Assembly (NCBI GenBank): GCA_910583685.1 | Contig: CAJTXY010000001.1 | Span: forward strand, 4,755 to 68,754 | Origin: an uncultured Bacilli bacterium | Lineage (GTDB): Bacteria > Bacillota_I > Bacilli_A > RF39 > UBA660 | Length of the DNA stretch: 64,000 bases | Reading direction: 5' to 3' | Part shown: positions 1 to 64,000 of the stretch, in pieces | Layout of the letters: every line of letters starts with the position of its first letter | Position numbering within the stretch: position 1 is the stretch's first letter | Program-made: the position numbers and the translations under genes | Notes under the pieces: model-generated | What the model saw: the letters and a program-made list of their open reading frames with translations, nothing else | Database searches by the model: none | Told to the model about the DNA's origin: nothing

Positions 1-661
1 CCACTAATAAGCCCTCTATTTGCATAAACTGATGAGAGTGTGTTGCATCATCATCATCTCGTCGATATGTTTTTCCTGGACAAATCATTCGTATAGGTAT
101 TTCTCCTTTTCCCTCTAACATTGTTCTTACTTGTACTGGGGAGGTTTGACTACGAAGTAGTATTTCTTCTCCTTCTAAATAAAAGGTATCTTGTGCATCT
201 CTTGCAGGATGGCCTTTTGGTATATTTAACATTTCGAAATTGTATTTGTCATACTCGATTTCTGGCCCATCTACTACATCATAGCCCATTGACATAAATA
301 CCTCTTCTACTTCTTCTATTAACTTTTCTAAAATGTTGGGAGATCCTGTTGGTATTTTTGTGGCAGGAAGATTAATATCTAGTGCTTCTTTCGCAAGTTT
401 TTCATTTAGGATTGCCTCTTCTAACTCATTCTTCTTCTCTTCATAAAACTCAGTAAAAAGATTTCTCACCTCATTTACTTTTTGTCCAAATTCACGCTTT
501 TCCTCGTTTGGAATATTACGAATTTCTGCATTCAACTCTGAAATAAGTCCTTTTTTTCCAAGGTATTTTACCTTTAAATCATTTACCTCTTTTAAATCAT
601 TAATGCTATTTTTATCAATTTCAATTAGCTGTTTAATTTCATCAAATTTCTTATTTTCCAC
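1..661 (-). CDS. pheS: Phenylalanine--tRNA ligase alpha subunit, N-terminal ~220 aa; the 3' end runs off the window
   Basis: Hand translation of the minus strand from GTG at 661-659 gives VENKKFDEIKQLIEID...MLNIPKGHPARDAQDTFYLEGEE...LRSQTSPVQVRTM..., which carries the PheS class II motifs. GGAGTG lies 7 nt upstream of the GTG. This ORF is absent from the supplied track because it has a non-ATG start and is truncated. Confidence 0.8.
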   Translation of the reverse strand, partial: MENKKFDEIKQLIEIDKNSINDLKEVNDLKVKYLGKKGLISELNAEIRNIPNEEKREFGQKVNEVRNLFTEFYEEKKNELEEAILNEKLAKEALDINLPATKIPTGSPNILEKLIEEVEEVFMSMGYDVVDGPEIEYDKYNFEMLNIPKGHPARDAQDTFYLEGEEILLRSQTSPVQVRTMLEGKGEIPIRMICPGKTYRRDDDDATHSHQFMQIEGLLV

Positions 662-930
662 AAGTTTTCACTCCTTTATCTTTCTATTTACTTCCTTTTG
701 CCCTTACAAATAGCAATTAAAAAAACTATAAATTTAAGGACGGATTTCTCCGCGGTACCACCTTAATTTATAGTTATTACTATACACTTAAATCTTTTAA
801 CGCAAGAATTACGCTTACTATTAATAAGGACTCCTAAGACGAATTCATAAACTATCTTTCCTTGTTTTCACCAGCCACAAGGTCTCTTAAAAAGAATTAT
901 TTACTACTACTTCTTAATCAACATCGATAT
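662..930 (-). promoter_or_regulatory. T-box riboswitch leader upstream of pheS
   Basis: The minus strand reads AATTAAGGTGGTACCGCGG at 768..751, a near-perfect T-box consensus (AGGGUGGNACCGCG). It is followed by a short hairpin (CGGAGAAATCCG) and a T-run (TTTATAGTTTTTTT) about 60 nt before the pheS start, consistent with a terminator/antiterminator. pheS/pheT are classic T-box-regulated genes in Firmicutes. Confidence 0.6.
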
Positions 931-934
931 GCTT

Positions 935-963
935 ATTTTAACATATTTTCTTTCTTTTGTCAT
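935..963 (-). promoter_or_regulatory. Putative sigma-A promoter for the T-box leader and pheS
   Basis: The minus strand reads ATGACA, then 17 nt, then TAAAAT, immediately downstream of the frr stop. Confidence 0.35.
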
Positions 964-969
964 TACTTT

Positions 970-1524
970 TTATACTGTTAATAAATCTTGTTCTTTTACT
1001 TTTAACATTTCTTCTATTTTTTTGTTATATGTATTTACTAGATCTTGAATTTCTTTTTCCATTCCTTTTTCTATGTCTTCTGGCAACTCTTCCTTTTCTA
1101 ATTTTTCAATGGCCTCATGACGAATATTACGAACGCTCACTTTTCCTTCTTCGCTCATTGCTTTTACTTGTTTTGTTAATTCTTTTCGTCTTTCTTCTGT
1201 TAATGGTGGGATGACAATTCTGATTGTTTCTCCATCATTACTAGGATTATATCCTAAATTTGCAGCAATGATTCCCTTTTCAATAGCAGCAAGACAACTT
1301 TTATCAAATGGCTTAATTAATAACTGATTTCCCTCTGGTACAGATATTGTAGTTAATTGTTTCAGTGGTGTCATACTTCCATAGTAATCTACCATAACAC
1401 CGTCAAGGCTTGATGGATTAGCACGTCCTGCACGCACCGTTGCAAATTTCTTTTCTAAAGCTTCTATTGTTTTATCAAATTTTTCAATACTTTCTGGAAT
1501 AATTTTATTTTCCATCGCATTCAC
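970..1524 (-). CDS. frr: Ribosome recycling factor
   Basis: Full-length RRF-like sequence (ATVRAGRANPSSLDGVMVDYYGSMTPLKQL...TEERRKELTKQVK), 184 aa. Confidence 0.9.
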   Translation of the reverse strand: MNAMENKIIPESIEKFDKTIEALEKKFATVRAGRANPSSLDGVMVDYYGSMTPLKQLTTISVPEGNQLLIKPFDKSCLAAIEKGIIAANLGYNPSNDGETIRIVIPPLTEERRKELTKQVKAMSEEGKVSVRNIRHEAIEKLEKEELPEDIEKGMEKEIQDLVNTYNKKIEEMLKVKEQDLLTV

Positions 1525-1582
1525 TCTCCCTTGTTATCATTATATTATAAGTTTATGAGAATGAAAAGAAATATTTTATTTT

Positions 1583-1614
1583 AAAGTAGAAAAGGAAGCT
1601 TAACTTGCTTCCTT
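1583..1614 (-). terminator. Putative intrinsic terminator overlapping the stop of the lipoprotein gene
   Basis: 8-bp stem AAGGAAGC/GCTTCCTT with a 7-nt loop. It is followed on the minus strand by TTTTCTACTTTAAAATAAAAT. Confidence 0.4.
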
Positions 1615-2145
1615 CTTTTGATATTTTTTTATTAATTCTATATATTTTTCTTGCAATTTCTTTCGTTCCTTTGCTGTAAATCCCTCTTCATTACCTTTGG
1701 TAATTTTCTCATAATCCAAGCTGTAAGAGACAATTTTCCCATCTCTTATAAAAAATAAAGCTGGTGTTTTTAAAGTCTCATCTTCTTTTAAAGCTGGTGT
1801 TATTTTCTTTATTAAATTCTTATATTTCTGAGGCTGCTTTTTTCTTGCTATCTTTAAATTAATGTAAGAAACTTTTTCTACTTTGGTCTTTTTTAGTGCT
1901 TCATTTAATACTTTCGCAGATAATCTTGACCATTCCTCATCTGGGTTTCCTAAAAAAAACATACCATTTCCCTCTGTAAAAATCGTAAGGGATTTTTCTA
2001 TTGAAATATAATGAAAAGGATTGTTTTTGCTTATGTTATACTCAATTGCAAATTTTTCGGCATCTGTTTGCTCCTCTATCTTTTGGATGGAGCAGCCTGT
2101 AATACAAAATGTCATTATTAGGAAAAGTACTGCTTTTTTCATCAC
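1600..2145 (-). CDS. Lipoprotein of unknown function, possibly a thioredoxin-like fold without a CXXC motif. It sits where pyrH normally lies between tsf and frr.
   Basis: Signal peptide plus lipobox (LIMTFCITGC|S). The C-terminal region (TPALFFIRDGKIV) resembles the thioredoxin-fold strand motif, but no catalytic cysteines are present. Confidence 0.45.
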   Translation of the reverse strand: MMKKAVLFLIMTFCITGCSIQKIEEQTDAEKFAIEYNISKNNPFHYISIEKSLTIFTEGNGMFFLGNPDEEWSRLSAKVLNEALKKTKVEKVSYINLKIARKKQPQKYKNLIKKITPALKEDETLKTPALFFIRDGKIVSYSLDYEKITKGNEEGFTAKERKKLQEKYIELIKKYQKKEAS

Positions 2146-2156
2146 TTCTCCAACAA

Positions 2157-3029
2157 TTAACCATTGATTTGATTCATCACTTCATCAGCAAAGTTTTCTT
2201 CTTTTTTCTCAATTCCTTCACCAACAGCGAAACGTGTCATAGATACGATTTCTCCGCCGTTATTCTTCACAAACTCACTAACAGTTACTGAAGTATCTTT
2301 GATAAACTCTTGTTCTTCTAAGCAAGATTCCTTATAGAATTTATTAATTCTTCCTGCAACCATTTTTTCGGCAATCTCTTCTGGTTTCCCTTCATTCATT
2401 ACTTGTTCTTTTATCACTTTCTTTTCATGCTCTAATACGTCTTCTGGCATTTCATCACGACGTGCACAAATTGGGTTCATTGCTGCAACGTGCATTGCAA
2501 CATCTTTGGCAACTTCTTCTGTTGCATTTTGTGTTACAACTAAAGTTGCAATTCTTCCTCCCATATGTAAGTATGGTCCAAATTGCTCGTTTTCTTGTTT
2601 TTGTACTTTTACAAAACGACGGAAACTGATTTTTTCTCCAATTTTTGCAGTAAGAGCCACTAATTTTTGCTCTAATGTCTCTCCAGCATCCTCTATTTTT
2701 AAAACTTCTTCTACTGTATTGGCATTGTTTTTTAAGATCAATGTTGCTAAATAATCTACAAAGTTTACAAATTCTTCATTTTTAGCTACAAAGTCTGTTT
2801 CAGAGTTTACTTCTAATACTACTGCTGTATTTTCTTCTGTTTTAATTGCACATAACCCTTCTGCTGCAATTCTTGACTCTTTTTTTGCTGCTTTGGCAAT
2901 TCCTTTTTCTCTTAACCAATCAATAGCAGCTTCCATTTGTCCTTCTGTTGCTTCCAATGCTTTTTTACAATCAAGCATTCCAGCCCCTGTTTTTTCTCTT
3001 AATTCTTTTACATCACTTGCTTTAAACAT
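2157..3029 (-). CDS. tsf: Elongation factor Ts
   Basis: The N-terminal MFKASDVKELREKTGAGMLDCKKAL is a classic EF-Ts UBA-like start. 290 aa. Confidence 0.9.
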   Translation of the reverse strand: MFKASDVKELREKTGAGMLDCKKALEATEGQMEAAIDWLREKGIAKAAKKESRIAAEGLCAIKTEENTAVVLEVNSETDFVAKNEEFVNFVDYLATLILKNNANTVEEVLKIEDAGETLEQKLVALTAKIGEKISFRRFVKVQKQENEQFGPYLHMGGRIATLVVTQNATEEVAKDVAMHVAAMNPICARRDEMPEDVLEHEKKVIKEQVMNEGKPEEIAEKMVAGRINKFYKESCLEEQEFIKDTSVTVSEFVKNNGGEIVSMTRFAVGEGIEKKEENFADEVMNQING

Positions 3030-3099
3030 AGTAATCCTCCTCTTTCATTTTCGTTTTCGTTTTATTCAAAAAAAGGGTGTATACCTACCACCCTCCTTT

Positions 3100-4035
3100 T
3101 TATCTTAATGCATCAATTAGTTCTTGCTTTTTCATTGTAGAGTATCCCTTAACTTCTTTTTCTTTTGCTATCTTTTTTAAATCTGCTAAAGTCATACTCT
3201 CTAAGTCAGTTGTTTCCTCTTTTACTTCTGCTGGTTCTTCTTTTTTTACTTCTTCTTTTGTTGTTTCTTGAGCTACTACTGCTTTTTCTTCCTTTTTTGC
3301 TTCTTTCTTAGTTGCTTTTTGTTTATCTTCTTCTGTTACATAGTCAATTACTTCATTTCCATTTACTTCGGCAATCGCATTTGTAAGAGAACCGATAATT
3401 AGTTTTACAGCACGAACCGCATCGTCATTTCCTGGAATTACATAATCTACTACATCAGGATCACAGTTTGTATCTACAATACCGAATACTGGAATTCCTA
3501 AAATATGTGCCTCTTTAATGGCGATATCTTCTTTTCTAGGATCTACAATTACTAATGCTTGAGGAAGTTTCTTCATTTCGCGAATTCCTCTTAAGTTACG
3601 ATTTAATTTTTCGTATTCTTTTTTAATTTTAATTACTTCTTTTTTAGGTAGTAAATCAAAAGTTCCGTCAGACTCCATTTTATCGATTTCATCCATTCTT
3701 CTAACACGAGAACGAATTGTTTTAAAGTTTGTTAGTGTTCCTCCTAACCATCTTTCGTTTACAAAATACATATTTGTTCTAACAGCGGCCTCTTCACAAG
3801 CTTCTTGTGCTTGTTTTTTTGTTCCAACAAATAGGAATTTACCACCATCTTCCGCAATTTTTTTCATTGCTTCATATGCTTCTTCTAGTTTTTTTACTGT
3901 TTTTTGTAAATCGATAATATAAATATCATCTCTAGTTGTATAGATGTATTCCTTCATTTTAGGATTCCATCTTCTTTTTTGGTGTCCAAAATGTACACCT
4001 GATTCTAATAAATAATTCATTGATACAATTGTCAT
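3100..4035 (-). CDS. rpsB: 30S ribosomal protein S2 with a roughly 100-aa Lys/Glu-rich C-terminal extension ending in a Rho_N-like module
   Basis: [27 protein letters not shown] is a canonical S2 N-terminus. The start is set at the ATG preceded by AAAGGAG (9-nt spacer). The track ORF begins 23 codons further upstream. The C-terminal tail reads ...[34 protein letters not shown]. Confidence 0.9.
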
Positions 4036-4125
4036 ATCTAAAATTCTCCTTTTCGTTTTTCTTCTATTAGCTTCTAATAAATGCCACCCGTAGGCACTAG
4101 GCATTTAAATTCACCAATATGTTTA

Positions 4126-4716
4126 TTATTTTAAAGCTTCAATTAATTCCGCTTTTTTCATTGTAGTTGCCCCTTTAATTCCTTGTGCTTTTGCTGCTTC
4201 TTTTAACTCGGCAACTGACATCTTGCTGTAATCAGTAGTTGTTGATTCTTTTTTTGCTGCTTTTTTGCTTTCTTTTTTATCATCCTTGATAGTCTCTTTT
4301 TTCGCACCACCTTGGATTGTTACTTCTGCTAATTGTGCAACTTCTTTTTTGCTAATTTTTCCTTCTTTTCCATCTTTTGCAATTTTTACAAATTCTGAAA
4401 ACATCTTTGGATCATTGATTGCAATTTCTGATAACATCTTACGGTTTACTTCCACACCTGCTTTTGTTAATCCTTCAATAAATCTAGAATAACTAATTCC
4501 GTTTTCACGGCATGCAGCGTTAATTCTAGTAATCCATAATTTTCTGAACTCTCTTTTCTTTTGTTTACGGTCACGATAAGCATATTGTCCTGAATGCATT
4601 AATTGTTCTTTTGCTGTTTTATATAGTCTATGCTTACTTCCAAAATAACCTTTGGCTTGTTTTAATACTTTTTTATGACGAGCTTTTGTAACTGCTCCAT
4701 TTTTTACTCTTGCCAT
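4126..4716 (-). CDS. rplT: 50S ribosomal protein L20 with a roughly 75-aa C-terminal extension ending in a Rho_N-like module
   Basis: [26 protein letters not shown]...RLYK is a canonical L20. The tail reads ...[35 protein letters not shown]. Confidence 0.9.
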
Positions 4717-4734
4717 TTTATACTCCTCCTTTTA

Positions 4735-4926
4735 TTATTTAATAATATTTTGTAAACGATTTTGATCTGCTTTACTTAAAGTAGACCCTTTTCTATTTTT
4801 ACGATTGATGGCACTTGATTTTTTACCTGTATTATGACGGCTACCTGGTCTACCAATACTGATGGTTCCACCTTTTCTCACCTTTAGAACTTTCTTTGTT
4901 CCTTTATGTGTTTTCATTTTTGGCAT
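4735..4926 (-). CDS. rpmI: 50S ribosomal protein L35
   Basis: MPKMKTHKGTKKVLKVRKGG..., 63 aa. Confidence 0.85.
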   Translation of the reverse strand: MPKMKTHKGTKKVLKVRKGGTISIGRPGSRHNTGKKSSAINRKNRKGSTLSKADQNRLQNIIK

Positions 4927-4941
4927 ACTTATTTCCTCCTA

Positions 4942-5475
4942 CTATTTTTCTTTTTTAGGCACTAATACACAAGACATTACTCTACCATCCAACTTTGGTT
5001 GCTGGTCAATATCGGCATAGTCTTTTGTTTTTTCAATAAAACGCATAATAACTTCACGACCTAATTCTGTATGAGCCATTTGTCGTCCTTTAAAGCGTAC
5101 AGTTAATTTAATGCGATCTCCTTTTTGCAAGTACTTTAGTGCATTTCTAAGCTTTGTCTCAAAATCTCCAATATCAATTGTCGGAGACAAACGATACTCT
5201 TTTAATTCAGACATATTGGCACGTTGACGTTTTAATGCCTCTTTTTCCTTTTTTTGCTTCTCATAACGATATTTGTTATAATCCATTACTTTACAAACAG
5301 GTGGCGTGGCATTCGGACTGATCAGAACTAAATCAAGAGATGCATATTGGGCTAATGTTAAGGCATCATTGATACTCTTGATACCAACTTGTTCTCCATT
5401 TGGTCCTATTACTAATACTTCTCTTGCTTTGATTTGCTCGTTAATCATCATGTTATTTTTATTGTTTGCGATAAT
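4942..5475 (-). CDS. infC: Translation initiation factor IF-3, with a probable non-canonical AUU/AUC start
   Basis: ...INEQIKAREVLVIGPNGEQVGIKSINDALTLAQYASLDLVLISPNATPPVCKVMDYNKYRYEKQKK is IF-3. The track ATG at 5487 is immediately followed by GGAGGTG (a strong SD) and then ATT (5475-5473) / ATC (5472-5470). This fits the conserved AUU-start autoregulation of infC. The 5' end is uncertain by about 15 nt. Confidence 0.8.
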   Translation of the reverse strand: MIANNKNNMMINEQIKAREVLVIGPNGEQVGIKSINDALTLAQYASLDLVLISPNATPPVCKVMDYNKYRYEKQKKEKEALKRQRANMSELKEYRLSPTIDIGDFETKLRNALKYLQKGDRIKLTVRFKGRQMAHTELGREVIMRFIEKTKDYADIDQQPKLDGRVMSCVLVPKKEK

Positions 5476-5680
5476 TAACACCTCCATAAATTAAGAAAAG
5501 TGAATACAATCATTATATCCACTTTAAAAACCAATATAAAATTTTATATTTTTTGGCTTTTAACCTACCACTATTCGCGGTCAGGTGGATATAAACATCT
5601 CTTTCCTTTTCTCGACTGTTATAAGTATATGAAAAAAACTTGAAAAAGTCAACTCTTTTTTTACTTATATAAATTTTTCT

Positions 5681-5710
5681 ATATAAAAAGTCTAAGAAAG
5701 CGTCTTAGAC
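5681..5710 (-). terminator. Leader terminator/attenuator hairpin in the infC 5' leader
   Basis: Perfect 8-bp stem GTCTAAGA/TCTTAGAC with a 5-nt loop. It is followed on the minus strand by TTTTTATATAG. It lies about 200 nt upstream of infC, as in the L20-regulated attenuator of Bacillus. Confidence 0.5.
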
Positions 5711-5840
5711 TAACGATAAAACCTGTCCTTACGTACAGGTGGGTGCCCCGTGATAAGCCTTTAGGATTCCTACGAACTGTAGGCGTTCAACACCAGCAAA
5801 TCATTCCCGGCTCCCTTATCGTCAATTTAGTCGGTTTTAT
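5711..5840 (-). promoter_or_regulatory. Structured GC-rich RNA leader, putative L20-binding leader of the infC-rpmI-rplT operon
   Basis: A GC-rich island in an AT-rich intergenic region with several nested helices (ACCTGT...ACAGGT, CCTAC...GTAGG, and long-range GATAAG...CTTATC). Position and orientation match the Firmicutes L20 leader. The primary sequence could not be matched to a covariance model by eye. Confidence 0.45.
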
Positions 5841-5972
5841 ATTAAGTCTGTTCGCATTTCTTAGACATTTTTAGTATACCATAACTATTATAAAAAATAC
5901 AATGATATTTTACAGTTTTATAAATTTACTTTCTAATGAACAGATCATTTGCTTTTACATAGATTACTATAG

Positions 5973-6740
5973 GTGATTGTTATGTATTATAAAAATAATG
6001 ATATGACTTTATACTATAGAAAATATGGTTGTGCAAAGGATGTTATTGTCATTCTACCTGGTTGGGGTGATACTAGACATACTTTTGATTTCTTGGTTTC
6101 TTATTTGGCAAAAGATTACACTGTTTACATTTTCGATTATCCTGGTTTTGGCAAAAGTACTTTCCCAGGAGAAGATCTTACTATTTATCATTATGGTATA
6201 TTCTTCCAAGATTTTCTAAAGGCTAAGAATATTAAAAATCCCATTATTATTGGCCACTCTTTTGGCGGTAGAATTGCTATTTTACTAGCAGGTCTTTACA
6301 AAGTGAATTGTAAAAAAATCATTTTGATAGATGCTGCTGGGATTAAACCTCATAAAGGTATTTTGAAACTTATTCGTCAAACTGTCTACAAAGTTCTCAA
6401 ACGTTTAAAATATCTACTTCCTAATAAGATAAGAGATCGTTATCAAAAATGGTTATTAAAAAAGTTTTCATCCGCAGATTATCAGGCCTTGCCACCACAA
6501 ATGATGAAGACATTTCGGAATATAATCCAAGAAGATTTAAAAGGGTATCTTAAAAGTGTGGAGGCAGAAGTTTTGCTAATTTGGGGGGAATATGATTGTG
6601 ATACTCCACTTTCTGATGGATGCTATATGGCAAAAAAAATTCCAGATGCTGCACTTATTTGTGTTCGCAAAGCTTCTCACTATAGCTATTTAGAACAGCC
6701 TCTTTACGTCTTGCGAATTATAAAGCAATTTATAAAATAA
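5973..6740 (+). CDS. Alpha/beta-hydrolase fold protein (esterase/lipase-like)
   Basis: Nucleophile-elbow motif GHSFGG and an alpha/beta-hydrolase-like length and layout. The start may be the internal Met (MTLYYRKYG). Confidence 0.6.
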   Translation: MIVMYYKNNDMTLYYRKYGCAKDVIVILPGWGDTRHTFDFLVSYLAKDYTVYIFDYPGFGKSTFPGEDLTIYHYGIFFQDFLKAKNIKNPIIIGHSFGGRIAILLAGLYKVNCKKIILIDAAGIKPHKGILKLIRQTVYKVLKRLKYLLPNKIRDRYQKWLLKKFSSADYQALPPQMMKTFRNIIQEDLKGYLKSVEAEVLLIWGEYDCDTPLSDGCYMAKKIPDAALICVRKASHYSYLEQPLYVLRIIKQFIK

Positions 6741-6762
6741 AAAAAGAGCTACTCTGCTCTTT
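6733..6762. terminator. Bidirectional intrinsic terminator between the convergent hydrolase gene and ftsZ
   Basis: 7-bp stem AAAGAGC/GCTCTTT with a 6-nt loop. An A-run lies on the plus side and a T-run (TTTTTATTTTA) on the minus side. It overlaps the ftsZ stop codon. Confidence 0.5.
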
Positions 6763-7903
6763 AGTAGTTCCTATCTCTTAGGAATGGTGGTAAGTCATAA
6801 TCTCCATCATTATCATCGTTTGTAGTATCTTCTACAACTTCGGTTGTTGTAACATAACTTGGTTCTGGTTCTACACGAGTTGCTCTTCGAGGTTGTTGAA
6901 CGTTAGAATATACTGGTTGTTGCACCGCTTCTGGTGCTTTTTGTTTAAGACGAGCATTTTTATCAAAACCAGTAGCAATTACTGTTACGATAACTTCGTC
7001 TGATAAGTTTTCATTGATTACAGATCCAAAAATTGTATTAATATCGGTATTGGATGCGGAACGAACTACTTCTGCTGCTTGTTCTGCTTCAAATAAAGTT
7101 AGGTTTACTCCTCCCGTAATATTAATAATAGCATCTGTGGCACCATTTATTGATGTTTCTAATAATGGTGATGATACTGCCTGTTTTGCTGCTTCTATGG
7201 CTCTATCTTCTCCCATTCCTATACCAATTCCAATAATAGCATTTCCAGAATCCTTCATTACCGCTTTTACATCGGCAAAGTCAAGGTTGACAAGTCCTAC
7301 TACTGCAATTAAATCAGAGATTGACTGTACACCACGTCGAAGTACATTATCTACTTCTTTAAAGGCTTCTAACATTGGTGTTGTTTTGTCAATAATTTCT
7401 CTTAGACGATCATTTGGAATAATAATCAATGTATCTACGTGTTTTCTTAGCTCATCAATTCCGGCAATTGCATTCTGCATTCTTTTCTTACCTTCAAATG
7501 AGAATGGCTTTGTAACAATTGCTACTGTAAGGGCTCCTAATGCTTGTGCAATCTCTGCAACAACTGGTGCTGCTCCTGTCCCAGTTCCTCCACCCATTCC
7601 ACAAGTAACAAATACCATATCTGCACCTGTTAGAGCATCTTCAATCTCTTTTTTTGATTCTAGGGCTGCTTCTTTTCCAATTTCTGGTTTTGCCCCTGCT
7701 CCAAGTCCATCTGTAAGTGATGCACCAATTTGGATTTTTACATCAGCTTTCGAATTATTTAAAACTTGCAAATCTGTATTTGCAACAATAAATTCTACTC
7801 CTTTTACACCTGATTCTACCATTCTATTTACGGCATTTCCACCGCCACCACCAAGGCCAATTACTTTAATTTTGGCTAATTGATCCATTTCTAATCCATT
7901 CAT
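6761..7903 (-). CDS. ftsZ: Cell division GTPase FtsZ
   Basis: Tubulin signature [24 protein letters not shown], and a C-terminal conserved peptide (DLPPFLR). Confidence 0.95.
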
Positions 7904-7916
7904 ACCTTAATCCTCC

Positions 7917-9143
7917 TTAATTGTCAAAAAAATGTCCAAACACTTTATTGATAATATGTTCATTTGAAATTTCTTGTTTTTTTTCTTTTAACAATAAATC
8001 AGCATCACTTTCTGTAAACATACTCTTATGTTTTCCACGCAAACGCAATTTATCATCATAATACTTTAATACGCCTAAAACACTAGAATACTTATTATGT
8101 CTTACTCCAATTGTCGAGATGTTACAAACTTTTGCACTTCTTTCTAAAATATCTTCTACTGCATATTGAAATCCCGCGAGTTCGCTAAGACCTCCTGTTA
8201 TAATTATATAACGGATTTCTCTATTTGTTAAGGCCTTTAACTCTTTTTTTACAAGTTTTAGGATTTCATAAACACGTGATTCTACTACTCTTGATAGTTC
8301 GGTTTGTTCTATTTCTTTTTTTTCATCATCCATTGTCAATTCGTAAACATCATTGCTGTCTGCGTATCGCATTACTGCTGTTGCAAATTCTTCCTTCAGT
8401 TTTTTTGCTGTATTTTCTTCTATTTTGTAGACATATGCAATATCTTTATCTACAAAGCAGCTTCCTACTGGAACTTTTGTACTTTTTATCATAATTCCCT
8501 TATTAAAAACAGATACCGTACTTATTTCTTTTCCAATATTTACGATCGCCCCTACTTCACTATCGATACGCTCACTTCTTACTTCGAAATAGTCTCCAGT
8601 TGTATGAAAGGCAACATCTACTGCTTCTAGACCTGCTAATTTTACAACTTCTAATAATCGATATAATGGTTCCTTGGGTACTGTTGTAATTACTGCTTTC
8701 ATTTCTAAGGTGTCTCCGCTTAAGCCTTTTGGATCCTTTACCATTTCTTCTCCCACAGTAAAATGAATTGGCATTGCTGTGATTAACTCTTGATCTTCTT
8801 CAATTTTTCCTAGCAAGGCATCTTTTAGCACACGGTTTACATCTTCCCCTGTTACTTTTTTTTCTGCAAGCTCTACCTTTCCAGTGACAATGGTAATTGT
8901 TAAATCTTCTTCTGGCACACACACAATTGCTTTTTTCAAAGTCGCACCCAACATCTCTTCTGTTTCTAAGATGCATTTTTTCAGACTAGCAACTGCATCT
9001 TTGGTGTTTACAATTTGCCTTTTTTTGATTCCTGATGATGGATGTGATGAGGCAGCTAAGATGTGAAATTTCTTGTTCAGTTTATCTGCAACAACAATTT
9101 TTATACTATCTGAGCCCAAATCAATTCCAGTATATATTGTCCT
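7917..9143 (-). CDS. ftsA: Cell division protein FtsA
   Basis: IYTGIDLGSDSIKIVVAD... is an actin-like ATPase. The start is set at the ATG preceded by GGAAGGAG. Confidence 0.9.
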   Translation of the reverse strand, partial: RTIYTGIDLGSDSIKIVVADKLNKKFHILAASSHPSSGIKKRQIVNTKDAVASLKKCILETEEMLGATLKKAIVCVPEEDLTITIVTGKVELAEKKVTGEDVNRVLKDALLGKIEEDQELITAMPIHFTVGEEMVKDPKGLSGDTLEMKAVITTVPKEPLYRLLEVVKLAGLEAVDVAFHTTGDYFEVRSERIDSEVGAIVNIGKEISTVSVFNKGIMIKSTKVPVGSCFVDKDIAYVYKIEENTAKKLKEEFATAVMRYADSNDVYELTMDDEKKEIEQTELSRVVESRVYEILKLVKKELKALTNREIRYIIITGGLSELAGFQYAVEDILERSAKVCNISTIGVRHNKYSSVLGVLKYYDDKLRLRGKHKSMFTESDADLLLKEKKQEISNEHIINKVFGHFFDN

Positions 9144-9215
9144 CATCTCATCTTCTCCTTCCCTACTATCATAATTCATTATACTATAACTTTTTTACTT
9201 TTCAAAGTTTTTTGA

Positions 9216-10541
9216 TTAATTTAGTTGATAAACGTCAAAATATAGGACCTTATCGACCCTTTTTCCGTTTTTTATTATGTATTTTAAGACCTCTTTGTCA
9301 GTTTGAGTTGAATAGTTTAATTCTTCTTTATTGATCAAAAATAATGTGCTTTTTTTCTTTTGAATTGCTTTTATCATTTTTTTAGTTCCGTCTTTTCCCC
9401 AATTCCCCCTATTGATTAAATCTAGTTTTTCAATTCTACGATGATTACTTAATTTAAAAATATAAGATGTACTAGATAAAATTATAATGTCCTCTTCCAA
9501 ATGATTGTCACTATATTCTTTTAGTGTTTCTGCATTATGGTATTCCATAGGATTTAAATAACGGTATTCATAATTTCTAATATGATTAGGGTAGACTCCT
9601 TTCGCATTTAAGGTTACCAGCATATTTCCTATTGGAAACAAGATGATCAGCCATAAGAAAAATTTTTCTAAGTGGTAATTAAACAAAAAATCACTATGTG
9701 CTATTATTGCCGTTAGTATTATAAATAATCCCAATAAAAAGTGTAATAAATCGAAGAGTGGAAAACATATAAAATAAAAGGCCACTGCGTAAATCCACTC
9801 TGTTTCATATTTTTGTTTTCTAAAATAAAATAGGAAGGCAATCCAAATTACAATTATAGAAATAGGCCTCCATATTGCTACTGATTCTCCATTTTTGGAA
9901 AACTCAAACATTCCTAAAAAACATTGATCTATGAAATCATTGAAATTTCCTGCTAATAAAAGATATGTAAAAATAAAGAACGTGGGAATTGCTACTCCTA
10001 AACATCTTTTCTTCAATCTTTCTTTATCATTCTTTACAAGATAGCATCCGCATAATAGGATCAAAAAACCAATCGATTGTTTTGTAAATAAAATGAGGCC
10101 TAACAGGAGGCCAATTTCTAGGTCTTTGGCCTTCCTTTTTTCTGCATAAATTAAAGCTAAAACGATGCAACAACAGAGCGTATTGTAAGTTGGCAGTCCA
10201 TTGACTATTGGTAATAATATAAGTAAAAAAATAAGAATTACCGATTTTTCTTTTGTTAACTTTTCTAATAAATAACAAATTACCACCATCAGCAGTGCTT
10301 GCTCAATATGAAACATTAAAATGCCCTTATAAAAGAAAAGTCCTATTGAAAATAGGAATGAAAATACAGGTGGTACAATCATATTAAAGTCTTGGTAAGG
10401 AACGAGTCCACTTGCAATATTATAGGAAAAGCCATAACTCCACGTTTCGTCTGCTGATACTTTTCTTAAAAACAAGTAAGAAATTAAAAAGGAAAAAAAG
10501 AAAAAGATATATTTGGTTTTACTTAAAATTTTGTCTCTCAT
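9216..10541 (-). CDS. Polytopic (about 10-12 TM) membrane protein with a roughly 110-aa C-terminal soluble domain. It is embedded in the dcw operon between divIB and ftsA. Function unknown; possibly a GT-C-like glycosyltransferase or O-antigen-ligase-like protein.
   Basis: Hydrophobic segments span the first ~330 aa. It is tightly packed (4-nt gap to divIB, 37-nt gap to ftsA) and co-oriented with the dcw genes. Confidence 0.45.
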   Translation of the reverse strand: MRDKILSKTKYIFFFFSFLISYLFLRKVSADETWSYGFSYNIASGLVPYQDFNMIVPPVFSFLFSIGLFFYKGILMFHIEQALLMVVICYLLEKLTKEKSVILIFLLILLPIVNGLPTYNTLCCCIVLALIYAEKRKAKDLEIGLLLGLILFTKQSIGFLILLCGCYLVKNDKERLKKRCLGVAIPTFFIFTYLLLAGNFNDFIDQCFLGMFEFSKNGESVAIWRPISIIVIWIAFLFYFRKQKYETEWIYAVAFYFICFPLFDLLHFLLGLFIILTAIIAHSDFLFNYHLEKFFLWLIILFPIGNMLVTLNAKGVYPNHIRNYEYRYLNPMEYHNAETLKEYSDNHLEEDIIILSSTSYIFKLSNHRRIEKLDLINRGNWGKDGTKKMIKAIQKKKSTLFLINKEELNYSTQTDKEVLKYIIKNGKRVDKVLYFDVYQLN

Positions 10542-10544
10542 TTG

Positions 10545-11225
10545 TTACTCCATAATCTTAAAATGATTTCCAGAATCTAGATAAAGGATCCCTTTTTTTC
10601 CTTCCAGCTGAGTTAGAACATCATTATAGTAATTTATCATATCAAATTTAGTTAATGTTAAATAGACACTGTTTCCGTCATCCATATATAATAAAAAGCG
10701 GTCTTTATCGTGTTCATTTGGTTGATACTGAACTTCCGAGACTTTTCCTAAGATGTCCTTATTAATTTTGGCCATTTTTTGAACGAATTTTTTATATTTT
10801 GTATTTGGTACATAATTCATTAAAGTCGGAATTCTAGTATTTTTATTTAATTCTATTTCCTTTTCATCATCTAGTACTACTTTATTATTTTCTTTTTTGA
10901 TAAATAATGGTTGATGTTCTTCTATTTCGATAGTTAAGATATGATAGAAGGAACGCTTTATCTTTATTTTTTTTACTAACGGATTTTTTGATAATTTTTT
11001 TGTAATTGATTTCTTTGTTGTCAAATAAAAGCTAGGGTAATCAAGCAGTTCTGCCTGCACCATTACTTCATCATCTGTTAGATAATTATTTCCTGTTATT
11101 ATAAGATTTTTAATTTTTGTATTGAGATATAAATAACCAGCAAAAAAAACCATTCCTAATAATATGATTATTAGAAGTAAGCGAAATACTCTTAGTTTTT
11201 TCTTTTTTACTATTTTTTTTGCCAC
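10545..11225 (-). CDS. divIB: Cell division protein DivIB/FtsQ (N-terminal TM plus POTRA-like domain)
   Basis: A short basic cytoplasmic N-terminus, one TM, and an extracellular domain. Conserved dcw position between murB and ftsA. Confidence 0.7.
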   Translation of the reverse strand: MAKKIVKKKKLRVFRLLLIIILLGMVFFAGYLYLNTKIKNLIITGNNYLTDDEVMVQAELLDYPSFYLTTKKSITKKLSKNPLVKKIKIKRSFYHILTIEIEEHQPLFIKKENNKVVLDDEKEIELNKNTRIPTLMNYVPNTKYKKFVQKMAKINKDILGKVSEVQYQPNEHDKDRFLLYMDDGNSVYLTLTKFDMINYYNDVLTQLEGKKGILYLDSGNHFKIME

Positions 11226-11232
11226 AATATCT

Positions 11233-12141
11233 CTACTCCCAATTTACAAATTCTTGTTCTACTTTTAGTTTAACTTTATAATGCTCTTCTATAGTTTGTT
11301 GGACAAACTCAATTAGACTTTTAATATCATCTGCGCTAGCGCCACCTGCGTTTATAATAAAGTTTGCATGTTTCGTACTAATTTGGGCTCCCCCTTTTGT
11401 TAGACCTTTTAGTCCCACATCTTCAATTAGTTTCCCTGCTGCTGGCATATTCTCTGGGTTTCTAAATACACTGCCTGCAGATGGAAAATCTAGGGGTTGC
11501 GTCTCTACTCTTCTTTTTTTTCTTTCATCCATCACTTCTTCAATTGCCTTTTTCTTTCCATATTTTAACCGAAGAGTTGCCTCTAAAATAATGTAGTCTT
11601 TATGTTTTTGAAAAAAGGAAGAACGATAATGGAAATCGAGTTCTGAATTTGTTAATTCAATAATACGCAAATCTGGTGTTAAAACTTTTACACTTGCTAC
11701 AATATAACCCATATCACTTTTGTAAGCTCCTGCGTTCATAAAGACTGCTCCCCCAATAGTTCCTGGGATCCCTGCAGCAAACTCTAGGCCTGTTAAAGAT
11801 TTCTTCATAGCATCTCTAGATAGACGCATCAACGAATAACCTGCTCCTACTGTTATCTTATTATTTATAATTTCAAGATGATTTAAGTTGCTTAGACTGA
11901 TTAGAACATCTTCATACTTTCGATCACTGAACAATAGATTCGAACCCTTGCCTAATATTTTATATTTTAATTGATACTTTTTAATTAGTTTTGTTAGGTC
12001 TACTAGTTTATCTATGTTTTTTGGGTATATAATGCAACTTGCTAGCCCCCCAACTTTATATGTTGTATAGTTACTTAAGAATACATCACTTTCTATTTTG
12101 CCAATATTTTGTTTTTCTACTTCATTTAAAAATTCTTTCAT
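11233..12141 (-). CDS. murB: UDP-N-acetylenolpyruvoylglucosamine reductase
   Basis: FAD-binding motifs: GGLASCIIYPKN and FAAGIPGTIGGAVFMNAGAY. Confidence 0.9.
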   Translation of the reverse strand: MKEFLNEVEKQNIGKIESDVFLSNYTTYKVGGLASCIIYPKNIDKLVDLTKLIKKYQLKYKILGKGSNLLFSDRKYEDVLISLSNLNHLEIINNKITVGAGYSLMRLSRDAMKKSLTGLEFAAGIPGTIGGAVFMNAGAYKSDMGYIVASVKVLTPDLRIIELTNSELDFHYRSSFFQKHKDYIILEATLRLKYGKKKAIEEVMDERKKRRVETQPLDFPSAGSVFRNPENMPAAGKLIEDVGLKGLTKGGAQISTKHANFIINAGGASADDIKSLIEFVQQTIEEHYKVKLKVEQEFVNWE

Positions 12142-12143
12142 AA

Positions 12144-13223
12144 CTACTCTCCAATTACCTTCTTGATTTCTTGATAAACTTTCGTTGCGGAATCGCTAAC
12201 TCCTAAACTTTTGGTGCTTAACTTCATACTTTTATATAAACCTGTATCGTTTAAAACTTCATCGATCATAGGGATTAATGTATCTTTTGAAAAATTCTTC
12301 TCCTCTAATATTTTAGCGGCATTTATTTTTTCTAATTCTTGGGCATTTTTCATTTGATGGTTTTCTGTTACATAAGGAGATGGTACTAAGATGGAAGGAA
12401 GTCCAATTGCTGTAATTTCTGCAATGGTTGATGCTCCTGCACGTGAAACTAATAAATCTGTCTTTTTTAAGAGTTCTATTAAATTATCTATATAAGGCAG
12501 GATGGCAACATTTGATGGTACCTTAATGTTTTCGTATTCTTTATAATAATTTTTACCTGTAATTAGCACTACTTGATAAGGTTTATTTGAAAAAGCGGGA
12601 ATTAACTCCTTTAGCTTTTCTGTCATCGTTGTACTTCCTAGTGATCCCATTACAATTACTACTAATTTACGAGACTCATCTAAACCAAATTTTCTTTTAT
12701 CAATTGCTTTGGTATCTAAAATTTGTTCACTTCTTGGATTTCCTGTATAGACTGCTTTATTCCCCTCAAACTTCGTAATGGTATCAGGAAGCGATACACA
12801 AACTCGATCTACATATTTAGAGATATAGCGATTGGAAACTCCTGGTGTAGAATTTTGTTCGTGGATTAGCGTTTTATACTTTAATTTATGAGCGGCAATA
12901 ATGACAGGAGCACTAATATAGCCTCCTACTCCGACTACAATATCTGGATGAAACTTTTCTATTTCTTCTTTCGCCTTTTTGATTGCTTTTTTAAAAGTAA
13001 AATACACTGAGATATTTTTGATCAGATTTTTTCTATTAATCCCTTTCATTTCAATTCCAACGTATGGAATTTTTAATTTGGGAACAATATCTGCTTCCAT
13101 TCTATCTGTTGTTCCAATATATAAAATTTCACTACCTGGTTCTTGTTCTTTTATTTTTTCTAATATGGCAAGAGCAGGATAGATATGGCCTCCTGTTCCG
13201 CCAGCTGTTATTACAATACGCAA
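12144..13223 (-). CDS. murG: UDP-GlcNAc:undecaprenyl-PP-MurNAc-pentapeptide GlcNAc transferase
   Basis: MRIVITAGGTGGHIYPALAI is a canonical MurG N-terminus. Confidence 0.9.
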   Translation of the reverse strand: MRIVITAGGTGGHIYPALAILEKIKEQEPGSEILYIGTTDRMEADIVPKLKIPYVGIEMKGINRKNLIKNISVYFTFKKAIKKAKEEIEKFHPDIVVGVGGYISAPVIIAAHKLKYKTLIHEQNSTPGVSNRYISKYVDRVCVSLPDTITKFEGNKAVYTGNPRSEQILDTKAIDKRKFGLDESRKLVVIVMGSLGSTTMTEKLKELIPAFSNKPYQVVLITGKNYYKEYENIKVPSNVAILPYIDNLIELLKKTDLLVSRAGASTIAEITAIGLPSILVPSPYVTENHQMKNAQELEKINAAKILEEKNFSKDTLIPMIDEVLNDTGLYKSMKLSTKSLGVSDSATKVYQEIKKVIGE

Positions 13224-13289
13224 AACTCATCACATCCTTATTAATTATATCGCTAAACAAAAAGATTTATGAAAAAAAGACCGTTCGGT

Positions 13290-13889
13290 CTATTCTCCAG
13301 TTTCATAGTTGGTATGACCTTCTTGTATTGCTTTTACTTTTATTCTTCCGTGAAAATGGGTTCCCATCACCTCATTTTGAGCAGTTTCTGAAATCCATAA
13401 TCTTAGTGTATATGTTGTTTTTTCATTTGGTGCTAATATGCTTGTGTCAAACACACCCTCATTGTCCTCTAATGTACCAATCAGTGGTGTTGCTCCATTT
13501 TTACTAAAAGAATAGCGAATTGACTGCCAAGGGAGCTTTTTGTCTAGACAATTGTCTGTGGTGTATTTATCTTCATCATTTTCTAGTACGATTTGATAAT
13601 TTGCTTTTAGGGTTCCTGTGTTTTCTACAGAAAATACATAAGGTGCATTAGCAAGACCATCCGCATCTGTTACTGGTACTGCATTTTCTAAAGTAATTCC
13701 ATTTGATGCAGACTCATCTAAAGTTAATACTAAGGTACCTGTTGAGATTTTGTTTTCCTTCGTTCCGTCTTTTGAAAAGGCAAAAACTGCATATGAGACA
13801 AATATAAACATCAAAATAGCACAAATTATAAAAAATCCATTTCTAATTATTTTTTTCTTACTTTCATCCATTTTATACACTCCCATCAT
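13290..13889 (-). CDS. TasA/camelysin-family secreted protein with a SipW-cognate-type signal peptide
   Basis: Signal anchor followed by YAVFAFSKDGTKENKISTGTLVLTLDESASNGITLENAVPVTD. This aligns with the TasA/CalY region AYFSDKEVSNNTFAAGTLDL...ENSASVNLSNLKPGD. Confidence 0.65.
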   Translation of the reverse strand: MMGVYKMDESKKKIIRNGFFIICAILMFIFVSYAVFAFSKDGTKENKISTGTLVLTLDESASNGITLENAVPVTDADGLANAPYVFSVENTGTLKANYQIVLENDEDKYTTDNCLDKKLPWQSIRYSFSKNGATPLIGTLEDNEGVFDTSILAPNEKTTYTLRLWISETAQNEVMGTHFHGRIKVKAIQEGHTNYETGE

Positions 13890-13943
13890 CTATATAAATT
13901 ATATCGTTATTTTAAAAAGATGTAAAGAAAAAAACAGCGAATC

Positions 13944-14555
13944 TTATTGTGAGATTGCTGTTGCGATGTCAACTCCATTTTCCACTACTTGAATTTTCCC
14001 GTGATAATGCATATCACTATCTAATGGCAAAGTGTTGTTGGTTGTCCAAAGACGAACTGTATAAGAGATACTCGCTTTTCCTTTTAATTTACGCGATAAA
14101 ACCGTTCCATCTTTTAAATCAGATAACATAAAGATTTTGTTTTCCTCTTTTTCTTTATGGATTGCCCCTTTGATAATACTTTGTGGAATCTGGTATTCAC
14201 CACATTCATCTTCTACTATTTTCTCATTGTCTTTTACTAGTTTAATACTATAGTTTACTGGTGTTTCTAAATTATTTTTTATCGTAAAAGTATAAGCATG
14301 AGAGCTTAGGCCAACAGAGTCTGATATGGATGTTACCTTTGTAAGAGTTATGCTATCTCCTGCTTTTTCGTGAAAAGTTACTTCCAGTGATTTTGAATTA
14401 TTAACCTGATTTCTCGTATCTTTAAATTTATAATATATATAATGAGTTGCTGTTAAGGCAAAGGTTAAAATGAAAGCGATTATTAGTCCACTTTTTATCA
14501 TTTGTTTTCTATAGTATGTTAACAAAATACCCCACTCCTGTCTAAATATAATCAT
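13944..14555 (-). CDS. TasA/camelysin-family paralogue, more divergent; start uncertain
   Basis: Shares the C-terminal block with the 13290 gene (TYTLRLW...HFHG.I.V vs SYTVRLW...HYHGKIQV) and an N-terminal YYKFKDTRNQVNNS motif. GGAGTGGGG lies inside the first codons of the track ORF, so a later TTG/ATG start is likely. Confidence 0.55.
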   Translation of the reverse strand: MIIFRQEWGILLTYYRKQMIKSGLIIAFILTFALTATHYIYYKFKDTRNQVNNSKSLEVTFHEKAGDSITLTKVTSISDSVGLSSHAYTFTIKNNLETPVNYSIKLVKDNEKIVEDECGEYQIPQSIIKGAIHKEKEENKIFMLSDLKDGTVLSRKLKGKASISYTVRLWTTNNTLPLDSDMHYHGKIQVVENGVDIATAISQ

Positions 14556-14626
14556 ATATCTAGTTTTAGGCAGAAGTCAACGAAAAAGAGTTTATTTTAC
14601 AGCAATATTGTAAAAGAAAAAAACGA

Positions 14627-15409
14627 TTATAGCTCTTTTGCTGCAATCGTTCTTGTTACTACATCTTTTACATTTGCTTCATTAAATGGTTTAGCAAGCA
14701 AATCTATTATTGCATATTGTTTTACCATATCAATGACTTCTTGTGTATAAGCCCCTGTAATTACTGAAACTGGGATTTTAGGAAATAGATTATGGCTTTT
14801 AAAATATTCTAATACTCCAAAACCATTTACATTTGGCATATAAATATCAAGCAACATACAACTAATTTTTCCGTTTATATCATTTTCAATTAGCTTTAAT
14901 GCTTCTGCTCCATCTTTGGCTGTTATTACATCATAGTCGTTATTAAATATTTTCTCAACAAAGGAGATTACTACTGAGGAATCATCTACTACTAAAATTT
15001 GTTTTTCTTTTGGTCCAATTACTTCAGGAGCAACAACGGGTGCTTGATCCTCTACTCCTAAATAAAGGCTTACCACTTTCATTACCCGAGAAACTTCAGC
15101 CATTAGAGAGTCAAAATTTGCATAAACGTAATTTGAATCATTCGCTTTACTTTTCATCTCATGATCATAGGCCATATCTCCTAGTCCCATAAACCCAAAA
15201 TATCTGGCATCACTTTTTAATGAATGTACAATTATGGCATAGTTTTGCATATCAGCAGATGCTTTATAGGCTTGTAATTGTCCTATTTTTTCTTTTAAAC
15301 CTGATAGGAAGTCAGGGAGTGTTGCATTATAAGTTTCCATATCTCCAAATAATTCTAGGCTTTTATTGACATCTGCCCCATTTGTGATTAAAAAATTTAC
15401 ATCTTTCAT
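14627..15409 (-). CDS. Phosphorelay protein with an N-terminal Hpt domain and a C-terminal receiver (REC) domain; no output domain
   Basis: Hpt-like helix with a conserved His (IIVHSLKSDARYFGFMGL). C-terminal REC: ILVVDDSSVVISF...D...LLDIYMP...K. Confidence 0.6.
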   Translation of the reverse strand: MKDVNFLITNGADVNKSLELFGDMETYNATLPDFLSGLKEKIGQLQAYKASADMQNYAIIVHSLKSDARYFGFMGLGDMAYDHEMKSKANDSNYVYANFDSLMAEVSRVMKVVSLYLGVEDQAPVVAPEVIGPKEKQILVVDDSSVVISFVEKIFNNDYDVITAKDGAEALKLIENDINGKISCMLLDIYMPNVNGFGVLEYFKSHNLFPKIPVSVITGAYTQEVIDMVKQYAIIDLLAKPFNEANVKDVVTRTIAAKEL

Positions 15410-15450
15410 TCTTACACCTCGCTACTTTCAAATTCATTATATCATAAAAA

Positions 15451-17262
15451 TTATGAGTTTAAATATTTTCTTATTACTTTTTCTAGTTCTACTTTATCAA
15501 TTGGTTTTGCTAAATAATCTTGAAAACCATCTTTCAAATATTTTTCTCTCATTCCAGAAATTGCGTTTGCTGTTAAAACAACGACAGGGGTTTCGAAACC
15601 TTCAATTCCTTTTAGTTTCTTTAAAGTCTCTACTCCACTCATCTTAGGCATCATATCGTCTAGTAGTATTAAATCATATTTTTCACCTGCTAGGACTTTG
15701 TCGATTGCCTCAAATCCACTTAAAGTTTGTGTAATAGCAAGGCCATACTTTCCAAGTAACATAGAAGCTACTTTTAAATTTAATTTATTGTCGTCTACTA
15801 GTAGAACCTTCTTACCAGAAACATTTAGTGGTATATCTATTTGTGTTTCGGTTGCAACTGCTTTTTCTGCAACGATCTTCTGATCAATAGCAACAGTAAA
15901 TTTAGAACCTTTTCCGTAGACACTTTGAGCAACAATTTTACCTTTCATTAATTCTACTAATCTTTTCGTAATGGCAAGACCCAACCCTGTTCCTTCAATA
16001 GTAATATTTTTTTCTAGATCTAATCGTTCGAATTTCATAAACAGTTTATCAATTTTATCTTGTTTAATACCAATGCCACTATCTTCAACGGCAATAATTA
16101 GTCTACAAGCTTTTCCGCTTTGAATCGTACTGATTTTAAAATCAATAAAACCTTCTTTGGTATATTTAGCGGCATTGGTTAAAAGATTTAAGATAATTTG
16201 TTTTAATCTGACATAATCTCCGTATAAAACCGCGGGGACACTTTCATCTAAATGTGTTCTAAATTCAATTGGCTTTTCCCCGATCCTAGCCTTGGTCAGT
16301 AGTACGAGTTCATCAAAGACTTTATGCAAATCATACTCTGTATTTACAATTTCTAACTTATTGGCCTCAATTTTGGAAATATCAAGGATTCCATTTACAA
16401 TTTCCAATAAGTTATCAGAAGCCATTAAAATATCTCTCGCTTTTTCTTTTGTACTATCTGGTAAATCCTCTTCCGATAAGCTTTGAGAAAATCCAACAAT
16501 AGCATTTAGTGGTGTTCTAATCTCGTGGGACATACTTGATAAAAAGTCGGTCTTAGCAGCATTAGCACGTTCTGCTTGATTACGAGCAAGTTCTAGTTCT
16601 GCAATCATCTTTAAATCAGGGTTTTCAATTGTAAAGTACATCAAAAATGTGGTAAATATTTGAACTGATTGAGTAAGTACTAATGTAGGTTTTATAATTT
16701 GAATAATTCCTGAAATTAAGAACAAAACGGCATATATTAAAACTGGTAAATACTTTTTTGTTAGCAATTCTTTGATATGTAGAAGCATACAAGCTATTGA
16801 AATTAATAGGAAGGAAATGGATACTATTTTTAGTAAATCGACACTCATTCCATAGGTGTAAGAATATAGGCTTTTAGTTGGTTCAAAGTAATACTGGATT
16901 GGTAATACTAAAAAACCTACTGAACATATGATGAAAATTAGAAAAACAATTAGGCTCAATTTTTTATGATACTTTTTGTTAAACGATATTACAATAGTAT
17001 AAACTAACAATAAGCTAATCCATAATAAAATATTCACTAAAAAGAGTCTAGAGGTTATAGCGTTAAGTAAGGGGATTTTCTCCATCACCATACATGTAAA
17101 TATTTGAGATATTTCTAAAACAACACCAGTTAGAGAGACGACAATTAAGCGTTGATAAATTCTATTTTCTAAAGTTTTAAGTCTTTTTTTTGAAAAAAAT
17201 ACAATCACCAAAAGGACAATATAAACTAGGCTAGTTAACGAAAAATATATATTATAATTCAC
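15451..17262 (-). CDS. Hybrid sensor histidine kinase (about 6 TM N-terminus, HisKA, HATPase_c, C-terminal REC)
   Basis: H-box MSHEIRTPLNAIVGFSQ; G-boxes DSGIGI/GTGLGLAI. C-terminal receiver: KKVLLVDDNKLN...LILLDDMMPKMSG...VVVLTANA. Confidence 0.8.
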   Translation of the reverse strand: MNYNIYFSLTSLVYIVLLVIVFFSKKRLKTLENRIYQRLIVVSLTGVVLEISQIFTCMVMEKIPLLNAITSRLFLVNILLWISLLLVYTIVISFNKKYHKKLSLIVFLIFIICSVGFLVLPIQYYFEPTKSLYSYTYGMSVDLLKIVSISFLLISIACMLLHIKELLTKKYLPVLIYAVLFLISGIIQIIKPTLVLTQSVQIFTTFLMYFTIENPDLKMIAELELARNQAERANAAKTDFLSSMSHEIRTPLNAIVGFSQSLSEEDLPDSTKEKARDILMASDNLLEIVNGILDISKIEANKLEIVNTEYDLHKVFDELVLLTKARIGEKPIEFRTHLDESVPAVLYGDYVRLKQIILNLLTNAAKYTKEGFIDFKISTIQSGKACRLIIAVEDSGIGIKQDKIDKLFMKFERLDLEKNITIEGTGLGLAITKRLVELMKGKIVAQSVYGKGSKFTVAIDQKIVAEKAVATETQIDIPLNVSGKKVLLVDDNKLNLKVASMLLGKYGLAITQTLSGFEAIDKVLAGEKYDLILLDDMMPKMSGVETLKKLKGIEGFETPVVVLTANAISGMREKYLKDGFQDYLAKPIDKVELEKVIRKYLNS

Positions 17263-17333
17263 AATATCACACTTCTTTATCTTTATATATTCAAATTATA
17301 CCACGCAAAAAAAAGTACTGCAACAAGTACTTT

Positions 17334-19208
17334 TTATCTCGACTTAGAAAAAGCTTTCGCTTGTTCCGTAATAATTCCTTTAGTAGCAACATAATCTCTT
17401 TGTAATGCCATTGTATCAATTTTTCCAACAGATGTAAGTGGCATAGAATCTTTGAAAACGATATCAACTGGGTAAGTATAATCGGGTAAATTTTCTTTAA
17501 TTAGTGAATATAATTCTTCTTTAATTGTTTCTTCCATCCCTTGATTACGATATTGTTCTTCTAAAACAGAAACAACAACAGGTGCATTTCCTTCTGTCAC
17601 ACTTGGTACTCCGATTGCAGAGCAACTTTGAACACAAGGGTATTTGCTTACTACATTTTCTAAAACAGATGGGAAAACTTTATAACCACTACGAATAATC
17701 ATACGTTTAATACGATCCTGATGATATACTTGTCCATCTTCTGCAACATAACCAATATCTTGCGAGTGAAGCCAAACTTTTCCATCTTTGTGAACTTTTA
17801 ACATATCGTCTGTTGCTTCTTGATTATTATAATAGCCTAGCATAACGGTTGGTCCAGTAATACATAATTCTCCTAATTCTCCATAACTTTTTTCCTCACC
17901 TGTTTCTGGGTCAAATGCAGAAACAGAATTTCGTGGAAGTGGTAACCCTACACTACCAATGCTATTAATAATATCACTGGAAACTGTTGCACAGGCAGCA
18001 CATTCTGTTAAACCATAACCTTTTTTTATAATACGACCATTATGCTTTAACATAAATCTGTCTAGTTCCAATTCTTTTTCTTTTTTCATAGCATCTCCAC
18101 CTACAATATAACTAACACCATATTCTAAATTGAGATTTTTCATAATTCTATTTTCCATCAAGGAATCAAAGTATGCAGGAACACCTAAACATATTTCTGG
18201 TTTTTCTTTGGCAATTAATTCTGGGAACTTTTCTTGATCCATTTTAGGAATTAGATTAGATACCCACCCTTTTGAAACTGCTGTATGAATTCCATTTACG
18301 GCACCATATGCAACAAATGGAACTAAAACATTTAAAAACTTACGATGTCTCTGTAAGTCAACGTGTACATAATCCAAACCATCAACCATAGCGTTCATAT
18401 TTTCGTTAGTTAGCATAACACCTTTTGGTGTTCCAGTTGTTCCACCAGTATGAACGATACAAGCAGGTTGATTAGCTTTAAACTCTGCATCTTCTACTTT
18501 CGAGATATCTCGTCCGGCTTTTATAAAATTATGCCAATTTATAAATGTATCATCATATTTTACAGATGGTATAGCACCCTTTTTTTGGTCTACATAATCT
18601 TTCAAGTTTTTTGCTTGCTTTAGGCCAAATGGAAGTGAATCATTTGGTGATAATACAACTACTTTTTCTATTTCAGTTTTTGGAATTGCATTCTTAACAA
18701 CATCATAACAAAGATTTAGCATTAGCATATATTTAGAATGCACTTCGTTTAAATAATCTGTCACTCCAATCTTTGTAGTTCTTGGGTCAATCATATTAGG
18801 AATTGCATTCATTTTGTTTAATGCATAAAATGAATAGATTAGTTCTGGACTATTAACAGACATAATCGTTACGATATCATTTTCTTTAACTCCTAGTTTA
18901 GAAAAAGCTTTTTGTGTTTCGTCAATTTTTTCAAAAAACTCTCTATAGGTGATATTTCTACCAAAATATTGTAAAACGATATCATTTAGATATGGCTGAT
19001 TTCTTTCTTTCATATATTGATAGGCATTAACTTTGGGTAATTCTGTTTCATACGATTCCTTTGGGAACCATCTTAAGTGTGGTTTGTCGATAGATGGCTT
19101 TCCTGTTAGTTTTTTACTTTCTTCGTGATTTACTACATATTTTTCTGAATCTTTCAATGTTGATTCATTTACTACTAATTCTTTCATTAGAACCTCCATA
19201 TTTTTCAA
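17334..19208 (-). CDS. AMP-dependent synthetase/ligase (acyl-CoA synthetase family)
   Basis: AMP-binding signature IVHTGGTTGTPKGVML, 624 aa. Confidence 0.8.
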   Translation of the reverse strand: MKNMEVLMKELVVNESTLKDSEKYVVNHEESKKLTGKPSIDKPHLRWFPKESYETELPKVNAYQYMKERNQPYLNDIVLQYFGRNITYREFFEKIDETQKAFSKLGVKENDIVTIMSVNSPELIYSFYALNKMNAIPNMIDPRTTKIGVTDYLNEVHSKYMLMLNLCYDVVKNAIPKTEIEKVVVLSPNDSLPFGLKQAKNLKDYVDQKKGAIPSVKYDDTFINWHNFIKAGRDISKVEDAEFKANQPACIVHTGGTTGTPKGVMLTNENMNAMVDGLDYVHVDLQRHRKFLNVLVPFVAYGAVNGIHTAVSKGWVSNLIPKMDQEKFPELIAKEKPEICLGVPAYFDSLMENRIMKNLNLEYGVSYIVGGDAMKKEKELELDRFMLKHNGRIIKKGYGLTECAACATVSSDIINSIGSVGLPLPRNSVSAFDPETGEEKSYGELGELCITGPTVMLGYYNNQEATDDMLKVHKDGKVWLHSQDIGYVAEDGQVYHQDRIKRMIIRSGYKVFPSVLENVVSKYPCVQSCSAIGVPSVTEGNAPVVVSVLEEQYRNQGMEETIKEELYSLIKENLPDYTYPVDIVFKDSMPLTSVGKIDTMALQRDYVATKGIITEQAKAFSKSR

Positions 19209-19538
19209 TTTATTTTTCCTATAAACTGCATCAGGAATTAATTATATTCTATACCAAAACGATAGGATAAGCAAATAAATTATGTAAAGCAAATAAGTAT
19301 AACATAAAGTTATATAGGCAATATAAGAAACAACACTTGATTTTCTTCGTTTTTTGGTACCTATATGAACACTTTATTTAATGAGTGAGAGAAATAAAAA
19401 ATGTAGAAAAAACTCAATATTATTTAGGAAAGAAATCGAGTATTTATTGATTTCTTTTCTTATATCAGAACATAGTATCCCTAATATTGACAAAAGTGTT
19501 GGTTTATAATTTAATAATTGCTAAAAAGGAGATACTTT

Positions 19539-20447
19539 ATGACTAATATTAATAAATCTATTGAAATTGCAAAGAATTTAATACTAACCGGCGAAGGCAA
19601 GGAAAAGTATATGCTATACCCTTATGCAACAGAAAATTTAGTTGGTCTATTTCATCAAATTGATGTATCTGGAAAAGACTGTCTTACTATTAATGGAAGT
19701 TTTGACCAAAGTCTAGATATGGCTTTGATGGGTGCTAAATCAGTTACAGCATTTGATATTAACCCATTATCTATTCCTTATGCTGAATTAAAAATGGCGC
19801 TTATTCTAACAGGCTACCGAAAAGAAATTTATTTTGGATTTTTAAATGGATACTATGATGTTTTAGAAAGTCTCGCCTTTCACCCAACAGTTTTTGAATA
19901 TATGAAGAAAAACATCTCTGAGTCTTCCCTAGTATTTTGGCAAGAAATGTTTCAAAACTTTGACAAGCGACAAATTTGTCAAAAACTTTTCTTTGATGGA
20001 TACCATTTTTCAGAGCAAAAAGATTTTGTAAATTATATGCAAGATGATAACTACACGAAATTACAAGGAATGTTACCCAATACCAATATCCAATTATTAG
20101 AATGTAATATTAGGGTATTACCAAATATGTTAAACAAAAGCTTCGACATTATACATTTTTCTAATATTATTGGATATCAAGATACAATGTATGAAGGAAA
20201 AAACAGAGAAGAAAAATTATATACTTACAAAGATTTGCTAGAAACTTATAGTCACTTTTTAAATAAAGACGGAAAAATTATTTCTTACATTTATGACCCT
20301 TTCAACAATCAAGGATGTGACGAGGTTCCAATTTTTGATAAAGACTTAAGAGATAAAATTTTTTCGGGAGACCAATATAGTTATATTTATTTTCCTGCAT
20401 ACTTTTCTGATGCAAAAGATGGATGTTTAATTTATACGAAAAAATAG
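19539..20447 (+). CDS. DUF3419 / BtaA-like SAM-binding protein
   Basis: DCLTINGSFDQSLDMALMGAKSVTAFDINPLSIPYAELKMALI matches the DUF3419 (BtaA-like) SAM-binding N-terminal block. The start is set at the ATG preceded by AAAGGAG rather than the track's TTG. Confidence 0.5.
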   Translation: MTNINKSIEIAKNLILTGEGKEKYMLYPYATENLVGLFHQIDVSGKDCLTINGSFDQSLDMALMGAKSVTAFDINPLSIPYAELKMALILTGYRKEIYFGFLNGYYDVLESLAFHPTVFEYMKKNISESSLVFWQEMFQNFDKRQICQKLFFDGYHFSEQKDFVNYMQDDNYTKLQGMLPNTNIQLLECNIRVLPNMLNKSFDIIHFSNIIGYQDTMYEGKNREEKLYTYKDLLETYSHFLNKDGKIISYIYDPFNNQGCDEVPIFDKDLRDKIFSGDQYSYIYFPAYFSDAKDGCLIYTKK

Positions 20448-20612
20448 AAATGGTAAAACTATCACTTCTATTTTCCTTATAATAATTGATTCGAAAAATT
20501 GTTCTTGAAATTCTGATAATGCTCTAATTTGTTCATCTGTATAATCTTTCTCACTAGGTGCCACTACTAACTTGTCATTATTATCATTTGTTCTATGAAT
20601 ATATGCAATCAC
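20427..20612 (-). CDS. Possible small protein (61 aa) whose start overlaps the Nudix stop
   Basis: 4-nt ATGA overlap with the upstream Nudix gene stop on the same strand. No homology recognised. It overlaps the 3' end of the convergent plus-strand gene. Confidence 0.25.
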   Translation of the reverse strand: MIAYIHRTNDNNDKLVVAPSEKDYTDEQIRALSEFQEQFFESIIIRKIEVIVLPFLFFRIN

Positions 20613-21055
20613 TTTTCATTTTCTATCTTCTTTAACTTTTCTATCACGTACCATAAAAGTGGTGAAGTATTTTCTCCTGTTAACTTGTCCATTTTAACCC
20701 ATACGGCGTCATCAGAATCGATACAGTCATCCCCACTTTTGATTCTAGACTCTTTTATTTCTACTTTATATAAAATGCCGATTCGTTGTAGGTCTTCTTG
20801 CGTAAATCTATTTATCTTCCACTTAACATTGACACTCGCCGTATCCCAAAGTTTTGCTTTTAACACCTCTGCCCCTAATTCTTCTTTACATTCTCTATAT
20901 AAAGCATCGATTGGATTTTCGTTATGTTCAATTCCACCACCTGGCAAATCATATTTTCCCTTGTCACCACCATACGCTTTTTTAATTAATGCTATTTTTT
21001 CTTCTTTTTCAATGATTGCATATGCACCAACTAATGTTTTTCTAACGATTCTCAT
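20609..21055 (-). CDS. NUDIX hydrolase
   Basis: Nudix box GGGIEHNENPIDALYRECKEELG. Confidence 0.8.
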   Translation of the reverse strand: MRIVRKTLVGAYAIIEKEEKIALIKKAYGGDKGKYDLPGGGIEHNENPIDALYRECKEELGAEVLKAKLWDTASVNVKWKINRFTQEDLQRIGILYKVEIKESRIKSGDDCIDSDDAVWVKMDKLTGENTSPLLWYVIEKLKKIENEK

Positions 21056-21963
21056 TTCTTCTCCTCCTCTGCTCCTTTAAAAATTTGTTTTATAATCTCT
21101 ACTCTTTTTTCATCAGGAATCCCAAAGCCACTTGCTTTTTTATGACCTCCACCCCCAAGGGTAGTTGCTAACTCCGCTAAATCTACATTATCCTTTTGTG
21201 TTCTAAGACTTACTCCTCCGCCAACATTTATCATTGCAATAAAATCAAGCTCTGGATGTGCATTTTGAAGCAGCATTCCAAGTTCACTGCGATAATTCTC
21301 TGCGAAAACAACACCGACTTTATAATTCTGATAAGTAAAAGTCAGCAATTGTTCATTTTTTCTTTCGAAGTATCGTTTGATTCTACTTTCCTCAATTTCC
21401 AAGATCTCTTCCTCTGTATTGGTGATTATAGGGACACCTTCATCATTTAAATTCTTAACAAAGTGATCAATATAGCCTAGATTCCCATATATTTCAAATA
21501 AGTCTCCTAATCTTTTGGCAGTAAAATCTTTCTTTGTAACCCAATGCCATAAATCAAGATTTTTTACACATTCTACATAATCATTTATTTTAGACGTGTT
21601 TAATTGTTCGTTGTTTGTTTTTAAATAATGATAAAACAAGGACGTTGCACATTCATTGATATCTAATGTAACAAATGGGTATTTAGAAGCATACTGCTGA
21701 CTAATATGATGGTCGAAGACACAAAATTTTTCTTTCCAGGATTGCTTTTCTATCCATTCATAAAGTTCTTCACTAAGAGATAAGTCTGTCACATAAATAT
21801 GTTCATAATTATCTAAATCTTCTTTAAGTAAAAGAGAAACTTTCTCTTCTACTTCTTCTATTTCTAATAAGTGAAAATCGACATCTCTTTTCAATAACTT
21901 TAATAAAATTACAGGACTTACCCCATCTACATCCTTTGCATGTGTTATGATCATATCTTTCAT
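21052..21963 (-). CDS. DHH/DHHA1 phosphoesterase (NrnA-like nanoRNase / pAp phosphatase family)
   Basis: Motifs DVDG, VTDLS, VFDHH and a C-terminal GGGGH (DHHA1). Confidence 0.7.
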   Translation of the reverse strand: MKDMIITHAKDVDGVSPVILLKLLKRDVDFHLLEIEEVEEKVSLLLKEDLDNYEHIYVTDLSLSEELYEWIEKQSWKEKFCVFDHHISQQYASKYPFVTLDINECATSLFYHYLKTNNEQLNTSKINDYVECVKNLDLWHWVTKKDFTAKRLGDLFEIYGNLGYIDHFVKNLNDEGVPIITNTEEEILEIEESRIKRYFERKNEQLLTFTYQNYKVGVVFAENYRSELGMLLQNAHPELDFIAMINVGGGVSLRTQKDNVDLAELATTLGGGGHKKASGFGIPDEKRVEIIKQIFKGAEEEKK

Positions 21964-22222
21964 CTTTTTACCTCTTTTCTTTTGATTTACTTATTTTTTT
22001 GACACCTACTTTTCCATCATAATCGTCATAATAGAAAAACCAATACTTTTTACCCTTTCTCTTATCCATATGTTATTTCCACTTTTTGTCTTATGTTCGT
22101 CATAAATAAAATACTCCCTACTTATTTATCTTCTATTTAGTATTATATCATACTGCAATCCTTTCTAAAAATTATTTTCTTACTTTATCAACTGCAATAA
22201 GTCTATTAAATATTTTTTATCA

Positions 22223-23311
22223 TTACTTGCTTTCCCTTGAAATATTAAGGAGAATCCCCATACTGACCATACTAATTAACAAGCTACTTCCGCCATAACT
22301 TAAAAATGGTAAAGTTACACCTGTTACAGGAATTAGTCCAACGACAACCATTAAGTTCATAAGGGACTGAAAAATGATTTGAAACACCATACCAAATGCT
22401 AGGTATTTCGGAAATTCCTCTTTTGCATTTAATGCAATTTTAATACCACGATATAAAAGGAGAACAAAAAGTCCACATACGATTACTACTCCCATCACAC
22501 CAAACTCCTCTGAAATGATAGAAAAAATAAAATCTGTCTGTGGTTCAGGCAAATAGAAATGTTTCTGAATGGAATTCAAATAACCATTTCCTAAAAGACC
22601 ACCTGGTCCTATTGCATAAAGAGACTGAATAATTTGAAATCCTGTTCCTAGTGCGTCACTCCAAGGATCTACGAATGAAGTAATTCTATCCATTCTATAA
22701 GGTGCAATGATGATTAAAATAACAATACCGATAATGCCTATTGCTCCACATCCCATAAAAAACTTCATATTCACTCCTGCAATAAAAAGAAGAGAAACGA
22801 TGGAAACCACTAAAATTACGCCTGTTCCTAGGTCTGGTTGTAGCATAATGAGGCCAAAGAAGAAAAGTGTTACTCCAAGTATGGGAAAGACACCGTCTTT
22901 TAAACTTTTTAAAAACTTATTACTCTTTTCTAGATACTTGCTTGTAAAAATAATAAGGCCTAATTTCGCAAACTCACTTGGCTGAATTCCTAAGGAACCA
23001 ATTCCAAACCAGCTTCTACTACCATTACGAATGCTACCAATTCCCGGAATTAGAACTAAAACCAAAAGGATCAAACAAATTAGCAAAATTAGATTGGATT
23101 TTTCTTTGTAAATAGAATAATGAATTTTGGAAATAGACATCATAATAAAAATACCCACCGCCAAAAAGATCGCCTGATACTTAATATAATGAAAACTATC
23201 ATGAAATTTATATTCTGCCCAAATACTAGAGGCAGAGTAGATCATAATCAGACCAAATACTGCTAATGTAATTACGGTTATAAATAAGGTTTTATCCAGT
23301 CCTCTTTTCAT
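22223..23311 (-). CDS. ftsW: SEDS-family peptidoglycan glycosyltransferase (FtsW/RodA/SpoVE)
   Basis: Ten TM helices, QPSEFAKL motif, and a C-terminal GGSSL-like block. Confidence 0.85.
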   Translation of the reverse strand: MKRGLDKTLFITVITLAVFGLIMIYSASSIWAEYKFHDSFHYIKYQAIFLAVGIFIMMSISKIHYSIYKEKSNLILLICLILLVLVLIPGIGSIRNGSRSWFGIGSLGIQPSEFAKLGLIIFTSKYLEKSNKFLKSLKDGVFPILGVTLFFFGLIMLQPDLGTGVILVVSIVSLLFIAGVNMKFFMGCGAIGIIGIVILIIIAPYRMDRITSFVDPWSDALGTGFQIIQSLYAIGPGGLLGNGYLNSIQKHFYLPEPQTDFIFSIISEEFGVMGVVIVCGLFVLLLYRGIKIALNAKEEFPKYLAFGMVFQIIFQSLMNLMVVVGLIPVTGVTLPFLSYGGSSLLISMVSMGILLNISRESK

Positions 23312-23339
23312 ATCATCACCCTATTAAATTATATTTTTT

Positions 23340-23385
23340 TATAACGAAAAAAGAACGAAAGAAAAAGGTATCATTCAATGATACC
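23340..23385 (-). terminator. Intrinsic terminator after the 725-aa surface protein gene
   Basis: 7-bp stem GGTATCA/TGATACC with a 5-nt loop, then TTTTTCTTTCGTTCTTTTTTCG on the minus strand, immediately after the stop. Confidence 0.5.
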
Positions 23386-23386
23386 C

Positions 23387-25564
23387 TTATATAATTACGG
23401 TTTGGATTGTTTTTGCAACAGATAACACAACTGAAGTTAATGCATCTGGAATTTCTGTTTTATCCCTTGAAGTGATGCCTCCATTTAATTCACTCTTAAT
23501 TTTGTCAATGTCAATATCAATCATAATATTTACACGATTACCATAACCATCTTTTAATCTTACAGTATCCATCATTGACTCCTCGTATATTTTAGAGAAA
23601 ATTTTGGAATTGCCTACTAATGTCCATCCCCTTGGTAAAAAGACACTTCGATTTGTTGTGATTGTTACTTTTACCTTGCCATCTTCTGTTAGACTATATT
23701 TAATATCAGAAATCTCTGGATTCTCTTTGTTGATATCAAACACTTCATATTCTACTTCTGCTATATTTCCAAGTTTATCTTGAACTTTTACTGTAGCCTT
23801 CGTATTTTCCGTAAACACTTTAGAGATTGATTTTTGATCATTTGATAAAGTCCATCCATTTTTCAAGTCTTCTAATTCTTCATCTGCCGATATCGTTACT
23901 ATTACATCCTTATTTGTTTTGATATGATCTGCATTACTAGTTGTAATTTTGATACCTGATACTTCACGATCTATATTAGAAACTATACATTCTACCTCTA
24001 TTTGATTTCCTGCTAGGTCCTCAATTGTTACTGTTTCTTCACCATTTTCTGTAAACAGCTTTGTAATTTCTGTCTTTGTAGTATTGTAATTCCAATCTTC
24101 ATTTCCTATTACCTTTATTTCTTCATCCGCAATAATTTTTCCAAGTACATCTTTATTGGTTTTTTGCATTGGACTAACCATAAAAATCGCCTTTGGTGGT
24201 GTTTTATCAATGTTATTTATTTCAATTGTAATATAGCCTGTATTTTGATAAGCGTCTGTCAGTTTTACTTTCTCTATCGTGTTTTTCTTATAGACTTTTC
24301 TAAAGACTGTTGAATTCTGCACCATTTGCCAGCCACTTGGAGCGAAAATAGATTTGTTCGTAGTGATAATAACTTCCACATCACCATTTGTAAGTTCTCT
24401 TGTACTATAAGTAATTCCATTTTCTACAATGGCTGGAATTTCTTTACTAATATCAAACACTTCGTAATTTGCCTTCACTGCATTTCCTGCTAAATCTTTT
24501 ATTTCTAGTTCTCCTGTAGTATTGGCAGCGAAAACTTTACTTAATTCTAAACCATTATCTGATAGTTTCCAACCTGAGACTGGTTGTAATTTCTCATTTG
24601 CTGTTATAAAAATAGTGACATCTTGATTCGTCTTTTCTCCATTATTACTACTTTTCACCGTAACAAGTGGTGCGGTTTTATCAATGGTAAATACTAGTGT
24701 TGCTTTTTGATAAGCACAATCTACCACCGTTACTTCGTATTTCCCCTCTGTTTGAAACGAAAGTGTCTTTTCTAAAGATACTGTTTTTCCATTTACCTGG
24801 ATCTCTTTTAGATTTTCTTCCTCAATTGTAAGAATAACATCATAGTTTACAATCGCGTTATTTGCTACTCCTGTTAATATAGGTTTTTTATTGTCATCTA
24901 AAATGATATTTAGGTTATCTAATTTTGATTTTAGTTCCAACTTTACCTTACTATCATCGATATTTTCAACTAAGGCATTTATATTTTGTTTATCTCTATA
25001 TTCTCTTGCCTCTAAAATTTCATCTCTGCTCTTTGCTGCATTTACTTTTTCCTGCAATGTTTCTACTAATTTTCTTATATCAGCATACGGATCTTTTTCA
25101 TCAGGAGAATCTGGATCTGTTGATCCTCCTGGCTTATCTGGTTTATCTGGAGTTTCTGGTTTATCTGGTTGATTTTCATTGTTATTATCAGGATCTGTAC
25201 TTTCTCCAGGTTTACCAGGTGTATCTGGATGGGTTATATTTCCTGAATCCGGATTTTGACTATTTTCATTTCCTGTAATCATATCTGCTACTGGCGGAAT
25301 TGTTACATTTTGATAGACAAAGTTTTGAATTCCTTTGGCATTATTTTGTTGTTTCCAGATATCTTGTGTCAAGTCAGTAGAAGAATTTTCTGTAAGCCCT
25401 TCTTTGGTTTCATTTTCAGAAATCGTTTTCCCTTCTTCTGGTATATATCTATTTTCTACTTCTTCTTCCAATTCTAAATACTCTTCATTTGGATTTGCAA
25501 ATACGAAAGTACCCAATCCTAAAAATAAAATAATCGCAATGATCCCTATTTTTTTCTTATTCAT
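23387..25564 (-). CDS. Large secreted/surface protein with a Pro/Asp-rich linker and at least 4 tandem Ig-like repeats (about 95 aa each)
   Basis: N-terminal signal LGLGTFVFANPNEEY resembles the SipW-cognate GGTFAYFSDKE motif. Low-complexity PDKPETPDKPDKPGG linker. Repeated blocks ...KTNKDV...WxLSxx...SKVFxxNT...ExxVxDISKExP. No LPXTG motif. Confidence 0.7.
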   Translation of the reverse strand: MNKKKIGIIAIILFLGLGTFVFANPNEEYLELEEEVENRYIPEEGKTISENETKEGLTENSSTDLTQDIWKQQNNAKGIQNFVYQNVTIPPVADMITGNENSQNPDSGNITHPDTPGKPGESTDPDNNNENQPDKPETPDKPDKPGGSTDPDSPDEKDPYADIRKLVETLQEKVNAAKSRDEILEAREYRDKQNINALVENIDDSKVKLELKSKLDNLNIILDDNKKPILTGVANNAIVNYDVILTIEEENLKEIQVNGKTVSLEKTLSFQTEGKYEVTVVDCAYQKATLVFTIDKTAPLVTVKSSNNGEKTNQDVTIFITANEKLQPVSGWKLSDNGLELSKVFAANTTGELEIKDLAGNAVKANYEVFDISKEIPAIVENGITYSTRELTNGDVEVIITTNKSIFAPSGWQMVQNSTVFRKVYKKNTIEKVKLTDAYQNTGYITIEINNIDKTPPKAIFMVSPMQKTNKDVLGKIIADEEIKVIGNEDWNYNTTKTEITKLFTENGEETVTIEDLAGNQIEVECIVSNIDREVSGIKITTSNADHIKTNKDVIVTISADEELEDLKNGWTLSNDQKSISKVFTENTKATVKVQDKLGNIAEVEYEVFDINKENPEISDIKYSLTEDGKVKVTITTNRSVFLPRGWTLVGNSKIFSKIYEESMMDTVRLKDGYGNRVNIMIDIDIDKIKSELNGGITSRDKTEIPDALTSVVLSVAKTIQTVII

Positions 25565-25597
25565 AACTCATACTCCCTACTATCCTATGTTATTCAA

Positions 25598-25640
25598 ATA
25601 TATCAAAAAAAAAGAGAAAATTCAATCTTTTTCTCTTTAA
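25598..25640 (-). terminator. Putative terminator between lepB and the 725-aa gene
   Basis: 10-bp stem AAAGAGAAAA/TTTTCTCTTT followed by a T9 run on the minus strand. Confidence 0.4.
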
Positions 25641-25695
25641 ATTTTCTAATTTCTACCATCTGTCTATAAATATGCTGTTATTTTATATAAATAAA

Positions 25696-26283
25696 TTATG
25701 ATATTAATTTGATACGGTTTATAGGAAAAATACGCAATGAGATTTTTCCTGTGATGTCACTTTTTTTAATAAGTCCTATTTTTCTACTGTCTAGGGAGTT
25801 TGTCCTATTATCGCCTAGTACTAAATACATATCTTTGGGTATTACATCATAGCCTATATCTTTTAAATGAAAATCTTTATATTTTAACTTTGTAGAAATA
25901 TACTTTTCTTGATATTTCTTACCGTTAATATGTAACTGGCTGTCTATGATATCGATATGCTCCCCTGGTAGTCCAATAATACGTTTGATTAAATATTTGG
26001 TATCTGCATACTTTAATGAGACTACATCCCCTCTTTCTATTTCAAAAAAGCGGTATCTCAGTTTATTTAAAATCAATACTTCTCCATCTTTTAATGTGGG
26101 ACTCATAGAGTCTCCTACTACTTGGGTGATGGATGCTACATAGAAAATAATAAACAAAATTAATATAATTACAATTGCATACTTTGCTATATCAAAGAAT
26201 AATTCCCGAATATCTAACCAATCCATATAATACTCCTTACTACTATCAGACATCATTATATACCAGCAATTCTTAGAATGCAA
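25696..26283 (-). CDS. lepB: Signal peptidase I (bacterial LepB/S26A type)
   Basis: SM/K catalytic boxes: VVGDSMSPTLKDGEVLI and YLVLGDNRTNSLDSR. Confidence 0.8.
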   Translation of the reverse strand: MHSKNCWYIMMSDSSKEYYMDWLDIRELFFDIAKYAIVIILILFIIFYVASITQVVGDSMSPTLKDGEVLILNKLRYRFFEIERGDVVSLKYADTKYLIKRIIGLPGEHIDIIDSQLHINGKKYQEKYISTKLKYKDFHLKDIGYDVIPKDMYLVLGDNRTNSLDSRKIGLIKKSDITGKISLRIFPINRIKLIS

Positions 26284-26296
26284 GAGTATTTAGTTA

Positions 26297-27898
26297 CTAT
26301 TCTATTTGTTGTTCTTCTGATGTTACGTGATCACTTATAATTTCCTGTTCTTGTGGTGGTACTGTTACATTCGTGGTGGAGTAATCGCTTACATTGCCAT
26401 TTTCTTCTGCTGGCGGCTCATTTATTACAGCAGGCGGCTCCTCTTCTTGTTTTTTTGTCACTTGAAAAGTAAGGTAACCATCTAATACTTGATAGGTATC
26501 ATTTTGTCTTTCCCAGGCAAATTTGTCACAGAGAGTGTTCATTAATGAAATTACATCCATTTGTGCAACATCTCGAGTGTCATAGTAAACTTGAATTTCA
26601 TAGGAATCCGTTTGTTCTATTATAGATACTGGCATAATAAAGGCTTCATTATAACCTTCTTTTAATACAATTTCTAACAGTATGCTACCGTTCTCATCCC
26701 CTACTACAAATTGTTTTTTATCACTAAGGGCGGCCTCATAAGTCATCGATACCCAATTTAAAATATCTTCCTGTTCTAGTAATTGTGCTTTTAGGGCATT
26801 AGAAAGAGTAGAATTCTGATTAATTGCTGTTTTAAAGAATTCTTTTTTCTTATCAGACTCTGGAGAATATAGTGTAACAGAAGAGTCCGTAACTAATTCA
26901 TATGCCTTTTCCATTAGACTCTCATCCAATACTAGTTTTCCTTCTGTTTTATCAAGAGTGATTCCTGGTACTACTATTTGTCCATTCCATAGTGCATAAA
27001 TACCATCTGTAGAGGCAATATAGTTAGAAATAAGATAGTAATTATCACGATTATTAAAACAATAATATTCTGCTAAATAGTATTCAAATGTCTCTTCAAT
27101 GGATGTTTTCTCATCTGTTGTAAAATACATAACATTTTTATCCACTTGGTTTATATTCTCATAATAGGTACGTGCGTAGCCAAGGAAGCTATCTAAAACG
27201 ACATAATTATAGTCATAATAATCACGGTAATCAATTTGAAGTCCTAAAATTTCATTTGGATTTTCGCAAGCTTTGATGTAACTTTCTATTTCCTCTTTAT
27301 AAGCATAAAGATATGGGTTATTTATCAACAAATTTTGAATTAGACTATCTTGAAATTGCAACATAGTTTCATCTGTGGTATCCTTCTCTTCTAATTCTAC
27401 AGATTTGGAAATAGGTTCTAAGTAGTGATATTCTTTATATAAAAAATATGCTTCATTCTCTATACTTTCCAATGCCGATACCGAAACATCCAACTTGCTT
27501 TCTTCTGTTATAATTTCACTTGTTTGTAAATTGCATATAAATTCTACTTTTATTTTTTCTTCTTCCTCAGGAATGATGAGGCTATTTTCAACTAAAGTCT
27601 CACAACCATTAGGAAGTACTAATTTATAGTTAGAGCTCTCATTTGTCATTACATTAGTACTGTCCTTAGGGATGAAAAGAGAGAATGTTGCTGTTTCTGT
27701 CTCAAGTTGTTCAAGGGTTATAGTGCCAACATCACTTTGTTTTTGAAAGGCTAATGTAGAATGATATTTTAAATAATCTGTTCTTTTTTCTTGATATTTT
27801 GCATTAGACTCAGGACAATGAAAAAGAAAGAAAGATACAAAGAATAAAAAGACAAGACAACTTGTTTGAATGGTACTTTTATATACTTTATTTTTCAT
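26297..27898 (-). CDS. Secreted protein of unknown function (533 aa, acidic, Tyr-rich)
   Basis: Signal peptide with an SNA|KY cleavage site. No recognised domains. Confidence 0.55.
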   Translation of the reverse strand: MKNKVYKSTIQTSCLVFLFFVSFFLFHCPESNAKYQEKRTDYLKYHSTLAFQKQSDVGTITLEQLETETATFSLFIPKDSTNVMTNESSNYKLVLPNGCETLVENSLIIPEEEEKIKVEFICNLQTSEIITEESKLDVSVSALESIENEAYFLYKEYHYLEPISKSVELEEKDTTDETMLQFQDSLIQNLLINNPYLYAYKEEIESYIKACENPNEILGLQIDYRDYYDYNYVVLDSFLGYARTYYENINQVDKNVMYFTTDEKTSIEETFEYYLAEYYCFNNRDNYYLISNYIASTDGIYALWNGQIVVPGITLDKTEGKLVLDESLMEKAYELVTDSSVTLYSPESDKKKEFFKTAINQNSTLSNALKAQLLEQEDILNWVSMTYEAALSDKKQFVVGDENGSILLEIVLKEGYNEAFIMPVSIIEQTDSYEIQVYYDTRDVAQMDVISLMNTLCDKFAWERQNDTYQVLDGYLTFQVTKKQEEEPPAVINEPPAEENGNVSDYSTTNVTVPPQEQEIISDHVTSEEQQIE

Positions 27899-27899
27899 A

Positions 27900-28508
27900 T
27901 TACTTTCCTCCTTTTAATTGTACTGCTGAATAATCAACGGTCACTACCTGTTTTGATATTTCATTTTTCTCTTGATATTCATAATAAGGAATTTCTTGAT
28001 TATGATAAACTAGATTATCTCCCTTATACTTCACAATCAGCTTATAATAGGTATTTTTTCCCTCATTAGGTGCTTTTACTGTTTCTAATTTTATTTCATT
28101 TAAAGTTCTTTTTCCCGTTAAGTCAATCTCTTCATAAGTGCCTTCTTCCCCGCTCTTAGCATATAAGCCAACGATTTCAAAATCAGTGGCAACTGAAATG
28201 GAAAGCACGAAGAAAACACTTACTTCAAATTCCGTAGAGGCTTTGAAATAATAAGGGATTTCAGTGGCTGGACGATAGTGTCCTGCCTCACAAATCTCCT
28301 CACCTTCTCCAGGATTACATCCATCTACATTAAAGTAGTCAATATCGATATTGAACTTTGCTACACGTGCTGAAGATTCGCTACTAAGCATAGAAACATA
28401 TTTAGAATAAGTTACTACTGTGGTAAATAGTAATAAAACTCCAATATACATTCCTAAATAACGATAGAATTTTCTTCTGAAATGTTCATTATGAAATAAA
28501 TTTTTCAC
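27900..28508 (-). CDS. Small secreted protein with a SipW-cognate-like N-terminal motif (TasA/camelysin-like substrate candidate)
   Basis: TM anchor, then YSKYVSMLSSESSARVAKFNIDI. It shares the [ST]YAKY...SARVA[KV][FW] motif with the 32125 gene. It sits immediately downstream of a sipW. Confidence 0.5.
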   Translation of the reverse strand: MKNLFHNEHFRRKFYRYLGMYIGVLLLFTTVVTYSKYVSMLSSESSARVAKFNIDIDYFNVDGCNPGEGEEICEAGHYRPATEIPYYFKASTEFEVSVFFVLSISVATDFEIVGLYAKSGEEGTYEEIDLTGKRTLNEIKLETVKAPNEGKNTYYKLIVKYKGDNLVYHNQEIPYYEYQEKNEISKQVVTVDYSAVQLKGGK

Positions 28509-28514
28509 AGATAA

Positions 28515-29174
28515 TCACCCTCTTCGTTGTTTTCTTTTGGCCCTCTTCTTTCTTTTTTTATTTTTTTTATTCTTTTTTATTGAAGTAGTTAGAATTTCCT
28601 TTTTTGCACTTATTTTCTTTCGGCTTTCATTTGGATTTTCTAAATACTTTAAAAACTCTTGATATTCTTTAGTATCCGCTAACACAACTTCTTCGTTTGG
28701 CATTGTCAAATAAGAAATGGTAGCTATGAGTGTAATTATTATAATCACGATCAGTGGATTTTTTAACAGAGCAATCACTTTCCCTGCTCCTCTTATATGA
28801 AAGATATATTTTCCAACAATTTTGTCCTTTTTTGTTTTGCCATCTTCTGTATGATTATGGTCTCCTTTTGTTATCACTGCTTCTTTTTCGGCGGCAACAA
28901 TACGATGGGTTACAAAACTTCCTTCCTTATCATAAAAAGTGATAATATCATCTTTTTTATACTTTTTGTCTTTCATATCAATAATGATATAATCACTTTT
29001 TTGCAAGGTCGGTTCCATAGAAGATGATACGACTTCTAACATTGCATAACCAAAAAATGGAGCAAGCGGTTTTTTCAATATCTTGAAACAGACAAAATTA
29101 TAAATATTTATTAAAATAATTAAAGTCAGGAAAAGGCCACTAAATATTACGGTTATTTTTCTGAATCTTTTCAT
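28515..29174 (-). CDS. sipW: SipW-type signal peptidase I (archaeal/ER Sec11-like, S26B) with a highly basic C-terminal tail
   Basis: FGYAMLEVVSSSMEPTLQKSDYIIID...THRIV...TKGDHN matches SipW/Sec11 catalytic boxes. C-terminal KKNKKNKKRKKRAKRKQRRG tail. Confidence 0.8.
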   Translation of the reverse strand: MKRFRKITVIFSGLFLTLIILINIYNFVCFKILKKPLAPFFGYAMLEVVSSSMEPTLQKSDYIIIDMKDKKYKKDDIITFYDKEGSFVTHRIVAAEKEAVITKGDHNHTEDGKTKKDKIVGKYIFHIRGAGKVIALLKNPLIVIIIITLIATISYLTMPNEEVVLADTKEYQEFLKYLENPNESRKKISAKKEILTTSIKKNKKNKKRKKRAKRKQRRG

Positions 29175-29183
29175 TTTTCCCTC

Positions 29184-32030
29184 CTACTTACAAAGTTTAT
29201 TTGTTTTAAAATGAAGGGCAACTGATAAAAAATAACGATCGTTTAAAGTTTCATCAAATTTTGCTTGTGCTGCTTGATTTCCAATTAGTGTATCTAATTT
29301 ATCGGACTCAGAATCCATCTCTACCCATTTCCAGAAAATCGTAATTGGTGCTTCTTCTCCTTTTTTAAGGGTAATTGGCTGATTGAAATTGATTTTCTTT
29401 CCTTTGTAATTAGGAAGAGTTGGATCTACATCATAATTTAGAACCTGATATTGATCTAGATTTCCATAATAGTAATAGGCTTCTTTTCCTAAGGCAGGAA
29501 TATGTCTTACAATATACCCCATATTCAAGCACCCTTTTTTAGGAATACAAATGGTATCTTCTAATAATGTCATTCCTGTAAGGGTAATGGAGTCTGCATA
29601 TTCATTTTTAAAGTTTGCAATGTAGTAGCCTTTGGCACCTGGGTAAATGACTTTATCTTTATGATATTGGTTGTAGTATTCCTCATTATGGAAAATCGGA
29701 ACATCTTTTAGCCATAAGACCTCTTCCAAAAGATCATCTGTTATGGGAATAGAAACCGAGTCATAAATTGCAAATAATTCTAAATCATCATCCAAGTTTT
29801 CAATTATTTTTTTATCTGACCGATTATATAGAATTGGTCCATCTATAGTCTTACTATAGCCAAGGAACTTATAATATTTACAGTGATCCTTCTCATCTAA
29901 CTTATATGGTTCATCATAGTCAGATAAGTCGATCTTTTCATCAGCAGAAATTTCGAATTGATAGTGATCTTCTGCTGCGTTGAATTGACCACCATTAGCA
30001 GAAAGAAAAACTGAATATTTACGAATTATTTCAATAGGAATCGATAAATTTTCAAATTCCTTTCCATTTAATACTCCACGAATAGTCAAAGTGGCTCCTC
30101 CAGGATTATTTCCATAAACCCCAATTGGTAAATAGCTTGGTGCTTCCTCAGAAGAGTCATAGGCAAGATATTCGATATTCTGATCGTTAGTAGAAACAAT
30201 GATACAAGTGTCTTGTTGCTTCAAAGAACATATTTTAATTTCCTTTTTATCATCACTTTCACTGACGGAAACTTTTCCTGTAAATATATTTGTATTTAGA
30301 ATAACATCTATATTTCCGCGAATATTTCCCGTTTCATCTTTAGAAACACTCATCTGGTATTTATCTTTTGAGGAATTTAAGTATGCTTTCACATCATCAA
30401 ATATAACTGTTGTTGTAGTAGAGGCATCTTGGTAATCTAGAGAGAGTTTTATACTCTGATTCAGAAATTTGTCCTTTAAAGTCTCGTCTGGTTTTAATAC
30501 TAAAACTCCCTTTTCAGGATTTTCCACTGAAATTACAGACGAAAATTTTTCGGAAATACTAGCACTAATTTTTGAATGATCATAATCAGTCGTTTCTATT
30601 CCATTCTTATATACTTTATATAAGATTGCAAAATCCAAGTTTTCTGTATACATCGAAAATTGGTATAAATTGCGATCAAATTTCAAAGTATATTTCGATT
30701 CCCTGTAAATATTAACAATGTAGTCTTTTAATGTTCCATCTTCAGCTCGAACTGTTATTACGACCTTGTTATCTCCATACTTTAAGTCTAAATCCTTTAA
30801 AGAAGATACTTTCTTTCCATTGTAGGTAATTTCTGCTTTGCTACTCTCGGCAATTGCTTTGATATCAATTTTATCTGTATTTGCATCTACTACTACCTTG
30901 TACTCTGTTTTCTCTTTTGAAAAATCGGGACTCAATTTACCTACACTTACTTGAATATCTTTCAAGTAGGCATTTGTATCTTTTTTCGCATCTTCCTTTT
31001 TCTCACGATGAATTGTAATGGTATAGCTTTTTGTTGAACCATCTTCCGCCCGAACTGTTATTACTACTGTGTTGTCACCATACTGAAGAGGAAAATCTTT
31101 TAGCGAAGATAGCTTCTTTCCATTATAGGTAATCACTGCGTTGCCACTTTCGGCAATTGCTCGTATATCGATTTTGTCAACACTGGATCCTACCTGTACA
31201 TAATAAGATGTACGATAAGGAGAGAATTTAGGAGACAAAGTTCCTGTACTTAGTTTAATATCTTTTAAGTTGCAATTTGCATCTTTATGTTTCTTTATTG
31301 TAATTTCATTTATTACTGTCAACAAGTATTTGGCCTTATATGTTTTGCCACGATAGCGAAGTGTTAATGTGATTGTTACTTTTCCTGTTTTAAATGCAGT
31401 AATTTTAAAATAACCATCTTTCAGCTCCACTTTTGCAATATGCTCATCACTAGAAGAAACCTTAGGACGGCCGCTTAGCCCAATAAATTGGTAGGTTACA
31501 AGCTTCTCATTCGTTTCTGCTAAGTTTATTGTCCCTTTTTGAGAAGATAGCTTAATAGAAGGTGCCACTTTTGTCTTTCCTACTTTAGCCAAAAGCGTCG
31601 CTTCATAGTGCATATGATTTGTTGTAGTTTGTAAGACTACTGTAACCGTTCCTTTTTTATGAGTATTGATTACAACATATTTTCCTACTACATAGCAGGT
31701 TGCTACAGAGGCATCACTTGTAGTACAAGAAAACTTTTGAGGTTTTATTTTTTTATATGAAAATCCTACTTTAGCTTTTTCTCCCACAGAAAGTTCCACG
31801 TAGTTTCTATCAAATTTTAACTCTTTATTTCGACGGGTTTCTAAATCTAGAATTTCTTTCTCAATGGTATAATCCCCTTGATTAAAGAACTCATCCCCAA
31901 TTTTGCCAAAAAACATAGAAGTACAACTGCAACTGGTAAGTAAAGTTATCAGAATAAGAATAATCATAATAGCATAGATGATAATATGTCTCATTCGGTT
32001 TTTGTCTTCTTGCTTTTCATCATGTATCAT
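29184..32030 (-). CDS. Giant surface lipoprotein (948 aa) with two cadherin-like beta-sandwich domains plus additional Ig-like domains
   Basis: Lipobox LLTSC. Two about 90-aa repeats: LKDI.LS.G.LSP.FS...T.Y.V.V.....KIDI.AIAES..A.ITYNGKK.SSLKD..L.YGDN.VVITVRAEDG..K.Y...I.RE, matching the cadherin-like domain pattern. Confidence 0.7.
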   Translation of the reverse strand: MIHDEKQEDKNRMRHIIIYAIMIILILITLLTSCSCTSMFFGKIGDEFFNQGDYTIEKEILDLETRRNKELKFDRNYVELSVGEKAKVGFSYKKIKPQKFSCTTSDASVATCYVVGKYVVINTHKKGTVTVVLQTTTNHMHYEATLLAKVGKTKVAPSIKLSSQKGTINLAETNEKLVTYQFIGLSGRPKVSSSDEHIAKVELKDGYFKITAFKTGKVTITLTLRYRGKTYKAKYLLTVINEITIKKHKDANCNLKDIKLSTGTLSPKFSPYRTSYYVQVGSSVDKIDIRAIAESGNAVITYNGKKLSSLKDFPLQYGDNTVVITVRAEDGSTKSYTITIHREKKEDAKKDTNAYLKDIQVSVGKLSPDFSKEKTEYKVVVDANTDKIDIKAIAESSKAEITYNGKKVSSLKDLDLKYGDNKVVITVRAEDGTLKDYIVNIYRESKYTLKFDRNLYQFSMYTENLDFAILYKVYKNGIETTDYDHSKISASISEKFSSVISVENPEKGVLVLKPDETLKDKFLNQSIKLSLDYQDASTTTTVIFDDVKAYLNSSKDKYQMSVSKDETGNIRGNIDVILNTNIFTGKVSVSESDDKKEIKICSLKQQDTCIIVSTNDQNIEYLAYDSSEEAPSYLPIGVYGNNPGGATLTIRGVLNGKEFENLSIPIEIIRKYSVFLSANGGQFNAAEDHYQFEISADEKIDLSDYDEPYKLDEKDHCKYYKFLGYSKTIDGPILYNRSDKKIIENLDDDLELFAIYDSVSIPITDDLLEEVLWLKDVPIFHNEEYYNQYHKDKVIYPGAKGYYIANFKNEYADSITLTGMTLLEDTICIPKKGCLNMGYIVRHIPALGKEAYYYYGNLDQYQVLNYDVDPTLPNYKGKKINFNQPITLKKGEEAPITIFWKWVEMDSESDKLDTLIGNQAAQAKFDETLNDRYFLSVALHFKTNKLCK

Positions 32031-32124
32031 TTTATTCGCATCCTTTCTTAATATTTAAGTTTCAAATAAACCTACGAGTTATTTTTCATAGGCTTATTTG
32101 GAAGTTAAATAAACTTCCACTTTA

Positions 32125-32835
32125 TTATTTAGTTGGTTTCTTTTCAGATTGAACAACATCAATCTTAACGCTAAGTGTAACATTTGCTTGTGCTCCTGTT
32201 GAACCATCTTTAGCAATACCATTTCCTAAATTAGTATCTTCTGCGTCATCACCATCGATAACCCATTCCCAACCGATTACATAAGTATGGTTAGGAGCAG
32301 TATTTGCTGCGTAAACTCCATTAAGCTCAGATCCAATTCCATTGATTAAGGCATTAATGTCGTTGTACTTTTCAGCATCAGTAAAGGCAAGAGATTGGAA
32401 TGTAGCTCCTGTTAGAGTTTGTCCAGTTACATCTCTTAGATAATATTTCATTTGACCATTACCTTTTGTAGTAATTTCATCAACTGAAGAATTATCGCTT
32501 ACTGTTAATTCATAGTTTGTTTCTGGTTTATTTTCACCTAAAGTGAATGTATAAATTCCAGAAGTACCTGGTGCTACCACTTTATCAGTACCATTTGCAG
32601 ATTCAACATCAACAGCATTATCTTGTCCTGCTAATGTAGTAGTATAAGATGCTGCAAATAAATTGATTTCGATTTCCTTATCGTTTTCAAATCCCCAAAC
32701 GGCAACACGTGCAGAATCAGTGAAAGAAAAATCTCCCACATATTTTGCATAAGTACCACTTACAGAATAACTAGTAATACCAACAAGTGCTAACAATGCA
32801 CAAAGAACTGTCATTTTCTTTTTCATCATTGTCAC
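32125..32835 (-). CDS. Secreted protein with a SipW-cognate-like N-terminal motif (TasA/camelysin-like substrate candidate)
   Basis: Signal then SGTYAKYVGDFSFTDSARVAVWGF, where GTYAKY resembles the GTFAYF motif of the SipW-cognate class. Immediately downstream of the second sipW. Confidence 0.55.
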   Translation of the reverse strand: MTMMKKKMTVLCALLALVGITSYSVSGTYAKYVGDFSFTDSARVAVWGFENDKEIEINLFAASYTTTLAGQDNAVDVESANGTDKVVAPGTSGIYTFTLGENKPETNYELTVSDNSSVDEITTKGNGQMKYYLRDVTGQTLTGATFQSLAFTDAEKYNDINALINGIGSELNGVYAANTAPNHTYVIGWEWVIDGDDAEDTNLGNGIAKDGSTGAQANVTLSVKIDVVQSEKKPTK

Positions 32836-32890
32836 CTCCTTTCTTAGATGTCATTTATATGTAAACCCTATAAAAGGTGTTTACCAGTAA

Positions 32891-33544
32891 TTATTTATTT
32901 TGCTTTGACTTTTTAGAATTCTTATTTTTTTCCTTTGTTTCTTGTTGTTCTCTCATTTTCTTAAATTCTAAAAACTCCTGACGTTCTCTTTCTCTTTCTT
33001 TTTTCGTAGAAATAGAAAAGCCAATTACAAATATTAAGGTAATTCCTAAAAATACTATAATAATAGTTGTTGGTTCTGCCAAACTATTCATAATAGAACC
33101 AATACTTGGAAATCTAGCAATATAAAGCCCTTCTACATCGCTAAATTCGACTAGATTTTTATCCTGTGCTGAGTTATTGTCACCTTTTGTAATAAAATAC
33201 TTCTCTCCATCTTCTTCTACAATATCAATGATACGATGGGTCGTAACAGTATTTTCAGCATCACGGAAAGCGATGACATCTTCCTTTTTTAGTGTTTTGG
33301 GATTTACCATTTTAGTTAGTACTAAATCACCTTTATGTATTTTGGTCTCCATTGAATTAGAAAGAACAATAAATGGTTTATACCCAAATACATTTGGCAC
33401 CTTGTCCTTGTTAATTTTTGACTGAACCATAATATATAAGTTCATAATTAAAATAGGCACCAATAGTAAGCATATTACAACAAAAATGATATTGCTTATT
33501 TTTTGATACCATACTTTTGATTTTTCATTTTCCATACTAATCAC
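32891..33544 (-). CDS. sipW: SipW-type signal peptidase I (second copy) with a charged C-terminal tail
   Basis: FGYKPFIVLSNSMETKIHKGDLVL...THRII...TKGDNN. C-terminal KKERERERQEFLEFKKMREQQETKEKNKNSKKSKQNK tail. Confidence 0.8.
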   Translation of the reverse strand: MISMENEKSKVWYQKISNIIFVVICLLLVPILIMNLYIMVQSKINKDKVPNVFGYKPFIVLSNSMETKIHKGDLVLTKMVNPKTLKKEDVIAFRDAENTVTTHRIIDIVEEDGEKYFITKGDNNSAQDKNLVEFSDVEGLYIARFPSIGSIMNSLAEPTTIIIVFLGITLIFVIGFSISTKKERERERQEFLEFKKMREQQETKEKNKNSKKSKQNK

Positions 33545-33863
33545 CTTTCCCTATTTTCATTCATTGAAAATTTTTAGACAAAATAATAAAACAATTGCAA
33601 TCTTTTCTTTTGCTATTTATTCAGTAGTAAAGGGATTAGATCATTGTTTTATTATTTCTTTTTATTCTTTTATTATAAAAGCTTTTTGGCTTTGCAAGTT
33701 CTATAATAACATAAAGTATTATTACTTCACAACAAAAAAATACATTTTTTTCACTTGCTATCTTTTTTTCAAGATTTAAGTATAATAAAAAGACCAATAT
33801 TCCTGGGATCATCAAACAAAATTTTTCTTACTTGTTTTTTTATAACCTATTGATCTTTTGCTT

Positions 33864-34256
33864 TTAAATTTCTGAACTCATCATTAGCTTATAAATTGCT
33901 TTGATGTTTTCTTTCTTATCGTGGTTCATTTCAATAAAGTTAAGATGTAGTTGATAGCCACTATCTAGGCTAAATAATAACTCTACCTTTCCTGGTTTAT
34001 AGTTAATTGCACTAGACGATATGGAACGATATGGAATAATATGAATTTTCTTGTAATATACACCTAGGGTATCTCTATCAAATAGAATCATCCTTTTGCT
34101 TGTAAAAACTACATAGTCTTTACTGTTCTTATAAGCAAAAACGAATTTTTCTTTTGCATCAATATATTCTCTTGCATATTCCTCTAACTCTTCTTCTTTT
34201 ACTTCATATTTAAAGTCAAAGTATTTTGCCAATTCTTTAAATTTAATGTATGCCAT
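33864..34256 (-). CDS. Small cytoplasmic protein, possibly a bacterial PH (YokE-like) domain
   Basis: Beta-rich pattern ...FVFAYKNSKDYVVFTSKRMILFD...KKIHIIPYRSISS...VELLFSL. Start set at MAYIKF; weak assignment. Confidence 0.35.
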   Translation of the reverse strand: MAYIKFKELAKYFDFKYEVKEEELEEYAREYIDAKEKFVFAYKNSKDYVVFTSKRMILFDRDTLGVYYKKIHIIPYRSISSSAINYKPGKVELLFSLDSGYQLHLNFIEMNHDKKENIKAIYKLMMSSEI

Positions 34257-34710
34257 ACACTCACCTCTTTTATTATCAAAGTTATTGTAACACACTTAAT
34301 TACAGAAGGAAAGCGCAATGTAAAATTAGACATTTTATTGACAGGAGCTATTTTCTGATATTTACATTTTGAATACATTATTATTTACGTTTTTTGTCAT
34401 ATTTTCGACATTTTTTGACGTTTTCGAATCCCTTTATTTTACTTTTCTATTTAACACTATATTTTTTATTGACACTATATTTGTACTCGGTTTTTACTGC
34501 TTTTCGTTTTGTCTCATAGATAGATTATTGAACACTACCGCCTTATTCCTATAAGTTTTTTTACAAATAAAAAGAGGAAAATAGATTGTATTTCTTCTGT
34601 CTTATTGTTATCATACTACAAGACTTCACGCACTTCCTCTTAGTGATCTATTGTACTCATTTTACCATTTTTTCTTCGAGTCATCCCCACATATTCTATC
34701 AATAAATTTC

Positions 34711-34737
34711 TAATAAAAAAAGGCGTTTTTGCGCCTT
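34711..34737 (-). terminator. Intrinsic terminator after mraY
   Basis: Stem AAGGCG/CGCCTT with a TTTTTG loop, followed on the minus strand by TTTTTTTATTAG, directly after the mraY stop. Confidence 0.6.
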
Positions 34738-34739
34738 AT

Positions 34740-35720
34740 TTATAACCATACTCCAAAGATAATTCCACTCATTGCTAGGATCAAACCGCCTACCCAAAAT
34801 AGCTTTACAATATCAGTTTCTGCCCATCCTAACTTTTCAAAATGATGATGAAGCGGTGTCATTAAAAATAATTTTTTGTGTAATACCTGTACCCAAAATG
34901 TCTGTATGATAACACTTAATGTCTCAATTACGAAGACACCTGCTACTACTAGCAACGTAAGCTCTCTATGCGTAAGAATAGCAATCGCAGCCATTGCCCC
35001 TCCTAGGGCAAGGGAACCTGTATCACCCATAAATACTTTTGCAGGATGCGTATTATAGATCAAAAATCCTATTAAACTTCCCACCAAAATTAAGCAAAAT
35101 AGACCAATGTCCTCGAAACCGACCATCAGAGATATTAGACTAAAAGCAATAAAGGCAATCGCAGAAAGACCACCTGCTAAGCCGTCTAAACCATCTGTTA
35201 AATTAACTGCATTCGAAGCTCCCACTAATACAAAGAGAATAAACAAACCATAAAGCCAGCCCATTTCAATATCAATATTTAATGTGCCAACAACCCAGGA
35301 AGTTTGCCCCCCACTACGCATATATATGTAGAAAAAGCCAATTGCAATTAAGACTTGCATAAATAGCTTTTGATAGGTAGTAAGTCCCTCATTATTTTTC
35401 TTTCGAATCGATAAAAAATCATCTAAAAAGCCAATTACAGCATACCCTACAAATACTAAAAGTACAATTCCTAGATTCGATGAGTATGAAACCTTATTGG
35501 TTAATAGTAAGCCCAAAGTAGTAATTACAGTTGGGGCAATAAAAATCAGTCCTCCCATCGTCGGCGTTCCCGATTTTTTTCTATGGTTTTCTCCTACAAA
35601 TATACTGATCGTTTGCCCTATTTTTAATCTTTTCAAAATTGGTACTAAAATAAGGCCTAAAACCGCTGAGGTTAAAAATCCAATCATAATTGCAAATACA
35701 GCTTTTGTTAAAAGCAACAT
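34740..35720 (-). CDS. mraY: Phospho-N-acetylmuramoyl-pentapeptide transferase
   Basis: TPTMGG and NAVNLTDGLDGLA motifs, 10 TM. Confidence 0.9.
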   Translation of the reverse strand: MLLLTKAVFAIMIGFLTSAVLGLILVPILKRLKIGQTISIFVGENHRKKSGTPTMGGLIFIAPTVITTLGLLLTNKVSYSSNLGIVLLVFVGYAVIGFLDDFLSIRKKNNEGLTTYQKLFMQVLIAIGFFYIYMRSGGQTSWVVGTLNIDIEMGWLYGLFILFVLVGASNAVNLTDGLDGLAGGLSAIAFIAFSLISLMVGFEDIGLFCLILVGSLIGFLIYNTHPAKVFMGDTGSLALGGAMAAIAILTHRELTLLVVAGVFVIETLSVIIQTFWVQVLHKKLFLMTPLHHHFEKLGWAETDIVKLFWVGGLILAMSGIIFGVWL

Positions 35721-35811
35721 TATTCTTCACTCCATTTCTTCGTAAGTATTATACCACATAAATTTACTCTATATTAGAAAACCCCTAATTTTAGACAAAA
35801 CTTTACATTCG

Positions 35812-37716
35812 TTAGTTTAGTAACAATCGAACAGTCCCACCTTCTGCTAATTTTTCACCAGCTTCTGGCGATTGTGAGATGACTTTTTCACCAGTTCCAG
35901 AATACTCAACAGTAAAGTTTTCTAACCTTTTTTTAGCCTCTTTTACATCCTTTCCAACTACATTTGGTACTTTGTAAGTAATTTTATCAGTCCATTCCAA
36001 GTCTTTTGCCATCTCTCCATCTTGCTTTTCAATCCCTAAGGCATCGATAATATCTAAGAGTATTTTTCTTGCTACTGGTGTAGTAGTATAGCTAGAAAGT
36101 TGAGCTGTATTTTTAGGATTATCAATCGCAATATATAAAACAGCTTCTGGATCATTTGAGGGAACGATTCCTACAAATGACATTATATAATTATTCACCA
36201 GATATCTACCATCTTCTACCTTTTGTGCTGTACCCGTTTTTCCGCCGATCCGGTAGCCTTCAATAAAAGCAGCCTTTCCTCCCCCTTTTGCAACGACACT
36301 TTCTAGGGCTCTTCTCATAATCTTAGATGTTTTTTTGCTAATTGTTTTTCTTACGACTTTTGGGTCTGTTTTTTGGATCACATTCCCGGTTTCTTTCTCC
36401 ATTACATTTTTCACAACATATGGTTGATATAAATTCCCTCCATTTAAAACGGCAGATACTGCTGTTACCTGTTGGATCGGCGTGACACTTACTCCTTGTC
36501 CAAAAGCAGTGGTTGCTAATTCTACATTTCCTACTTGATCTAAGTTAAAAATAATCCCCTTTCCTTCTCCATTTAAATCAATCCCTGTTTTTTCACCAAA
36601 TCCAAATAAGTCTAGATAGGAAAATAGCTTTTCCTTCCCAAGGAGTTGCCCCATTTTTACAAAACCTGGGTTGCAAGAGTTTTGGAGGACTTGTAAAAAG
36701 GTTTGATGCCCATGGCCTCCCGCTTTCCAACATTTGATACGGGCAGTATCCACCTGAACAGATCCAGAGTCAAAAAACTCATCTTTGTCCAAGTCAATTA
36801 ATCCTTCTTCTACTACAGCTGATGTCGTAATAATTTTAAAGGTGGATCCTGGTTCATAAGATGCCCAAATAGGTAAGTTTCTAGAAAGTTCTTCTGTTGA
36901 ATAGTTTTGATAGTTATTAGGATCGAAGTTTGGTCTACTACTCATTCCTAAGATTTCTCCTGTCTTAGGATTCATCACTACAGCTAAGGCCATTTCTGGT
37001 GAAAACATATCCACTACATTGTCCAGTTCTCGTTCTAATGATTTTTGAATATTAATATCAATTGTTAGTTGAATATTTAATCCATCTTGAGGCGCTACAT
37101 AAACGTCTGATAGGTTCAAGCGATTTCCCTTGGCATCTGAAAAGTATTTGATTGCTCCAGCTTCTCCAGTTAAGTATTTGTCATACTCTAATTCTAGCCC
37201 TGAGAGGCCCTGATTATCAATTCCAACATATCCTAAAACGTGCGAAAGTAAGTTGCCATACGGATAATACCTCTTAGCCTCTTTTACTAAATACACCCCT
37301 TCTAACTCTAATGCTGAAATCTTATCTGCTATCTCAAATGAAAGTCTTCTTCCTTCTGGGTGAACTCTTTCAATAGAAGTTTGTTTGCTCACGTGTGCAT
37401 ACATCTCTTTATAACTCACATTCAGAATGTCAGCAAGTTTCTTTGCTACTTCTTCTTTATTTTTGATTTGGTTGGGAATTAATACAAGTGAAGTTGTAGT
37501 TAGATTATCGGCAAGCACAACCCCATTTCTGTCCAATATTAGCCCACGACTTGCTTCAATTGGCAGATCTCTACTCCATAAATCTTTTGCAAGTGCAGAA
37601 AGTTTTTTGTAATCAAACACTTGAATATAGAAAACTTTAAATACGACTAAAAAGAATAATAAAGTAAAAATTAGAAATGTAATACGAATTCTAGCATCAA
37701 TCTTTTTTACAAACAT
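35812..37716 (-). CDS. Class B penicillin-binding protein (FtsI/PBP2B-like transpeptidase) with one C-terminal PASTA domain
   Basis: STFK, SCN and KTGT motifs. C-terminal PASTA-like VPNVVGKDVKEAKKRLE...ISQSPEAGEKL. Confidence 0.85.
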   Translation of the reverse strand: MFVKKIDARIRITFLIFTLLFFLVVFKVFYIQVFDYKKLSALAKDLWSRDLPIEASRGLILDRNGVVLADNLTTTSLVLIPNQIKNKEEVAKKLADILNVSYKEMYAHVSKQTSIERVHPEGRRLSFEIADKISALELEGVYLVKEAKRYYPYGNLLSHVLGYVGIDNQGLSGLELEYDKYLTGEAGAIKYFSDAKGNRLNLSDVYVAPQDGLNIQLTIDINIQKSLERELDNVVDMFSPEMALAVVMNPKTGEILGMSSRPNFDPNNYQNYSTEELSRNLPIWASYEPGSTFKIITTSAVVEEGLIDLDKDEFFDSGSVQVDTARIKCWKAGGHGHQTFLQVLQNSCNPGFVKMGQLLGKEKLFSYLDLFGFGEKTGIDLNGEGKGIIFNLDQVGNVELATTAFGQGVSVTPIQQVTAVSAVLNGGNLYQPYVVKNVMEKETGNVIQKTDPKVVRKTISKKTSKIMRRALESVVAKGGGKAAFIEGYRIGGKTGTAQKVEDGRYLVNNYIMSFVGIVPSNDPEAVLYIAIDNPKNTAQLSSYTTTPVARKILLDIIDALGIEKQDGEMAKDLEWTDKITYKVPNVVGKDVKEAKKRLENFTVEYSGTGEKVISQSPEAGEKLAEGGTVRLLLN

Positions 37717-37820
37717 AATATCACCTACACTACTTTATGAGCATAACGAAAAAACATGTCCACTTTTAAAACAAGGCATAAACCACATTTGTCTTTTCAT
37801 ATACTTTTCTAGGTGATAGT

Positions 37821-38543
37821 ATGAAAATCTTTTCATTAAAAAATAATCAATATAATAATTCTTCATTTATAGAAACGGTCTATAATGATAAAAACGTAGA
37901 AGGATTAGTACTGGATATCATTATGACTTTAGATCATAAAATTATTGTATTTCCAGAATCTACGAGTACATCTGTCGGTCTTGAATCTGTTCAAAAGAAA
38001 ACTTTAAAGGAGATTAAAGATTCTGAGATAGAGCTTTTGGAGACTTATTTAAAACAGCTTACTAATTTTAAAAAACGAATTATTCTTAATATTATACCAA
38101 TGGAACAACCTATTTTAACTGATTATACTGCTGAATCTATTTATAAGCAGAATTGTTTCTATATCGATCAAATATTAGAAATTGTTACACGTTACAAAGA
38201 ATGCGTTATTAGTATGATGAGTATTAGTACTTCACTTCTTAATATTTTAAAATCTAAAAAATTAGATTATAAATTAGGTTGGGTTATTGCTACAGAGAAT
38301 ACCAATTATATTGATCTTGATATGTACATTTTTGCAAGCAGCGTGCTTGATAATGCTGTTTTAATGCAGCAGATTGACCATAACAAAGAGATTATGGTTT
38401 ATGCTGTAGATGGCTATAGCATTAATAATGTTTTAAACTTTTTTAAAAGTAGAGAAAAAAGTTCTATTAAGAAAAAAATATTCAGTGAAATTTTTGTCAT
38501 CACCTATTATCCTGACATTTTCACTAATACTTATTTAAATTAA
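37821..38543 (+). CDS. Hypothetical protein, possibly a degenerate GDPD-like TIM-barrel
   Basis: EGLVLDIIMTLDHKIIVF weakly resembles the GDPD E.D...T.DG..V..HD motif. No other signal. Confidence 0.3.
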   Translation: MKIFSLKNNQYNNSSFIETVYNDKNVEGLVLDIIMTLDHKIIVFPESTSTSVGLESVQKKTLKEIKDSEIELLETYLKQLTNFKKRIILNIIPMEQPILTDYTAESIYKQNCFYIDQILEIVTRYKECVISMMSISTSLLNILKSKKLDYKLGWVIATENTNYIDLDMYIFASSVLDNAVLMQQIDHNKEIMVYAVDGYSINNVLNFFKSREKSSIKKKIFSEIFVITYYPDIFTNTYLN

Positions 38544-38565
38544 CCACCATAAAAAAAGAGTATCT

Positions 38566-38997
38566 CTACTCCAGTTCCAAAACTTCTATTTCGTCAACAA
38601 CAGCTAGCTGTTGTTCAATAATAAGCTTTAATTTTCTTTTAAATATTTTCATATTTTTCTCTATAACTTCTCGATTTACTTCGATTTTTTCTGCTTTTAG
38701 TAATGCTTCATTCACGATGCGATCTGCATTATGTTTTGCATTATCTATAATCATAGCAGATTCTTCTTTGGCTGTATTTTTTATGTTTTCGCCATTTATT
38801 TCAGCATTTCTTACAGCCTGTTTTAATGTTTCCTCTATTCTGCGATAATGCTCTAATTCACTTTTTAGCCGATCGATTTCTAGTTCTTGATGTCTGCATT
38901 TATTGACAATGTCTTCTGTTTGTGTAATAACATCATTAATAAATCGATTTACTTCATTGCGATTATATCCATTTGCCTCATAATTAAATTTTTCCAT
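38566..38997 (-). CDS. DivIVA-domain protein lacking the canonical N-terminal membrane-binding segment
   Basis: FNYEANGYNRNEVNRFINDVI matches the DivIVA motif F...RGY...EVD.FLD.V, followed by a coiled coil. An upstream in-frame TAG precludes a longer N-terminus. Confidence 0.5.
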   Translation of the reverse strand: MEKFNYEANGYNRNEVNRFINDVITQTEDIVNKCRHQELEIDRLKSELEHYRRIEETLKQAVRNAEINGENIKNTAKEESAMIIDNAKHNADRIVNEALLKAEKIEVNREVIEKNMKIFKRKLKLIIEQQLAVVDEIEVLELE

Positions 38998-39021
38998 ATA
39001 ATCACCCCTATAGGAAAAGTA

Positions 39022-39456
39022 TTACCAATTAAAATCGTCATCTTCCTTTTCTTTTTTGCTGCGACTAGTTTTTGGTGCTGCAGCTTCCTTATCATCACTA
39101 ATTTTTCCTTCAACATTAATATTGTTAGGAGTACATAGGAAAATACCACCACCTAGTTTTTGTAAATCACCACCAATTGCATATAGGGTTCCACTAAGGA
39201 AATCTACAATTCTCTTTCCCTGATCAGGTGTTACTCTTTTTAAATTCACTACTACTGCGTTACGTGCCTTTAAATAATCTGCAATTTGCTGAGACTCTGA
39301 ATATGCCCTAGGTTCTAATAGCATCATTTTAGATCCTGCCATTCCATTCTCATCATGATATTCTTCCCTCGATGTTGAATAGAATTCTTCTTCTACTACA
39401 TCCTCACTTACCTCTTCTTCTGGTCCAAATAATCCTTTTAATTTATCTAAAGCCAT
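39022..39456 (-). CDS. sepF: Cell division protein SepF
   Basis: [66 protein letters not shown] is a SepF core. Start set at MALDKL. Confidence 0.8.
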
Positions 39457-39552
39457 TTTATTTCCTCCATTCAAGCCTATCTTATCTTAACTATCTATCA
39501 TTGTAGCATATTTTTTTTATTTATAAAAGTATAAATTTGAAAATTTAATTAC

Positions 39553-41400
39553 CTATAGTGGGTCACTTGTATTCCCAACTCGTTCAATCGGTGTTACGGT
39601 AGTTTGGGTTGTTACTGGTGTTTGCATTTGTGTATAATGATACCAAATATTGTTTACATCTACATTGTTGCTTAATGGTGTAGGATTTGGTTTGTCTACA
39701 TACATAAATACTGGTACTTTGAAGGCATTTCCAAAAGCTACACAGTTACCAGGTTTTAGGCTTTTTAACTGCACTATTATTTCCTGCGATACGTTTGGTA
39801 CCATATTTTTAATATAATCTAAATCTTTTGGATGCAATGTTCTCAATATTACGAAATTTGAGCATTGAGATATCGCAGTATCAGAAAGCTCTGATGGTCT
39901 TTGCGTAATAAGACCTAGAATTACTCCATATTTTCTTCCCTCTTTTGTAATTCTATCAAAAATATTATAGCCTAAAATTTCTGTATCTGTATCTTTTTGA
40001 ACATAGCGATGTGCTTCTTCTATCAAAATATGAAATGGCATACTACCACGAACTGAATTTTCTACAGCCATATTAAATAACATTTTTGATAAAATTTTAG
40101 TAATCACTTTCGCAAGACGGTCATCAATATAGTTAATATTGAAATTTACAATTTGACATTTACTGTTACTCATTGGATCTGTCAATAATTTTTGGATATA
40201 ACCTGCTCGTGATACATACTCTGGGTAATCAAAATATGCTTTCGCTTCACTATTTGCTAATGTATGAAGTCTAACACTTAATACATTGGCATAGTCGAAT
40301 ACTTTATCACTTTTTAGAATTCCTTCAGAAATCAAGGCAAAGTCCATTGCTTGTTCTAAATCAGATAATGTATAGTAGACTGGTTGGTCTTGTGTTTTAT
40401 TTAAAGAGAGACTATCGTCTATAAAGCCTTTTACGAATTCAACGATTAACTCCATTTCTTGCATTTTGCCCATTTTATCAATTAATAAGCATTGTTTAAA
40501 CGTTCTAACATAACCAGGTTGGGCAATAGTAGACTCTAAGTTTAATTCTTCTGTATTAAATTTTGTAAGAACTGCTACTACTTGATCTCGAATTTTTGTA
40601 GCCTCGTGACCGCTTAGTAGAATATCTTCTAAGGCTCTTGCTATAATATCATTTTTATGTTTGATTACATCAGGAGAATTTCCTGCCAAGATTGGCACTA
40701 GTTTCAGCATTTTTTCAATGATTGGTAATTGATTTAGCGTTGTTACATCTAATAGTAATGCTAAGTCATCTACCCCTAGTAACCATACTGGTATTTTTAT
40801 AATATCAGTATCGGCAAATTTGGTGTTTGTTGTATAGGTTTTATAATGGATCATAGGATTGTGCTTATTTAAATCTTTAAAGGCACTTGTATACTCTCCA
40901 TAGGCATCAAACATAAAAATATTAGCACCTATAGGAGCATCTTTTCTCGAGTGGAAAAGCTTCTGTATTAGACTTGATACCGTAAAACTTTTTCCCGCTC
41001 CACTATTTCCTAAAATTGCAAAATGATTACTAAAAAAGTCATTTACAGGAACATTGATCTTATAATTTTTATATACATTGGAATAGCCAAAGAAGGTATA
41101 GCCATCTGTTGTTTCTTGTTTTCCTAAAAATACTTCTAGCTCTTCCATTTTTATCATTCGCACTAGAGATTTAAAAGCAGGTTTGGAAGAGACTCCTGGA
41201 GTAAAAGAGGCTCCTTTTAATTCACCAACAATATTAATAAGCATTTTTTTTTGATCTACATTTGCAATCTCTCCCACAATCTTTTCCTCGCCACTTTCAA
41301 AAACAACGTGAAGATTTACAAGATTGGGCTGCTTATTAATATCAATAGCGAGTTCTACAATGACACTGTTTTCTAATATTTCAATGATTTTCCCTAGCAT
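39553..41400 (-). CDS. HerA-family (DUF87) ATPase with an N-terminal HAS-barrel
   Basis: Walker A ILGNSGAGKS; FMFDAYGEY; Walker B HILIEEAHRYV; GLITQRPSELSDTAISQCSNFVILR (HerA/FtsK-type TQRP motif). N-terminal beta-barrel-like region. Confidence 0.7.
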   Translation of the reverse strand: MLGKIIEILENSVIVELAIDINKQPNLVNLHVVFESGEEKIVGEIANVDQKKMLINIVGELKGASFTPGVSSKPAFKSLVRMIKMEELEVFLGKQETTDGYTFFGYSNVYKNYKINVPVNDFFSNHFAILGNSGAGKSFTVSSLIQKLFHSRKDAPIGANIFMFDAYGEYTSAFKDLNKHNPMIHYKTYTTNTKFADTDIIKIPVWLLGVDDLALLLDVTTLNQLPIIEKMLKLVPILAGNSPDVIKHKNDIIARALEDILLSGHEATKIRDQVVAVLTKFNTEELNLESTIAQPGYVRTFKQCLLIDKMGKMQEMELIVEFVKGFIDDSLSLNKTQDQPVYYTLSDLEQAMDFALISEGILKSDKVFDYANVLSVRLHTLANSEAKAYFDYPEYVSRAGYIQKLLTDPMSNSKCQIVNFNINYIDDRLAKVITKILSKMLFNMAVENSVRGSMPFHILIEEAHRYVQKDTDTEILGYNIFDRITKEGRKYGVILGLITQRPSELSDTAISQCSNFVILRTLHPKDLDYIKNMVPNVSQEIIVQLKSLKPGNCVAFGNAFKVPVFMYVDKPNPTPLSNNVDVNNIWYHYTQMQTPVTTQTTVTPIERVGNTSDPL

Positions 41401-41470
41401 ACAAACACCCTCTTATTCTGTTAATATTATAACGAAAAAAAAATGAAAAGTCTAGTATCAGTTTTTCATT

Positions 41471-41953
41471 TTAGTTTAATTTAATGAACAATATATCATT
41501 ATCGTGTTCTGTAATCATCTTCTTAACATTATCGAAATCTAGAAAAACAGTGGCTGTGTTCGTATTTGGATGAAAACCAACATTCTGTTTCCCGATTAGC
41601 TCTTTATCAAAGAGAACTATTACACTTTTTGTCTCATCATTTAAGATGCCAAATGGTGAAACATAACCATTTTCCAACTTCAAGTATTTATCTAATCGTT
41701 CACTAGAAGCAAAACTAAGTCTTGTACTCCCAATTTTTTTAGCAATTTCATCTAGTTTTATCTCTTTCGAATGATGGCAACATAAAAGGAAGTGCATTTT
41801 CCCGTTTGCATTACGTAAAAATAAATTTTTACATACGTAACCCTTATCTAAAAGTCCCTCTTTTTCCATATCTTCAATAGTATGAACTTCTTTATGCTCT
41901 ACCAAGTTATATTTTATGTTTTTTGAATCCAAATAATCTAAAACTTCTTTCAT
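41471..41953 (-). CDS. ybaK: YbaK/ProX-family aminoacyl-tRNA deacylase (trans-editing of mischarged tRNA-Pro)
   Basis: HFLLCCHHSKEIKLDEIAKKIGSTRLSFASSERLDKYLKLENGYVSPFG resembles the YbaK core. Confidence 0.65.
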   Translation of the reverse strand: MKEVLDYLDSKNIKYNLVEHKEVHTIEDMEKEGLLDKGYVCKNLFLRNANGKMHFLLCCHHSKEIKLDEIAKKIGSTRLSFASSERLDKYLKLENGYVSPFGILNDETKSVIVLFDKELIGKQNVGFHPNTNTATVFLDFDNVKKMITEHDNDILFIKLN

Positions 41954-41963
41954 ACTTTCACCT

Positions 41964-42575
41964 CTATAAATCTATTTCATTTGCAATACTACACATTGCA
42001 GCAAGGGCAATACTTGCAAATTCTTCTAAATCAATTCCACATTTTTCTATTGCTAACATATAACTACGATTCGCTCCTCTTGCAAAGCGAGTTTCTTTAA
42101 ATCTTTTTAAGATAGAAGATACCTTTACACTGTTTACTTTTTTGTCAGGATAACCTCTAGCAATAGCCGAGATAAAGCCACTCATTGGATCTGCAGCTAA
42201 AAGTGCATACTCTATTTTTGTTTTTGCACGATACCCACATTTTGGATTATGGGCCATAATTGCATTATATAACGTGTCATCCCCGAAGCCTTCCTCTACT
42301 AAAATTTCCTTTGACTTCGGTCCATGTACTGCCATATTTTCCTGCCAAGGGCAAGACTCCTCATCTAAATCATGCAACAGTCCTGCAATTCCCCACTCTT
42401 CTATATGTTCTGAATCCAATTTTTCGGCAAGAGATCTCATAATTGCTTCTACTGCTAAAGAATGTTTAATATAAAAGTCCTCTTTCACATACTTATTTAA
42501 AATTTCAAAAGCTTGTTGTCTTTTTTCCATCAAATCACCTAAAATGAGTCTATCACATCCCTTATATAAAGTCAA
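41964..42575 (-). CDS. HD-domain phosphohydrolase
   Basis: H...(28)...HD motif: IKHSLAVE...GLLHDLDEE. The start is probably the internal MEKRQQ. Confidence 0.55.
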   Translation of the reverse strand: MTLYKGCDRLILGDLMEKRQQAFEILNKYVKEDFYIKHSLAVEAIMRSLAEKLDSEHIEEWGIAGLLHDLDEESCPWQENMAVHGPKSKEILVEEGFGDDTLYNAIMAHNPKCGYRAKTKIEYALLAADPMSGFISAIARGYPDKKVNSVKVSSILKRFKETRFARGANRSYMLAIEKCGIDLEEFASIALAAMCSIANEIDL

Positions 42576-42610
42576 AATTCAAAAGAAATAAACTTTTTTC
42601 TAAAAAATAG

Positions 42611-42640
42611 TTGACAAGTGCTCTTCTTTTATTGTATGAT
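42611..42640 (+). promoter_or_regulatory. Sigma-A-type promoter for tRNA-Pro
   Basis: TTGACA, then 18 nt, then TATGAT, 11 nt upstream of the tRNA 5' end. Confidence 0.5.
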
Positions 42641-42651
42641 TTAGTTGTCGC

Positions 42652-42728
42652 CGGGAAGTGGCTCAACTTGGTAGAGCACTTGGTTTGGGACCAAGGGGTT
42701 GCAGGTTCAAATCCTGTCTTCCCGACCA
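42652..42728 (+). tRNA. tRNA-Pro (anticodon UGG)
   Basis: Cloverleaf read by hand: acceptor CGGGAAG/CTTCCCG, anticodon stem CTTGG/CCAAG with loop TTTGGGA, T-loop GGTTCAAATCC, encoded CCA. Confidence 0.85.
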
Positions 42729-42822
42729 TTATTTAGAATTTGACTTATATCTGATAATGATATGAGTTTTTTTGTGCCTGCAATTCCCCGGTCCCTCCAA
42801 GTGCCATTATCAAATACTTATA

Positions 42823-43557
42823 TTATATTTGGTAAAACAAACTTTTTAAATCCCTTTTCTTTATTCGAAAAGCAGTTCCGTGATCGTGGATCTTGCCTTT
42901 TTTGGATCCCGTTCTAAAAACTCCAATTGTAAAGCATATTGTTATCTTTCCCTTCTCTATTGATTTTAAAAAGCACGAAAAGTTTCGTAAATGATATAGT
43001 TTAAGTGAAGTATATTGAAAATATTTTTCAGTACCTACTCTTTTTTCTTTGGCATCAATATAAGCCAGAATCGTAAGCTTTCTTTCTAACTTTTCCTTTA
43101 GCAAGCGAAAAGTCCAAAAGGTTTCCTTATCAATTAATTGTGAATTTCTGTAAATACATAAATATATTTTTTCTTCAAGGTAGTCTATTTCTAGTTTATA
43201 TGAATACCAAAGTCCTATTTTTTGCTTTTCTATAGCATTTACTTCTCCTTTTAATACCTTGCAATATTTCAAAATACGATCAGGATACCCATACATTTGT
43301 TGTAATCTTTTAATTTCAAATAAATATCTTCCATCGGGTGTTGCATTAAATAATGTTGTATAAGACTTACTATATTTTTTGTGGGTTTTTAACTCAATTC
43401 CTAAGTAATCGGGAAATTCAAAATTTTCTTTTTCTTTTCCTAATAATTTTTCAAGAGTAAGTCCTATACTCCCCTTTCCTTCATTCACACTTTTTACCCA
43501 TCCTAACTTTTTTACTTTTTTAAATTCTTTTTGTAATTGTTGCATTTCTTTTTTCAT
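42823..43557 (-). CDS. MvaI/BcnI-family type II restriction endonuclease homologue (no adjacent methyltransferase)
   Basis: KGSIGLTLEKLLGKEKENFEFPDYLGIELKTHKK parallels the BcnI/MvaI catalytic region (G..G..LE...G....N.....D.GE.ELK; PD-(D/E)XK). Confidence 0.55.
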   Translation of the reverse strand: MKKEMQQLQKEFKKVKKLGWVKSVNEGKGSIGLTLEKLLGKEKENFEFPDYLGIELKTHKKYSKSYTTLFNATPDGRYLFEIKRLQQMYGYPDRILKYCKVLKGEVNAIEKQKIGLWYSYKLEIDYLEEKIYLCIYRNSQLIDKETFWTFRLLKEKLERKLTILAYIDAKEKRVGTEKYFQYTSLKLYHLRNFSCFLKSIEKGKITICFTIGVFRTGSKKGKIHDHGTAFRIKKRDLKSLFYQI

Positions 43558-43982
43558 TCTATTTCCTCCTACTTTATTATTAGAAAAAAAAGAAGATTTT
43601 CGATATTATTTGAAAAAAACAAGAAAAATATATCATTCCAAGTTGTATATAAGTCTAAGCATTGATCGTTCTATAACTTTCATAGTCAACTAAGGCAAGT
43701 ACTTTTATATAACTGATTTCTATCTTTTAATCTCCATACAATGTGTTGTTTCAATTGTAATTTGTTTCCCCATTTCTAAATTAAAAATATTGAAAAGCAA
43801 TTTTAAACTTGAGTTACTGTATTTAATAGCCAATTTTTCTCAATAGCACTTTTCCTTCTTGGTTGTAATTTGAGCTTTATCACTTTTCTATATTTTATAT
43901 GAGACTACGCCTATTTCTCATTGCAGGATATACCTATTTATGGTAAAATACTAGCAGATAGCAATTTGAAGGAGGAGAAATT

Positions 43983-45425
43983 ATGTCAAAGACAGACAAA
44001 TATGTAAAAGCTATAACATCACAAAATGATGATTTTGCACAATGGTATACAGATGTTGTTAAAGAGGCAAAACTTTGTGATTATTCTGGTGTAAAAGGAT
44101 GCTTAAACTACTTACCGAATGGTTATGCCCTTTGGGAAAATATTCAAAAAGACTTAGATCAAAGATTTAAAGATACAGGAGTTGAAAATGTTTACTTGCC
44201 AGTTTTGATTCCTGAGAGTCTAATGGAAAAAGAAGGAGATCATATTGAAGGATTCGCTCCAGAAGTTGCTTGGGTTACACACGGTGGAATTGAACGCCTT
44301 GAAGAAAGGTTCTGTATTCGTCCAACCTCTGAAACACTATTCTGTGATCACTGGCAAAAGACAGTAAAGTCATACCGTGATTTACCAAAAGTATGGAATC
44401 AATGGAACTCTGTATTACGTTGGGAAAAAACAACAAGACCATTTTTACGTTCTCGTGAATTCTTATGGCAAGAAGGTCACACTTTACACGCAACAGCAGA
44501 AGAGGCTCGCGAGAGAACACAAATGATGCTAGATGTTTATTATGATTTTGTAACAGAAGATTTGGCAATTCCACTTATTAAAGGAAGAAAAACGGAAAGC
44601 GAAAAATTTGCAGGTGCTGAAGAGACTTATACGATTGAGTCTATGATGAAAGATGGAAAGGCACTACAATCTGGTACCAGTCATTTCTTTGGTCACGGAT
44701 TCCCAGATGCTTTTGATATTAAATATTTAGATCAAAATAACCAACTTCACAGTGCATATGAAACATCGTGGGGGCTTTCTACTCGTATTATTGGTGCCAT
44801 CATTATGGTTCATGGTGATGACTCAGGACTTGTACTGCCACCAAGAATAGCACCTACACAAGCAATGATTATTCCTATTGCACAACATAAGGAAGGTGTA
44901 TTAGAGAAAGCAGAAGAACTTTTAACATCTTTAAAAAATGCTAATATTCGTACAAAAATAGATGATAGTGAAAAAACGCCTGGTTATAAGTTTGCACAAC
45001 AGGAAGTTCTTGGAATTCCAGTTCGTATTGAAATAGGTCCTAAAGATATTGAAGAAAATCAAGTGGTAGTCGTACGCCGCGATAACCACGAAAAAATCAC
45101 TATTAAAATTGATGAGGTTACAGTAAAACTTCCAGAGATTTTTGAAACTATTCAAAAAGATATGTACCGTCGGGCTAAAGAGTTTTTGGACTCTCATTTA
45201 GATAGTGCAACTACAATGGAGGAAATGGTAGAAAAATTTAAAACCAATCGTGGATTTATCAAGGCGATGTGGTGTGGAGATGAAGTTTGTGAGGGAGAGA
45301 TCAAATATGAAACAGGCGGTGCCGGTTCTCGTTGTATTCCTTTTGATAGCAAACACCTATCTGATAAGTGTATCTATTGTGGTAAAGAAGCAAAGCATAT
45401 GGTTATTTGGGGAAAATCATATTAA
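43983..45425 (+). CDS. proS: Proline--tRNA ligase, archaeal/eukaryote-like type (no INS editing domain)
   Basis: N-terminus ...FAQWYTDVVKEAKLCDYSGVKGCLNYLPNGYALWE and a C-terminal Zn-binding CxxC...CxxC tail, typical of archaeal-type ProRS. 480 aa. RBS GGAGGAG. Confidence 0.9.
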   Translation: MSKTDKYVKAITSQNDDFAQWYTDVVKEAKLCDYSGVKGCLNYLPNGYALWENIQKDLDQRFKDTGVENVYLPVLIPESLMEKEGDHIEGFAPEVAWVTHGGIERLEERFCIRPTSETLFCDHWQKTVKSYRDLPKVWNQWNSVLRWEKTTRPFLRSREFLWQEGHTLHATAEEARERTQMMLDVYYDFVTEDLAIPLIKGRKTESEKFAGAEETYTIESMMKDGKALQSGTSHFFGHGFPDAFDIKYLDQNNQLHSAYETSWGLSTRIIGAIIMVHGDDSGLVLPPRIAPTQAMIIPIAQHKEGVLEKAEELLTSLKNANIRTKIDDSEKTPGYKFAQQEVLGIPVRIEIGPKDIEENQVVVVRRDNHEKITIKIDEVTVKLPEIFETIQKDMYRRAKEFLDSHLDSATTMEEMVEKFKTNRGFIKAMWCGDEVCEGEIKYETGGAGSRCIPFDSKHLSDKCIYCGKEAKHMVIWGKSY

Positions 45426-45431
45426 AAATAA

Positions 45432-45468
45432 AAGAACATTTCAAAATGAATTGTTCTTTTTTATTTTG
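45432..45468. terminator. Bidirectional intrinsic terminator between convergent proS and the 45461 gene
   Basis: 7-bp stem AAGAACA/TGTTCTT, flanked by an A-run and a T-run. Confidence 0.5.
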
Positions 45469-46213
45469 TACTTAAATACCATTCTTTAATTGCGGTGCTA
45501 CCTTCCTTTGCAAGGCCTGCAATAAGTGAAAACGATATTTTGAAACTATTTTTCATTGTCTTAAAGTCTTCCCTTGCCTGATGGCAAACATCTTCATAGT
45601 TTGTACAAATTTTATTGGTTGTTTCTAAATATGTTACGATAATTTTGGATTTCAAGTTAGAAGTTTCTTGTTTAAGGTATTCCTTATAATTTGGAAAGTG
45701 TTGGTCAATCTTGGAATCAATAGAAAGAGCAATTTTTAATGCTTGAAGTTTCGCACTACTACTTAACTCTTTAAATGTTTTTCCATAAATTGTTCCTCCA
45801 TGAAATAGGAACTGGTATATTGTACTTACACCATTTTTTAGATGTTCTCGAAGAGACGAATCTTGTTCTGAGTTAGAAGCATAACGTTCTTGTTCTAAAA
45901 AGTAGTTTACAATTTCACTATCACTAGCAGAAGTACTTTCTTGATTCGTATTAACATCAGGGTTAGAGTGATTGGTAGAATTTTCTATTTTTTGATTTTC
46001 TTTAACCTCTTCTTCCCTTTTTTGCTCTTCTTTCTCTATTATCTTTCCTGCGTTTGTAATACTTCTTGTAACTTCTTTTCCATCTATCTTTACCTCTTTA
46101 TAGTCCTGTTCTTGCATTATAAAAACAATAAGTCCTATACTAAGGAGCGCAATGAAAACACCACTGAAAAAAATTATAATATATTTTTTATTTAATGATT
46201 CTTTTACTTGCAT
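45461..46213 (-). CDS. Membrane-anchored hypothetical protein with an extracytoplasmic acidic linker plus a C-terminal domain
   Basis: Single N-terminal TM, Glu/Lys-rich linker. No recognised domain. Confidence 0.4.
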   Translation of the reverse strand: MQVKESLNKKYIIIFFSGVFIALLSIGLIVFIMQEQDYKEVKIDGKEVTRSITNAGKIIEKEEQKREEEVKENQKIENSTNHSNPDVNTNQESTSASDSEIVNYFLEQERYASNSEQDSSLREHLKNGVSTIYQFLFHGGTIYGKTFKELSSSAKLQALKIALSIDSKIDQHFPNYKEYLKQETSNLKSKIIVTYLETTNKICTNYEDVCHQAREDFKTMKNSFKISFSLIAGLAKEGSTAIKEWYLSTK

Positions 46214-46230
46214 TTATATATCACCTACTT

Positions 46231-46998
46231 CTATTGTACGATATTCTCCTTCATTTGTATACCAACGGGACAATGATCACTTCCATAAACAGAAGAATAT
46301 ATATGAACATCCTCTACTTTTTTTATCCATCTTTTTGAAATTAAAAAGTAATCAATACGCCACCCTATATTCCTTTCTCTAACTCCTTTCATATAACTCC
46401 ACCACGTATAGGCCTCTAATTTATCTGGGTAAAAGTTGCGATAGATATCAACTAGGCCTAAATTCAACAGGTTTGTAAATGCTAGTCTTTCTTCGTCTGT
46501 AAATCCTGCATTTCCACGATTTTGTTTTGCATTTTTAATGTCCATTTCTGTATGTGCAACATTGAAGTCTCCACAAATAATTACTGGTTTTTCTTTATCT
46601 AGTTTTCTTATATATCTCCGAAACTCCTTTTCCCATTCAATTCTAAATTCCATTCTAGCTAGAGTTCTTTGTACATTTGGAACATAAACGTTTACTAAAT
46701 AGAATTCTTTATATTCCAATGTCAACAGTCGTCCTTCACAGTCAAAGGCTTTCTTTCCTATTCCATAAGTTACTGTTAACGGTTCTTGTTTTGTATAAAT
46801 TAACACCCCTGAATACCCTTTTCTTTCAGCTGCATTTAAATACTCATAATAATTTTGTGGGTGAAAATCATATTGCTCTTTGGTTGCCTTTACTTCTTGT
46901 AAGCAGACAATATCGGCATCTGTCTGTTCAAAAAAAATGCGGAAGCCTTTTCTTAGACAGGCACGGAATCCTGCTACATTCCAAGAGACTATTTTCAT
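46231..46998 (-). CDS. xth: Exodeoxyribonuclease III (AP endonuclease)
   Basis: MKIVSWNVAGFRA..., C-terminal SDHCPV. Confidence 0.85.
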   Translation of the reverse strand: MKIVSWNVAGFRACLRKGFRIFFEQTDADIVCLQEVKATKEQYDFHPQNYYEYLNAAERKGYSGVLIYTKQEPLTVTYGIGKKAFDCEGRLLTLEYKEFYLVNVYVPNVQRTLARMEFRIEWEKEFRRYIRKLDKEKPVIICGDFNVAHTEMDIKNAKQNRGNAGFTDEERLAFTNLLNLGLVDIYRNFYPDKLEAYTWWSYMKGVRERNIGWRIDYFLISKRWIKKVEDVHIYSSVYGSDHCPVGIQMKENIVQ

Positions 46999-48050
46999 TT
47001 TTTCACCTCATTTATTACTATTTCTAGAAATGGTTGAAATGCACTTGGAAGTGCATATTTTTTTATAATCGTATCTAAGTCTAACCAAAGATAGTCTTTA
47101 GACTCTTCTTCTACTTTTATGATGAAACTTTCCATTTGCCATTTTAAATGAGTGAAGATATGTGTATAAGAACCACTTGGTTTTATTGAGGTTACAGTCA
47201 TAGAGCAATCTAACAAATATTGTTTTACCTCTTCTTTAGTATAAGTACCTAAAAGATTGGGAAACTCCCATAAATTTTTAAGCAGGCCCGAATCCTTTCT
47301 TTTATGAAGGGCAACTTTGTTACCGCATAACAGAAGGAGTACTACATACTTTTGGTTTTTCTTTTCCCTTTTCTCTTTGCGAACGGGAATGTTCATAAAT
47401 GTATGCTTTTCTTTTGCTTTACAGAAATCTTTTAACGGACAGAGATTACATTTAGGTATCCCATTTGGAATACAGATTACTTCGCCAAGTTCCATTAAGG
47501 CTTCATTAAACATTCCTGATTCTTTGGGTACAATTTTCATAAGACTTTCCCGCACACTTTTCCGTACTTTCACTTCATCAATGTTTTCCTTACTATTTTT
47601 AAGTCTTGAGTAGACTCTGAGTACATTTCCATCGATTGTAACTTCTTTTAATGAAAAGCAAATGGAAGCAATGGCACTGGCAGTATATTCCCCAATGCCT
47701 GGAAGTGCAATGATATCTTCAAACTTATCAGGGAATCTACCATTAAACTTTTCTTCTATTTCTATCGCTGCTTTTTTTAGATTCCTTGCTCTGTTATAAT
47801 AGCCCAGTCCTTCCCAGAGCTTCATCAGTTTATCATCTTCTACTCGTGCTAAAGCAGAAATGGTTGGTAGTTCACTCATAAAGCGTTCATAATAGGGAAT
47901 GACTGCTTCAATTCTTGTCTGTTGTAACATCACCTCAGAGATCCAGATGTGATAAGGATTTTTATTCAGTCTCCAAGGAAGAACTCTTCTTGTTTTTTGA
48001 TACCAATTTAATAAAGGGTCTACTATTCTTTTCATATACTTCTTCTCCAC
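46995..48050 (-). CDS. mutY: A/G-specific adenine DNA glycosylase
   Basis: HhH-GPD with PWR...PY.IW.SE.MLQQT and a C-terminal Nudix-like domain. 4-nt overlap with xth. Confidence 0.85.
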   Translation of the reverse strand: MEKKYMKRIVDPLLNWYQKTRRVLPWRLNKNPYHIWISEVMLQQTRIEAVIPYYERFMSELPTISALARVEDDKLMKLWEGLGYYNRARNLKKAAIEIEEKFNGRFPDKFEDIIALPGIGEYTASAIASICFSLKEVTIDGNVLRVYSRLKNSKENIDEVKVRKSVRESLMKIVPKESGMFNEALMELGEVICIPNGIPKCNLCPLKDFCKAKEKHTFMNIPVRKEKREKKNQKYVVLLLLCGNKVALHKRKDSGLLKNLWEFPNLLGTYTKEEVKQYLLDCSMTVTSIKPSGSYTHIFTHLKWQMESFIIKVEEESKDYLWLDLDTIIKKYALPSAFQPFLEIVINEVKK

Positions 48051-48128
48051 TCAAATCATATCATATTTTGACAAAAGAAAAAAGAACTATACTACTGTTC
48101 TAATTTTTTCTATGTTTTTTTAAATAGT

Positions 48129-49604
48129 CTATTTATATTTAATATCCCTAACACTTGGTCCTTTTATGCATTCACCATCTATTGTAAATCTGGAACTGTG
48201 GCATGGACAATCCCAAGTTTTTTCCTCCTTGTTAAAAATTAGGCTGCATCCTAAGTGCGGACACTTATTATAAACAATATGCTTTTGGCCTTGTTCATCT
48301 ATATAAATGCCTAGGCTTGTTCCATCCTCCCTATCAAACGTAAGGGTTTGTGGGTACCATATTTTCTTTTTGGCTAGTTTGGCCCCCAAAAAGGATTTTG
48401 TTTGTCCAAATAAATAATAAGGCATTTTTAAATAGAATGACGAGTTTCTCCTTCGTGGATCCAATAAGTTTTTGAATTCGTTTTCTTGATACTTTATTAG
48501 ATCTGATAGTATTTTTCCTGCTAAAACCCCATTAGTCATTCCCCAAGTGTTATACCCTACTCCTATATACATATTGTGCTTTACTTTTCCAATATAGGGC
48601 AGATGGTCTGGAGTCATAATATCGATATTACTATATTTTTCTATTATATTCTTCTCTTCGAGTCCAAAAATATCTTTTACACGTTGAAAATGCCTTTCAT
48701 CATTTTGATTGAATGCTATATTATGACTTTCGGCAAGACAGATCTGATAGATTTTTCCTTTATCTTCATAAAATCTGGTAGAATAAGTAGGATTACTTGA
48801 ACTGATGCAACTATATCCACCATCTTTTTCTACTTCACTTACTATGATATAGGACTTTTCTATCCATGAATGAACTGGCAAAAAGAAAGAAGAAAAGAGT
48901 GGTGGGTAGTGACAAGCAAAAATTACTCTTTTCGCCTTTATCTTTGCATTTTTACTATAGCAGTTATAGTAGTCATCCTGCTGTTTTATCTCTATAATTG
49001 GACTGTTTTCATAAATTGGCACTTTACTACTTTTTAAAATATCATACAGTGCACTTAAATATTTTAAAGGATGAAAAGTATAGGTATCTTCGATGCAGTA
49101 GGAGTTATATGTTGTTATCTTTTCTGGCAACTTTTTAGGAACTACATCGACTCCTTGTTCTTTCAAAAATGATATTTCTCTATTTAATGGCTCTATTTCT
49201 TTTTCTGTATTTGCAAATACAAAAGATGGGGTCTTTTTGAAATCACAAATAATATTTTCGCATTTGATGATTTCTTTTAAATAGGAAATTGCTTCTTTTT
49301 GGGACTTTAAATACATTTGAGCACTTTCTTTATTTAGTGCATTTTCTATTTGGGTATAGATTCTTTGTTGAAAATAGGTTACTTTTGCAGTTGTGTTTAA
49401 AGTAACTCCATAGCCAAAATTAGAGGCATCTACTACTGCTATACTGGGATGATCTTTTAGGTAATAAGCTGTTGTTAAACCTGTAATTCCTGCTCCAACA
49501 ATTAAAACATCTACTGTTATGTCCTCTTTTAATTCTACTGCTTTTCTTGTTTTTACTGTTTTATTCCATATACTCATATTATTCACCATTATTAGTATTG
49601 GCAA
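48129..49604 (-). CDS. FAD-dependent oxidoreductase with a C-terminal Rieske [2Fe-2S] domain
   Basis: N-terminal VDVLIVGAGITGLTTAY (GxGxxG); C-terminal CPHLGC...CPCHSS Rieske boxes. Confidence 0.7.
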   Translation of the reverse strand: MPILIMVNNMSIWNKTVKTRKAVELKEDITVDVLIVGAGITGLTTAYYLKDHPSIAVVDASNFGYGVTLNTTAKVTYFQQRIYTQIENALNKESAQMYLKSQKEAISYLKEIIKCENIICDFKKTPSFVFANTEKEIEPLNREISFLKEQGVDVVPKKLPEKITTYNSYCIEDTYTFHPLKYLSALYDILKSSKVPIYENSPIIEIKQQDDYYNCYSKNAKIKAKRVIFACHYPPLFSSFFLPVHSWIEKSYIIVSEVEKDGGYSCISSSNPTYSTRFYEDKGKIYQICLAESHNIAFNQNDERHFQRVKDIFGLEEKNIIEKYSNIDIMTPDHLPYIGKVKHNMYIGVGYNTWGMTNGVLAGKILSDLIKYQENEFKNLLDPRRRNSSFYLKMPYYLFGQTKSFLGAKLAKKKIWYPQTLTFDREDGTSLGIYIDEQGQKHIVYNKCPHLGCSLIFNKEEKTWDCPCHSSRFTIDGECIKGPSVRDIKYK

Positions 49605-49641
49605 ACTTTCTATTTTTAGACTTAAAATTTATTTTGTAGGC

Positions 49642-50532
49642 TTATTTTTCTTCTTCATCTATTACTATTAATTCATAGTTTCTAGTTCCCACATTTTGCT
49701 TTTCGGCACTTTCAATTGTAAGTAGACCATTTCGCGATTCAATTCTTTCTATTAAGTGATCTTTTCCTTTATCTTCTGCGTTGTAGACTAAATCGATACA
49801 AGCCTGGTCTAGTGCAACAGGATCTGTGGATGCTAGAAGTCCAATATCCTTCATACAAGGGTCTTCTGCTACAGCACAACAATCACAATCCACTGACATA
49901 TTTACCATAGCATTAAGGTAGACTATTTTACCTTGATAAAAATCTGTAATTGTTTTGGCTGCATCTGCCATTGATTTTAAAAATAAGTTATGATCTACTT
50001 GAAACATATCTTCATAGCTTGCATTTTCCTTCCCACCTGTATGAATATATCTTTTTCCTGCAGATGAGGCTAGGCCTATCGAAATATTTTTAATTGCTCC
50101 TCCGAAGCCACCCATAGGATGTCCTTTAAAATGTGATAATACTATCATAGCATCATAGTCTTTCATTTTAGCACCAACAAAGTTTTTCTGGATTACTTCT
50201 CCGCTTTTATTTTCTAAAGTCATATCTTCCTCACTGTCTAAGATATCAACTTCAAAATATTTGCTCCATCCGTGTTTTTCTAGCAGTTCTTTGTGCTTTT
50301 CTGTTGTATTTCTTGCACCTTCATAAGCAGTATTACATTCTACTACAACACCTCCTATTGCGTCCATCATTGGCTTTACAAATTCTGGTTTCATATAGTT
50401 TTGATTTCCTTCCTCACCAGAATGCAACTTCACAGCAATGCGTCCAGATAGATTGGTATTTAATTTTCGATACAATTTTATTAATCCCTCACCACTAATT
50501 TCTTTGGTAAAATATACTTTTGCTTTTTCCAT
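49642..50532 (-). CDS. DUF362-family protein
   Basis: KVYFT..., LSHFKGHPMGGFGGAIKNISIGLASSAGK matches the DUF362 core. Confidence 0.55.
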   Translation of the reverse strand: MEKAKVYFTKEISGEGLIKLYRKLNTNLSGRIAVKLHSGEEGNQNYMKPEFVKPMMDAIGGVVVECNTAYEGARNTTEKHKELLEKHGWSKYFEVDILDSEEDMTLENKSGEVIQKNFVGAKMKDYDAMIVLSHFKGHPMGGFGGAIKNISIGLASSAGKRYIHTGGKENASYEDMFQVDHNLFLKSMADAAKTITDFYQGKIVYLNAMVNMSVDCDCCAVAEDPCMKDIGLLASTDPVALDQACIDLVYNAEDKGKDHLIERIESRNGLLTIESAEKQNVGTRNYELIVIDEEEK

Positions 50533-50630
50533 ATATTTATTTCCTCCTATTTCTATTTATTTTACCATACTTATGTCAATTTTAAAATCAAGTAATAAAA
50601 ACACCAAATACTTATTTTCTATTTGATGCT

Positions 50631-52496
50631 TTATCTATAAATTGTAAACGGATTTTCTTTTGTTCCATTGCCACCTGTAATTTTGACATCTGATTTTAAG
50701 TAAAAGGCTGGTTTTATTCCCATTGTTTCTACATAATTTGGTGATATCGGTAAATGGATTAAAGCTCTTTGTTCCACCATTCTTACAGCATCAGCACCAT
50801 TATAAGGGAACTTAGTTATTAGCCAGTAGTTGGAATTTAAATTTGTAAAGTCTCCTCGATAATACTCCTCCTGTTGAGTAGCAAGCGGTTCCCCAAACCT
50901 CAACAATCCAATACTGGCAGTAGTTTGTGGAGCATAGTTTATTTTTTGTCTTTCTTGATATTTTGCTAAAAGATAACTTGCCTCTGGTCCCACAGTGCCA
51001 AGGTACCAAGTGGAATTTGGAAGAATCATTTCTACTTGCTCTTCTGTTAAATAACCATTTGCTGGATTTAGAAAATCGTTATTTAGAAAACTACCAAGGG
51101 TAGAATTTTTCGAATACTCATTTGTAGTACCAAATGCCATAGTTTTATATTGTCCATTTTCTCTTAATGGTTCTTTACTTGTAAGTTTAGCTGTTCCATT
51201 TTCGATATATACAATTTGATATAAGTTATTTTCTCCAGTTCCGAACCTTACATATTCACCACTGTATCTTGTGTTTAAGAGAGTATTTTCTAAATTTTTA
51301 TCATTGTCTCCTTTTAAACGGTACGGATTTTCTTTGCTTCCATCTCCACTTACTACTTCGACACTAGACTTTATATTAATACTGGGACGAATTCCATAGC
51401 CAGTAGTTGGATGAGAGAAATTATAATTCCCTTCATAACTAACATAGCCAAAAAAACTATTGGTAGAATTTGGTGTAATTAGATTCCACTCAACTCCATT
51501 ATTTAGATAACTTTTAGTAGATGATGATAAGTTTTTGTGACTCATTGTGAACTCATATATATTTAAAAGACCTACTGCATTTTGTAACATTACTGTTTTA
51601 GGTGGTTTATCAGCCTGTTCCGTTGGTGTTGCATTCCACATACTCTTTGTCTCTATAAACTTATCAGGTTCTCTCAAAGTTCCCAAGAAGCCGTCAATCG
51701 TTGGATCGTTTAACCACTCTTCTACATAACTACCTCTAAAGTCTCCTTTTGCCTCTCCCTCACTATAGGAGATTGAAGTAACTGGCCATTGAGTTATTAC
51801 TTTTACCGAGTTATTGGCAGGATCTTTTGATACTGCTCTCCAAAGTTTTCCAGAATACCATATATAATTTTTCGGGTCCTCTCCTGTTATAAAAATTTGT
51901 TCTTCATCACTGGTATCGAAAGCTCCTTTATCTCCCAGGCTATTACTCTCCTCAAATATTTTTTGATATAAAGGAAGACTATAGCGTTCAATTACTTTTT
52001 TCCTTTCATCAAATGATAAACTTTTATTATAAATTCCAACATCACTTCCGAAAGTTATTTTTTGAGAAGCCACAGTGTTATTTTCTATTCTAATGGTATA
52101 TGTTTTTACATCATTTTGTTTAATCACATACCCTTGTTTTGTGGGAGGTACATCACGGCTATTATCATATTTTGCTTCTACTCCTTCTATAGGGTCATAC
52201 CATAAATTAAATTTGGCATCTACTGCATTGATATTTTTTAATTGTATGGTGATTATTTTTACTTCTTTACTATTAATTATAATGCTATTGTTAGTATCTA
52301 AATCCTCACTTTCTATTAAAGAATAAAGATTTGCTGTTACGATATTTAGACTTCCTCTACTTTCTGTAGATGTTGTAAAAAGGGCAAAGGAAAAGCCGCC
52401 TATTAATAAAAATAGACTAACCATTCCAATTAGTATAAGGTAACCATCTTCTATACCAAATTTCTTTTTTAACTGATATTTGATTTTCCCTAACAT
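50631..52496 (-). CDS. Large secreted protein with a SipW-cognate-like N-terminal motif and two C-terminal G.G(S/T)KENP(Y/F) repeats
   Basis: IGGFSFALFTTSTESRGSLNIVTANLYSL aligns with the CalY/TasA signal region IGGGTFAYFSDKEVSNNTFAAGTLDLTL. C-terminal VVSGDGSKENPYRLKG / KITGGNGTKENPFTIYR. Confidence 0.5.
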   Translation of the reverse strand: MLGKIKYQLKKKFGIEDGYLILIGMVSLFLLIGGFSFALFTTSTESRGSLNIVTANLYSLIESEDLDTNNSIIINSKEVKIITIQLKNINAVDAKFNLWYDPIEGVEAKYDNSRDVPPTKQGYVIKQNDVKTYTIRIENNTVASQKITFGSDVGIYNKSLSFDERKKVIERYSLPLYQKIFEESNSLGDKGAFDTSDEEQIFITGEDPKNYIWYSGKLWRAVSKDPANNSVKVITQWPVTSISYSEGEAKGDFRGSYVEEWLNDPTIDGFLGTLREPDKFIETKSMWNATPTEQADKPPKTVMLQNAVGLLNIYEFTMSHKNLSSSTKSYLNNGVEWNLITPNSTNSFFGYVSYEGNYNFSHPTTGYGIRPSINIKSSVEVVSGDGSKENPYRLKGDNDKNLENTLLNTRYSGEYVRFGTGENNLYQIVYIENGTAKLTSKEPLRENGQYKTMAFGTTNEYSKNSTLGSFLNNDFLNPANGYLTEEQVEMILPNSTWYLGTVGPEASYLLAKYQERQKINYAPQTTASIGLLRFGEPLATQQEEYYRGDFTNLNSNYWLITKFPYNGADAVRMVEQRALIHLPISPNYVETMGIKPAFYLKSDVKITGGNGTKENPFTIYR

Positions 52497-52578
52497 ACAG
52501 CACCTCTATTATCGTTTTAAGTTTATCACTTATTACCTTCTTTGTAAAGATTGCTATCTTTCTATTCCTTATTCTACC

Positions 52579-52600
52579 AAAAAAAAAAAAAAAAAAAAAA
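52579..52600. repeat. Homopolymeric A22 tract (T22 on the minus strand) in the promoter region of the 50631..52496 gene
   Basis: 22 consecutive A on the plus strand, about 85 nt upstream (minus sense) of the ATG. It is flanked (minus strand) by TTGC..., then the T-tract, then GG TAGAAT. Confidence 0.9.
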
Positions 52601-52685
52601 GCAAGAATTTGCGTTTAAAAACTCAGGTGAGATGCTCTACTTGGTCTCCCATGTAAAGCAATTTCATTATACCTCTTTTTTTCTT

Positions 52686-54329
52686 TTATTTCAAGTGATT
52701 TTCAAAAAATTCTACTCTTTTTTTTAAATTTTCTTTTCCTAAGATAGAAAGAAGTTGATAAAGGTCTGGTGTCTTCGTTCTTCCTGTTAGGCAAAAACGA
52801 ATCATCTCACAAATATTTCCTACATGACCTTTATAGTTTTCTGGATTTTCTTTGTATGCTTTTACTTCACTTGCATAGTGATTTCTACTAGCAAAATCTT
52901 TCACCCTTTGGTACCACTCTTCATAGGAATCATTTTCATTAAATTCTTCACTATATGCTTTCAATAGATCGATATCATAGTTTTGCCCTTCAGAACTTTT
53001 ATATGTTTCGTTACTATCTTTAAAAAAGTATTCATCTATCATATAGGTGCTTTCTTCTTTTAAATCTTTTAGAGTAGCAATATCTTTTCGTGGTCTTTTT
53101 GCATCTCTTTCAATGTTTAAAAATGCGATTAATCTTTCTTCATTTTCCTTCATTATATGAGCAAAATCTTTATCGTATTTTAGATTATACTCAAGTGAGT
53201 CATCATATATTTGTTTTGCAGATAATCTTGAAAAATAGGTGCGACAAATATTGTTTAATTTTTCCATATCGAAGAGGGTTCCACCTACTGGCATTTTTTT
53301 ATAACTAAATGTAAAATCTTCTAAAGTTTTATCCTTGTTTTGTAAATACCACTCTTCAAAGTTTGTATTTGTTAAGGTTGCTAAATATAATCTCACTGCT
53401 TCTGCTGGAATTCCTGCTTCTTGGTAGTAGCTTACGGAAAACTCTGGATCTTTTCTTTTACTTAGTTTTCGTACCTTTCCATCTTCTTTTTTTGTAAGTG
53501 GTGCATGGTGTGCATATTTTGGCGACTTCCAACCTAGTAGTTGAAATAATTGTAAGTGTTTTGGGTAACTAGGCACCCATTCATCACCACGAATTACGTG
53601 TGTTGTTTTCATTAGATGATCGTCTACTACGTGTGCAAAATGATAGGTTGGGATTCCATCTTTTTTTAGAATTACCTCATCTATTATATTTTCAGGGAGA
53701 AGAATATCTCCTTTGATTAAATCGTGAAGGACAATTTGCTTGTTTGCATCTCCTGGAGACTTAATCCGGATAACAAAATGGTCTTTTTTTTCTAAATGCT
53801 TTTTTACCTCTTCTATTGATAAATCTCTATCTACTGCATAATGGCCATAAATACCTGTAATTTCTTTTCGAAGCTCTTGTCCTTCCCTTATTTCTTGCAG
53901 TTCAGATTCTGTCATAAAACAAGGATAAGCTTTTCCCTCTTCTACTAAGGCCTTGGCAAATACTTGATAAATTTCTTTACGTTCACTTTGAACATATGGC
54001 CCATAGTTTCCTTCTTTTCCATATCCTTCATTATAGGGGATAGAAAAGTGTTTTAATGAATTTAGTATTAATTCATTTGCTCCTTCTACTTGACGCTTGC
54101 TATCAGTATCTTCTAATCGCAAATACATTATTCCACCAGTTTGATGTGCCATTACAGAGTCAAGAAAGGCTCCACACAAATTTCCGATGTGCATAAATCC
54201 AGTTGGAGATGGCCCGAATCTGGTTACCATTGCCCCTTCTTTTAGATTTCTTTCTGGAAACATTTTTTCTATATCTTCTCTTGTTTTTTTTATATCTGGA
54301 AATAATAATTCCGCTAATTCGTGATTCAT
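52686..54329 (-). CDS. gltX: Glutamate--tRNA ligase (probably non-discriminating)
   Basis: TRFGPSPTGFMHIGN (HIGH), LEDTDSKRQ, KLSKRK (KMSKS). 547 aa. Confidence 0.8.
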   Translation of the reverse strand: MNHELAELLFPDIKKTREDIEKMFPERNLKEGAMVTRFGPSPTGFMHIGNLCGAFLDSVMAHQTGGIMYLRLEDTDSKRQVEGANELILNSLKHFSIPYNEGYGKEGNYGPYVQSERKEIYQVFAKALVEEGKAYPCFMTESELQEIREGQELRKEITGIYGHYAVDRDLSIEEVKKHLEKKDHFVIRIKSPGDANKQIVLHDLIKGDILLPENIIDEVILKKDGIPTYHFAHVVDDHLMKTTHVIRGDEWVPSYPKHLQLFQLLGWKSPKYAHHAPLTKKEDGKVRKLSKRKDPEFSVSYYQEAGIPAEAVRLYLATLTNTNFEEWYLQNKDKTLEDFTFSYKKMPVGGTLFDMEKLNNICRTYFSRLSAKQIYDDSLEYNLKYDKDFAHIMKENEERLIAFLNIERDAKRPRKDIATLKDLKEESTYMIDEYFFKDSNETYKSSEGQNYDIDLLKAYSEEFNENDSYEEWYQRVKDFASRNHYASEVKAYKENPENYKGHVGNICEMIRFCLTGRTKTPDLYQLLSILGKENLKKRVEFFENHLK

Positions 54330-54357
54330 AATTTCACTCCTTATAATAAAAAATATA

Positions 54358-54432
54358 TGGCTGCCCCGGCTAGATTCGAACTAGCGCATAAAGCGGTCAG
54401 AGCGCTCTGCCTTACCACTTGGCTACGGGGCA
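54358..54432 (-). tRNA. tRNA-Gln (anticodon CUG)
   Basis: Cloverleaf read by hand: acceptor TGCCCCG/CGGGGCA, anticodon stem GAGCG/CGCTT with loop CTCTGAC, T-arm GCTAG-TTCGAAT-CTAGC, encoded CCA. Confidence 0.7.
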
Positions 54433-54499
54433 ATTCATACATTAGTATTTTATAATAAATTCTTTAAAATAGCAAGAAAAAAGCCTAATTTTTATTATT

Positions 54500-55111
54500 T
54501 TAGGCCTTTTTTCTTTTTACTGCTATTTTTATTACTTCATCATTACATTCTTTGCTTTTTAAATAATCTGTAATTCCTAGTTGTCTTAAATTATAGTACT
54601 GAATTGCTCCTCGTAAATTATTTTCATAATTTAAGTAATTCTCTATATTCTTTTGTTTTATGAGACTTTGTTCTAGTTCATATAGTGGAAGGTTGGTAAC
54701 AAATTGAATTGCCTCCTGATTTTCTTCAAACTCCTCATTAATTTTCATTAGAGAAGTTTTAAATACACTCATATTTCTTTCTGATAAACGAAAATCCATT
54801 TTTAACATATTTTTTAACGAGATCTGTCCATCATTGGCTTCTCTTTCTTCCACTACTTCCTCTATATATTCTTTTAATTTTTCATCTCCAATTATTGGCC
54901 AAATACCATTGCACTGTCTTCTTCGTTCTAGAGCATTTCTTAAAATTGCCATATGCATTTTACTAAAATTATAACTAATGACATATGAAGAAAGAGTACC
55001 TTCTATTTGTGCTAATTGCTCAGAAGAGATTTGTGATGGATCTTCTGTAATTTCTAATGCTTGTGCAATATATTTAACAAATGGATTAGTAAAATCAACT
55101 TTTGGCTTCAT
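54500..55111 (-). CDS. Hypothetical cytoplasmic protein (203 aa)
   Basis: ORF with reasonable codon usage. No recognised motif. Confidence 0.4.
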   Translation of the reverse strand: MKPKVDFTNPFVKYIAQALEITEDPSQISSEQLAQIEGTLSSYVISYNFSKMHMAILRNALERRRQCNGIWPIIGDEKLKEYIEEVVEEREANDGQISLKNMLKMDFRLSERNMSVFKTSLMKINEEFEENQEAIQFVTNLPLYELEQSLIKQKNIENYLNYENNLRGAIQYYNLRQLGITDYLKSKECNDEVIKIAVKRKKA

Positions 55112-55328
55112 ATAAATCCCCCTTTAAATTCTTGCATATTATACTATAAATTTGTAATTTTGTCAATATTTCTATGTATTTTCTTCTTTTCTCCTTATAT
55201 AATATGATTAAATATAAAATAAAGATACTGCAATTTGATTTACTGTTTATTATTAAGTTTTATGTAAATTCCTGTCTTATTCATTATAATATAAAAACGA
55301 CTTATCAATGAGTCGTTTGATATCAATA

Positions 55329-55405
55329 TGGTAGCGACGGAGGGAATCGAACCCCCGACCTTTCGGGTATGAACCGAACGCTCTAGCCAGCTGAGCTACA
55401 TCGCC
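55329..55405 (-). tRNA. tRNA-Met (anticodon CAU), elongator-like
   Basis: GGCGATGTAGCTCAGCTGGCTAGAGCGTTCGGTTCATACCCGAAAGGTCGGGGGTTCGATTCCCTCCGTCGCTACCA is nearly identical to the Bacillus elongator tRNA-Met. Confidence 0.8.
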
Positions 55406-55474
55406 ATTTCGTCTTAGCAAACTAATTATAACAAAAGAAGTTCTTTTTGACAATGTTTTTTGTAAAATTTCTTC

Positions 55475-56251
55475 TCATCTAATAAATATCAGGAAAAATT
55501 TTGCCATAATGACTTGTAAAAGTGGTGTGCGTATTTTAAACTTTGGATTTTCCCTTTCTATCTCCCTTACTACCTTTTTAACTATAGACGATAAAGATTT
55601 TTTCTCTATTAATGAGAACAGATTTCTTTGTAGACGTGTTATATTATCTTCATCTTTCATACCCCATAATCTTTTTCCTTTTTTGTCAATCATCACTTGG
55701 TTAAATCCGGTTTGATAGGCCCCTGGTTCAATTAGAGAAATGGTGATATTAGGGTTTAATACCTTTAATTCCCTTTGAATGGTAAATACAAGCATAGAGA
55801 TCGCTGCTTTTGAGGATGTATAGCATCCCAAATATGGAAATGGTAAAATGCTTGCTAGACTAGACGTTACAAATATCTTGCCTTTTTTATTTTTTTCTTG
55901 CATATGATGATAAATTTCTTGAAGCAGGCGGAAATTCCCAAAGATATTAACATCATAAACCCTTTTTAGCGAAACCATATCTATTTCTAAAAGACTTCCG
56001 CTTTCTCCTACTCCTGCGTGACTTAAGAAACAATCAAAATCTATTTTTGCTACTTTCAAAATATCTTTTTCCTCTGTTACATCAAGTTTTAGGCATATTG
56101 CTTTCAGTCCTTCTTTTTCCAATTTTTGTTTTAAGCTTTCACATTGACCCTTTGTATGTGTGCCTAAATAGAGACTATGTCCTCTTCTAATTAATTCTCT
56201 TGCCACATTGTAGGCAATTCCACTTGTTGCTCCTGTTATCAGTATTTTCAT
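55475..56251 (-). CDS. Short-chain dehydrogenase/reductase (SDR) family oxidoreductase
   Basis: MKILITGATSGIAYNVAREL (TGxxxGIG), and the catalytic YTSSK. Start set at the ATG after GGTGA, which also avoids overlapping the HK gene. Confidence 0.75.
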   Translation of the reverse strand: MKILITGATSGIAYNVARELIRRGHSLYLGTHTKGQCESLKQKLEKEGLKAICLKLDVTEEKDILKVAKIDFDCFLSHAGVGESGSLLEIDMVSLKRVYDVNIFGNFRLLQEIYHHMQEKNKKGKIFVTSSLASILPFPYLGCYTSSKAAISMLVFTIQRELKVLNPNITISLIEPGAYQTGFNQVMIDKKGKRLWGMKDEDNITRLQRNLFSLIEKKSLSSIVKKVVREIERENPKFKIRTPLLQVIMAKFFLIFIR

Positions 56252-56288
56252 ACTATCACCTTTTTTAGCATAACCAAAAAAAGGAATT

Positions 56289-57566
56289 TTATTTATGAAT
56301 TCCTTTTGTGATAACAAATGATACACCTTTTTTCTCATTTTTAATGATAATATCATAACCCATCATATTTAAAGTCTTTTTGACAATGGACAATCCTAGG
56401 CCAAATTCGCCTTTGATCCCTTTACGGAACGGAGTAAAAATTCCATTAAGTAAATCATCATCGATATTAGCACCATCATTATATAATATAATTTTATTAT
56501 ATTTAGCAGTTATTTTAATAGTCGTATTTGCATATCTCATAAAATTCCCAAGCAAATTGTCCAGTATTGTTTCCCAGTGTTCATCGGTTCCATAATACTT
56601 TGATCTTTTATCCATATCAAGAATAAATTTAATATCTTTTCTTTGAAACTTGAACTTAGAAACCTCGTCTTCTAAAATTTTTTTCATATCTACTAAAACA
56701 ATATTTAAATCTTTAGAATTCTTGAGATAATCTAGTTTATTTAAGTAAAGAAGTGAGTGTACTTTCTGTTCTAATTTATTTGTTTGCTCTCCAATGACCT
56801 TTAGAGCGGTATCTTTTTCTTCTACTCCGTCTTGGACAGCTTCCACATAAGATTTTATAACGGTGAGAGGTGTCTTAAAATCATGGGATATATTTTGATA
56901 CATTTGATTGCGGTACTCTTCCTGGTTCTTAAGAGATATCCGCATATCTTCAATAGCAAGTGCTAAAGACCGCATTTCATCATCCACTTCAAAATCTACT
57001 TTATGGTTATAGTCATCATTATCAATATTGTCAATTTTATTTTTGAGTTTTTCTATTTTTCTTACAATAAAGCCACTCCATATAATTAGTATTAAGGATA
57101 TTGAAAGAAAGGTTATTAGAACAATTGGTAGAATTGCTCCTAATATCTTTGCTTTTGTATGGTTAATATAAGTGTCATTACTAATTGCCACTTTTATAAC
57201 CGCATTTTTTCTAATTGTATAATAATAGTAAGTGTTATGTTGATATACAAATTTACCATAGTCATCTGTTAATTTTTTGACAAGAACTTTAGGATCTCTA
57301 ATATGTACAATATCATAAATATTTTCACTGGCAACAATAGAATCATTGACGATATATAAATATCCTACTTCTGTATTTAACAGATCTGTCTTTGTATTTG
57401 ACTCGATTAACTCTAATGGTTCTCTTAGATAATTATAAATATTTTCTTCTGCAACTGGCATAAGTACCTTAGGAATTATCACACCAAGAGCAATGAAGAT
57501 AATGGCAAAGGTGGCAACAATCAAGCATAAAAGTTGCCTCGATAGTTTAGATGTCATTGTCTTCAT
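56289..57566 (-). CDS. Sensor histidine kinase (2 TM, HisKA plus HATPase_c)
   Basis: H-box ISHDFKTPLTVIKSYVEAV; G-box GLGLSIVK. Confidence 0.8.
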   Translation of the reverse strand: MKTMTSKLSRQLLCLIVATFAIIFIALGVIIPKVLMPVAEENIYNYLREPLELIESNTKTDLLNTEVGYLYIVNDSIVASENIYDIVHIRDPKVLVKKLTDDYGKFVYQHNTYYYYTIRKNAVIKVAISNDTYINHTKAKILGAILPIVLITFLSISLILIIWSGFIVRKIEKLKNKIDNIDNDDYNHKVDFEVDDEMRSLALAIEDMRISLKNQEEYRNQMYQNISHDFKTPLTVIKSYVEAVQDGVEEKDTALKVIGEQTNKLEQKVHSLLYLNKLDYLKNSKDLNIVLVDMKKILEDEVSKFKFQRKDIKFILDMDKRSKYYGTDEHWETILDNLLGNFMRYANTTIKITAKYNKIILYNDGANIDDDLLNGIFTPFRKGIKGEFGLGLSIVKKTLNMMGYDIIIKNEKKGVSFVITKGIHK

Positions 57567-58216
57567 AGGCGATACCCATAACCATAGATTGCAGAAATAT
57601 TAAGTTTCGGCATTTTCTTGCGAAGTCTTCTAACCAAATCATCTACGACTCTATCTGAGCCAAAATAGTCATCTCCCCATACAGAGTTTAGAATTTCTTC
57701 CCTTGAAAAGCTCTTTCGTTCATTTTTGATAAAAAGTAATAGCAAATCGAATTCTAAAGTGGTAAGAATAATATCTTTTGTTTTGTCCTTTACTATTCGT
57801 TCTTCTACATCGATTGCATAATCTTTATAAGTAATAAGTGTATTTGAATTTTTATAAACTCGTTTAATAATATTATTCACTCTTAAAACGAGTTCTTTAC
57901 TAGAATAAGGTTTTGTAATGTAATCATCGCTTCCTAGTTCTAAACCTAAGATTTTATCCAAGTCTTGGTCTCTTGCTGATGTGAAAATTACAGGTATATG
58001 TGAGTCCTTTTCTCGGATTGCCTTGATTACATCATATCCACTGATATCATCTCCTAACATAATATCTAAGATCCATAAATGGCAAGGGCTTCCAATATAG
58101 GTAATCGCATCCCCTCCTTTTTCGAAAGTTATGACATTATAGCCTTCTTTCTCTAAATAAACCTTAATTAAATTGGATAAGTCCTTCTCATCTTCTACTA
58201 AACAAATTGTATACAT
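57563..58216 (-). CDS. OmpR-family response regulator
   Basis: REC (VEDEKDL...LDIMLGDD...) plus a winged-helix C-terminus (GYGYRL). 4-nt overlap with the kinase. Confidence 0.85.
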   Translation of the reverse strand: MYTICLVEDEKDLSNLIKVYLEKEGYNVITFEKGGDAITYIGSPCHLWILDIMLGDDISGYDVIKAIREKDSHIPVIFTSARDQDLDKILGLELGSDDYITKPYSSKELVLRVNNIIKRVYKNSNTLITYKDYAIDVEERIVKDKTKDIILTTLEFDLLLLFIKNERKSFSREEILNSVWGDDYFGSDRVVDDLVRRLRKKMPKLNISAIYGYGYRL

Positions 58217-58500
58217 CCTACTTCACCCACTAATAGTATATCACTATTTTCATATTTTTCTAACCCCTTATAGGCAGTCCCTCCTTTCCTATAATTTATA
58301 TAAAGGTTATTTTGGTCATTTTGTTATTTTAGAAAATATTATTATCTTATAGGCATCTCCTCCTTTTGATGTATTCATTGTAACAATCAATTATCAGAGA
58401 ATTATCAAATAATTATGGGAAATTATGGGAAATTTTATTTTATTTTCTTTTATTTATTATTATGTTAGAATAAGTAGCAATTTAGAGGAGGAGATATTGG

Positions 58501-59322
58501 ATGGAAAAAGCAAAATTCAAAGATTTAGATATTAGCTCTTTAGAAAAATTTAAATATCAGGGTGGCAGCAGTACTTTATTTCAAGATGGAGATATGCTTA
58601 TTAAAGTATTAGATAGGTTTTCTGATGCTGAAAAAAAAGAACTTTTAAAAAAGGCATTAAAAATGGATGGTGTTTCTCTTAAACAAGTTTTACTTCCTAA
58701 AACTCTATACACAACGGATGGTAAGTTAGAAGCCTATTCTATTGATAATTATTTAGATTCCAAGACACTTTTTGACTTTTATAATGATTGCTCCTATATA
58801 CATTGCCAAAGTCTGTTTGCTCCAGTAAGAGATGCTAGTTTTATCCTGCGAGATATTCATAAAAATGGCTTTTGTTGTAACGATGTATCCTTTGATAATA
58901 TTTTGATTAATAATAAAGGAGAAGTAAAATATACCGATTTTTTTGATAACTGTACTTTTGGCTCTTTTTCTTCTTATCATATGTCTAGATATTTTTTCCG
59001 TTTTATGTTTTTTTATCGAAGAGAACATATAGGCCCTGGCTGTAGCAACTCTGATAAGATTACTTTTCTTTTAAATTTTTATGAGTTGCTATATCAAAAA
59101 GGAATTCATAATATATCTCAAAAACAGTATCAGGCACTAGAAGAGTCATCTTTAACACTTCAAAATGCAAAAAAATATGTGGATTTATTGTTAGACAAAA
59201 GTAAGATGCTTCCTGAGATTCCTTATATGGATGAATTGATTGATAATTATGATGATTTTATAATTGATCGTAGTAGGCAATGTCCTCTTTTTACAAAAAC
59301 GATATCAAAATATAAAAAATAG
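58501..59322 (+). CDS. Protein-kinase-like fold protein (APH/CotS-like), atypical catalytic loop
   Basis: ILRDIHKNGFCCNDVSFDNILINNKGEVKYTDFFDN resembles the kinase catalytic loop H.D....N plus DFG, with Cys-Asn in place of His-Gly. RBS GGAGGAG. Confidence 0.4.
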   Translation: MEKAKFKDLDISSLEKFKYQGGSSTLFQDGDMLIKVLDRFSDAEKKELLKKALKMDGVSLKQVLLPKTLYTTDGKLEAYSIDNYLDSKTLFDFYNDCSYIHCQSLFAPVRDASFILRDIHKNGFCCNDVSFDNILINNKGEVKYTDFFDNCTFGSFSSYHMSRYFFRFMFFYRREHIGPGCSNSDKITFLLNFYELLYQKGIHNISQKQYQALEESSLTLQNAKKYVDLLLDKSKMLPEIPYMDELIDNYDDFIIDRSRQCPLFTKTISKYKK

Positions 59323-59356
59323 AAAAATAATTTTACATATTTTTCTATTTTCTTTT

Positions 59357-59674
59357 CTAGCCATTTAAATCAGAAAGCTCTACTCCTAGTGTCTGTGCTT
59401 TGGTATCAATTTTTGTACTCTCTGCTTTTTCTAACTTGTACCAGCCTTTTTGGAATGATAGTTCGAATACTTCTCTTTGCATTTGAGCAATGTTTAAAAA
59501 CATACTTTTATAGCTTTCATATAAATGTTCATTGCTTGCTTCTGTCATTGCTACTACATAATCTTTTTCCATACATTTTAAACAAGATAATAAATCTCCA
59601 AGATGATCTTTATCATTTAACTGCATTCCCTTTGGTACTTCTACTTTTGGATTTGATATTTCGTTATTATTCAT
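59357..59674 (-). CDS. Spore coat protein F (Coat_F domain)-like
   Basis: LNDKDHLGDLLSCLKCMEKDYVVAMTEASNEHLYESYKSMF...QKGWY resembles the CotF-domain pattern. Confidence 0.45.
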   Translation of the reverse strand: MNNNEISNPKVEVPKGMQLNDKDHLGDLLSCLKCMEKDYVVAMTEASNEHLYESYKSMFLNIAQMQREVFELSFQKGWYKLEKAESTKIDTKAQTLGVELSDLNG

Positions 59675-59894
59675 TAGTGCCTCCTTGATTTAATATATTT
59701 AGTATGGTCTGTGTATTGTTATGAAACATTTCACTGGCACGTCTTATTATATCTTTGATGTCATTTTCTTTCACTTGCTCTAGACAATTACTTAATTTTT
59801 TATAGGCAGAAAGGTTCCAGTTGAACATATCTGATAAATAGTCTAAGTCTTTTCCTGTAATGATATTTGGTACTTCGTTATAACTTTCTTGCAT
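59667..59894 (-). CDS. Small Coat_F-like partner protein
   Basis: ITGKDLDYLSDMFNWNLSAYKKLSNCLEQ. Start set at the ATG after AAAGGAG. 8-nt overlap with the downstream CotF-like gene. Confidence 0.35.
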   Translation of the reverse strand: MQESYNEVPNIITGKDLDYLSDMFNWNLSAYKKLSNCLEQVKENDIKDIIRRASEMFHNNTQTILNILNQGGTNE

Positions 59895-59975
59895 AAATTC
59901 ATCTCCTTTATTTTTATTATGCCTCAGAAAGTATTTATTCATACAAAAAAGAACCAACAATGCTAGTTCTTATTT

Positions 59976-60824
59976 CTAAATTACTTGAATGATAAAATAT
60001 ACAACGACTGCTAATATGGCCAGTAATAATAATATTAATACTACTTTTATTGGTGTTGAAATTTTTCTTCTATATTCATCTTCTTCATCGTCAAGACCGA
60101 AATCTTTGTCCGATAAGTCCATTGATCTTGTATAGAACGATTTATCCATATCATCTAATTCACTGTTTTTTTCTTCTTTTGCTTTTTCAAGAGGATCTTT
60201 ATCTACAATTTCTTTACTTAAATTTATATCTTCTAACTTTACGCGATCAGTGGCACTTGTTGCCATTAAATCACTTAATAGATCAACGCTCGTTGCCTTG
60301 TCAATCTCCCCACATAAGGTTTTAGAAGTAATCGTATCAATTAGATCTCTTAATTCTTCAGGATCTGGTTTTGTGCTCTTTTGTTTTTCCATACGATACT
60401 TTTCTAATTCTTCAGGATCTAGACTGGCTAATATATTATAATTTGTATTTTTTAATTTTCTTTTCTTTTCCAATTCATCTTTTTCTTCACGATGTTCTCT
60501 TGCTTCTTTTAATACACTATTAATATCATACACTCTATTCTCGTGGTCTTGATATAAATAGTTAAATTCATCTAACTCTCTTTTAACCTTTGGTTTTTCG
60601 AGAAGTTCACTGTAATCTTTAATTTGATGATACCCTTCTCTAGTTCGATAGCTTTTTGTTGCAGCATCTAAGTCGATGGCATTAGCGTTACTAACATCAG
60701 TAAAATTTGTATACTTTGTATTTCTTCCAAGATCTTGATATAACTGTTGATTTTTATCTGATCTCGATGTTCTTATATCTTGTGTTGTTTCTTCTTGATG
60801 GTAGCGTTCCATTCTACTGCGCAT
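59976..60824 (-). CDS. Highly charged protein with a single C-terminal TM anchor (tail-anchored), function unknown
   Basis: Glu/Asp/Lys-rich with a C-terminal IKVVLILLLLAILAVVVYFIIQVI. Confidence 0.4.
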   Translation of the reverse strand: MRSRMERYHQEETTQDIRTSRSDKNQQLYQDLGRNTKYTNFTDVSNANAIDLDAATKSYRTREGYHQIKDYSELLEKPKVKRELDEFNYLYQDHENRVYDINSVLKEAREHREEKDELEKKRKLKNTNYNILASLDPEELEKYRMEKQKSTKPDPEELRDLIDTITSKTLCGEIDKATSVDLLSDLMATSATDRVKLEDINLSKEIVDKDPLEKAKEEKNSELDDMDKSFYTRSMDLSDKDFGLDDEEDEYRRKISTPIKVVLILLLLAILAVVVYFIIQVI

Positions 60825-60943
60825 ATCTTCACCTTCTTACTATTTCCATTCTATCATAAGCTTTCTTAAAACAAAAGAAGTATAAGTTTTTCTTTACGTA
60901 AACATAGAATATTAGTATAATAGAATTGTAAAGGAGAAAAATT

Positions 60944-61132
60944 ATGAAAGTAAATGTTAATAAAGATGCTTGTATTGGTTGTGGGGCTTGTGCTGCCATC
61001 TGTCCTGATGTTTTCGAAATGGATGATGCGGGACTATCTACTGTTATTACAGAAGAAGTGCATTCTTCTTTAGTAGATGATGCAAAGGAAGCAATTGAGT
61101 CTTGCCCAACAAGTGCAATTGTTGAAGAATAA
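60944..61132 (+). CDS. Ferredoxin (single [4Fe-4S] cluster)
   Basis: CIGCGACAAICP ... CP motif in 62 aa. RBS AAAGGAG. Confidence 0.75.
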   Translation: MKVNVNKDACIGCGACAAICPDVFEMDDAGLSTVITEEVHSSLVDDAKEAIESCPTSAIVEE

Positions 61133-61154
61133 AAAGATGGTGTCAATATAGACA

Positions 61155-61871
61155 TCATCTTTTTTCTAGGCTATATATAATTTGAACTTCTTTTGGTGTT
61201 AATCTTCTATACTCCCCGCTTTTCAAGTTGTCTATCGTAAAGATTCCAATGCGTTTTCTTTTTAATTTCAATACTTCATACCCAACTGCGGCAAACATAT
61301 TTTTCACTTGATGGTTGTGACCTTCATGAATCGTTAATTCTACTATTGATGTATTGGTAGTAGCATCGCTTTTTCGTAGTTTCACTTTAGATGCTTGCAT
61401 TTTTCTACCCTCTACAATCATTCCCTCTTTTAGTTTTTTAATACTGTCTCCCTTTATTAAGCCTCTGATTTTAGCAATATAAACTTTATCAATTTCATAT
61501 TGAGGATGCATTATGATATTAGCGAATGTCCCATCATTGGTTAATAAAATAGCACCCGTTGTATCATAGTCTAGCCGTCCTACTGGGTAAATTCTAGTTT
61601 CTGTCTCAATTAAGTCTACTACTGTTTTTCTTTTTTTATCATCTTCTACAGAAGAAATGACACCTCTTGGTTTATTTAATAAAAAATATACGTGATCTTT
61701 TTTACTAATTAGAATATCGTCTACTTCAACTTTATCTTTTGTCGATACTTTTACTCCCAGTTCTTTGACCTTAATTCCATTTACCTTTACTCTTCCTTCT
61801 TGGATCATTACTTCGGCTTTTCTACGCGATGTTATGCCACTATTTGCAATTACTTTTTGAAGTCGTTCCAC
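61155..61871 (-). CDS. rRNA pseudouridine synthase (RsuA/RluB family) with an N-terminal S4 domain
   Basis: S4 (RLQKVIANSGITSRRKAEVMI) plus catalytic VGRLDYDTTGAILLTNDG. Confidence 0.8.
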   Translation of the reverse strand: MERLQKVIANSGITSRRKAEVMIQEGRVKVNGIKVKELGVKVSTKDKVEVDDILISKKDHVYFLLNKPRGVISSVEDDKKRKTVVDLIETETRIYPVGRLDYDTTGAILLTNDGTFANIIMHPQYEIDKVYIAKIRGLIKGDSIKKLKEGMIVEGRKMQASKVKLRKSDATTNTSIVELTIHEGHNHQVKNMFAAVGYEVLKLKRKRIGIFTIDNLKSGEYRRLTPKEVQIIYSLEKR

Positions 61872-61920
61872 TTTATCACCTCTATTTTTATTCTATCTTA
61901 ATATGTTGAAAAAGGAAATC

Positions 61921-64000
61921 CTATTTTTTCCTCTTTACAAAAGAAAATTCATTATTTCCGTTTAAGATATTTCTTACAGCTACTAGCTCTTCTATTTGTC
62001 TTTCATCGTCTGTTGGTAAAACCATCTCTTCCACACTACCATCTTTTTTAATTGCGATATACCAATCTTGTCCTTTATAGACCTCTTCATATTCAAAGAG
62101 GTAAGCGTTATCAAAGTTGTTTTCTCTTTCCAATCTTTTATGCTCTTTTTTATCCATTATTACTTTTAAGGCTCTTATCTTATTAATATCTTCCATCGAT
62201 AAGTCTTCTTTTGTTGAGATTTTATCTCTTGTTTGTCTATAAAGCATCGTTGGAGTATTTTCTTCTAAAACCATTCTGTTTTCATTTCCACCAATTAGAT
62301 AATTACTAGCTAACCAATCAACGTGTGGGAGAGAGTCTATAATTTTAGGGTTCATTACCAAGGTATAATCTTCTAAATCAATTCTGGCATCTTTTGTTAA
62401 AAAGACATAGTCAATTTTGTCACCTGCCTTTTGTGCTTTTAATAACAGTTCATTAGAAATTTGTGATAAAAATTCTTTTTTATAAAGATCCTGATATAGG
62501 CCACTTTCTCCAATAATGGATGAGCATACTATATAATTGCCTTTCCTGAAAAAAAGCATACGAGCAATAAATTCTCCTTTTATTCCTTTTATCATTAAAA
62601 CATCTGCATTTTTCTTTGTTAGTGTTTCTGTAAATGCCTCTTTTCCTTCTCCACCTGGTCCAAGGCAACTATAACTACAATTACATCCCATTAAAAGACG
62701 CATTATGTCATACATATTTCCACTTTCATATGTATACTCTTGGTAAGTTCCCAAAAGAGGTGGAATTTCCTTTTTTGTCGTCTTTAGCATTTCTAGATAG
62801 ATATCTACGTATTCTTTTGGATCATTACTTTTCTTTGCTTTATTATAACATAATATTTTTTCTATAGTCTCTTCTCCTAAAATGCTTCTTATTTCTTCTG
62901 TGGTATGACTATAAATTGTAGATAACTTTAATACCTGATGAAATCTACTTAAAATACTTTTAAGGCTCCCATCAAAATTAGGGTTCTCTTCTTTTAGGCG
63001 TTTTATAATCTGGTTTGAATATTTAAGTATATTCATCATCTCTCTTGTTTTAAATTCCTCTACTAAATTAACAATGGGTAGTAGTTCTAACCATACTTGA
63101 CTGCTTTCTTCTTCAAAAATTTCTAGGCCTGTATTTTCCTTTTTACATAATGTTAAAAGCTCTTGTAAATTTTTTTGATACCATAAATTATCACCAATTA
63201 ATAAATGGTTATAGTTATACTCTATTTTTTCTCTAAGAAGCTCTTCCTTTAACGTAAGACGTTCAGCAATTATTGGCAGCATTTTTTTATTGTACTCATT
63301 TCTAATTTCTTTTACTTCGTTTTCTGATAGAAAAAGATTACAACTTTCTTCTATATGTTCCTTTGTAAGTTTTCCTGTAAAGAATAACTTTCCTACATCA
63401 AAAAGTATCTCTTCTGGTAAATCAGATATGTTCTTTTTTAAATGCTTTTTACTTATTACTTGTTTTGATACTTCTTCTATTATTTTTATAATATCTTTAG
63501 TAGTTAATCCGAAGTCCTCCTGCTTTTTCTCTTGAAATAAAGCATTCATCTGTTTTAAGGCCATAGTTCTTTTTCGCTTTGCCTCTTGTTTGGGTGTTAG
63601 TCGAAGTGTTTGTTTCAAATCCGCTTTTATGCCTGCTTTTTCCCATCTACAAAATTCATCCTGTTGTTTATTTAGAATTTCATTAAAAAATGGGGTCGTT
63701 AATTCTTTCGATAATGTTTTATATTTCCTATAAAACATATAGAACTGAGCTAGAGTTTGTTTATAATAAGGCAATTCCTCTTTTTTATTTGTCGCCTTAT
63801 ATATTTGAATGGCCAGTTTTTCAATTTTCTCTTTCTCATTAAATCTATTCATCGCTTCAAAAGTGGCAAGAGTCGTATCACAAAGGTAGGCAATAGATGC
63901 AAAACGTTTATTTTCACTATTATTTTTATAACGTAGTAAAACACAGGCGTCCATTATTTTATCGAGCATATAAAAATAATACTCTTGAACATCTGCATTT
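61921..64000 (-). CDS. Large hypothetical protein (at least 693 aa). The reading frame stays open to the window edge, so the N-terminus may lie outside the window.
   Basis: The track ORF starts at 63969, but the frame has no stop between there and position 64000. No recognised domain. Confidence 0.45.
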   Translation of the reverse strand, partial: NADVQEYYFYMLDKIMDACVLLRYKNNSENKRFASIAYLCDTTLATFEAMNRFNEKEKIEKLAIQIYKATNKKEELPYYKQTLAQFYMFYRKYKTLSKELTTPFFNEILNKQQDEFCRWEKAGIKADLKQTLRLTPKQEAKRKRTMALKQMNALFQEKKQEDFGLTTKDIIKIIEEVSKQVISKKHLKKNISDLPEEILFDVGKLFFTGKLTKEHIEESCNLFLSENEVKEIRNEYNKKMLPIIAERLTLKEELLREKIEYNYNHLLIGDNLWYQKNLQELLTLCKKENTGLEIFEEESSQVWLELLPIVNLVEEFKTREMMNILKYSNQIIKRLKEENPNFDGSLKSILSRFHQVLKLSTIYSHTTEEIRSILGEETIEKILCYNKAKKSNDPKEYVDIYLEMLKTTKKEIPPLLGTYQEYTYESGNMYDIMRLLMGCNCSYSCLGPGGEGKEAFTETLTKKNADVLMIKGIKGEFIARMLFFRKGNYIVCSSIIGESGLYQDLYKKEFLSQISNELLLKAQKAGDKIDYVFLTKDARIDLEDYTLVMNPKIIDSLPHVDWLASNYLIGGNENRMVLEENTPTMLYRQTRDKISTKEDLSMEDINKIRALKVIMDKKEHKRLERENNFDNAYLFEYEEVYKGQDWYIAIKKDGSVEEMVLPTDDERQIEELVAVRNILNGNNEFSFVKRKK

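Follow-up and report, generated by a model that had tools for sequence, protein, structure and literature searches.

The 64,000-nucleotide window analysed here, part of a contig from a metagenome-assembled genome (MAG) of the order RF39 (Bacilli), carries its dcw genes in three blocks, all on the minus strand: pbp-mraY at 34740-37716, ftsW at 22223-23311 and murG-murB-divIB-X-ftsA-ftsZ at 6761-13223. Non-dcw genes fill the 11,428 bp from mraY to ftsW (island 1) and the 8,999 bp from ftsW to murG (island 2). An earlier note had described these blocks, and Pfam and NCBIfam confirm each gene that it named, in its place; its figure of about 9 kb for the second spacer stands, whereas the first, given as about 10 kb, measures 11.4 kb.

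39022-39474, minus: sepF (Pfam)
38566-38997, minus: divIVA (Pfam)
37821-38543, plus: gene of unknown function between sepF-divIVA and pbp
35812..37716, minus: block 1, pbp, class-B penicillin-binding protein, FtsI/SpoVD-like, 634 aa (Pfam Transpeptidase 4.7e-81, PBP_dimer 1.6e-27, one PASTA 3.5e-13)
34740..35720, minus: block 1, mraY, 326 aa (Pfam Glycos_transf_4 6.6e-37, MraY_sig1)
22223..23311, minus: block 2, ftsW/spoVE-type SEDS gene, 362 aa (Pfam FTSW_RODA_SPOVE 1.1e-116)
12144-13223, minus: block 3, murG (Pfam)
11233-12141, minus: block 3, murB (Pfam)
10545-11225, minus: block 3, divIB (Pfam)
9216-10541, minus: block 3, X441, 441 aa, 10 predicted TM segments, without family or Pfam match
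7917-9179, minus: block 3, ftsA (Pfam)
6761-7903, minus: block 3, ftsZ (Pfam)

The sepF-divIVA pair lies upstream of pbp, not downstream of ftsZ, an order repeated in the related species L089. Across RF39, FtsW is 65-95% identical; the homologues nearest to the FtsW of the window belong to 'uncultured Tenericutes/Bacilli' MAGs, to Clostridium sp. CAG:417 and CAG:451 and to Ca. Faecimonas. As the earlier note had it, murD, murE, murF and ftsL are absent between the blocks: a six-frame search of the whole window returned neither a Mur-ligase P-loop nor a remnant of one, Pfam and NCBIfam detect no MraZ, MraW or Mur-ligase domain in any window ORF of at least 100 aa, none was seen in the 75.6 kb examined of the 84.6-kb contig, and the window holds no ftsL-sized ORF upstream of pbp. 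For RF39 bacteria a cell wall and an incomplete m-DAP pathway have been predicted (PMC10868615).

The shared orientation of the blocks is real and carries little information, because the minus strand carries nearly all of the window's genes (only 5 of about 60 are on the plus strand); GC skew is negative throughout. Since the source is a MAG, the split could in principle be an artefact, with a chimeric contig joining unrelated pieces. This is hardly credible, because four other, independently assembled samples (L002-L005) show an identical gene order between u533 or sipW and the histidine kinase (HK) genes, ftsW included, mraY-island 1-ftsW recurs in L089, both junctions are common to the species-level relatives L006, L007 and L089, and composition is uniform, the islands having a GC content of 0.29-0.34, like the remaining window, with no shift in GC or skew.

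Gene content of the two spacers

Island 1 consists of nine genes:

33864..34295, minus: bacterial PH-domain (bPH) protein, first operon gene (Pfam bPH_1 2.7e-14)
32891..33544, minus: SipW-type (archaeal/ER-type) signal peptidase I, copy 1 (NCBIfam TIGR02228, 100.9 bits, cut-off 51.85)
32125..32835, minus: u236, TasA-like secreted subunit (AF2 model and fold match; N-terminal SGTYAKY signal)
29184..32030, minus: 948-aa membrane-anchored putative adhesin, two cadherin-like beta-sandwich domains (Pfam Cadherin-like 4.8e-28)
28515..29174, minus: SipW-type signal peptidase I, copy 2 (NCBIfam TIGR02228, 73.9 bits, cut-off 51.85)
27900-28508, minus: u202, without Pfam family, TYSKYV stretch near the N-terminus
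26297-27898, minus: u533, without Pfam family, N-terminal hydrophobic segment
25696..26283, minus: LepB-type (bacterial) signal peptidase I (Pfam Peptidase_S26 1.4e-43)
23387..25564, minus: u725, secreted repeat protein, last operon gene

The 'sipW' and 'tasA-like' labels of the earlier note hold, on TIGR02228, M73 and fold matches. u236 is likely the main fibre protein. It has 268 homologues and no Pfam family, and its AF2 model (pLDDT 86.8) matches a single PDB fold under E 1e-3, that of the TasA fibre (8aur, E 3.6e-4, with a TM-score of just 0.26). The cadherin-like gene, which contains an internal 168-nt repeat, invariably follows the TasA-like gene and is conserved in L086-L094, as is the u202/u533 order; the bPH gene moves with the operon, preceding it in L086-L093, and u725 lies immediately upstream of ftsW in L005-L007, L011 and L089. 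By its gene order island 1 is a discrete and apparently portable operon. L089 has it at the same mraY-ftsW site; it adjoins GerA/GerAC in L086-L088, MerR/YbjQ in L092 and SpoIVA in L094, and in L090 it lies 8 kb downstream of ftsW. Only in the genus-level clade of the source genome does it lie between mraY and ftsW, and there the site is kept despite divergence of the fibre subunits down to 58% identity (L007, L089), which fits long vertical inheritance.

Island 2 has a different make-up:

21052-21963, minus: DHH/DHHA1 phosphoesterase (Pfam)
20609-21055, minus: Nudix hydrolase (Pfam)
19518-20447, plus: DUF3419-like protein (Pfam)
17334-19208, minus: AMP-dependent ligase (Pfam)
15451-17262, minus: hybrid histidine kinase with REC, about 6 TM segments (Pfam, TM scan)
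14627-15409, minus: Hpt-REC protein (Pfam)
13944-14555, minus: u203, small membrane-anchored TasA/camelysin-like protein (alignment with its paralogue u199)
13290-13889, minus: u199, small membrane-anchored TasA/camelysin-like protein, immediately upstream of murG (alignment with u203)

The TasA-like assignment of the last two draws on a weak but consistent Peptidase_M73 match in 6 of 21 u199-family members (best E 1.1e-5), on homology of u199 to C110, which is above the M73 threshold, and on best fold matches to CanA (9hdi) and an archaeal bundling pilin (7ueg), with low TM-scores of 0.31-0.35. In a large clade (L007, L017, L043, L051) the u203/u199 pair directly precedes murG. The AMP-ligase/HK/Hpt module is kept across RF39, with orthologues near mraY/ftsW in L018, L034, L036, L074, L077, L079 and L080, and distant RF39 clades carry orthologues of this module and of u203. 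On this content island 2 is a composite and apparently older assemblage, not a single accessory island.

Island 1 is compact and occupies differing sites with conserved gene order, and in L094 the operon has a Y1 transposase some 4 kb downstream; both spacers might on these grounds be horizontally acquired mobile islands that entered this lineage's dcw cluster by site-specific integration. We consider this improbable. Neither spacer contains an integrase, transposase or recombinase detectable by Pfam or NCBIfam, no direct or inverted repeats and no tRNA or other RNA gene were found at the island borders, and the uniform composition, the constancy of the operon site and the wide distribution of the key genes of island 2 also speak against it.

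Signals at the block borders

Consensus scans, from which the transcription units were derived, place a terminator-like structure at three island/dcw borders:

34720..34737, minus: terminator-like hairpin with U7 tail, immediately after the mraY stop codon (fold -8.1 kcal/mol, z = -2.5)
23364..23388, minus: 11-bp hairpin with U-rich tail, between u725 and ftsW (fold -11.2 kcal/mol, z = -3.5)
13278..13291, minus: weak terminator-like hairpin with U7, between u199 and murG (fold -6.8 kcal/mol, z = -1.3)

The second corresponds to the intrinsic terminator that the earlier note had predicted at 23340..23385. A conserved -10-like TATAAT followed by an RBS lies 3' of it, and the whole layout upstream of ftsW (hairpin, GTTCTTTTTTT, TATAAT/TATACT, AGGTGAT) is kept in about 20 species with varying upstream gene, including the island-free L009. 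The same scans found no terminator after ftsW; a promoter-like TTTAGA-16-TGATATAAT is present at 22169-22142, in the first part of the ftsW-murG spacer. The hairpins at the three borders, together with an ftsW layout independent of the upstream gene, argue against read-through coupling and would make the blocks separate transcription units.

The mraY-ftsW junction across RF39

Comparison with 80 related species, viewed 10 kb either side of ftsW, sets the split in context; the polarity of changes is read by parsimony on an NJ tree of one protein (FtsW) with an arbitrary root. In 34 species-level loci mraY and ftsW are adjacent, 15-95 bp apart and without murD. Most clades of the FtsW tree contain such loci, and L009, the lineage sister to that of the source genome's clade, has one too, which bears out the earlier view that the blocks are pieces of a tighter ancestral arrangement and, for island 1, that of an insertion, with the island as the probable later arrival; the label of one accessory island does not hold for island 2. 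Another 24 species hold 1.0-8.4 kb of unrelated cargo in the mraY-ftsW spacer, in roughly ten gene sets. They include the HK/Hpt module, further SipW/DUF5305 sets, ABC transporters, and genes for transglutaminase-like and Tim44-like proteins, for iPGM with a ZIP-like transporter and for an aminopeptidase-like with a kinase-like protein; some of the labels (ZIP, aminopeptidase, ABC) were read off the sequences and did not come from family searches. No murG lies within 5-10 kb of ftsW in 43 species. The source genome is among the more clustered RF39 genomes, and the split is not peculiar to it.

Nor do the islands appear to have displaced murD/E/F or ftsL. Pfam-confirmed Mur ligases (C34) precede mraY in L064 and are encoded at other places in L025, L059 and L065, and the synteny check that the earlier note had called for turned up none between mraY and ftsW, in the place of the islands, in any assessable RF39 locus. 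This suggests that the Mur ligases had already left the cluster when the islands came in; by parsimony, murD/E/F would have been lost from it before RF39 diversified.

SipW/TasA-like genes recur near ftsW in the unrelated L020, L032, L039, L064 and L090, a small excess when counted regardless of phylogeny; in L064 a u199-like C110 gene lies between mraY and ftsW and another adjoins ftsZ. Such recurrence is not expected under a purely neutral model.

It was suggested that selection keeps the fibre/adhesin genes in the division locus, their expression or localisation being coupled to septal growth, for example by read-through into ftsW. Such coupling could account for SipW/TasA-like genes of differing content within 10 kb of ftsW in independent lineages, for the u203/u199 pair directly upstream of murG and for both C110 positions in L064. 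It is nonetheless unlikely: strong hairpins follow mraY and separate the operon from ftsW, the ftsW -10/RBS region is unchanged with or without the island, the operon sits at non-dcw sites in L086-L088, L092 and L094, the mraY-ftsW gap is empty in 34 species and co-orientation is uninformative. The sequence signals give no indication that fibre production is coupled to division.

Known clusters and a proposed history

The B. subtilis dcw cluster reads mraZ-mraW-ftsL-pbpB-spoVD-murE-mraY-murD-spoVE-murG-murB-divIB-ylxWX-sbp-ftsA-ftsZ. The window shares with it the order pbp, mraY, SEDS, murG, murB, divIB, (unknown membrane protein), ftsA, ftsZ, but its murE and murD slots are empty, mraZ, mraW and ftsL are absent, and foreign genes fill the mraY|SEDS junction (11.4 kb) and the SEDS|murG junction (9.0 kb). 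Like B. subtilis tapA-sipW-tasA, the putative fibre operon has SipW-type peptidase genes adjoining genes for small secreted beta-sandwich proteins, whose best structural matches lie among TasA-family and related donor-strand fibres (CanA 9hdi, TasA 8aur, archaeal bundling pilus 7ueg), at low TM-scores of 0.26-0.35. It differs in having two SipW copies and a LepB-type peptidase, in adding the 948-aa cadherin-like protein, bPH and three further secreted proteins, and in lacking a recognised TapA homologue.

Split clusters are documented in Streptococcaceae, where mraW-ftsL-pbp2x-mraY lies apart from murD-murG-divIB-ftsA-ftsZ..., and in most Clostridia, as DCW1/DCW2 (PMC8136486). There, as here, the ancestral cluster has broken up in a derived Firmicutes lineage, with pbp-mraY in one piece and murG-divIB-ftsA-ftsZ in another; mur genes are dispersed, mraZ is absent, and order and orientation are kept within pieces. 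Unlike those, the pieces in the window remain on one strand within 31 kb, ftsW forms a piece of its own, all pieces lack murD, mraW and ftsL, sepF-divIVA lies upstream of pbp, and the RF39 break points differ by species, not being fixed by family.

We think it probable that the locus is an eroded RF39 dcw skeleton whose junctions were repeatedly broken and into whose mraY-ftsW gap the fibre operon was relocated. RF39 is an order of gut Bacilli, uncultured, fast-evolving and genome-reduced, in which the dcw cluster appears to have eroded. We posit that (i) before the order diversified, the cluster had lost its Mur ligases, its mraZ/mraW and any recognisable ftsL, leaving pbp-mraY-ftsW ... murG-murB-divIB; (ii) the pieces, as separate transcription units with intrinsic terminators at their ends, could be parted repeatedly by ordinary rearrangement, junction DNA leaving flanking genes undisturbed because of those terminators, so that insertions may have been neutral; (iii) in the genus-level clade of the source genome a self-contained operon of about 11 kb, encoding a SipW-dependent TasA-like fibre and a cadherin-like adhesin, would have moved into a gap of roughly 20-60 bp between the mraY stop and the ftsW terminator/promoter region and been inherited vertically afterwards; and (iv) the ftsW-murG spacer is older and composite, holding the lineage-conserved AMP-ligase, hybrid-kinase/Hpt-REC phosphorelay and u203/u199 alongside DHH, Nudix and DUF3419-like genes. 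Split dcw clusters have precedents, as in Streptococcaceae, and the split in the source genome is, on this comparison, a local case of what appears to be order-wide dcw erosion.

Layout of the dcw genes in the window

The canonical dcw cluster runs, uninterrupted, mraZ-mraW-ftsL-ftsI-murE-(murF)-mraY-murD-ftsW-murG-(murC/murB)-ftsQ-ftsA-ftsZ. In the window, 64 kb of about 31% GC with a uniformly negative GC skew and almost every gene on the minus strand, pbp, mraY, ftsW, murG, murB, divIB, ftsA and ftsZ keep the canonical relative order and a shared minus-strand orientation, and the run is interrupted by spacers of 11,428 and 8,999 bp.

Mapped genes and signals in order of transcription (gene identities from family scans; each terminator-like signal is a hairpin with a U-tract)
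Before sepF: HD, ybaK and a herA-like gene, transcriptionally first in the mapped region
39022-39474, minus: sepF
38566-38997, minus: divIVA
37821-38543, plus: gene of unknown function between divIVA and pbp
35812-37716, minus: pbp, class B PBP with one PASTA domain
34740-35720, minus: mraY, 91 bp from pbp
34737-34720, minus: terminator-like signal directly after mraY, -8.1 kcal/mol, z -2.5
23312-34739: mraY-ftsW spacer, 11,428 bp, non-dcw genes
33864-34295 (bPH) to 23387-25564 (u725), minus: recurring unit of the fibre operon
32891-33544: SipW-type signal peptidase I, TIGR02228 100.9 bits
28515-29174: SipW-type signal peptidase I, TIGR02228 73.9 bits
23388-23364, minus: terminator-like signal between u725 and ftsW, -11.2 kcal/mol, z -3.5
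22223-23311, minus: ftsW, ftsW/spoVE-type SEDS gene
13224-22222: ftsW-murG spacer, 8,999 bp, non-dcw genes
13291-13278, minus: weak terminator-like signal between u199 and murG, -6.8 kcal/mol, z -1.3
13223 down to 6761, minus: murG, murB, divIB, X441 (441 aa, 10 TM, no family), ftsA, ftsZ
After ftsZ: infC-rpmI-rplT, rpsB, tsf

The earlier note had described three co-oriented blocks split by accessory islands; family scans bear out its gene identities and order, and only its size for the first spacer needs correction. The gene order is no assembly artefact, since contig CATLHO010000001.1 (MAG GCA_949948905.1) and four contigs assembled from other samples encode an identical FtsW protein with the same neighbours. 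Homologues 65-95% identical to this FtsW are encoded by 'uncultured Tenericutes/Bacilli' MAGs, by Clostridium sp. CAG:417 and CAG:451 and by Ca. Faecimonas, sources that belong to the RF39 order of Bacilli.

Several features of the flanks deserve mention in their own right. The sepF and divIVA genes sit upstream of pbp rather than downstream of ftsZ, an order that recurs in one relative (L089 2732-4417; L-numbers denote contig loci of related genomes) and was seen upstream of pbp in no other, and the opposite-strand gene between divIVA and pbp (37821-38543) is likewise conserved in L089. X441 (9216-10541), with its 10 predicted TM segments, lies between divIB and ftsA in the slot held by ylxW/ylxX/sbp in B. 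subtilis; in other RF39 clades, genes other than ftsA come after divIB. Ribosomal proteins S2 and L20 (3100-4104 and 4126-4716) have Rho_N/SAP-like domains at their C-termini (Pfam E 1.4e-11 and 6.1e-08), unusual fusions for such proteins. Shortly before infC comes a 6S RNA (5685-5870, minus, 51.7 bits, which exceeds the gathering score), near a weak, sub-threshold match to the L20 leader (5486-5609, minus), and a tRNA (42652-42725, plus) adjoins a gene for an MvaI/BcnI-family restriction endonuclease (42823-43557). RF39 bacteria are predicted to be walled, with an incomplete m-DAP peptidoglycan pathway, and probably to sporulate (PMC10868615); two CotZ-like spore-coat genes 5-9 kb beyond the high end of the window (L097 1894-4284) and CoatF (59357-59674) fit the sporulation prediction. 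The same outlying segment holds a second SEDS (FtsW/RodA/SpoVE) gene, and either of the two SEDS genes may serve the divisome.

Junctions and Mur ligases across related species

We compared 80 related species, one genome each, over 10 kb on either side of ftsW, mapping the window proteins onto the relatives' loci and then calling and clustering the remaining ORFs.

States of the two junctions
mraY-ftsW, directly adjacent, 15-95 bp: 34 loci
mraY-ftsW, co-oriented, 1.0-8.4 kb in between: 24 loci
mraY-ftsW, rearranged: 3 loci
mraY-ftsW, mraY not within at least 5 kb upstream (window's own locus included): 6 loci
mraY-ftsW, not assessable: 14 loci
ftsW-murG, colinear and no more than 10 kb apart, with gaps of 156 bp (L085) to 9.4 kb: 10 loci
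ftsW-murG, inverted: 3 loci
ftsW-murG, no murG within 5-10 kb: 43 loci

Direct adjacency of mraY and ftsW is found in most clades of the FtsW tree and in L009, the sister of the small clade to which the window belongs. The 24 interrupted spacers hold roughly ten unrelated gene sets, some labelled by reading the sequences rather than by family search: a transglutaminase-like protein, a phosphoglycerate mutase with a ZIP-like transporter, an aminopeptidase-like with a kinase-like protein, a Tim44-like protein, ABC transporters with a giant secreted protein, other SipW/DUF5305 gene sets, and an AMP-ligase/HK/Hpt module. The window genome is among the better-clustered ones of its order. On the other side of ftsW, L008 and L009, the outgroups closest to the window's clade, carry a giant ORF (cluster C65; L008 2563-7668, at least 1663 aa; L009 1965-9600, at least 2543 aa) directly after ftsW, where the window has the DHH gene.

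Among window ORFs of at least 100 aa, family scans matched none to MraZ, MraW or a Mur ligase, no Mur-ligase P-loop turned up in any of the six frames of the window, and relatives' Mur ligases used as tblastn queries found nothing there; the further contig parts examined, which bring the coverage to 75.6 of 84.6 kb, hold none of these genes, and the intergenic DNA of the window holds no pseudogene remnants of Mur ligases or of the relatives' cargo genes. Nor does any assessable relative have a Mur ligase in the mraY-ftsW slot: murD is gone from it at every such locus, the positions and contents of the gaps vary between species, and genes with Mur-ligase domains lie upstream of mraY in L064 and elsewhere in L025, L059 and L065. 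Because the slot lacks a ligase at every assessable locus and the ligases are found elsewhere, the cluster most probably lost murD, murE/F, mraZ and mraW before the islands arrived, as a trait of the whole order.

Two candidates for displaced ligases were rejected. C1, an ORF cluster of 500-570 aa found at the pbp-mraY junction of about 22 relatives (e.g., L050 6254-7777) and missing from the window, occupies the murE slot of other Firmicutes; it is a coiled-coil protein with a C-terminal membrane segment and no Mur domains. C110, which lies between mraY and ftsW in L064 and was considered as murD, is a camelysin-like protein with BspA-type LRRs.

The pbp gene, intact in the window, is itself broken in some relatives. 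In six species, what stands upstream of mraY is only its 3' part, starting at residue ~345 or ~410 (L012 3100-5437, L014 2692-4978, L023 3508-6055, L032 1051-3598, L050 3887-6179, L071 3176-5691), and in all six a large serine recombinase gene (Resolvase, Recombinase and zinc ribbon) abuts or overlaps the break point; the contigs of four more species (L028, L042, L052, L076) end at or near the same two points. By analogy, the split pbp resembles the sporulation genes of other Firmicutes that are interrupted by skin-like elements carrying a recombinase; spoVD is not mentioned in the literature searched on such elements. The element may bear on the 'reduced presence of spoVD' reported in RF39 (PMC10868615).

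The putative fibre operon and its insertion site

The operon between mraY and ftsW encodes, as do SipW/TasA-type operons, a dedicated archaeal/ER-type signal peptidase I: both SipW-type genes score above the curated TIGR02228 cut-off of 51.85 bits, so that the 'sipW' label of the earlier note stands, and the remaining peptidase is a bacterial LepB-type enzyme. Among the window proteins that lack an assigned family, u236 has 268 homologues and no Pfam family; its AlphaFold model (pLDDT 86.8) has a sole PDB match below E 1e-3, the TasA fibre 8aur (E 3.6e-4), at a low TM-score of 0.26. A 948-aa protein carries two cadherin-like domains, u725 and u203 have only marginal, sub-threshold NCBIfam/Pfam matches, and X441, u202, u533, u240 and u250 match no family in these collections. 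The product is a putative SipW/TasA-type fibre, a class whose subunits are cleaved by SipW and assemble outside the cell by donor-strand exchange.

Contigs encoding u236 homologues place the same gene order at several sites: between mraY and ftsW, as in the window, in L089 (u236 58% identical); next to GerA/GerAC in L086-L088 (74%); 8 kb downstream of ftsW in L090 (48%); next to MerR/YbjQ in L092 (42%); and next to SpoIVA in L094 (42%). L088 and L006 belong to one assembly, and L006 has u725 immediately upstream of ftsW. The recurrence of one gene order at several sites identifies a portable operon of the RF39 order, which only one genus-level clade carries between mraY and ftsW.

How the operon reached this site was examined together with the ftsW-murG spacer. 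Pfam/NCBIfam scans found no integrase or recombinase domain in ORFs of 13224-22222 or 23312-34739; a repeat search found no att-like repeats at the spacer borders, only short AT-rich chance repeats; no tRNA or tmRNA lies at these borders, the sole tRNA being at 42652-42725; and composition does not shift, with GC of 0.29-0.34 in the islands against 0.29-0.36 elsewhere and an unchanged skew. An Rfam scan of 5000-45000 (E up to 0.1) yielded only a tRNA, 6S RNA and the weak L20 leader; the long leaders that precede the fibre operon contain no riboswitch or other regulatory RNA at this cut-off. With no integrase, border repeats, adjacent tRNA or regulatory RNA, or shift in composition, we read the operon as relocated by ordinary rearrangement and not as a mobile island.

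The hairpin at 23388-23364 (-11.2 kcal/mol) corresponds to the terminator that had been predicted upstream of ftsW; no terminator was found after ftsW, where a promoter-like TTTAGA-16-TGATATAAT follows. When the 90 bp preceding ftsW are aligned for about 20 species, a single layout emerges, consisting of a hairpin, GTTCTTTTTTT, a TATAAT/TATACT box and AGGTGAT-ATG, and this layout is the same whether ftsW follows mraY (L009, L037, L049, L062), u725 (window, L089, L007) or another gene. In this region (window 23312-23392), the -10-like box stands only about 8 nt before the RBS, which points to a very short ftsW leader. One architecture behind any upstream gene suggests that the mraY-ftsW junction was insulated before the operon arrived. 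We posit that the operon was inserted downstream of the mraY stop codon and upstream of the ftsW cassette, and that the cassette hairpin would now serve as its terminator. Such pre-existing insulation would make the site tolerant of insertions. It also argues against coupling of fibre and ftsW expression by read-through, which the earlier note had envisaged; the predicted hairpins and the conserved cassette speak against it.

The ftsW-murG spacer and the decay of dcw order in RF39

The ftsW-murG spacer is not one island. Its AMP-dependent ligase, hybrid kinase (about six TM segments, HisKA-HATPase-REC) and Hpt-REC protein have orthologues 49-69% identical in distant RF39 clades, again near dcw genes but at differing positions: the order is mraY-(AMP-ligase)-HK-Hpt-ftsW in L074 and L080, and the module is inverted upstream in L018 and L036. 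Altogether, it lies at most 10 kb from mraY/ftsW in at least four distant clades (window 14627-19208; L018, L034, L036, L074, L077, L079, L080), where it sits between the two genes, follows ftsW or is inverted upstream, and it could be a conserved envelope or division phosphorelay.

Directly upstream of murG, in the window (13290-14555) as in a large RF39 clade, lie u203 and u199, small paralogues with an N-terminal membrane segment. Peptidase_M73, the camelysin/TasA family, matches 6 of 21 u199 relatives (best E 1.1e-5) and u199 itself below threshold (E 0.039), and the u199 homologue C110 of L064 passes the threshold; the best matches of the u199 model (pLDDT 76.6) are CanA and an archaeal bundling pilin, with E of 3e-4 to 1e-3 and TM-scores that are low (0.31-0.35). 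A u199/u203 family profile searched against PDB sequences gave chance SUMO matches only (E about 0.2). The M73 and fold evidence makes the earlier 'tasA-like' label reasonable. The view of these genes as accessory fares worse: the u203-u199-murG arrangement is common to the window, L007, L017, L043 and L051, u203 occurs without u199 in many more species, often with the small conserved protein C43 after it instead, and both look like conserved lineage genes. L064 has a fusion of a u199-like domain with BspA LRRs at two places, in the mraY-ftsW interval and beside ftsZ.

In 21-kb views uncorrected for kinship, several unrelated species have SipW/TasA-like genes in the vicinity of ftsW, and the phosphorelay recurs near mraY/ftsW. 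We consider a functional link between the division genes and either set of neighbours improbable. Similarly unlikely, in our judgment, is that RF39 dcw junctions, chiefly the 20-90-bp mraY-ftsW spacer with its conserved cassette, go beyond passive tolerance of insertions and are preferred landing sites that repeatedly capture surface or envelope-sensing modules, for which the SipW/TasA-like operons, u203/u199 upstream of murG and the 6-TM hybrid-kinase/Hpt-REC phosphorelay would be candidates; if true, it would tie fibre production and a dedicated phosphorelay functionally to the division machinery in reduced Bacilli.

Split clusters are known elsewhere: mraW-ftsL-pbp-mraY lies apart from murD-murG-ftsQ-ftsA-ftsZ in Streptococcaceae, and most Clostridia have a DCW1/DCW2 split (PMC8136486). 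As in Streptococcaceae, the window breaks between its pbp-mraY and murG/divIB/ftsA/ftsZ pieces, and the relatives' mur ligases are dispersed; compared with both groups, however, the RF39 split is more extreme and more variable, with ftsW alone, all Mur ligases outside the cluster and species-specific break points. A study of RF39 peptidoglycan makes no mention of dcw, murD, murE or synteny (PMC10868615), and we found no description of the arrangement in the literature; the phenomenon itself is known, and this is a further instance of it. The split reported earlier is confirmed as an observation and its interpretation supported only in part: synteny erosion together with operon relocation accounts for a genuine yet rather ordinary feature.

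The SipW/TasA-like operon is a candidate surface-fibre/adhesin system of gut RF39 regardless of its genome position. The dcw cluster is often treated as among the most stable of bacterial gene arrangements, and RF39, a large, uncultured, host-associated order, joins the lineages in which it has decayed. Here, the decay is visible at species resolution, one short spacer having been opened many times and filled differently with the cassette intact. Gene-neighbourhood inference is unreliable around the RF39 dcw genes, and surveys that expect mur genes or spoVD at their usual positions may miss them in this order.

Follow-up and report, generated by a model that had tools for sequence, protein, structure and literature searches.

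An operon with two SipW-type signal peptidases, conserved in uncultured gut Bacilli and Clostridia, may encode a cell-anchored protein fibre

The window, i.e. the whole stretch of 64,000 nucleotides from an uncultured Bacilli bacterium that was analysed, contains eight consecutive open reading frames on the minus strand. In the order of transcription, these are sipW2 (sipW-2; 32891..33544; 217 aa), encoding an ER/archaeal-type (S26B) signal peptidase I; A (32125..32835; 236 aa), a small protein predicted to be the major, shaft subunit; G (29184..32030; 948 aa), the predicted base or anchor subunit, with a C-terminal domain (29187..29705; aa 776-948) homologous to the body of A; sipW1 (sipW-1; 28515..29174; 219 aa), a second S26B signal peptidase; B (27900..28508; 202 aa), a putative small minor subunit; C (26297..27898; 533 aa), the predicted distal (tip) subunit; lepB (25696..26283), a classical bacterial type I signal peptidase; and D (23387..25564), a 725-aa secreted repeat protein. 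The coordinates and lengths of all eight frames, as well as the 9-nt spacing between G and sipW1, agree exactly with an earlier, sequence-only reading of this DNA. That reading placed lepB between two modules, but the gene lies downstream of both. A terminator scan found a clear terminator 3' of D at 23364-23388, and another clear one follows mraY, upstream of the cluster, at 34720-34737. As for the terminator previously proposed between lepB and D, an AT-rich hairpin (AGAGAAAA/TTTTCTCT) with a T8 tract behind it can indeed be read on the minus strand of this spacer (25605..25636), but it scored below the threshold of the scan, and is best described as a weak terminator-like site.

Both SipW proteins score above the curated cut-off of 51.85 bits for TIGR02228 (archaeal-type signal peptidase I), with 100.9 bits for sipW2 and 73.9 bits for sipW1, and both keep the catalytic Ser, His and Asp, in agreement with the original assignment of two S26B-type peptidases. 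The predicted catalytic residues are S64, H103 and D122/D128 in sipW2, and S52, H90 and D105/D111 in sipW1. The S-M, THR and GDNN..D boxes are at least 90% conserved among 82 sipW2 orthologues, and the Ser, His and Asp boxes likewise at least 90% among 61 sipW1 orthologues. Hydropathy indicates membrane segments at the N- and C-terminus of sipW2, which has a K/E-rich tail; the C-terminal tail of sipW1 is K/R-rich. LepB was correctly recognized as a classical type I peptidase, matching TIGR02227 (157 bits) and Peptidase_S26 (E 1.4e-43). It is probably a housekeeping enzyme and the processor of D.

The small protein A contains a signal peptide with a predicted cleavage site at T28-Y-A30↓K31-Y (the arrow marks the predicted cut) and a conserved segment, S41-ARVAVW-47; B contains T33-Y-S↓K-Y and S46-ARVAKF. 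Common to the two proteins are a variant SipW-like motif (T-Y-A/S↓K-Y) and, behind it, a conserved segment, ARVAK[WF], which is near-invariant after the predicted cleavage site in both families. BLASTP aligned TYAKYV..SARVAVW of A with TYSKYV..SARVAKF of B (E 0.003), and profile-profile comparison of the families using hhalign gave a probability of 96.7% (E 3.8e-10), showing A and B to be remote homologues. A regular expression for the motif matched 82 of 90 A-family and 51 of 51 B-family open reading frames, and 11 of 2968 others in the 80 related loci and the window. On the basis of these three results, the shared non-canonical N-terminal motif described earlier is real. The body of A is predicted to be a beta-sandwich, with the motifs VVAPGT.G.Y, W.W and D..DT.LGN. 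B has a divergent body, in which the P/E positions and the terminal ..YSAvQ strand are retained but W.W and DT.LGN are missing; two Cys residues of B are conserved. The proposed membership of A and B in the TasA/camelysin family found no support, since neither protein matched any TasA, camelysin, BsaA or SipW-cognate-signal model. Among the sequence models, none was found to link A, B or G to TasA, camelysin or BsaA, and searches of Pfam and NCBIfam gave no family match for B or C. As judged from these searches, the subunit families A, B and C appear to be unnamed in protein-family databases.

The gene arrangement is not due to chance. The order sipW2-A-G-sipW1-B was detected in 50 of 80 related species-level loci (independent genomes), all from uncultured gut Bacilli and Clostridia, so the supposition that the series of sipW, small protein and giant protein is conserved in relatives was borne out. 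Of the 50 B-bearing loci, 47 have a C-like gene, encoding 520-1200 aa, directly 3' of B; the remaining three are cut by a contig end or were missed by the filter for open reading frames. The core operon comprises six genes, sipW2-A-G-sipW1-B-C, and this conserved order differs from the Bacillus tapA-sipW-tasA architecture, as had been noted. Upstream of A, sipW2 is present in 71 of the 80 loci; B was found in 52 of the 80, and G occupies operon position 2 in 50 or more. The sipW1 gene is always directly upstream of B, at a median gap of 7.5 nt, and the gaps between G and sipW1 and between sipW1 and B are approximately 7 nt. At the cluster, lepB was found in 10 of the 80 loci and D in 7, always after lepB; both are lineage-specific neighbours outside the machine.

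Which large protein belongs with sipW1 and B? The N-terminus of C contains the same kind of signal and cleavage motif as that of A, reading P-E-S-N-A↓K-Y in the window and P.S.SKY...aL.Y...LY.L in the family consensus. The signal and motif alone align with A (hhalign, 57% probability, E 1e-4); the body of C is large and not A-like, and its N-terminal segment differs from ARVAK. D contains at least five tandem repeats of about 80 aa (E 6e-17 to 2e-5) and a signal, LGLGTFVFA↓NP, with an ordinary -3/-1 V-x-A pattern conserved in 7 orthologues. Because C has the SipW-type cleavage motif and a C-like gene nearly always follows B, the large partner of the second module is C and not D. D, an accessory and lineage-restricted neighbour, had been taken for a giant SipW-type substrate; its ordinary V-F-A↓N signal, its position beside lepB and its occurrence in 7 of 80 loci speak against this. 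The sequence-only reading as a whole, that of a tandem duplication of sipW, a TasA/camelysin gene and a giant adhesin with lepB in between and D as the second giant substrate, is therefore very improbable, being already contradicted in its details by synteny, N-termini and the counts of C-like genes. Part of it stands: the two SipW proteins are paralogous (32% identity, BLASTP E 2e-13) and A and B are remote homologues, which makes an ancient duplication of a sipW-subunit pair plausible. However, G and C are not copies of one another and have nothing in common beyond the features described here, and G and D have nothing in common at all; lepB follows both modules, and no model places A or B in the TasA/camelysin family.

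G begins with an N-terminal membrane anchor containing a lipobox-like sequence, L-L-T-S-C34. Of 54 G orthologues, nearly all have the conserved L[IL]TSC motif, and a lipobox-like pattern was found in 84 of 96 full-length G-type representatives. Downstream of the lipobox, an FFGKIGD.F.N[EQ]G motif and an N-terminal region of about 250 aa are both conserved. Of the domains proposed earlier, Cadherin-like was confirmed in two copies by Pfam (PF12733, E 4.8e-28), whereas Big_2 gave a sub-threshold match only, in the 250-aa region. The Cadherin-like domains are followed by a middle region and a segment that resembles, by eye, the Listeria-Bacteroides-type (Flg_new) repeat. The C-terminal domain aligned with residues 56-233 of A (hhalign, probability 97.7%, E 2.5e-12, 155 columns), has the motifs LF, PG.G.Y, W.W and D..DT.IGN in common with it, and presents its secondary-structure elements in matching order. 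Among 118 representative clusters matched, this A-like domain is at the extreme C-terminus in nearly all, the short rows being fragments. The domain of G contains no signal, cleavage motif or ARVAK segment, and is therefore read as acceptor-only. In 11 Clostridial operons, the position-2 protein also has an acceptor-type body and neither the cleavage motif nor an N-terminal ARVAK; 9 of these proteins have a C-terminal PxTGD sorting signal with a hydrophobic, basic tail behind it, and the other 2 have an N-terminal membrane segment and a Pro/Thr-rich linker. The same acceptor-only domain would thus be combined with three kinds of anchor: a lipobox, a PxTGD signal or an N-terminal membrane segment. 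A fibre or pilus anchored by the large protein, as first suggested, is the best reading of these proteins, although the role of the A-like domain in it had been missed.

The structural comparisons are divided. The best PDB match of the A model is the TasA fibre (Foldseek, E 3.5e-4, probability 0.99), and the donor-strand pilins FimA and the Saci_0406 thread are also among its matches, FimA and Pap subunits being weak structural matches. The 40-50 segment of the A monomer model is predicted with high confidence, yet forms no DSSP strand. The AF2 model of the G C-terminal domain (pLDDT 89, pTM 0.83) gave no PDB match at E<=1e-3 in Foldseek, and TasA was absent from its top 50. The suggested structural likeness to TasA therefore applies to the A model and not to that of the G domain, and homology of A, B and G to TasA is unproven, because only one of the two structure models matches TasA. 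The TasA cleavage site, checked against PDB 8aur (chain start A28), is colinear with the A motif: a G-T-[WY]-A↓ context, G-T-W-A↓A-F in TasA, is followed by a strand-forming segment, and both proteins have a predicted jelly-roll-like body and end in ..ATQ. In the Clostridial versions of the operon, the last gene matches the BsaA model TIGR04090 (E 5e-10 to 7e-12).

Directly 3' of the A stop codon, two conserved hairpins lie on the minus strand (32063..32118): hp1 (GGAAGTT/AACTTCC, 32100-32118) and hp2, with a 15-bp stem (CAAATAAGCCTATGA/TCGTAGGTTTATTTG, 32063-32100). The hp2 stem aligns and pairs in 51 of 51 loci, and RNAalifold predicted 15 pairs, 10 of them with compensatory changes. The median energy of the best hairpin after A was -19.5 kcal/mol, as compared with -10.25 for the spacer between sipW2 and A. 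In the window the element occurs nowhere else (1 match, 0.01 expected), and an Rfam search with it gave no match. These hairpins are proposed to act as a leaky terminator or 3' stabiliser, which would hold A transcripts in excess over those of the downstream genes.

Might these genes be dedicated to export and maturation and make no polymer, A, B, C and G being monomeric surface or secreted proteins such as adhesins or coat proteins? Here the unusual signal peptide would need a specialised SipW, and the A-like domain of G would be a module for binding or folding that G has in common with A. In favour of this, what is firmly established is limited to the peptidases and the common signal motif, no fibre-specific family was matched, and the G domain by itself is modelled with confidence as an apparently complete beta-sandwich. 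We nevertheless regard this explanation as unlikely, since it leaves unaccounted for the near-invariant ARVAK after the cleavage site in A and B, a position-2 protein that is always without ARVAK yet has one of three anchors, the hairpin after A, which is typical of major-subunit overexpression, and the donor-strand fibre as the best PDB match of A.

We consider it probable, on balance, that sipW2-A-G-sipW1-B-C encodes a SipW-dependent, TasA/BsaA-like protein fibre that is heteropolymeric and anchored to the cell. A, B and C would be exported by Sec and cut by the two dedicated ER-type peptidases within [ST]-x-[AST]↓K-[YF], after a small residue. This motif and the active-site residues were observed directly; from the gene order we infer that the sites are cut, and that sipW2 acts on A and sipW1 on B and C. 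Cleavage would free an N-terminal segment, in A and B that with the near-invariant ARVAK[WF], and the freed segment may act as a donor strand that inserts into the beta-sandwich of a neighbouring subunit, the putative acceptor being the body that carries the co-conserved PG.G.Y, W.W and D..DT.LGN. A, with both donor and acceptor elements, would then be the repeating shaft. G, acceptor-only, with its acceptor body at the end of an approximately 740-aa stalk of cadherin-like and other uncharacterised domains and with an N-terminal lipobox membrane tether, would be the base, terminating the polymer and attaching it to the cell. The A-type donor and divergent body of B, and the different N-terminal segment and unrelated body of C, would assign these proteins to the other end, B as adaptor and C as tip. 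One feature is awkward for the fibre reading: an acceptor about 740 residues from the lipid anchor would fit poorly with an addition of subunits at the membrane, the mode proposed for BsaA.

Among the closest known systems is sipW-bsaA-bsaB-bsaC of C. perfringens, which produces donor-strand-exchanged, membrane-anchored oligomers; TasA/BsaA paralogues are found in operons with LPXTG proteins, and most C. perfringens strains contain an LPXTG-bearing bsaB-like gene (PMC11580942). In both systems, SipW heads an operon that encodes several small beta-sandwich subunits, which are paralogues, together with a large accessory protein; one subunit would polymerise and one paralogue would bear the anchor, and the proposed N-terminal donor-strand exchange coupled to SipW cleavage, giving membrane-held oligomers, would be alike (PMC11580942); the Clostridial relatives of the present operon contain the TIGR04090-like gene. 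Unlike the BsaA system, this operon has two SipW paralogues instead of one, its A, B and G match neither TIGR04090 nor any TasA model, its predicted anchor, an N-terminal lipoprotein, has a stalk of about 740 aa and ends in the acceptor-only domain, its large protein C itself bears a SipW-type motif, and the N-E-K isopeptide triad is not established for it. In B. subtilis tapA-sipW-tasA (TasA fibre, PDB 8aur; Pfam Peptidase_M73; TIGR04088 signal), a SipW-type peptidase likewise adjoins its substrates, and TasA subunits are joined through donor-strand exchange (PMC9674648).

The experimentally studied systems that come closest, TasA/TapA, CalY/CapP and BsaA, form matrix scaffolds and include an accessory nucleator (PMC10151520, PMC13082335, PMC11580942), and the operon could accordingly be thought to make a released, TasA-like biofilm scaffold of shed A fibres instead of a cell-anchored pilus, with G as a TapA/CapP-like nucleator or chaperone and B and C as matrix accessory proteins. 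This seems to us quite doubtful: TapA gives a strand to TasA, whereas G has an acceptor body and no donor motif, and the covalent or membrane anchoring signals on G and its Clostridial counterparts favour attachment. Shedding after assembly would be compatible with such signals.

In the chaperone-usher pili of Gram-negative bacteria, the gene for the major subunit is followed by a stem-loop that increases its stoichiometry, as is proposed here for the hairpins after A. The predicted fibre resembles these pili (Fim, Pap), by analogy and not by homology, in a heteropolymer order that would be set by donor strand, acceptor groove or both, and in a two-part terminal subunit with a pilin domain without a donor strand, as in FimH and PapG. 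It differs in that chaperone and usher are absent and the host is monoderm, processing would be by S26B peptidases, and the acceptor-only subunit would be held at the cell and not at the tip. Sortase-assembled Gram-positive pili provide another comparison. Joining in the present fibre would occur by non-covalent strand insertion after signal-peptide cleavage, not by transpeptidation, and neither a sortase nor an LPXTG signal was found among the proteins of the window. In common with those pili, tip, shaft and base would be encoded together with a dedicated processing enzyme in duplicate classes, and the base would be the envelope-attached subunit, the Clostridial base bearing an LPXTG-like signal.

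Eight co-directional open reading frames were confirmed on the minus strand at 23387-33544, with the coordinates and sizes that the sequence-only reading had reported. That reading described them as two tandem modules, each of a SipW signal peptidase, a TasA/camelysin-like protein and a giant adhesin, as a candidate system for a fiber or pilus-like structure. In transcription order, they encode the peptidase sipW2 (32891-33544), the small protein A (32125-32835), the predicted lipoprotein G (29184-32030; 948 aa), a second peptidase sipW1 (28515-29174), the small protein B (27900-28508), protein C (26297-27898; 533 aa), lepB (25696-26283) and protein D (23387-25564; 725 aa), with a gap of 9 nt between G and sipW1. 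A comparative scan, in which each GTDB species was represented by one genome, yielded 80 related loci (L001-L080), hosted by uncultured gut-type MAGs labelled Bacilli, Tenericutes, Mollicutes, Oscillospiraceae, Lachnospiraceae and other Clostridia. The gene order sipW2-A-G-sipW1-B was found in 50 of the 80 loci, and the remaining loci are mostly cut by contig ends or represent a Clostridial variant. In most loci the gene that follows B has diverged too far to be recovered by phmmer, and it was identified by its N-terminus and size. Of the 50 loci with B, 47 have in this place a gene for a C-like protein of 520-1200 aa, the N-terminus of which has a hydrophobic stretch followed by [ST]-x-[AST]-K-[YF] and by aL.Y...LY.L. 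The window's C (P-E-S-N-A/K-Y, the slash marking the predicted cleavage site) falls in this set. The five-gene order and the frequency of the C-like gene together indicate that the conserved unit has six genes, sipW2-A-G-sipW1-B-C; the proposed arrangement is thus kept in relatives, but as part of a unit that includes C. An operon near-identical to that of the window is present in two Logan assemblies. In L002, L009, L010, L019 and L080, a Firmicute-type operon was found in MAGs titled 'uncultured Muribaculaceae' (Bacteroidota), probably reflecting mislabelling or mis-binning of the source records.

Both SipW-type peptidases matched TIGR02228, the model of archaeal/ER-type signal peptidase I (S26B), with 100.9 bits for sipW2 and 73.9 bits for sipW1 against a cut-off of 51.85. 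The cut-off of the Bacillus SipW equivalog (190) was not reached by sipW2 (101) or sipW1 (63), indicating that they are SipW-like proteins and not orthologs of Bacillus SipW. The two are 32% identical to each other. Predicted catalytic residues are S64 (S-M-E), H103 (T-H-R) and D122/D128 (GDNN..D) in sipW2 and S52, H90 and D105/D111 in sipW1, and the S-M, T-H-R and GDNN..D boxes are kept at 90% or more in alignments of 82 sipW2 and 61 sipW1 orthologs. On the basis of alignment with published SipW motifs, these residues are presumed to be catalytic. The Ser and His residues of S26B, on which the earlier claim depended and which stand in place of the Ser-Lys pair of S26A, are therefore present in both peptidases. 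After the second membrane segment, sipW2 (32891-33000) and sipW1 (28515-28640) each have a long, highly charged C-terminal tail, K/E-rich in the former and K/R-rich in the latter (KKNKKNKKRKKRAKRKQRRG); the tail sequences are not conserved among orthologs. The protein encoded at 25696-26283 is a classical LepB (S26A), scoring 157.1 bits on TIGR02227 (cut-off 47) and matching Peptidase_S26 at E 1.4e-43.

More than 268 homologs of A were found in a set of 5.8 billion proteins, and none of them is named or has a Pfam domain. Residues T28, A30 and Y32 (SGTYAKY) are invariant in this family and are followed by eight variable residues and a second invariant block, A42-R-V-A45 plus W47; the body contains the motifs F60, P89-G90, E105, W189, W191, D200 (D..DT.LGN) and Q229. 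B contains TYSKY followed by SARVAKF, and profile comparison relates A to B with 96.7% probability (E 3.8e-10). The body of B is divergent: the P and E positions are retained, as is the closing ..YSAvQ strand, and W.W and DT.LGN are missing. Small residues at -3 and -1 point to cleavage of A at T-Y-A/K-Y. Inspected by eye, the sites of A (SGTYA/KY), B (TYS/KY) and C (S.S/KY) appear to be a colinear variant of the TIGR04088 SipW-cognate signal, with S/T at -3 and A/S/T at -1. A regular expression for the motif matched 82 of 90 A proteins and all 51 B proteins. Among 2968 unrelated ORFs it matched only 11, mostly antisense artefacts or additional C-like genes. The predicted site of A is colinear with the G-T-W-A/A-F site of TasA, the mature chain of which begins at A28 in 8aur. 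The description of this shared motif as a non-canonical SipW-cognate motif is therefore fair.

Assignment of the small proteins to the TasA/camelysin family, as previously proposed, is not supported by sequence models. Searches of A, B, C and D against Pfam and NCBIfam up to E 10 returned nothing relevant, with no match at all for A or B, Peptidase_M73 included; the TIGR04088 model itself (..GGT[FW]A[YA]F[SN]D..) matched none of these four proteins at E<=10, and the window's proteins gave no match to TIGR04090 (BsaA). Peptidase_M73, TIGR04088 and TIGR04090 matched none of 93 A-family members. The A-family profile did not retrieve TasA from PDB sequences, the sole match being a chance one to RhoGDI (E 0.77), and hhalign comparison of TasA (sequence verified against 8aur) with A, B and G gave a probability below 1% in each case. 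Conserved extracellular cysteines are present, in presumably anaerobic hosts, in B (C64 and C73), in C (two) and in the C-terminal domain of G (29187-29705; C53, C59 and C172); formation of disulfides or other links by these residues is possible.

G contains two Cadherin-like domains (PF12733) at 97.9 bits against a gathering score of 24.2 (E 4.8e-28), as had been expected, but the Big_2 domain (PF02368) scored 16.9 bits, under its gathering score of 22.8. The N-terminus of the window's G is K/R-rich at residues 10-15 and hydrophobic at residues 16-31, and then contains a predicted lipobox, L-T-S-C34. The lipobox L[IL]TSC is kept in nearly all of 54 G orthologs, and a more permissive pattern was found in 84 of 96 full-length G-type representatives. 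BLASTP gave a first hint that the C-terminus of G resembles A; in profile comparison, residues 56-233 of A align with residues 776-948 of G over 155 columns, with 97.7% probability and E 2.5e-12. The A body and the G domain have in common the motifs LF, [VI].[AY]PG..G.Y, W.W and D..DT.[LI]GN. An AF2 model of the G domain, predicted from an alignment of sub-sequences of representative-library matches (pLDDT 89, pTM 0.83), shows the same order of strands and helices as A and has no PDB neighbor at E<=1e-3. The G domain is without signal, cleavage motif and ARVAK segment—the conserved stretch that follows the predicted cleavage site in A and B—which together are exactly the N-terminal part of A. 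Word-indexed searches returned 3 proteins for the G C-terminal domain and 8 for B, and because of this small yield family sizes were taken from the loci and a full HMMER scan. In that scan of 1.84 billion representatives, 118 clusters contained the G domain; the proteins are 700-1700 aa long and almost always end in it.

The Clostridial operons have the order sipW, A, A', sipW, B-like, (B2), giant protein and small BsaA-like protein, A' occupying the second position instead of G. All 11 A' proteins examined have an acceptor-type body (DIF.., APGT.G.Y.F, W.WPFE..D..DT.LGN), and the cleavage motif and the N-terminal ARVAK motif are missing from all 11. Nine of them end in a PxTGD sorting signal with a hydrophobic/basic tail, and two of the 11 have an N-terminal membrane segment with a Pro/Thr-rich linker. 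Sorting-signal models reached their cut-offs in two A' proteins (TIGR01167, 18.7 vs 15.9, in L057; srtB_target, 19.2 vs 18.15, in L049); no LPXTG-type C-terminal sorting signal was found in A, G, B, C or D of the window. These features of A' and G indicate that the position-2 gene always combines an acceptor-only domain with a predicted envelope-fixing device, namely lipid, membrane segment or sortase signal. The position-2 protein would thus terminate a polymer at its cell-proximal end, for which this pairing of acceptor and anchor is the strongest argument. The small gene that closes the Clostridial operons (L049:10268-10795, L063:12992-13522, L073:10405-10944) resembles TIGR04090 at E 7e-12 to 1e-3, below the 60-bit cut-off, and has a canonical-looking GTTFALM signal. 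BsaA-like and A-type genes therefore coexist in one operon; hhalign comparison of the former with A, B and G gave probabilities of 2-11% or less. TasA/BsaA paralogs have also been reported in operons with LPXTG proteins (PMC11580942).

Two hairpins at 32063-32118 (minus strand), directly after the stop codon of A, are conserved in sequence and structure (L001-L080, alignment A4). The stem of the second is aligned and paired in 51 of 51 loci, and 10 of its 15 pairs show compensatory double changes. Median hairpin energy is -19.5 kcal/mol, vs -10.25 for the sipW2-A spacer. The element is unique within the window, and no Rfam family fits it. The genes downstream of A are tightly packed, with median gaps of 7.5 nt. 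Acting as a leaky terminator or 3' stabilizer, the hairpins could make A more abundant than G, B and C, and this conserved cis element supports a putative major-subunit role of A.

The distribution of motifs suggests donor-strand assembly of the window's subunits. With the ARVAK segment as candidate donor and the A-type beta-sandwich body as candidate acceptor, A would have both elements, G only the acceptor, and B an A-type donor on a divergent body; C has the cleavage motif, while its N-terminal segment is different and its body unrelated. The analogy of TasA (PMC9674648) and BsaA (PMC11580942) suggests that SipW cleavage would expose the N-terminal segment, which would then insert in the body of the next subunit. 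In the case of BsaA, subunit addition has been proposed to occur at the membrane (PMC11580942); here, subunits might be added there or at the distal end, on the G stalk. The resulting order would be G at the base, a shaft of A repeated n times, and B and C at the far end, and gene order suggests A as the substrate of sipW2, and B and C as those of sipW1. On balance, the six-gene operon appears somewhat likely to encode a fiber, and the detailed subunit order is put forward with lower confidence. A pilus of type IV, or one with class III signal peptides, was rejected, because no ATPase or platform gene is present and weak TIGR04205 matches occur in only five of the 93 A-family members. Ena-type spore appendages were not among the structural matches.

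More tentatively, and with doubt prevailing, the operon might represent a new class of monoderm pilus with tip C, adaptor B, shaft A and anchored base G, built on a new fold family by two SipW gatekeepers without chaperone, usher or sortase. Each substrate-specific SipW would free a donor strand only once the next acceptor has docked, and the acceptor-only base G, lipid- or sortase-anchored, would end growth and set fiber length. The subunit fold would be convergent with that of TasA or very distantly related to it, and widely distributed among uncultured Bacilli and Clostridia of the gut.

SipW-dependent fibers with paralogous subunits are already known, and work on those of TasA, CalY and BsaA has so far treated them as scaffolds of the biofilm matrix, in a few cultured species of Bacillus and Clostridium. 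No paper was found in the literature on the sipW2-A-G-sipW1-B-C arrangement. What is new here is 1) subunit families that match no current model, 2) a pair of SipW paralogs as a fixed feature of the operon, 3) a predicted lipoprotein stalk, G, with an apparently acceptor-only end domain, 4) a large protein, C, bearing the same predicted cleavage motif, and 5) a conserved hairpin after A. The operon suggests an elaboration of the SipW-fiber principle: an organelle of several subunits, pilus-like and anchored to the cell. It is spread over dozens of uncultured gut species with surface structures that are essentially unknown. Its subunit families are invisible to present annotation, without a Pfam or NCBIfam model and unnamed in every source. 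The clean split of putative donor and acceptor elements over A, B, C and G leads to a directly testable assembly order, and the three alternative anchors on one acceptor-only domain offer a natural experiment on how fibers attach to the cell. The operon would also give paired SipW paralogs a defined role and provide new profile models for gut-metagenome annotation.

Outside the six-gene unit, lepB was found at the cluster in 10 of the loci, and D, always behind lepB, in seven. D contains at least five tandem repeats of ~80 aa, as found by segment-against-rest comparison. Its conserved signal, LGLGTFVFA/NP, has an ordinary V-x-A site. The region (L)GTFVFA[NG][PS], compared in the window, L003-L007, L013 and L042, is much more conserved than ordinary signal peptides need, and bears a loose resemblance to the canonical GGTFAYF SipW motif. 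A stand-alone second A-like gene lies directly upstream of lepB in L013, L031, L039 and L042, with no adjacent SipW detected; in L013 and L042 it is followed by lepB and then D, and on the contig common to L039 and L040 it lies ~7 kb past a full operon. These cases hint that some A-like proteins may be processed by LepB or by a distant SipW. An FtsI-like PBP and mraY are located upstream and ftsW/rodA downstream of the operon in the window (22223-23311, 34740-37716); this division/cell-wall neighborhood was dropped as a functional clue, its context not being conserved in other loci. Just upstream of sipW2, at 33864-34295 on the minus strand, lies the gene of a 143-aa protein with a bacterial PH domain (bPH_1, E 2.7e-14). 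Its homologs are upstream of the operon in L001-L007; L013 and L042 have them downstream of lepB-D, and L039 downstream of lepB. The protein accompanies the cluster, in varying position, in 11 loci.

Follow-up and report, generated by a model that had tools for sequence, protein, structure and literature searches.

A stand-alone HerA-family ATPase in an operon-like unit with sepF and divIVA in uncultivated gut Bacilli

Current understanding pairs HerA ATPases with nucleases or NADases, for end resection in archaea and bacteria or for anti-phage defence, and the enzymes themselves are double-stranded-DNA translocases and helicases. NurA and HerA genes are normally adjacent, and Sir2-HerA systems carry a SIR2-family effector gene next to herA, usually overlapping it. 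In published HerA complexes the HAS-barrel face holds the effector, binding partner proteins in both NurA-HerA and Sir2-HerA assemblies. A further role was reportedly proposed for archaea: in 2004 Iyer et al. are said to have predicted archaeal HerA to be the counterpart of FtsK, a hypothesis that, to our knowledge, has never been confirmed.

The window analysed here, a 64,000-nucleotide stretch of DNA from an uncultured Bacilli bacterium, carries on its minus strand a gene that an earlier note, made from the sequence alone, had described as encoding a HerA-type ATPase with a HAS-barrel, Walker A and B motifs and TQRP. The open reading frame and all of these elements are present as described:

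39553..41400, minus strand: herA-family ATPase gene, 615 aa, ATG start, without effector partner; identified from the ORF, Pfam DUF87, PADLOC HerA and a full-length HerA fold
41125..41400, minus strand: N-terminal HAS-barrel domain, residues ~1-92; beta-strands at 3-82 in the AlphaFold2 model
40987..41010, minus strand: Walker A (P-loop) GNSGAGKS, residues 131-138
40171..40773, minus strand: helical domain inserted between the two Walker motifs, residues ~210-410; helices at 210-406 in the AlphaFold2 model
40009..40032, minus strand: Walker B HILIEEAH, residues 457-464
39895..39942, minus strand: EGRKYG (residues 487-492) and TQRP (499-502, at 39906), motifs of the FtsK-HerA superfamily, invariant in the alignment
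39556..39636, minus strand: C-terminal tail, residues 589-615, variable and disordered (pLDDT <50), with the subclade-specific peptide PIERVGNTSDPL at its end

Conservation was assessed on an alignment of 32 orthologues, in which GNSGAGKS, HILIEEAH, TQRP and EGRKYG, the presumed arginine-finger region, are all intact. Invariant residues include G131, N132, S133, G134, G136, K137 and S138 in Walker A, H457, I458, E461, E462, A463 and H464 in Walker B, and E7, I8, N11, Q24, H31, G59, E60, K73, P74 and R81, among many others, in the HAS-barrel; the helical insertion is likewise strongly conserved (for example KNDIIARAL.DILLSG, STKIRDQV and QPGYVRT). About half of the HerA orthologues lack the C-terminal tail. 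Other tails carry an NRFIQ-like motif, and the tail motif was found in 46 of 90 unique HerA tails versus 0.4 expected. The protein is of the soluble type, without a transmembrane segment in its sequence, and the GC content of herA equals that of its flanks.

The AlphaFold2 model (pLDDT 81.6) shows a beta-barrel at the N-terminus (residues 3-82) together with a RecA-like core and the helical insertion (~210-410), and it aligns over its full length with solved HerA chains (TM ~0.6-0.78 at about 19-20% identity). The Pfam search for DUF87 that had been proposed as a check gave a match above the gathering score (PF01935, the HerA central domain; 81 bits against a cut-off of 23.2 bits, E 1.7e-22), and the best PADLOC matches are HerA models (PDLC04102, 1.6e-112, residues 43-596). 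Pfam FtsK_SpoIIIE reached 20.1 bits over 29 residues only, below its 24-bit cut-off, and the FtsK alpha and gamma domains had no Pfam match in the protein, which is thus not of the FtsK family. The product of 39553..41400 is a real HerA-type ring ATPase, belonging to the HerA clade of the FtsK-HerA superfamily. It is probably catalytically intact, and as a soluble hexameric ring it would act on DNA.

The closest annotated relatives of this protein are plasmid-borne ATPases of Sir2-HerA (Nezha-type) anti-phage systems, from Lactobacillus kefiranofaciens pWW2 and from Enterococcus and Listeria plasmids, with 30-32% identity over 87-95% of the length (E 1e-75 to 1e-85). They share its full-length fold (TM ~0.6-0.7 for the window model against 8j4u, 8sub and 8wld) and form the nearest outgroup in the tree. 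However, a SIR2 gene lies beside herA in the plasmid relatives, whereas none was seen next to herA in ~165 loci of the clade; and the plasmid genes are patchily distributed on mobile elements, whereas the window herA is a core gene that evolves slowly and keeps a housekeeping synteny. DUF4297-HerA and NurA-HerA (PDB 9c1m, 8xau, 8ziq, 9x1m and 4d2i) also share the HAS-barrel, RecA core and helical bundle (E 1e-39 to 1e-24), with a Foldseek probability of 1.0 at only ~16-21% identity. Unlike them, the window herA has no adjacent NurA gene, and its annotated conserved neighbours are ordinary housekeeping genes. SIR2 had no Pfam match among the window's neighbours, NurA was absent from the window and from the conserved neighbours, and no SIR2- or NurA-type gene is conserved beside herA in the ~165 related loci (DUF4297 was not searched for directly). 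The neighbours that are conserved encode AsnRS, a PP2C-like protein, a lipoprotein, SepF, DivIVA, a CaCA-like membrane protein (named from sequence) and IleRS. Because it lies far below the NCBIfam cut-offs, has no SIR2- or NurA-type partner conserved alongside and has no close phage or viral relatives, the window herA falls outside the HerA types known from defence, conjugation or phages.

HerA has matches in more than 8000 90%-clusters, the best 120 listed all being at least 67% identical, and relatives occur in 210 GTDB species genomes. The clade is confined to uncultivated gut Bacilli, formerly labelled Tenericutes or Mollicutes, and its sources are metagenomic. In a neighbour-joining tree with Sir2-associated HerA as the outgroup, the effector-less clade and the SepF-linked subclade were each recovered in 200 of 200 bootstraps. 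Across the same genome pairs, median pairwise identity was ~73-75% for HerA, 72% for AsnRS, 69.5% for IleRS and 62% for DivIVA. Judged by these identities, the clade evolves as slowly as aminoacyl-tRNA synthetases and is conserved like a housekeeping gene. The window HerA is a member of a monophyletic, effector-less clade and a vertically inherited core gene. In the literature on HerA/DUF87 with SepF, DivIVA or RF39 we found no description of this clade, the SftA-SepF precedent discussed below being the only related report.

The surroundings of herA are as follows, a Pfam scan having verified the SepF, DivIVA, YbaK-like and HD neighbours that were named from the outset:

38566-38997, minus strand: divIVA, Pfam DivIVA 1.2e-23
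39022-39474, minus strand: sepF, Pfam SepF 7.7e-27; likely ATG start at 39456
39500..39527, minus strand: extended -10 promoter-like site TTTATA-16-TGcTACAAT between herA and sepF
41426..41454, minus strand: TAGACT-17-TATAAT, upstream of herA, resembling a promoter by consensus match alone
41471-41953, minus strand: YbaK-like gene, neighbour by Pfam scan
41964-42575, minus strand: HD protein gene, neighbour by Pfam scan
42823-43557: MvaI/BcnI-type endonuclease gene, 1-3 genes upstream of herA in the window's own sublineage

In a first set of 81 loci, the ORF that comes directly after herA is sepF in 65, with 14 metagenome loci in addition, and divIVA follows sepF in 57 of the 81 (median gap 28 nt). 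The two genes herA and sepF lie on the same strand in 83/83 loci that hold both, and the gap between them is at most 150 nt in 72 of these (median 82 nt). The block is kept despite at least four different upstream contexts and variable downstream contexts, it is present in permuted order in one locus (L015), and in the window it heads a dcw region with PBP2B, MraY, FtsW, MurG, MurB, FtsQ, FtsA and FtsZ. In the window's large subclade, herA, sepF and divIVA thus form an operon-like unit. Co-transcription of herA and sepF is not certain, given the promoter-like site for sepF in the space between them; from herA to divIVA, the minus strand showed no terminator-like site. SepF linkage is limited to this one subclade, of which a few members (for example L034 and L150) have no SepF nearby. 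Since the subclade is monophyletic, the adjacency reflects one ancient event and its retention, not many independent associations. In other subclades, with 42-56% identity to the window protein, herA occurs in unrelated housekeeping settings, as ftsY-ylxM-herA-ffh, yqeG-yqeH-herA, secDF-relA-dtd-herA or ltaS/herA.

The synteny, in which herA directly precedes sepF and divIVA, suggests, without proving, a division-site role for HerA. The earlier note had raised the idea of a chromosome-segregation or division-coupled translocase; the conserved same-strand herA-sepF-divIVA block in 83 loci speaks for it, while the restriction of this linkage to one subclade and the coexistence of a canonical FtsK speak against it. 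In Bacillus subtilis, SepF binds the soluble FtsK-family protein SftA and helps recruit it to the Z-ring (PMC9320952). The window HerA is likewise soluble and genetically tied to sepF, and SftA and FtsK/SpoIIIE are, like it, FtsK-HerA superfamily ring ATPases with Walker A/B and TQRP. It differs from them in having a HAS-barrel in place of the alpha and gamma domains, in standing outside the FtsK family and in coexisting with a true FtsK. Our preferred reading, which we hold tentatively as a serious possibility somewhat short of probable, is that HerA is a domesticated DNA motor working at the septum in an SftA-like manner. SepF and/or DivIVA would recruit the motor to the division septum, where it would clear or monitor chromosomal DNA while the septum closes, in an auxiliary, SftA-like role alongside the canonical membrane FtsK. 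HerA would then be expected to localise to the septum and to interact with SepF or DivIVA. Disordered tails with short conserved terminal peptides, as in this clade, are a usual feature of proteins that dock on divisome hubs and favour such recruitment. This reading resembles the 2004 idea in that a HerA-clade ATPase possibly serves chromosome segregation or division; that idea was archaeal, whereas the present one is bacterial and based on sepF-divIVA synteny.

Several relatives encode a full FtsK (4TM, alpha, motor and gamma; FtsK_SpoIIIE 218 bits) in the same locus, a few genes upstream of herA. HerA is therefore no FtsK replacement and not the cell's only septal DNA pump, and the notion that it replaces FtsK was discarded, at least for part of the clade. 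Given FtsK in these several relatives, septal DNA pumping shows no evident gap. No second TQRP protein was found among the window ORFs, although FtsZ and FtsA are present.

A more far-reaching version, which we regard as unlikely, is that a defence-derived HerA has become a dedicated cytokinetic component in a major uncultivated gut Bacilli lineage. It would bind SepF and/or DivIVA by its HAS-barrel face or by its tail peptides, and would couple septal DNA status to septum closure or remodel SepF assemblies. The acidic-aromatic C-terminal tail of SepF (…DDDFNW or …EDDFF) was considered separately as a lineage-specific docking peptide and dropped, because B. subtilis SepF presumably ends similarly.

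If the division link is true, it would give the first cellular role of a stand-alone bacterial HerA, revive the old idea of HerA-type motors in chromosome partitioning and represent the recruitment of a defence ATPase into core cell biology. A dedicated cytokinetic role, if true, would make this the first HerA-clade protein in bacterial cell division, a defence module turned housekeeping machinery. The clade lacks effectors, is as conserved in hundreds of uncultivated gut species as aminoacyl-tRNA synthetases are, and has the herA-sepF-divIVA unit in its largest branch; even without the division link, it marks a core gene without assigned function in a group of gut bacteria that is abundant and poorly understood.

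Among the alternatives, it is fairly improbable that the protein is a DNA-repair helicase or translocase like NurA-HerA, taking part in end resection or in some other step of recombination or repair with a nuclease partner encoded elsewhere, so that the sepF adjacency would be a historical accident kept by tight spacing. End resection with NurA is the best-established cellular role of HerA (PMC9960219, PMC3326311); however, no NurA-like gene is adjacent in any locus, and the closest relatives are Sir2-type, not NurA-type. The housekeeping-like character of herA and its varied contexts outside the SepF subclade would fit a repair enzyme, and the window, like several close relatives, has MutY and an Xth-like exonuclease (both named from sequence) a few kb upstream, but the NCBIfam repair-HerA equivalogs gave only 118 and 102 bits, their cut-offs being 800 and 970.

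We consider it distinctly unlikely that the gene still serves anti-phage defence, with HerA as the sensor or motor and an effector that is unlinked or unrecognised. Defence genes are typically patchy and fast-evolving, whereas this clade combines synthetase-level conservation in more than 200 species with fixed housekeeping synteny and shows no SIR2- or NurA-type neighbour in any locus. Its nearest annotated relatives are Sir2-HerA defence pairs and its best PADLOC matches are HerA models, but the NCBIfam HerA_antiphage equivalogs scored 162 and 150 bits, about 5-fold below their cut-offs of 850 and 800. The initial observation that herA has no nuclease or Sir2 partner holds; the window's sublineage nonetheless has the MvaI/BcnI-type endonuclease 1-3 genes upstream, and this solitary enzyme would perhaps be the effector there. 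Its D50/E55/K57 motif is intact, 8 loci have it close to herA, in two orientations, and no methyltransferase motif was found in the window. Against such a partnership, the gene is confined to one small sublineage, stands beside a tRNA gene and evolves much faster than herA (42-65% versus 67-85% identity).

That the HerA ring has no action on DNA, and instead remodels or disassembles division-protein polymers (SepF rings, a DivIVA lattice) or translocates a protein substrate, is very doubtful. The tight linkage with two polymer-forming division proteins, the inhibition of SepF polymerisation by SftA in vitro (PMC9320952) and the strong conservation of the HAS-barrel face are consistent with it, but the sepF linkage is absent from sister subclades, and the characterised HerA-clade enzymes known to us act on DNA.

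A conjugation (VirB4/TraC-like) or phage packaging ATPase in a mobile-element remnant is effectively refuted, since the partial NCBIfam matches to VirB4/TraC (22 and 18 bits versus cut-offs of 643 and 567) and CD1110 (46 versus 325) are weak, a single phage terminase match reaches 28% identity over 30% of the query, phage relatives amount to three weak partial matches and IMG/VR relatives to none, no T4SS, relaxase, integrase or phage genes occur among the window's neighbours and the annotated conserved neighbour clusters, and composition equals the flanks; the stand-alone HerA reading thus survives both the conjugative and the prophage origin that the earlier note had set against it.

Two further neighbours were considered as partners and rejected. 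The HD protein (41964..42575), once thought a conceivable nuclease partner, adjoins herA only in the window: tblastn against 80 related genome loci placed an HD homologue beside herA in none of them. The ybaK gene occurs only in the closest relatives, where it is placed with tRNA-Pro and ProRS, and these adjacent genes account for its presence near herA.

The 615-aa product of the minus-strand ORF at 39553-41400 is certainly a HerA-clade ATPase. It matched the Pfam DUF87/HerA central domain at 1.7e-22 and FtsK_SpoIIIE below threshold only, and the generic PADLOC HerA model PDLC04102 covered it nearly full-length (1.6e-112). Four motifs were invariant across 32 orthologues:

Residues 131-138: Walker A, GNSGAGKS
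Residues 457-464: Walker B, HILIEEAH
Residues 487-492: EGRKYG motif
Residues 499-502: TQRP motif

In the AlphaFold2 model (pLDDT 81.6, pTM 0.78), a beta-barrel at the N-terminus is followed by a RecA-like core that carries a helical insertion, and residues 589-615 form a disordered tail. Foldseek matched the model full-length to the solved HerA chains of Sir2-HerA, DUF4297-HerA and NurA-HerA complexes (TM 0.6-0.78, ~16-21% identity), and the best PDB match by sequence search reached 1.3e-39. All curated NCBIfam equivalogs tested scored far under their cut-offs:

Anti-phage HerA models: 150-162 bits (cut-off 800-850)
Repair HerA models: 102-118 bits (cut-off 800-970)
CedD model: 50 bits (cut-off 600)
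VirB4, TraC and CD1110 models: 18-46 bits (cut-off 325-643)

Family, motifs and fold, together with these sub-cut-off scores, therefore place the protein within the HerA clade and outside every characterised HerA subfamily.

Downstream of herA in the window, sepF and divIVA follow on the same strand, and the cell-division and wall genes continue from there; thus herA-sepF-divIVA heads a stretched-out dcw region. The features on both sides, those from 41471 onwards lying upstream of herA, are:

6761-37716, minus: dispersed one-strand dcw region encoding, after sepF-divIVA, PBP2B, MraY, FtsW, MurG, MurB, DivIB/FtsQ, FtsA and FtsZ
9216-10541: 441-aa ORF between ftsQ and ftsA, with no Pfam match
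41471-41953, minus: YbaK-like deacylase (aminoacyl-tRNA editing protein)
41964-42575: HD protein
42652-42728, plus: tRNA-Pro(tgg)
42823-43557, minus: solitary MvaI/BcnI-family type II restriction endonuclease (Pfam 1.2e-46), adjoining the tRNA gene
43983-45425, plus: archaeal-type ProRS

No terminator-like site was found on the minus strand from herA to divIVA, and promoter-like sites, consensus matches only, precede both herA and sepF. Because ybaK adjoins tRNA-Pro(tgg) and the ProRS gene, it is part of a proline-decoding cluster and not of herA, and the location of that cluster explains its position. The HD protein, which an earlier note had proposed as a possible nuclease partner, had no tblastn homologue at any other locus and was rejected as a candidate.

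More than 8000 90%-identity clusters matched the protein, the best 120 all at least 67% identical. Relatives were present in 210 GTDB species genomes, and the 80 of these that were fetched are without exception MAGs from the gut, with the labels Bacilli, Tenericutes, Mollicutes or Mycoplasmatota. By tblastn and de-novo ORF clustering, SepF was the very next ORF after herA in 65 of 81 loci and DivIVA followed SepF in 57; several loci lacking a next-ORF SepF were truncated contigs. Where both genes occurred, herA and sepF shared a strand in 83/83 loci, with a gap of at most 150 nt in 72 of the 83 (median 82 nt). The upstream side varied between species: most had the order AsnRS, PP2C-like protein, 200-aa lipoprotein, HerA, and the window's own sublineage had YbaK, HD, the MvaI-like gene or Xth. 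The herA-sepF-divIVA block was kept through at least four flanking arrangements and one permutation (locus L015). HerA was ~73-75% identical over the same genome pairs that gave 72% for AsnRS, 69.5% for IleRS, 74% for SepF, 62% for DivIVA and 50% for the PP2C-like protein; its constraint is of housekeeping grade.

The metagenome scan and clustering recovered herA-sepF-divIVA again in members with 57% or more identity to the window protein, with ftsZ, ftsK, a deoD-like gene (so named from sequence) and two M16 peptidase genes upstream, in that order in loci L114, L132, L133, L138, L160, L163 and L168. The ftsK genes of these loci encode FtsK with its full set of domains (4TM, alpha, motor, gamma); a single locus thus holds both a canonical FtsK and the HerA-like ATPase.

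The family boundary scan covered 1.84 billion 50%-identity cluster representatives and gave an identity series of 64, 58, 51, 46, 45 and 44%, then 35-39%, then ~31%. In the metagenome scan, members 42-56% identical to the window protein occupied other housekeeping contexts (yqeG-yqeH-herA; secDF-relA-dtd-herA; ltaS divergent from herA). Long low-complexity tails and the context ftsY-(91 aa)-ylxM-herA-ffh characterise a sister clade at 43-44% identity; in its loci L084-L088 (proteins of 730-940 aa), the herA-like gene interrupts the signal recognition particle operon ftsY-ylxM-ffh, whose order is highly conserved otherwise. The nearest annotated relatives, 30-32% identical over near full length, lie on Lactobacillus, Enterococcus and Listeria plasmids, all directly downstream of, and overlapping, a SIR2 gene; the related protein P0137 was 37% identical to the window protein and 41-43% to these Sir2-associated proteins. 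In the NJ tree, the relatives without a SIR2- or NurA-type partner (the effector-less clade) were monophyletic (200/200 bootstrap), as was their SepF-linked subclade (200/200), and the nearest outgroup of the effector-less clade was Sir2-type HerA. The clade belongs to the HerA family, but is effector-less, housekeeping-like in conservation and linked to division genes. Literature searches turned up no description of it; the observation is solid, and the genomic context unexpected.

These facts fit a single history, in which a Sir2-HerA-type HerA would have lost its effector and, within a group of uncultivated gut Bacilli, become a core gene passed on by vertical inheritance; the ancestor of one large branch would have gained the placement of herA immediately upstream of sepF-divIVA, which would have been kept since. 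As an event that happened once, the adjacency counts for less than independent associations would. That it was retained during turnover of both flanks nevertheless argues for functional coupling of herA with sepF-divIVA. SepF of B. subtilis binds SftA, a soluble protein of the FtsK family, and assists its recruitment to the Z-ring; SftA for its part has an effect on the polymerisation of SepF (PMC9320952). SftA-SepF is a mechanistic precedent for the herA-sepF link. Given the retained adjacency and this precedent, we favour a role for HerA as a putative septum-associated DNA motor or monitor acting alongside FtsK. HerA as an FtsK replacement is ruled out, since several relatives encode a complete FtsK in the same locus. 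We infer hexamer formation, a DNA substrate, localisation and partner binding for HerA; the predicted function rests on synteny and analogy, and all members are uncultivated.

Three rivals to the septal role were weighed. HerA may be a repair helicase whose nuclease is unlinked. It may still have some defence role, for which the solitary MvaI-like nuclease of the window's sublineage is a possible partner. The catalytic motif of that enzyme, PD-x4-E-x-K (D50/E55/K57), is intact in 8/8 orthologues. In 8 loci of this sublineage, its gene is found in either of two orientations at a distance of 1-3 genes upstream of herA; the main lineage lacks it. No DPPY/SPPY-type methyltransferase motif was found near it, the sole SPPY match in the window (20595-21080) falling in a spurious-looking ORF. 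HerA could also remodel polymers of SepF or DivIVA. An ATPase from a mobile element is effectively excluded: GC content is uniform across the herA region, the search for phage relatives gave nothing more than three weak partial hits, and IMG/VR gave none.

About half of the HerA orthologues stop right after the core domain, and the rest carry Q/P/T-rich disordered tails. Of the 90 unique tails that are 30 aa or longer, 46 had an NRFIQ-like peptide within their final 25 residues (0.4 expected from shuffles). Tails of the window's subclade carry P[IL]ERV[GE]N in its place, including PIERVGN; the disordered tail of the window protein is encoded at 39556-39636. These optional tails with short conserved end peptides were seen in loci L018-L080 and proteins P0009-P0126. 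In P0122 the KFIQ motif is located in an extension of the N-terminus, and P0126, of the sister clade, has HNPALDFG three times over. A linker-plus-peptide module of this kind is typical of hub-docking proteins.

Elsewhere in the window, the large minus-strand ORFs at 23387-25564, 26297-27898 and 61921-63969 (725, 533 and 682 aa) had no Pfam match at E <= 1e-4. Further features, the two RNAs scoring above the Rfam gathering score, were:

733-930, minus: T-box leader, 127.6 bits
5685-5870, minus: 6S RNA, 51.7 bits
15451-17262, minus: hybrid histidine kinase with a fused receiver domain
29184-32030: 948-aa protein with cadherin-like domains
56289-57566, minus: second histidine kinase, HAMP-containing
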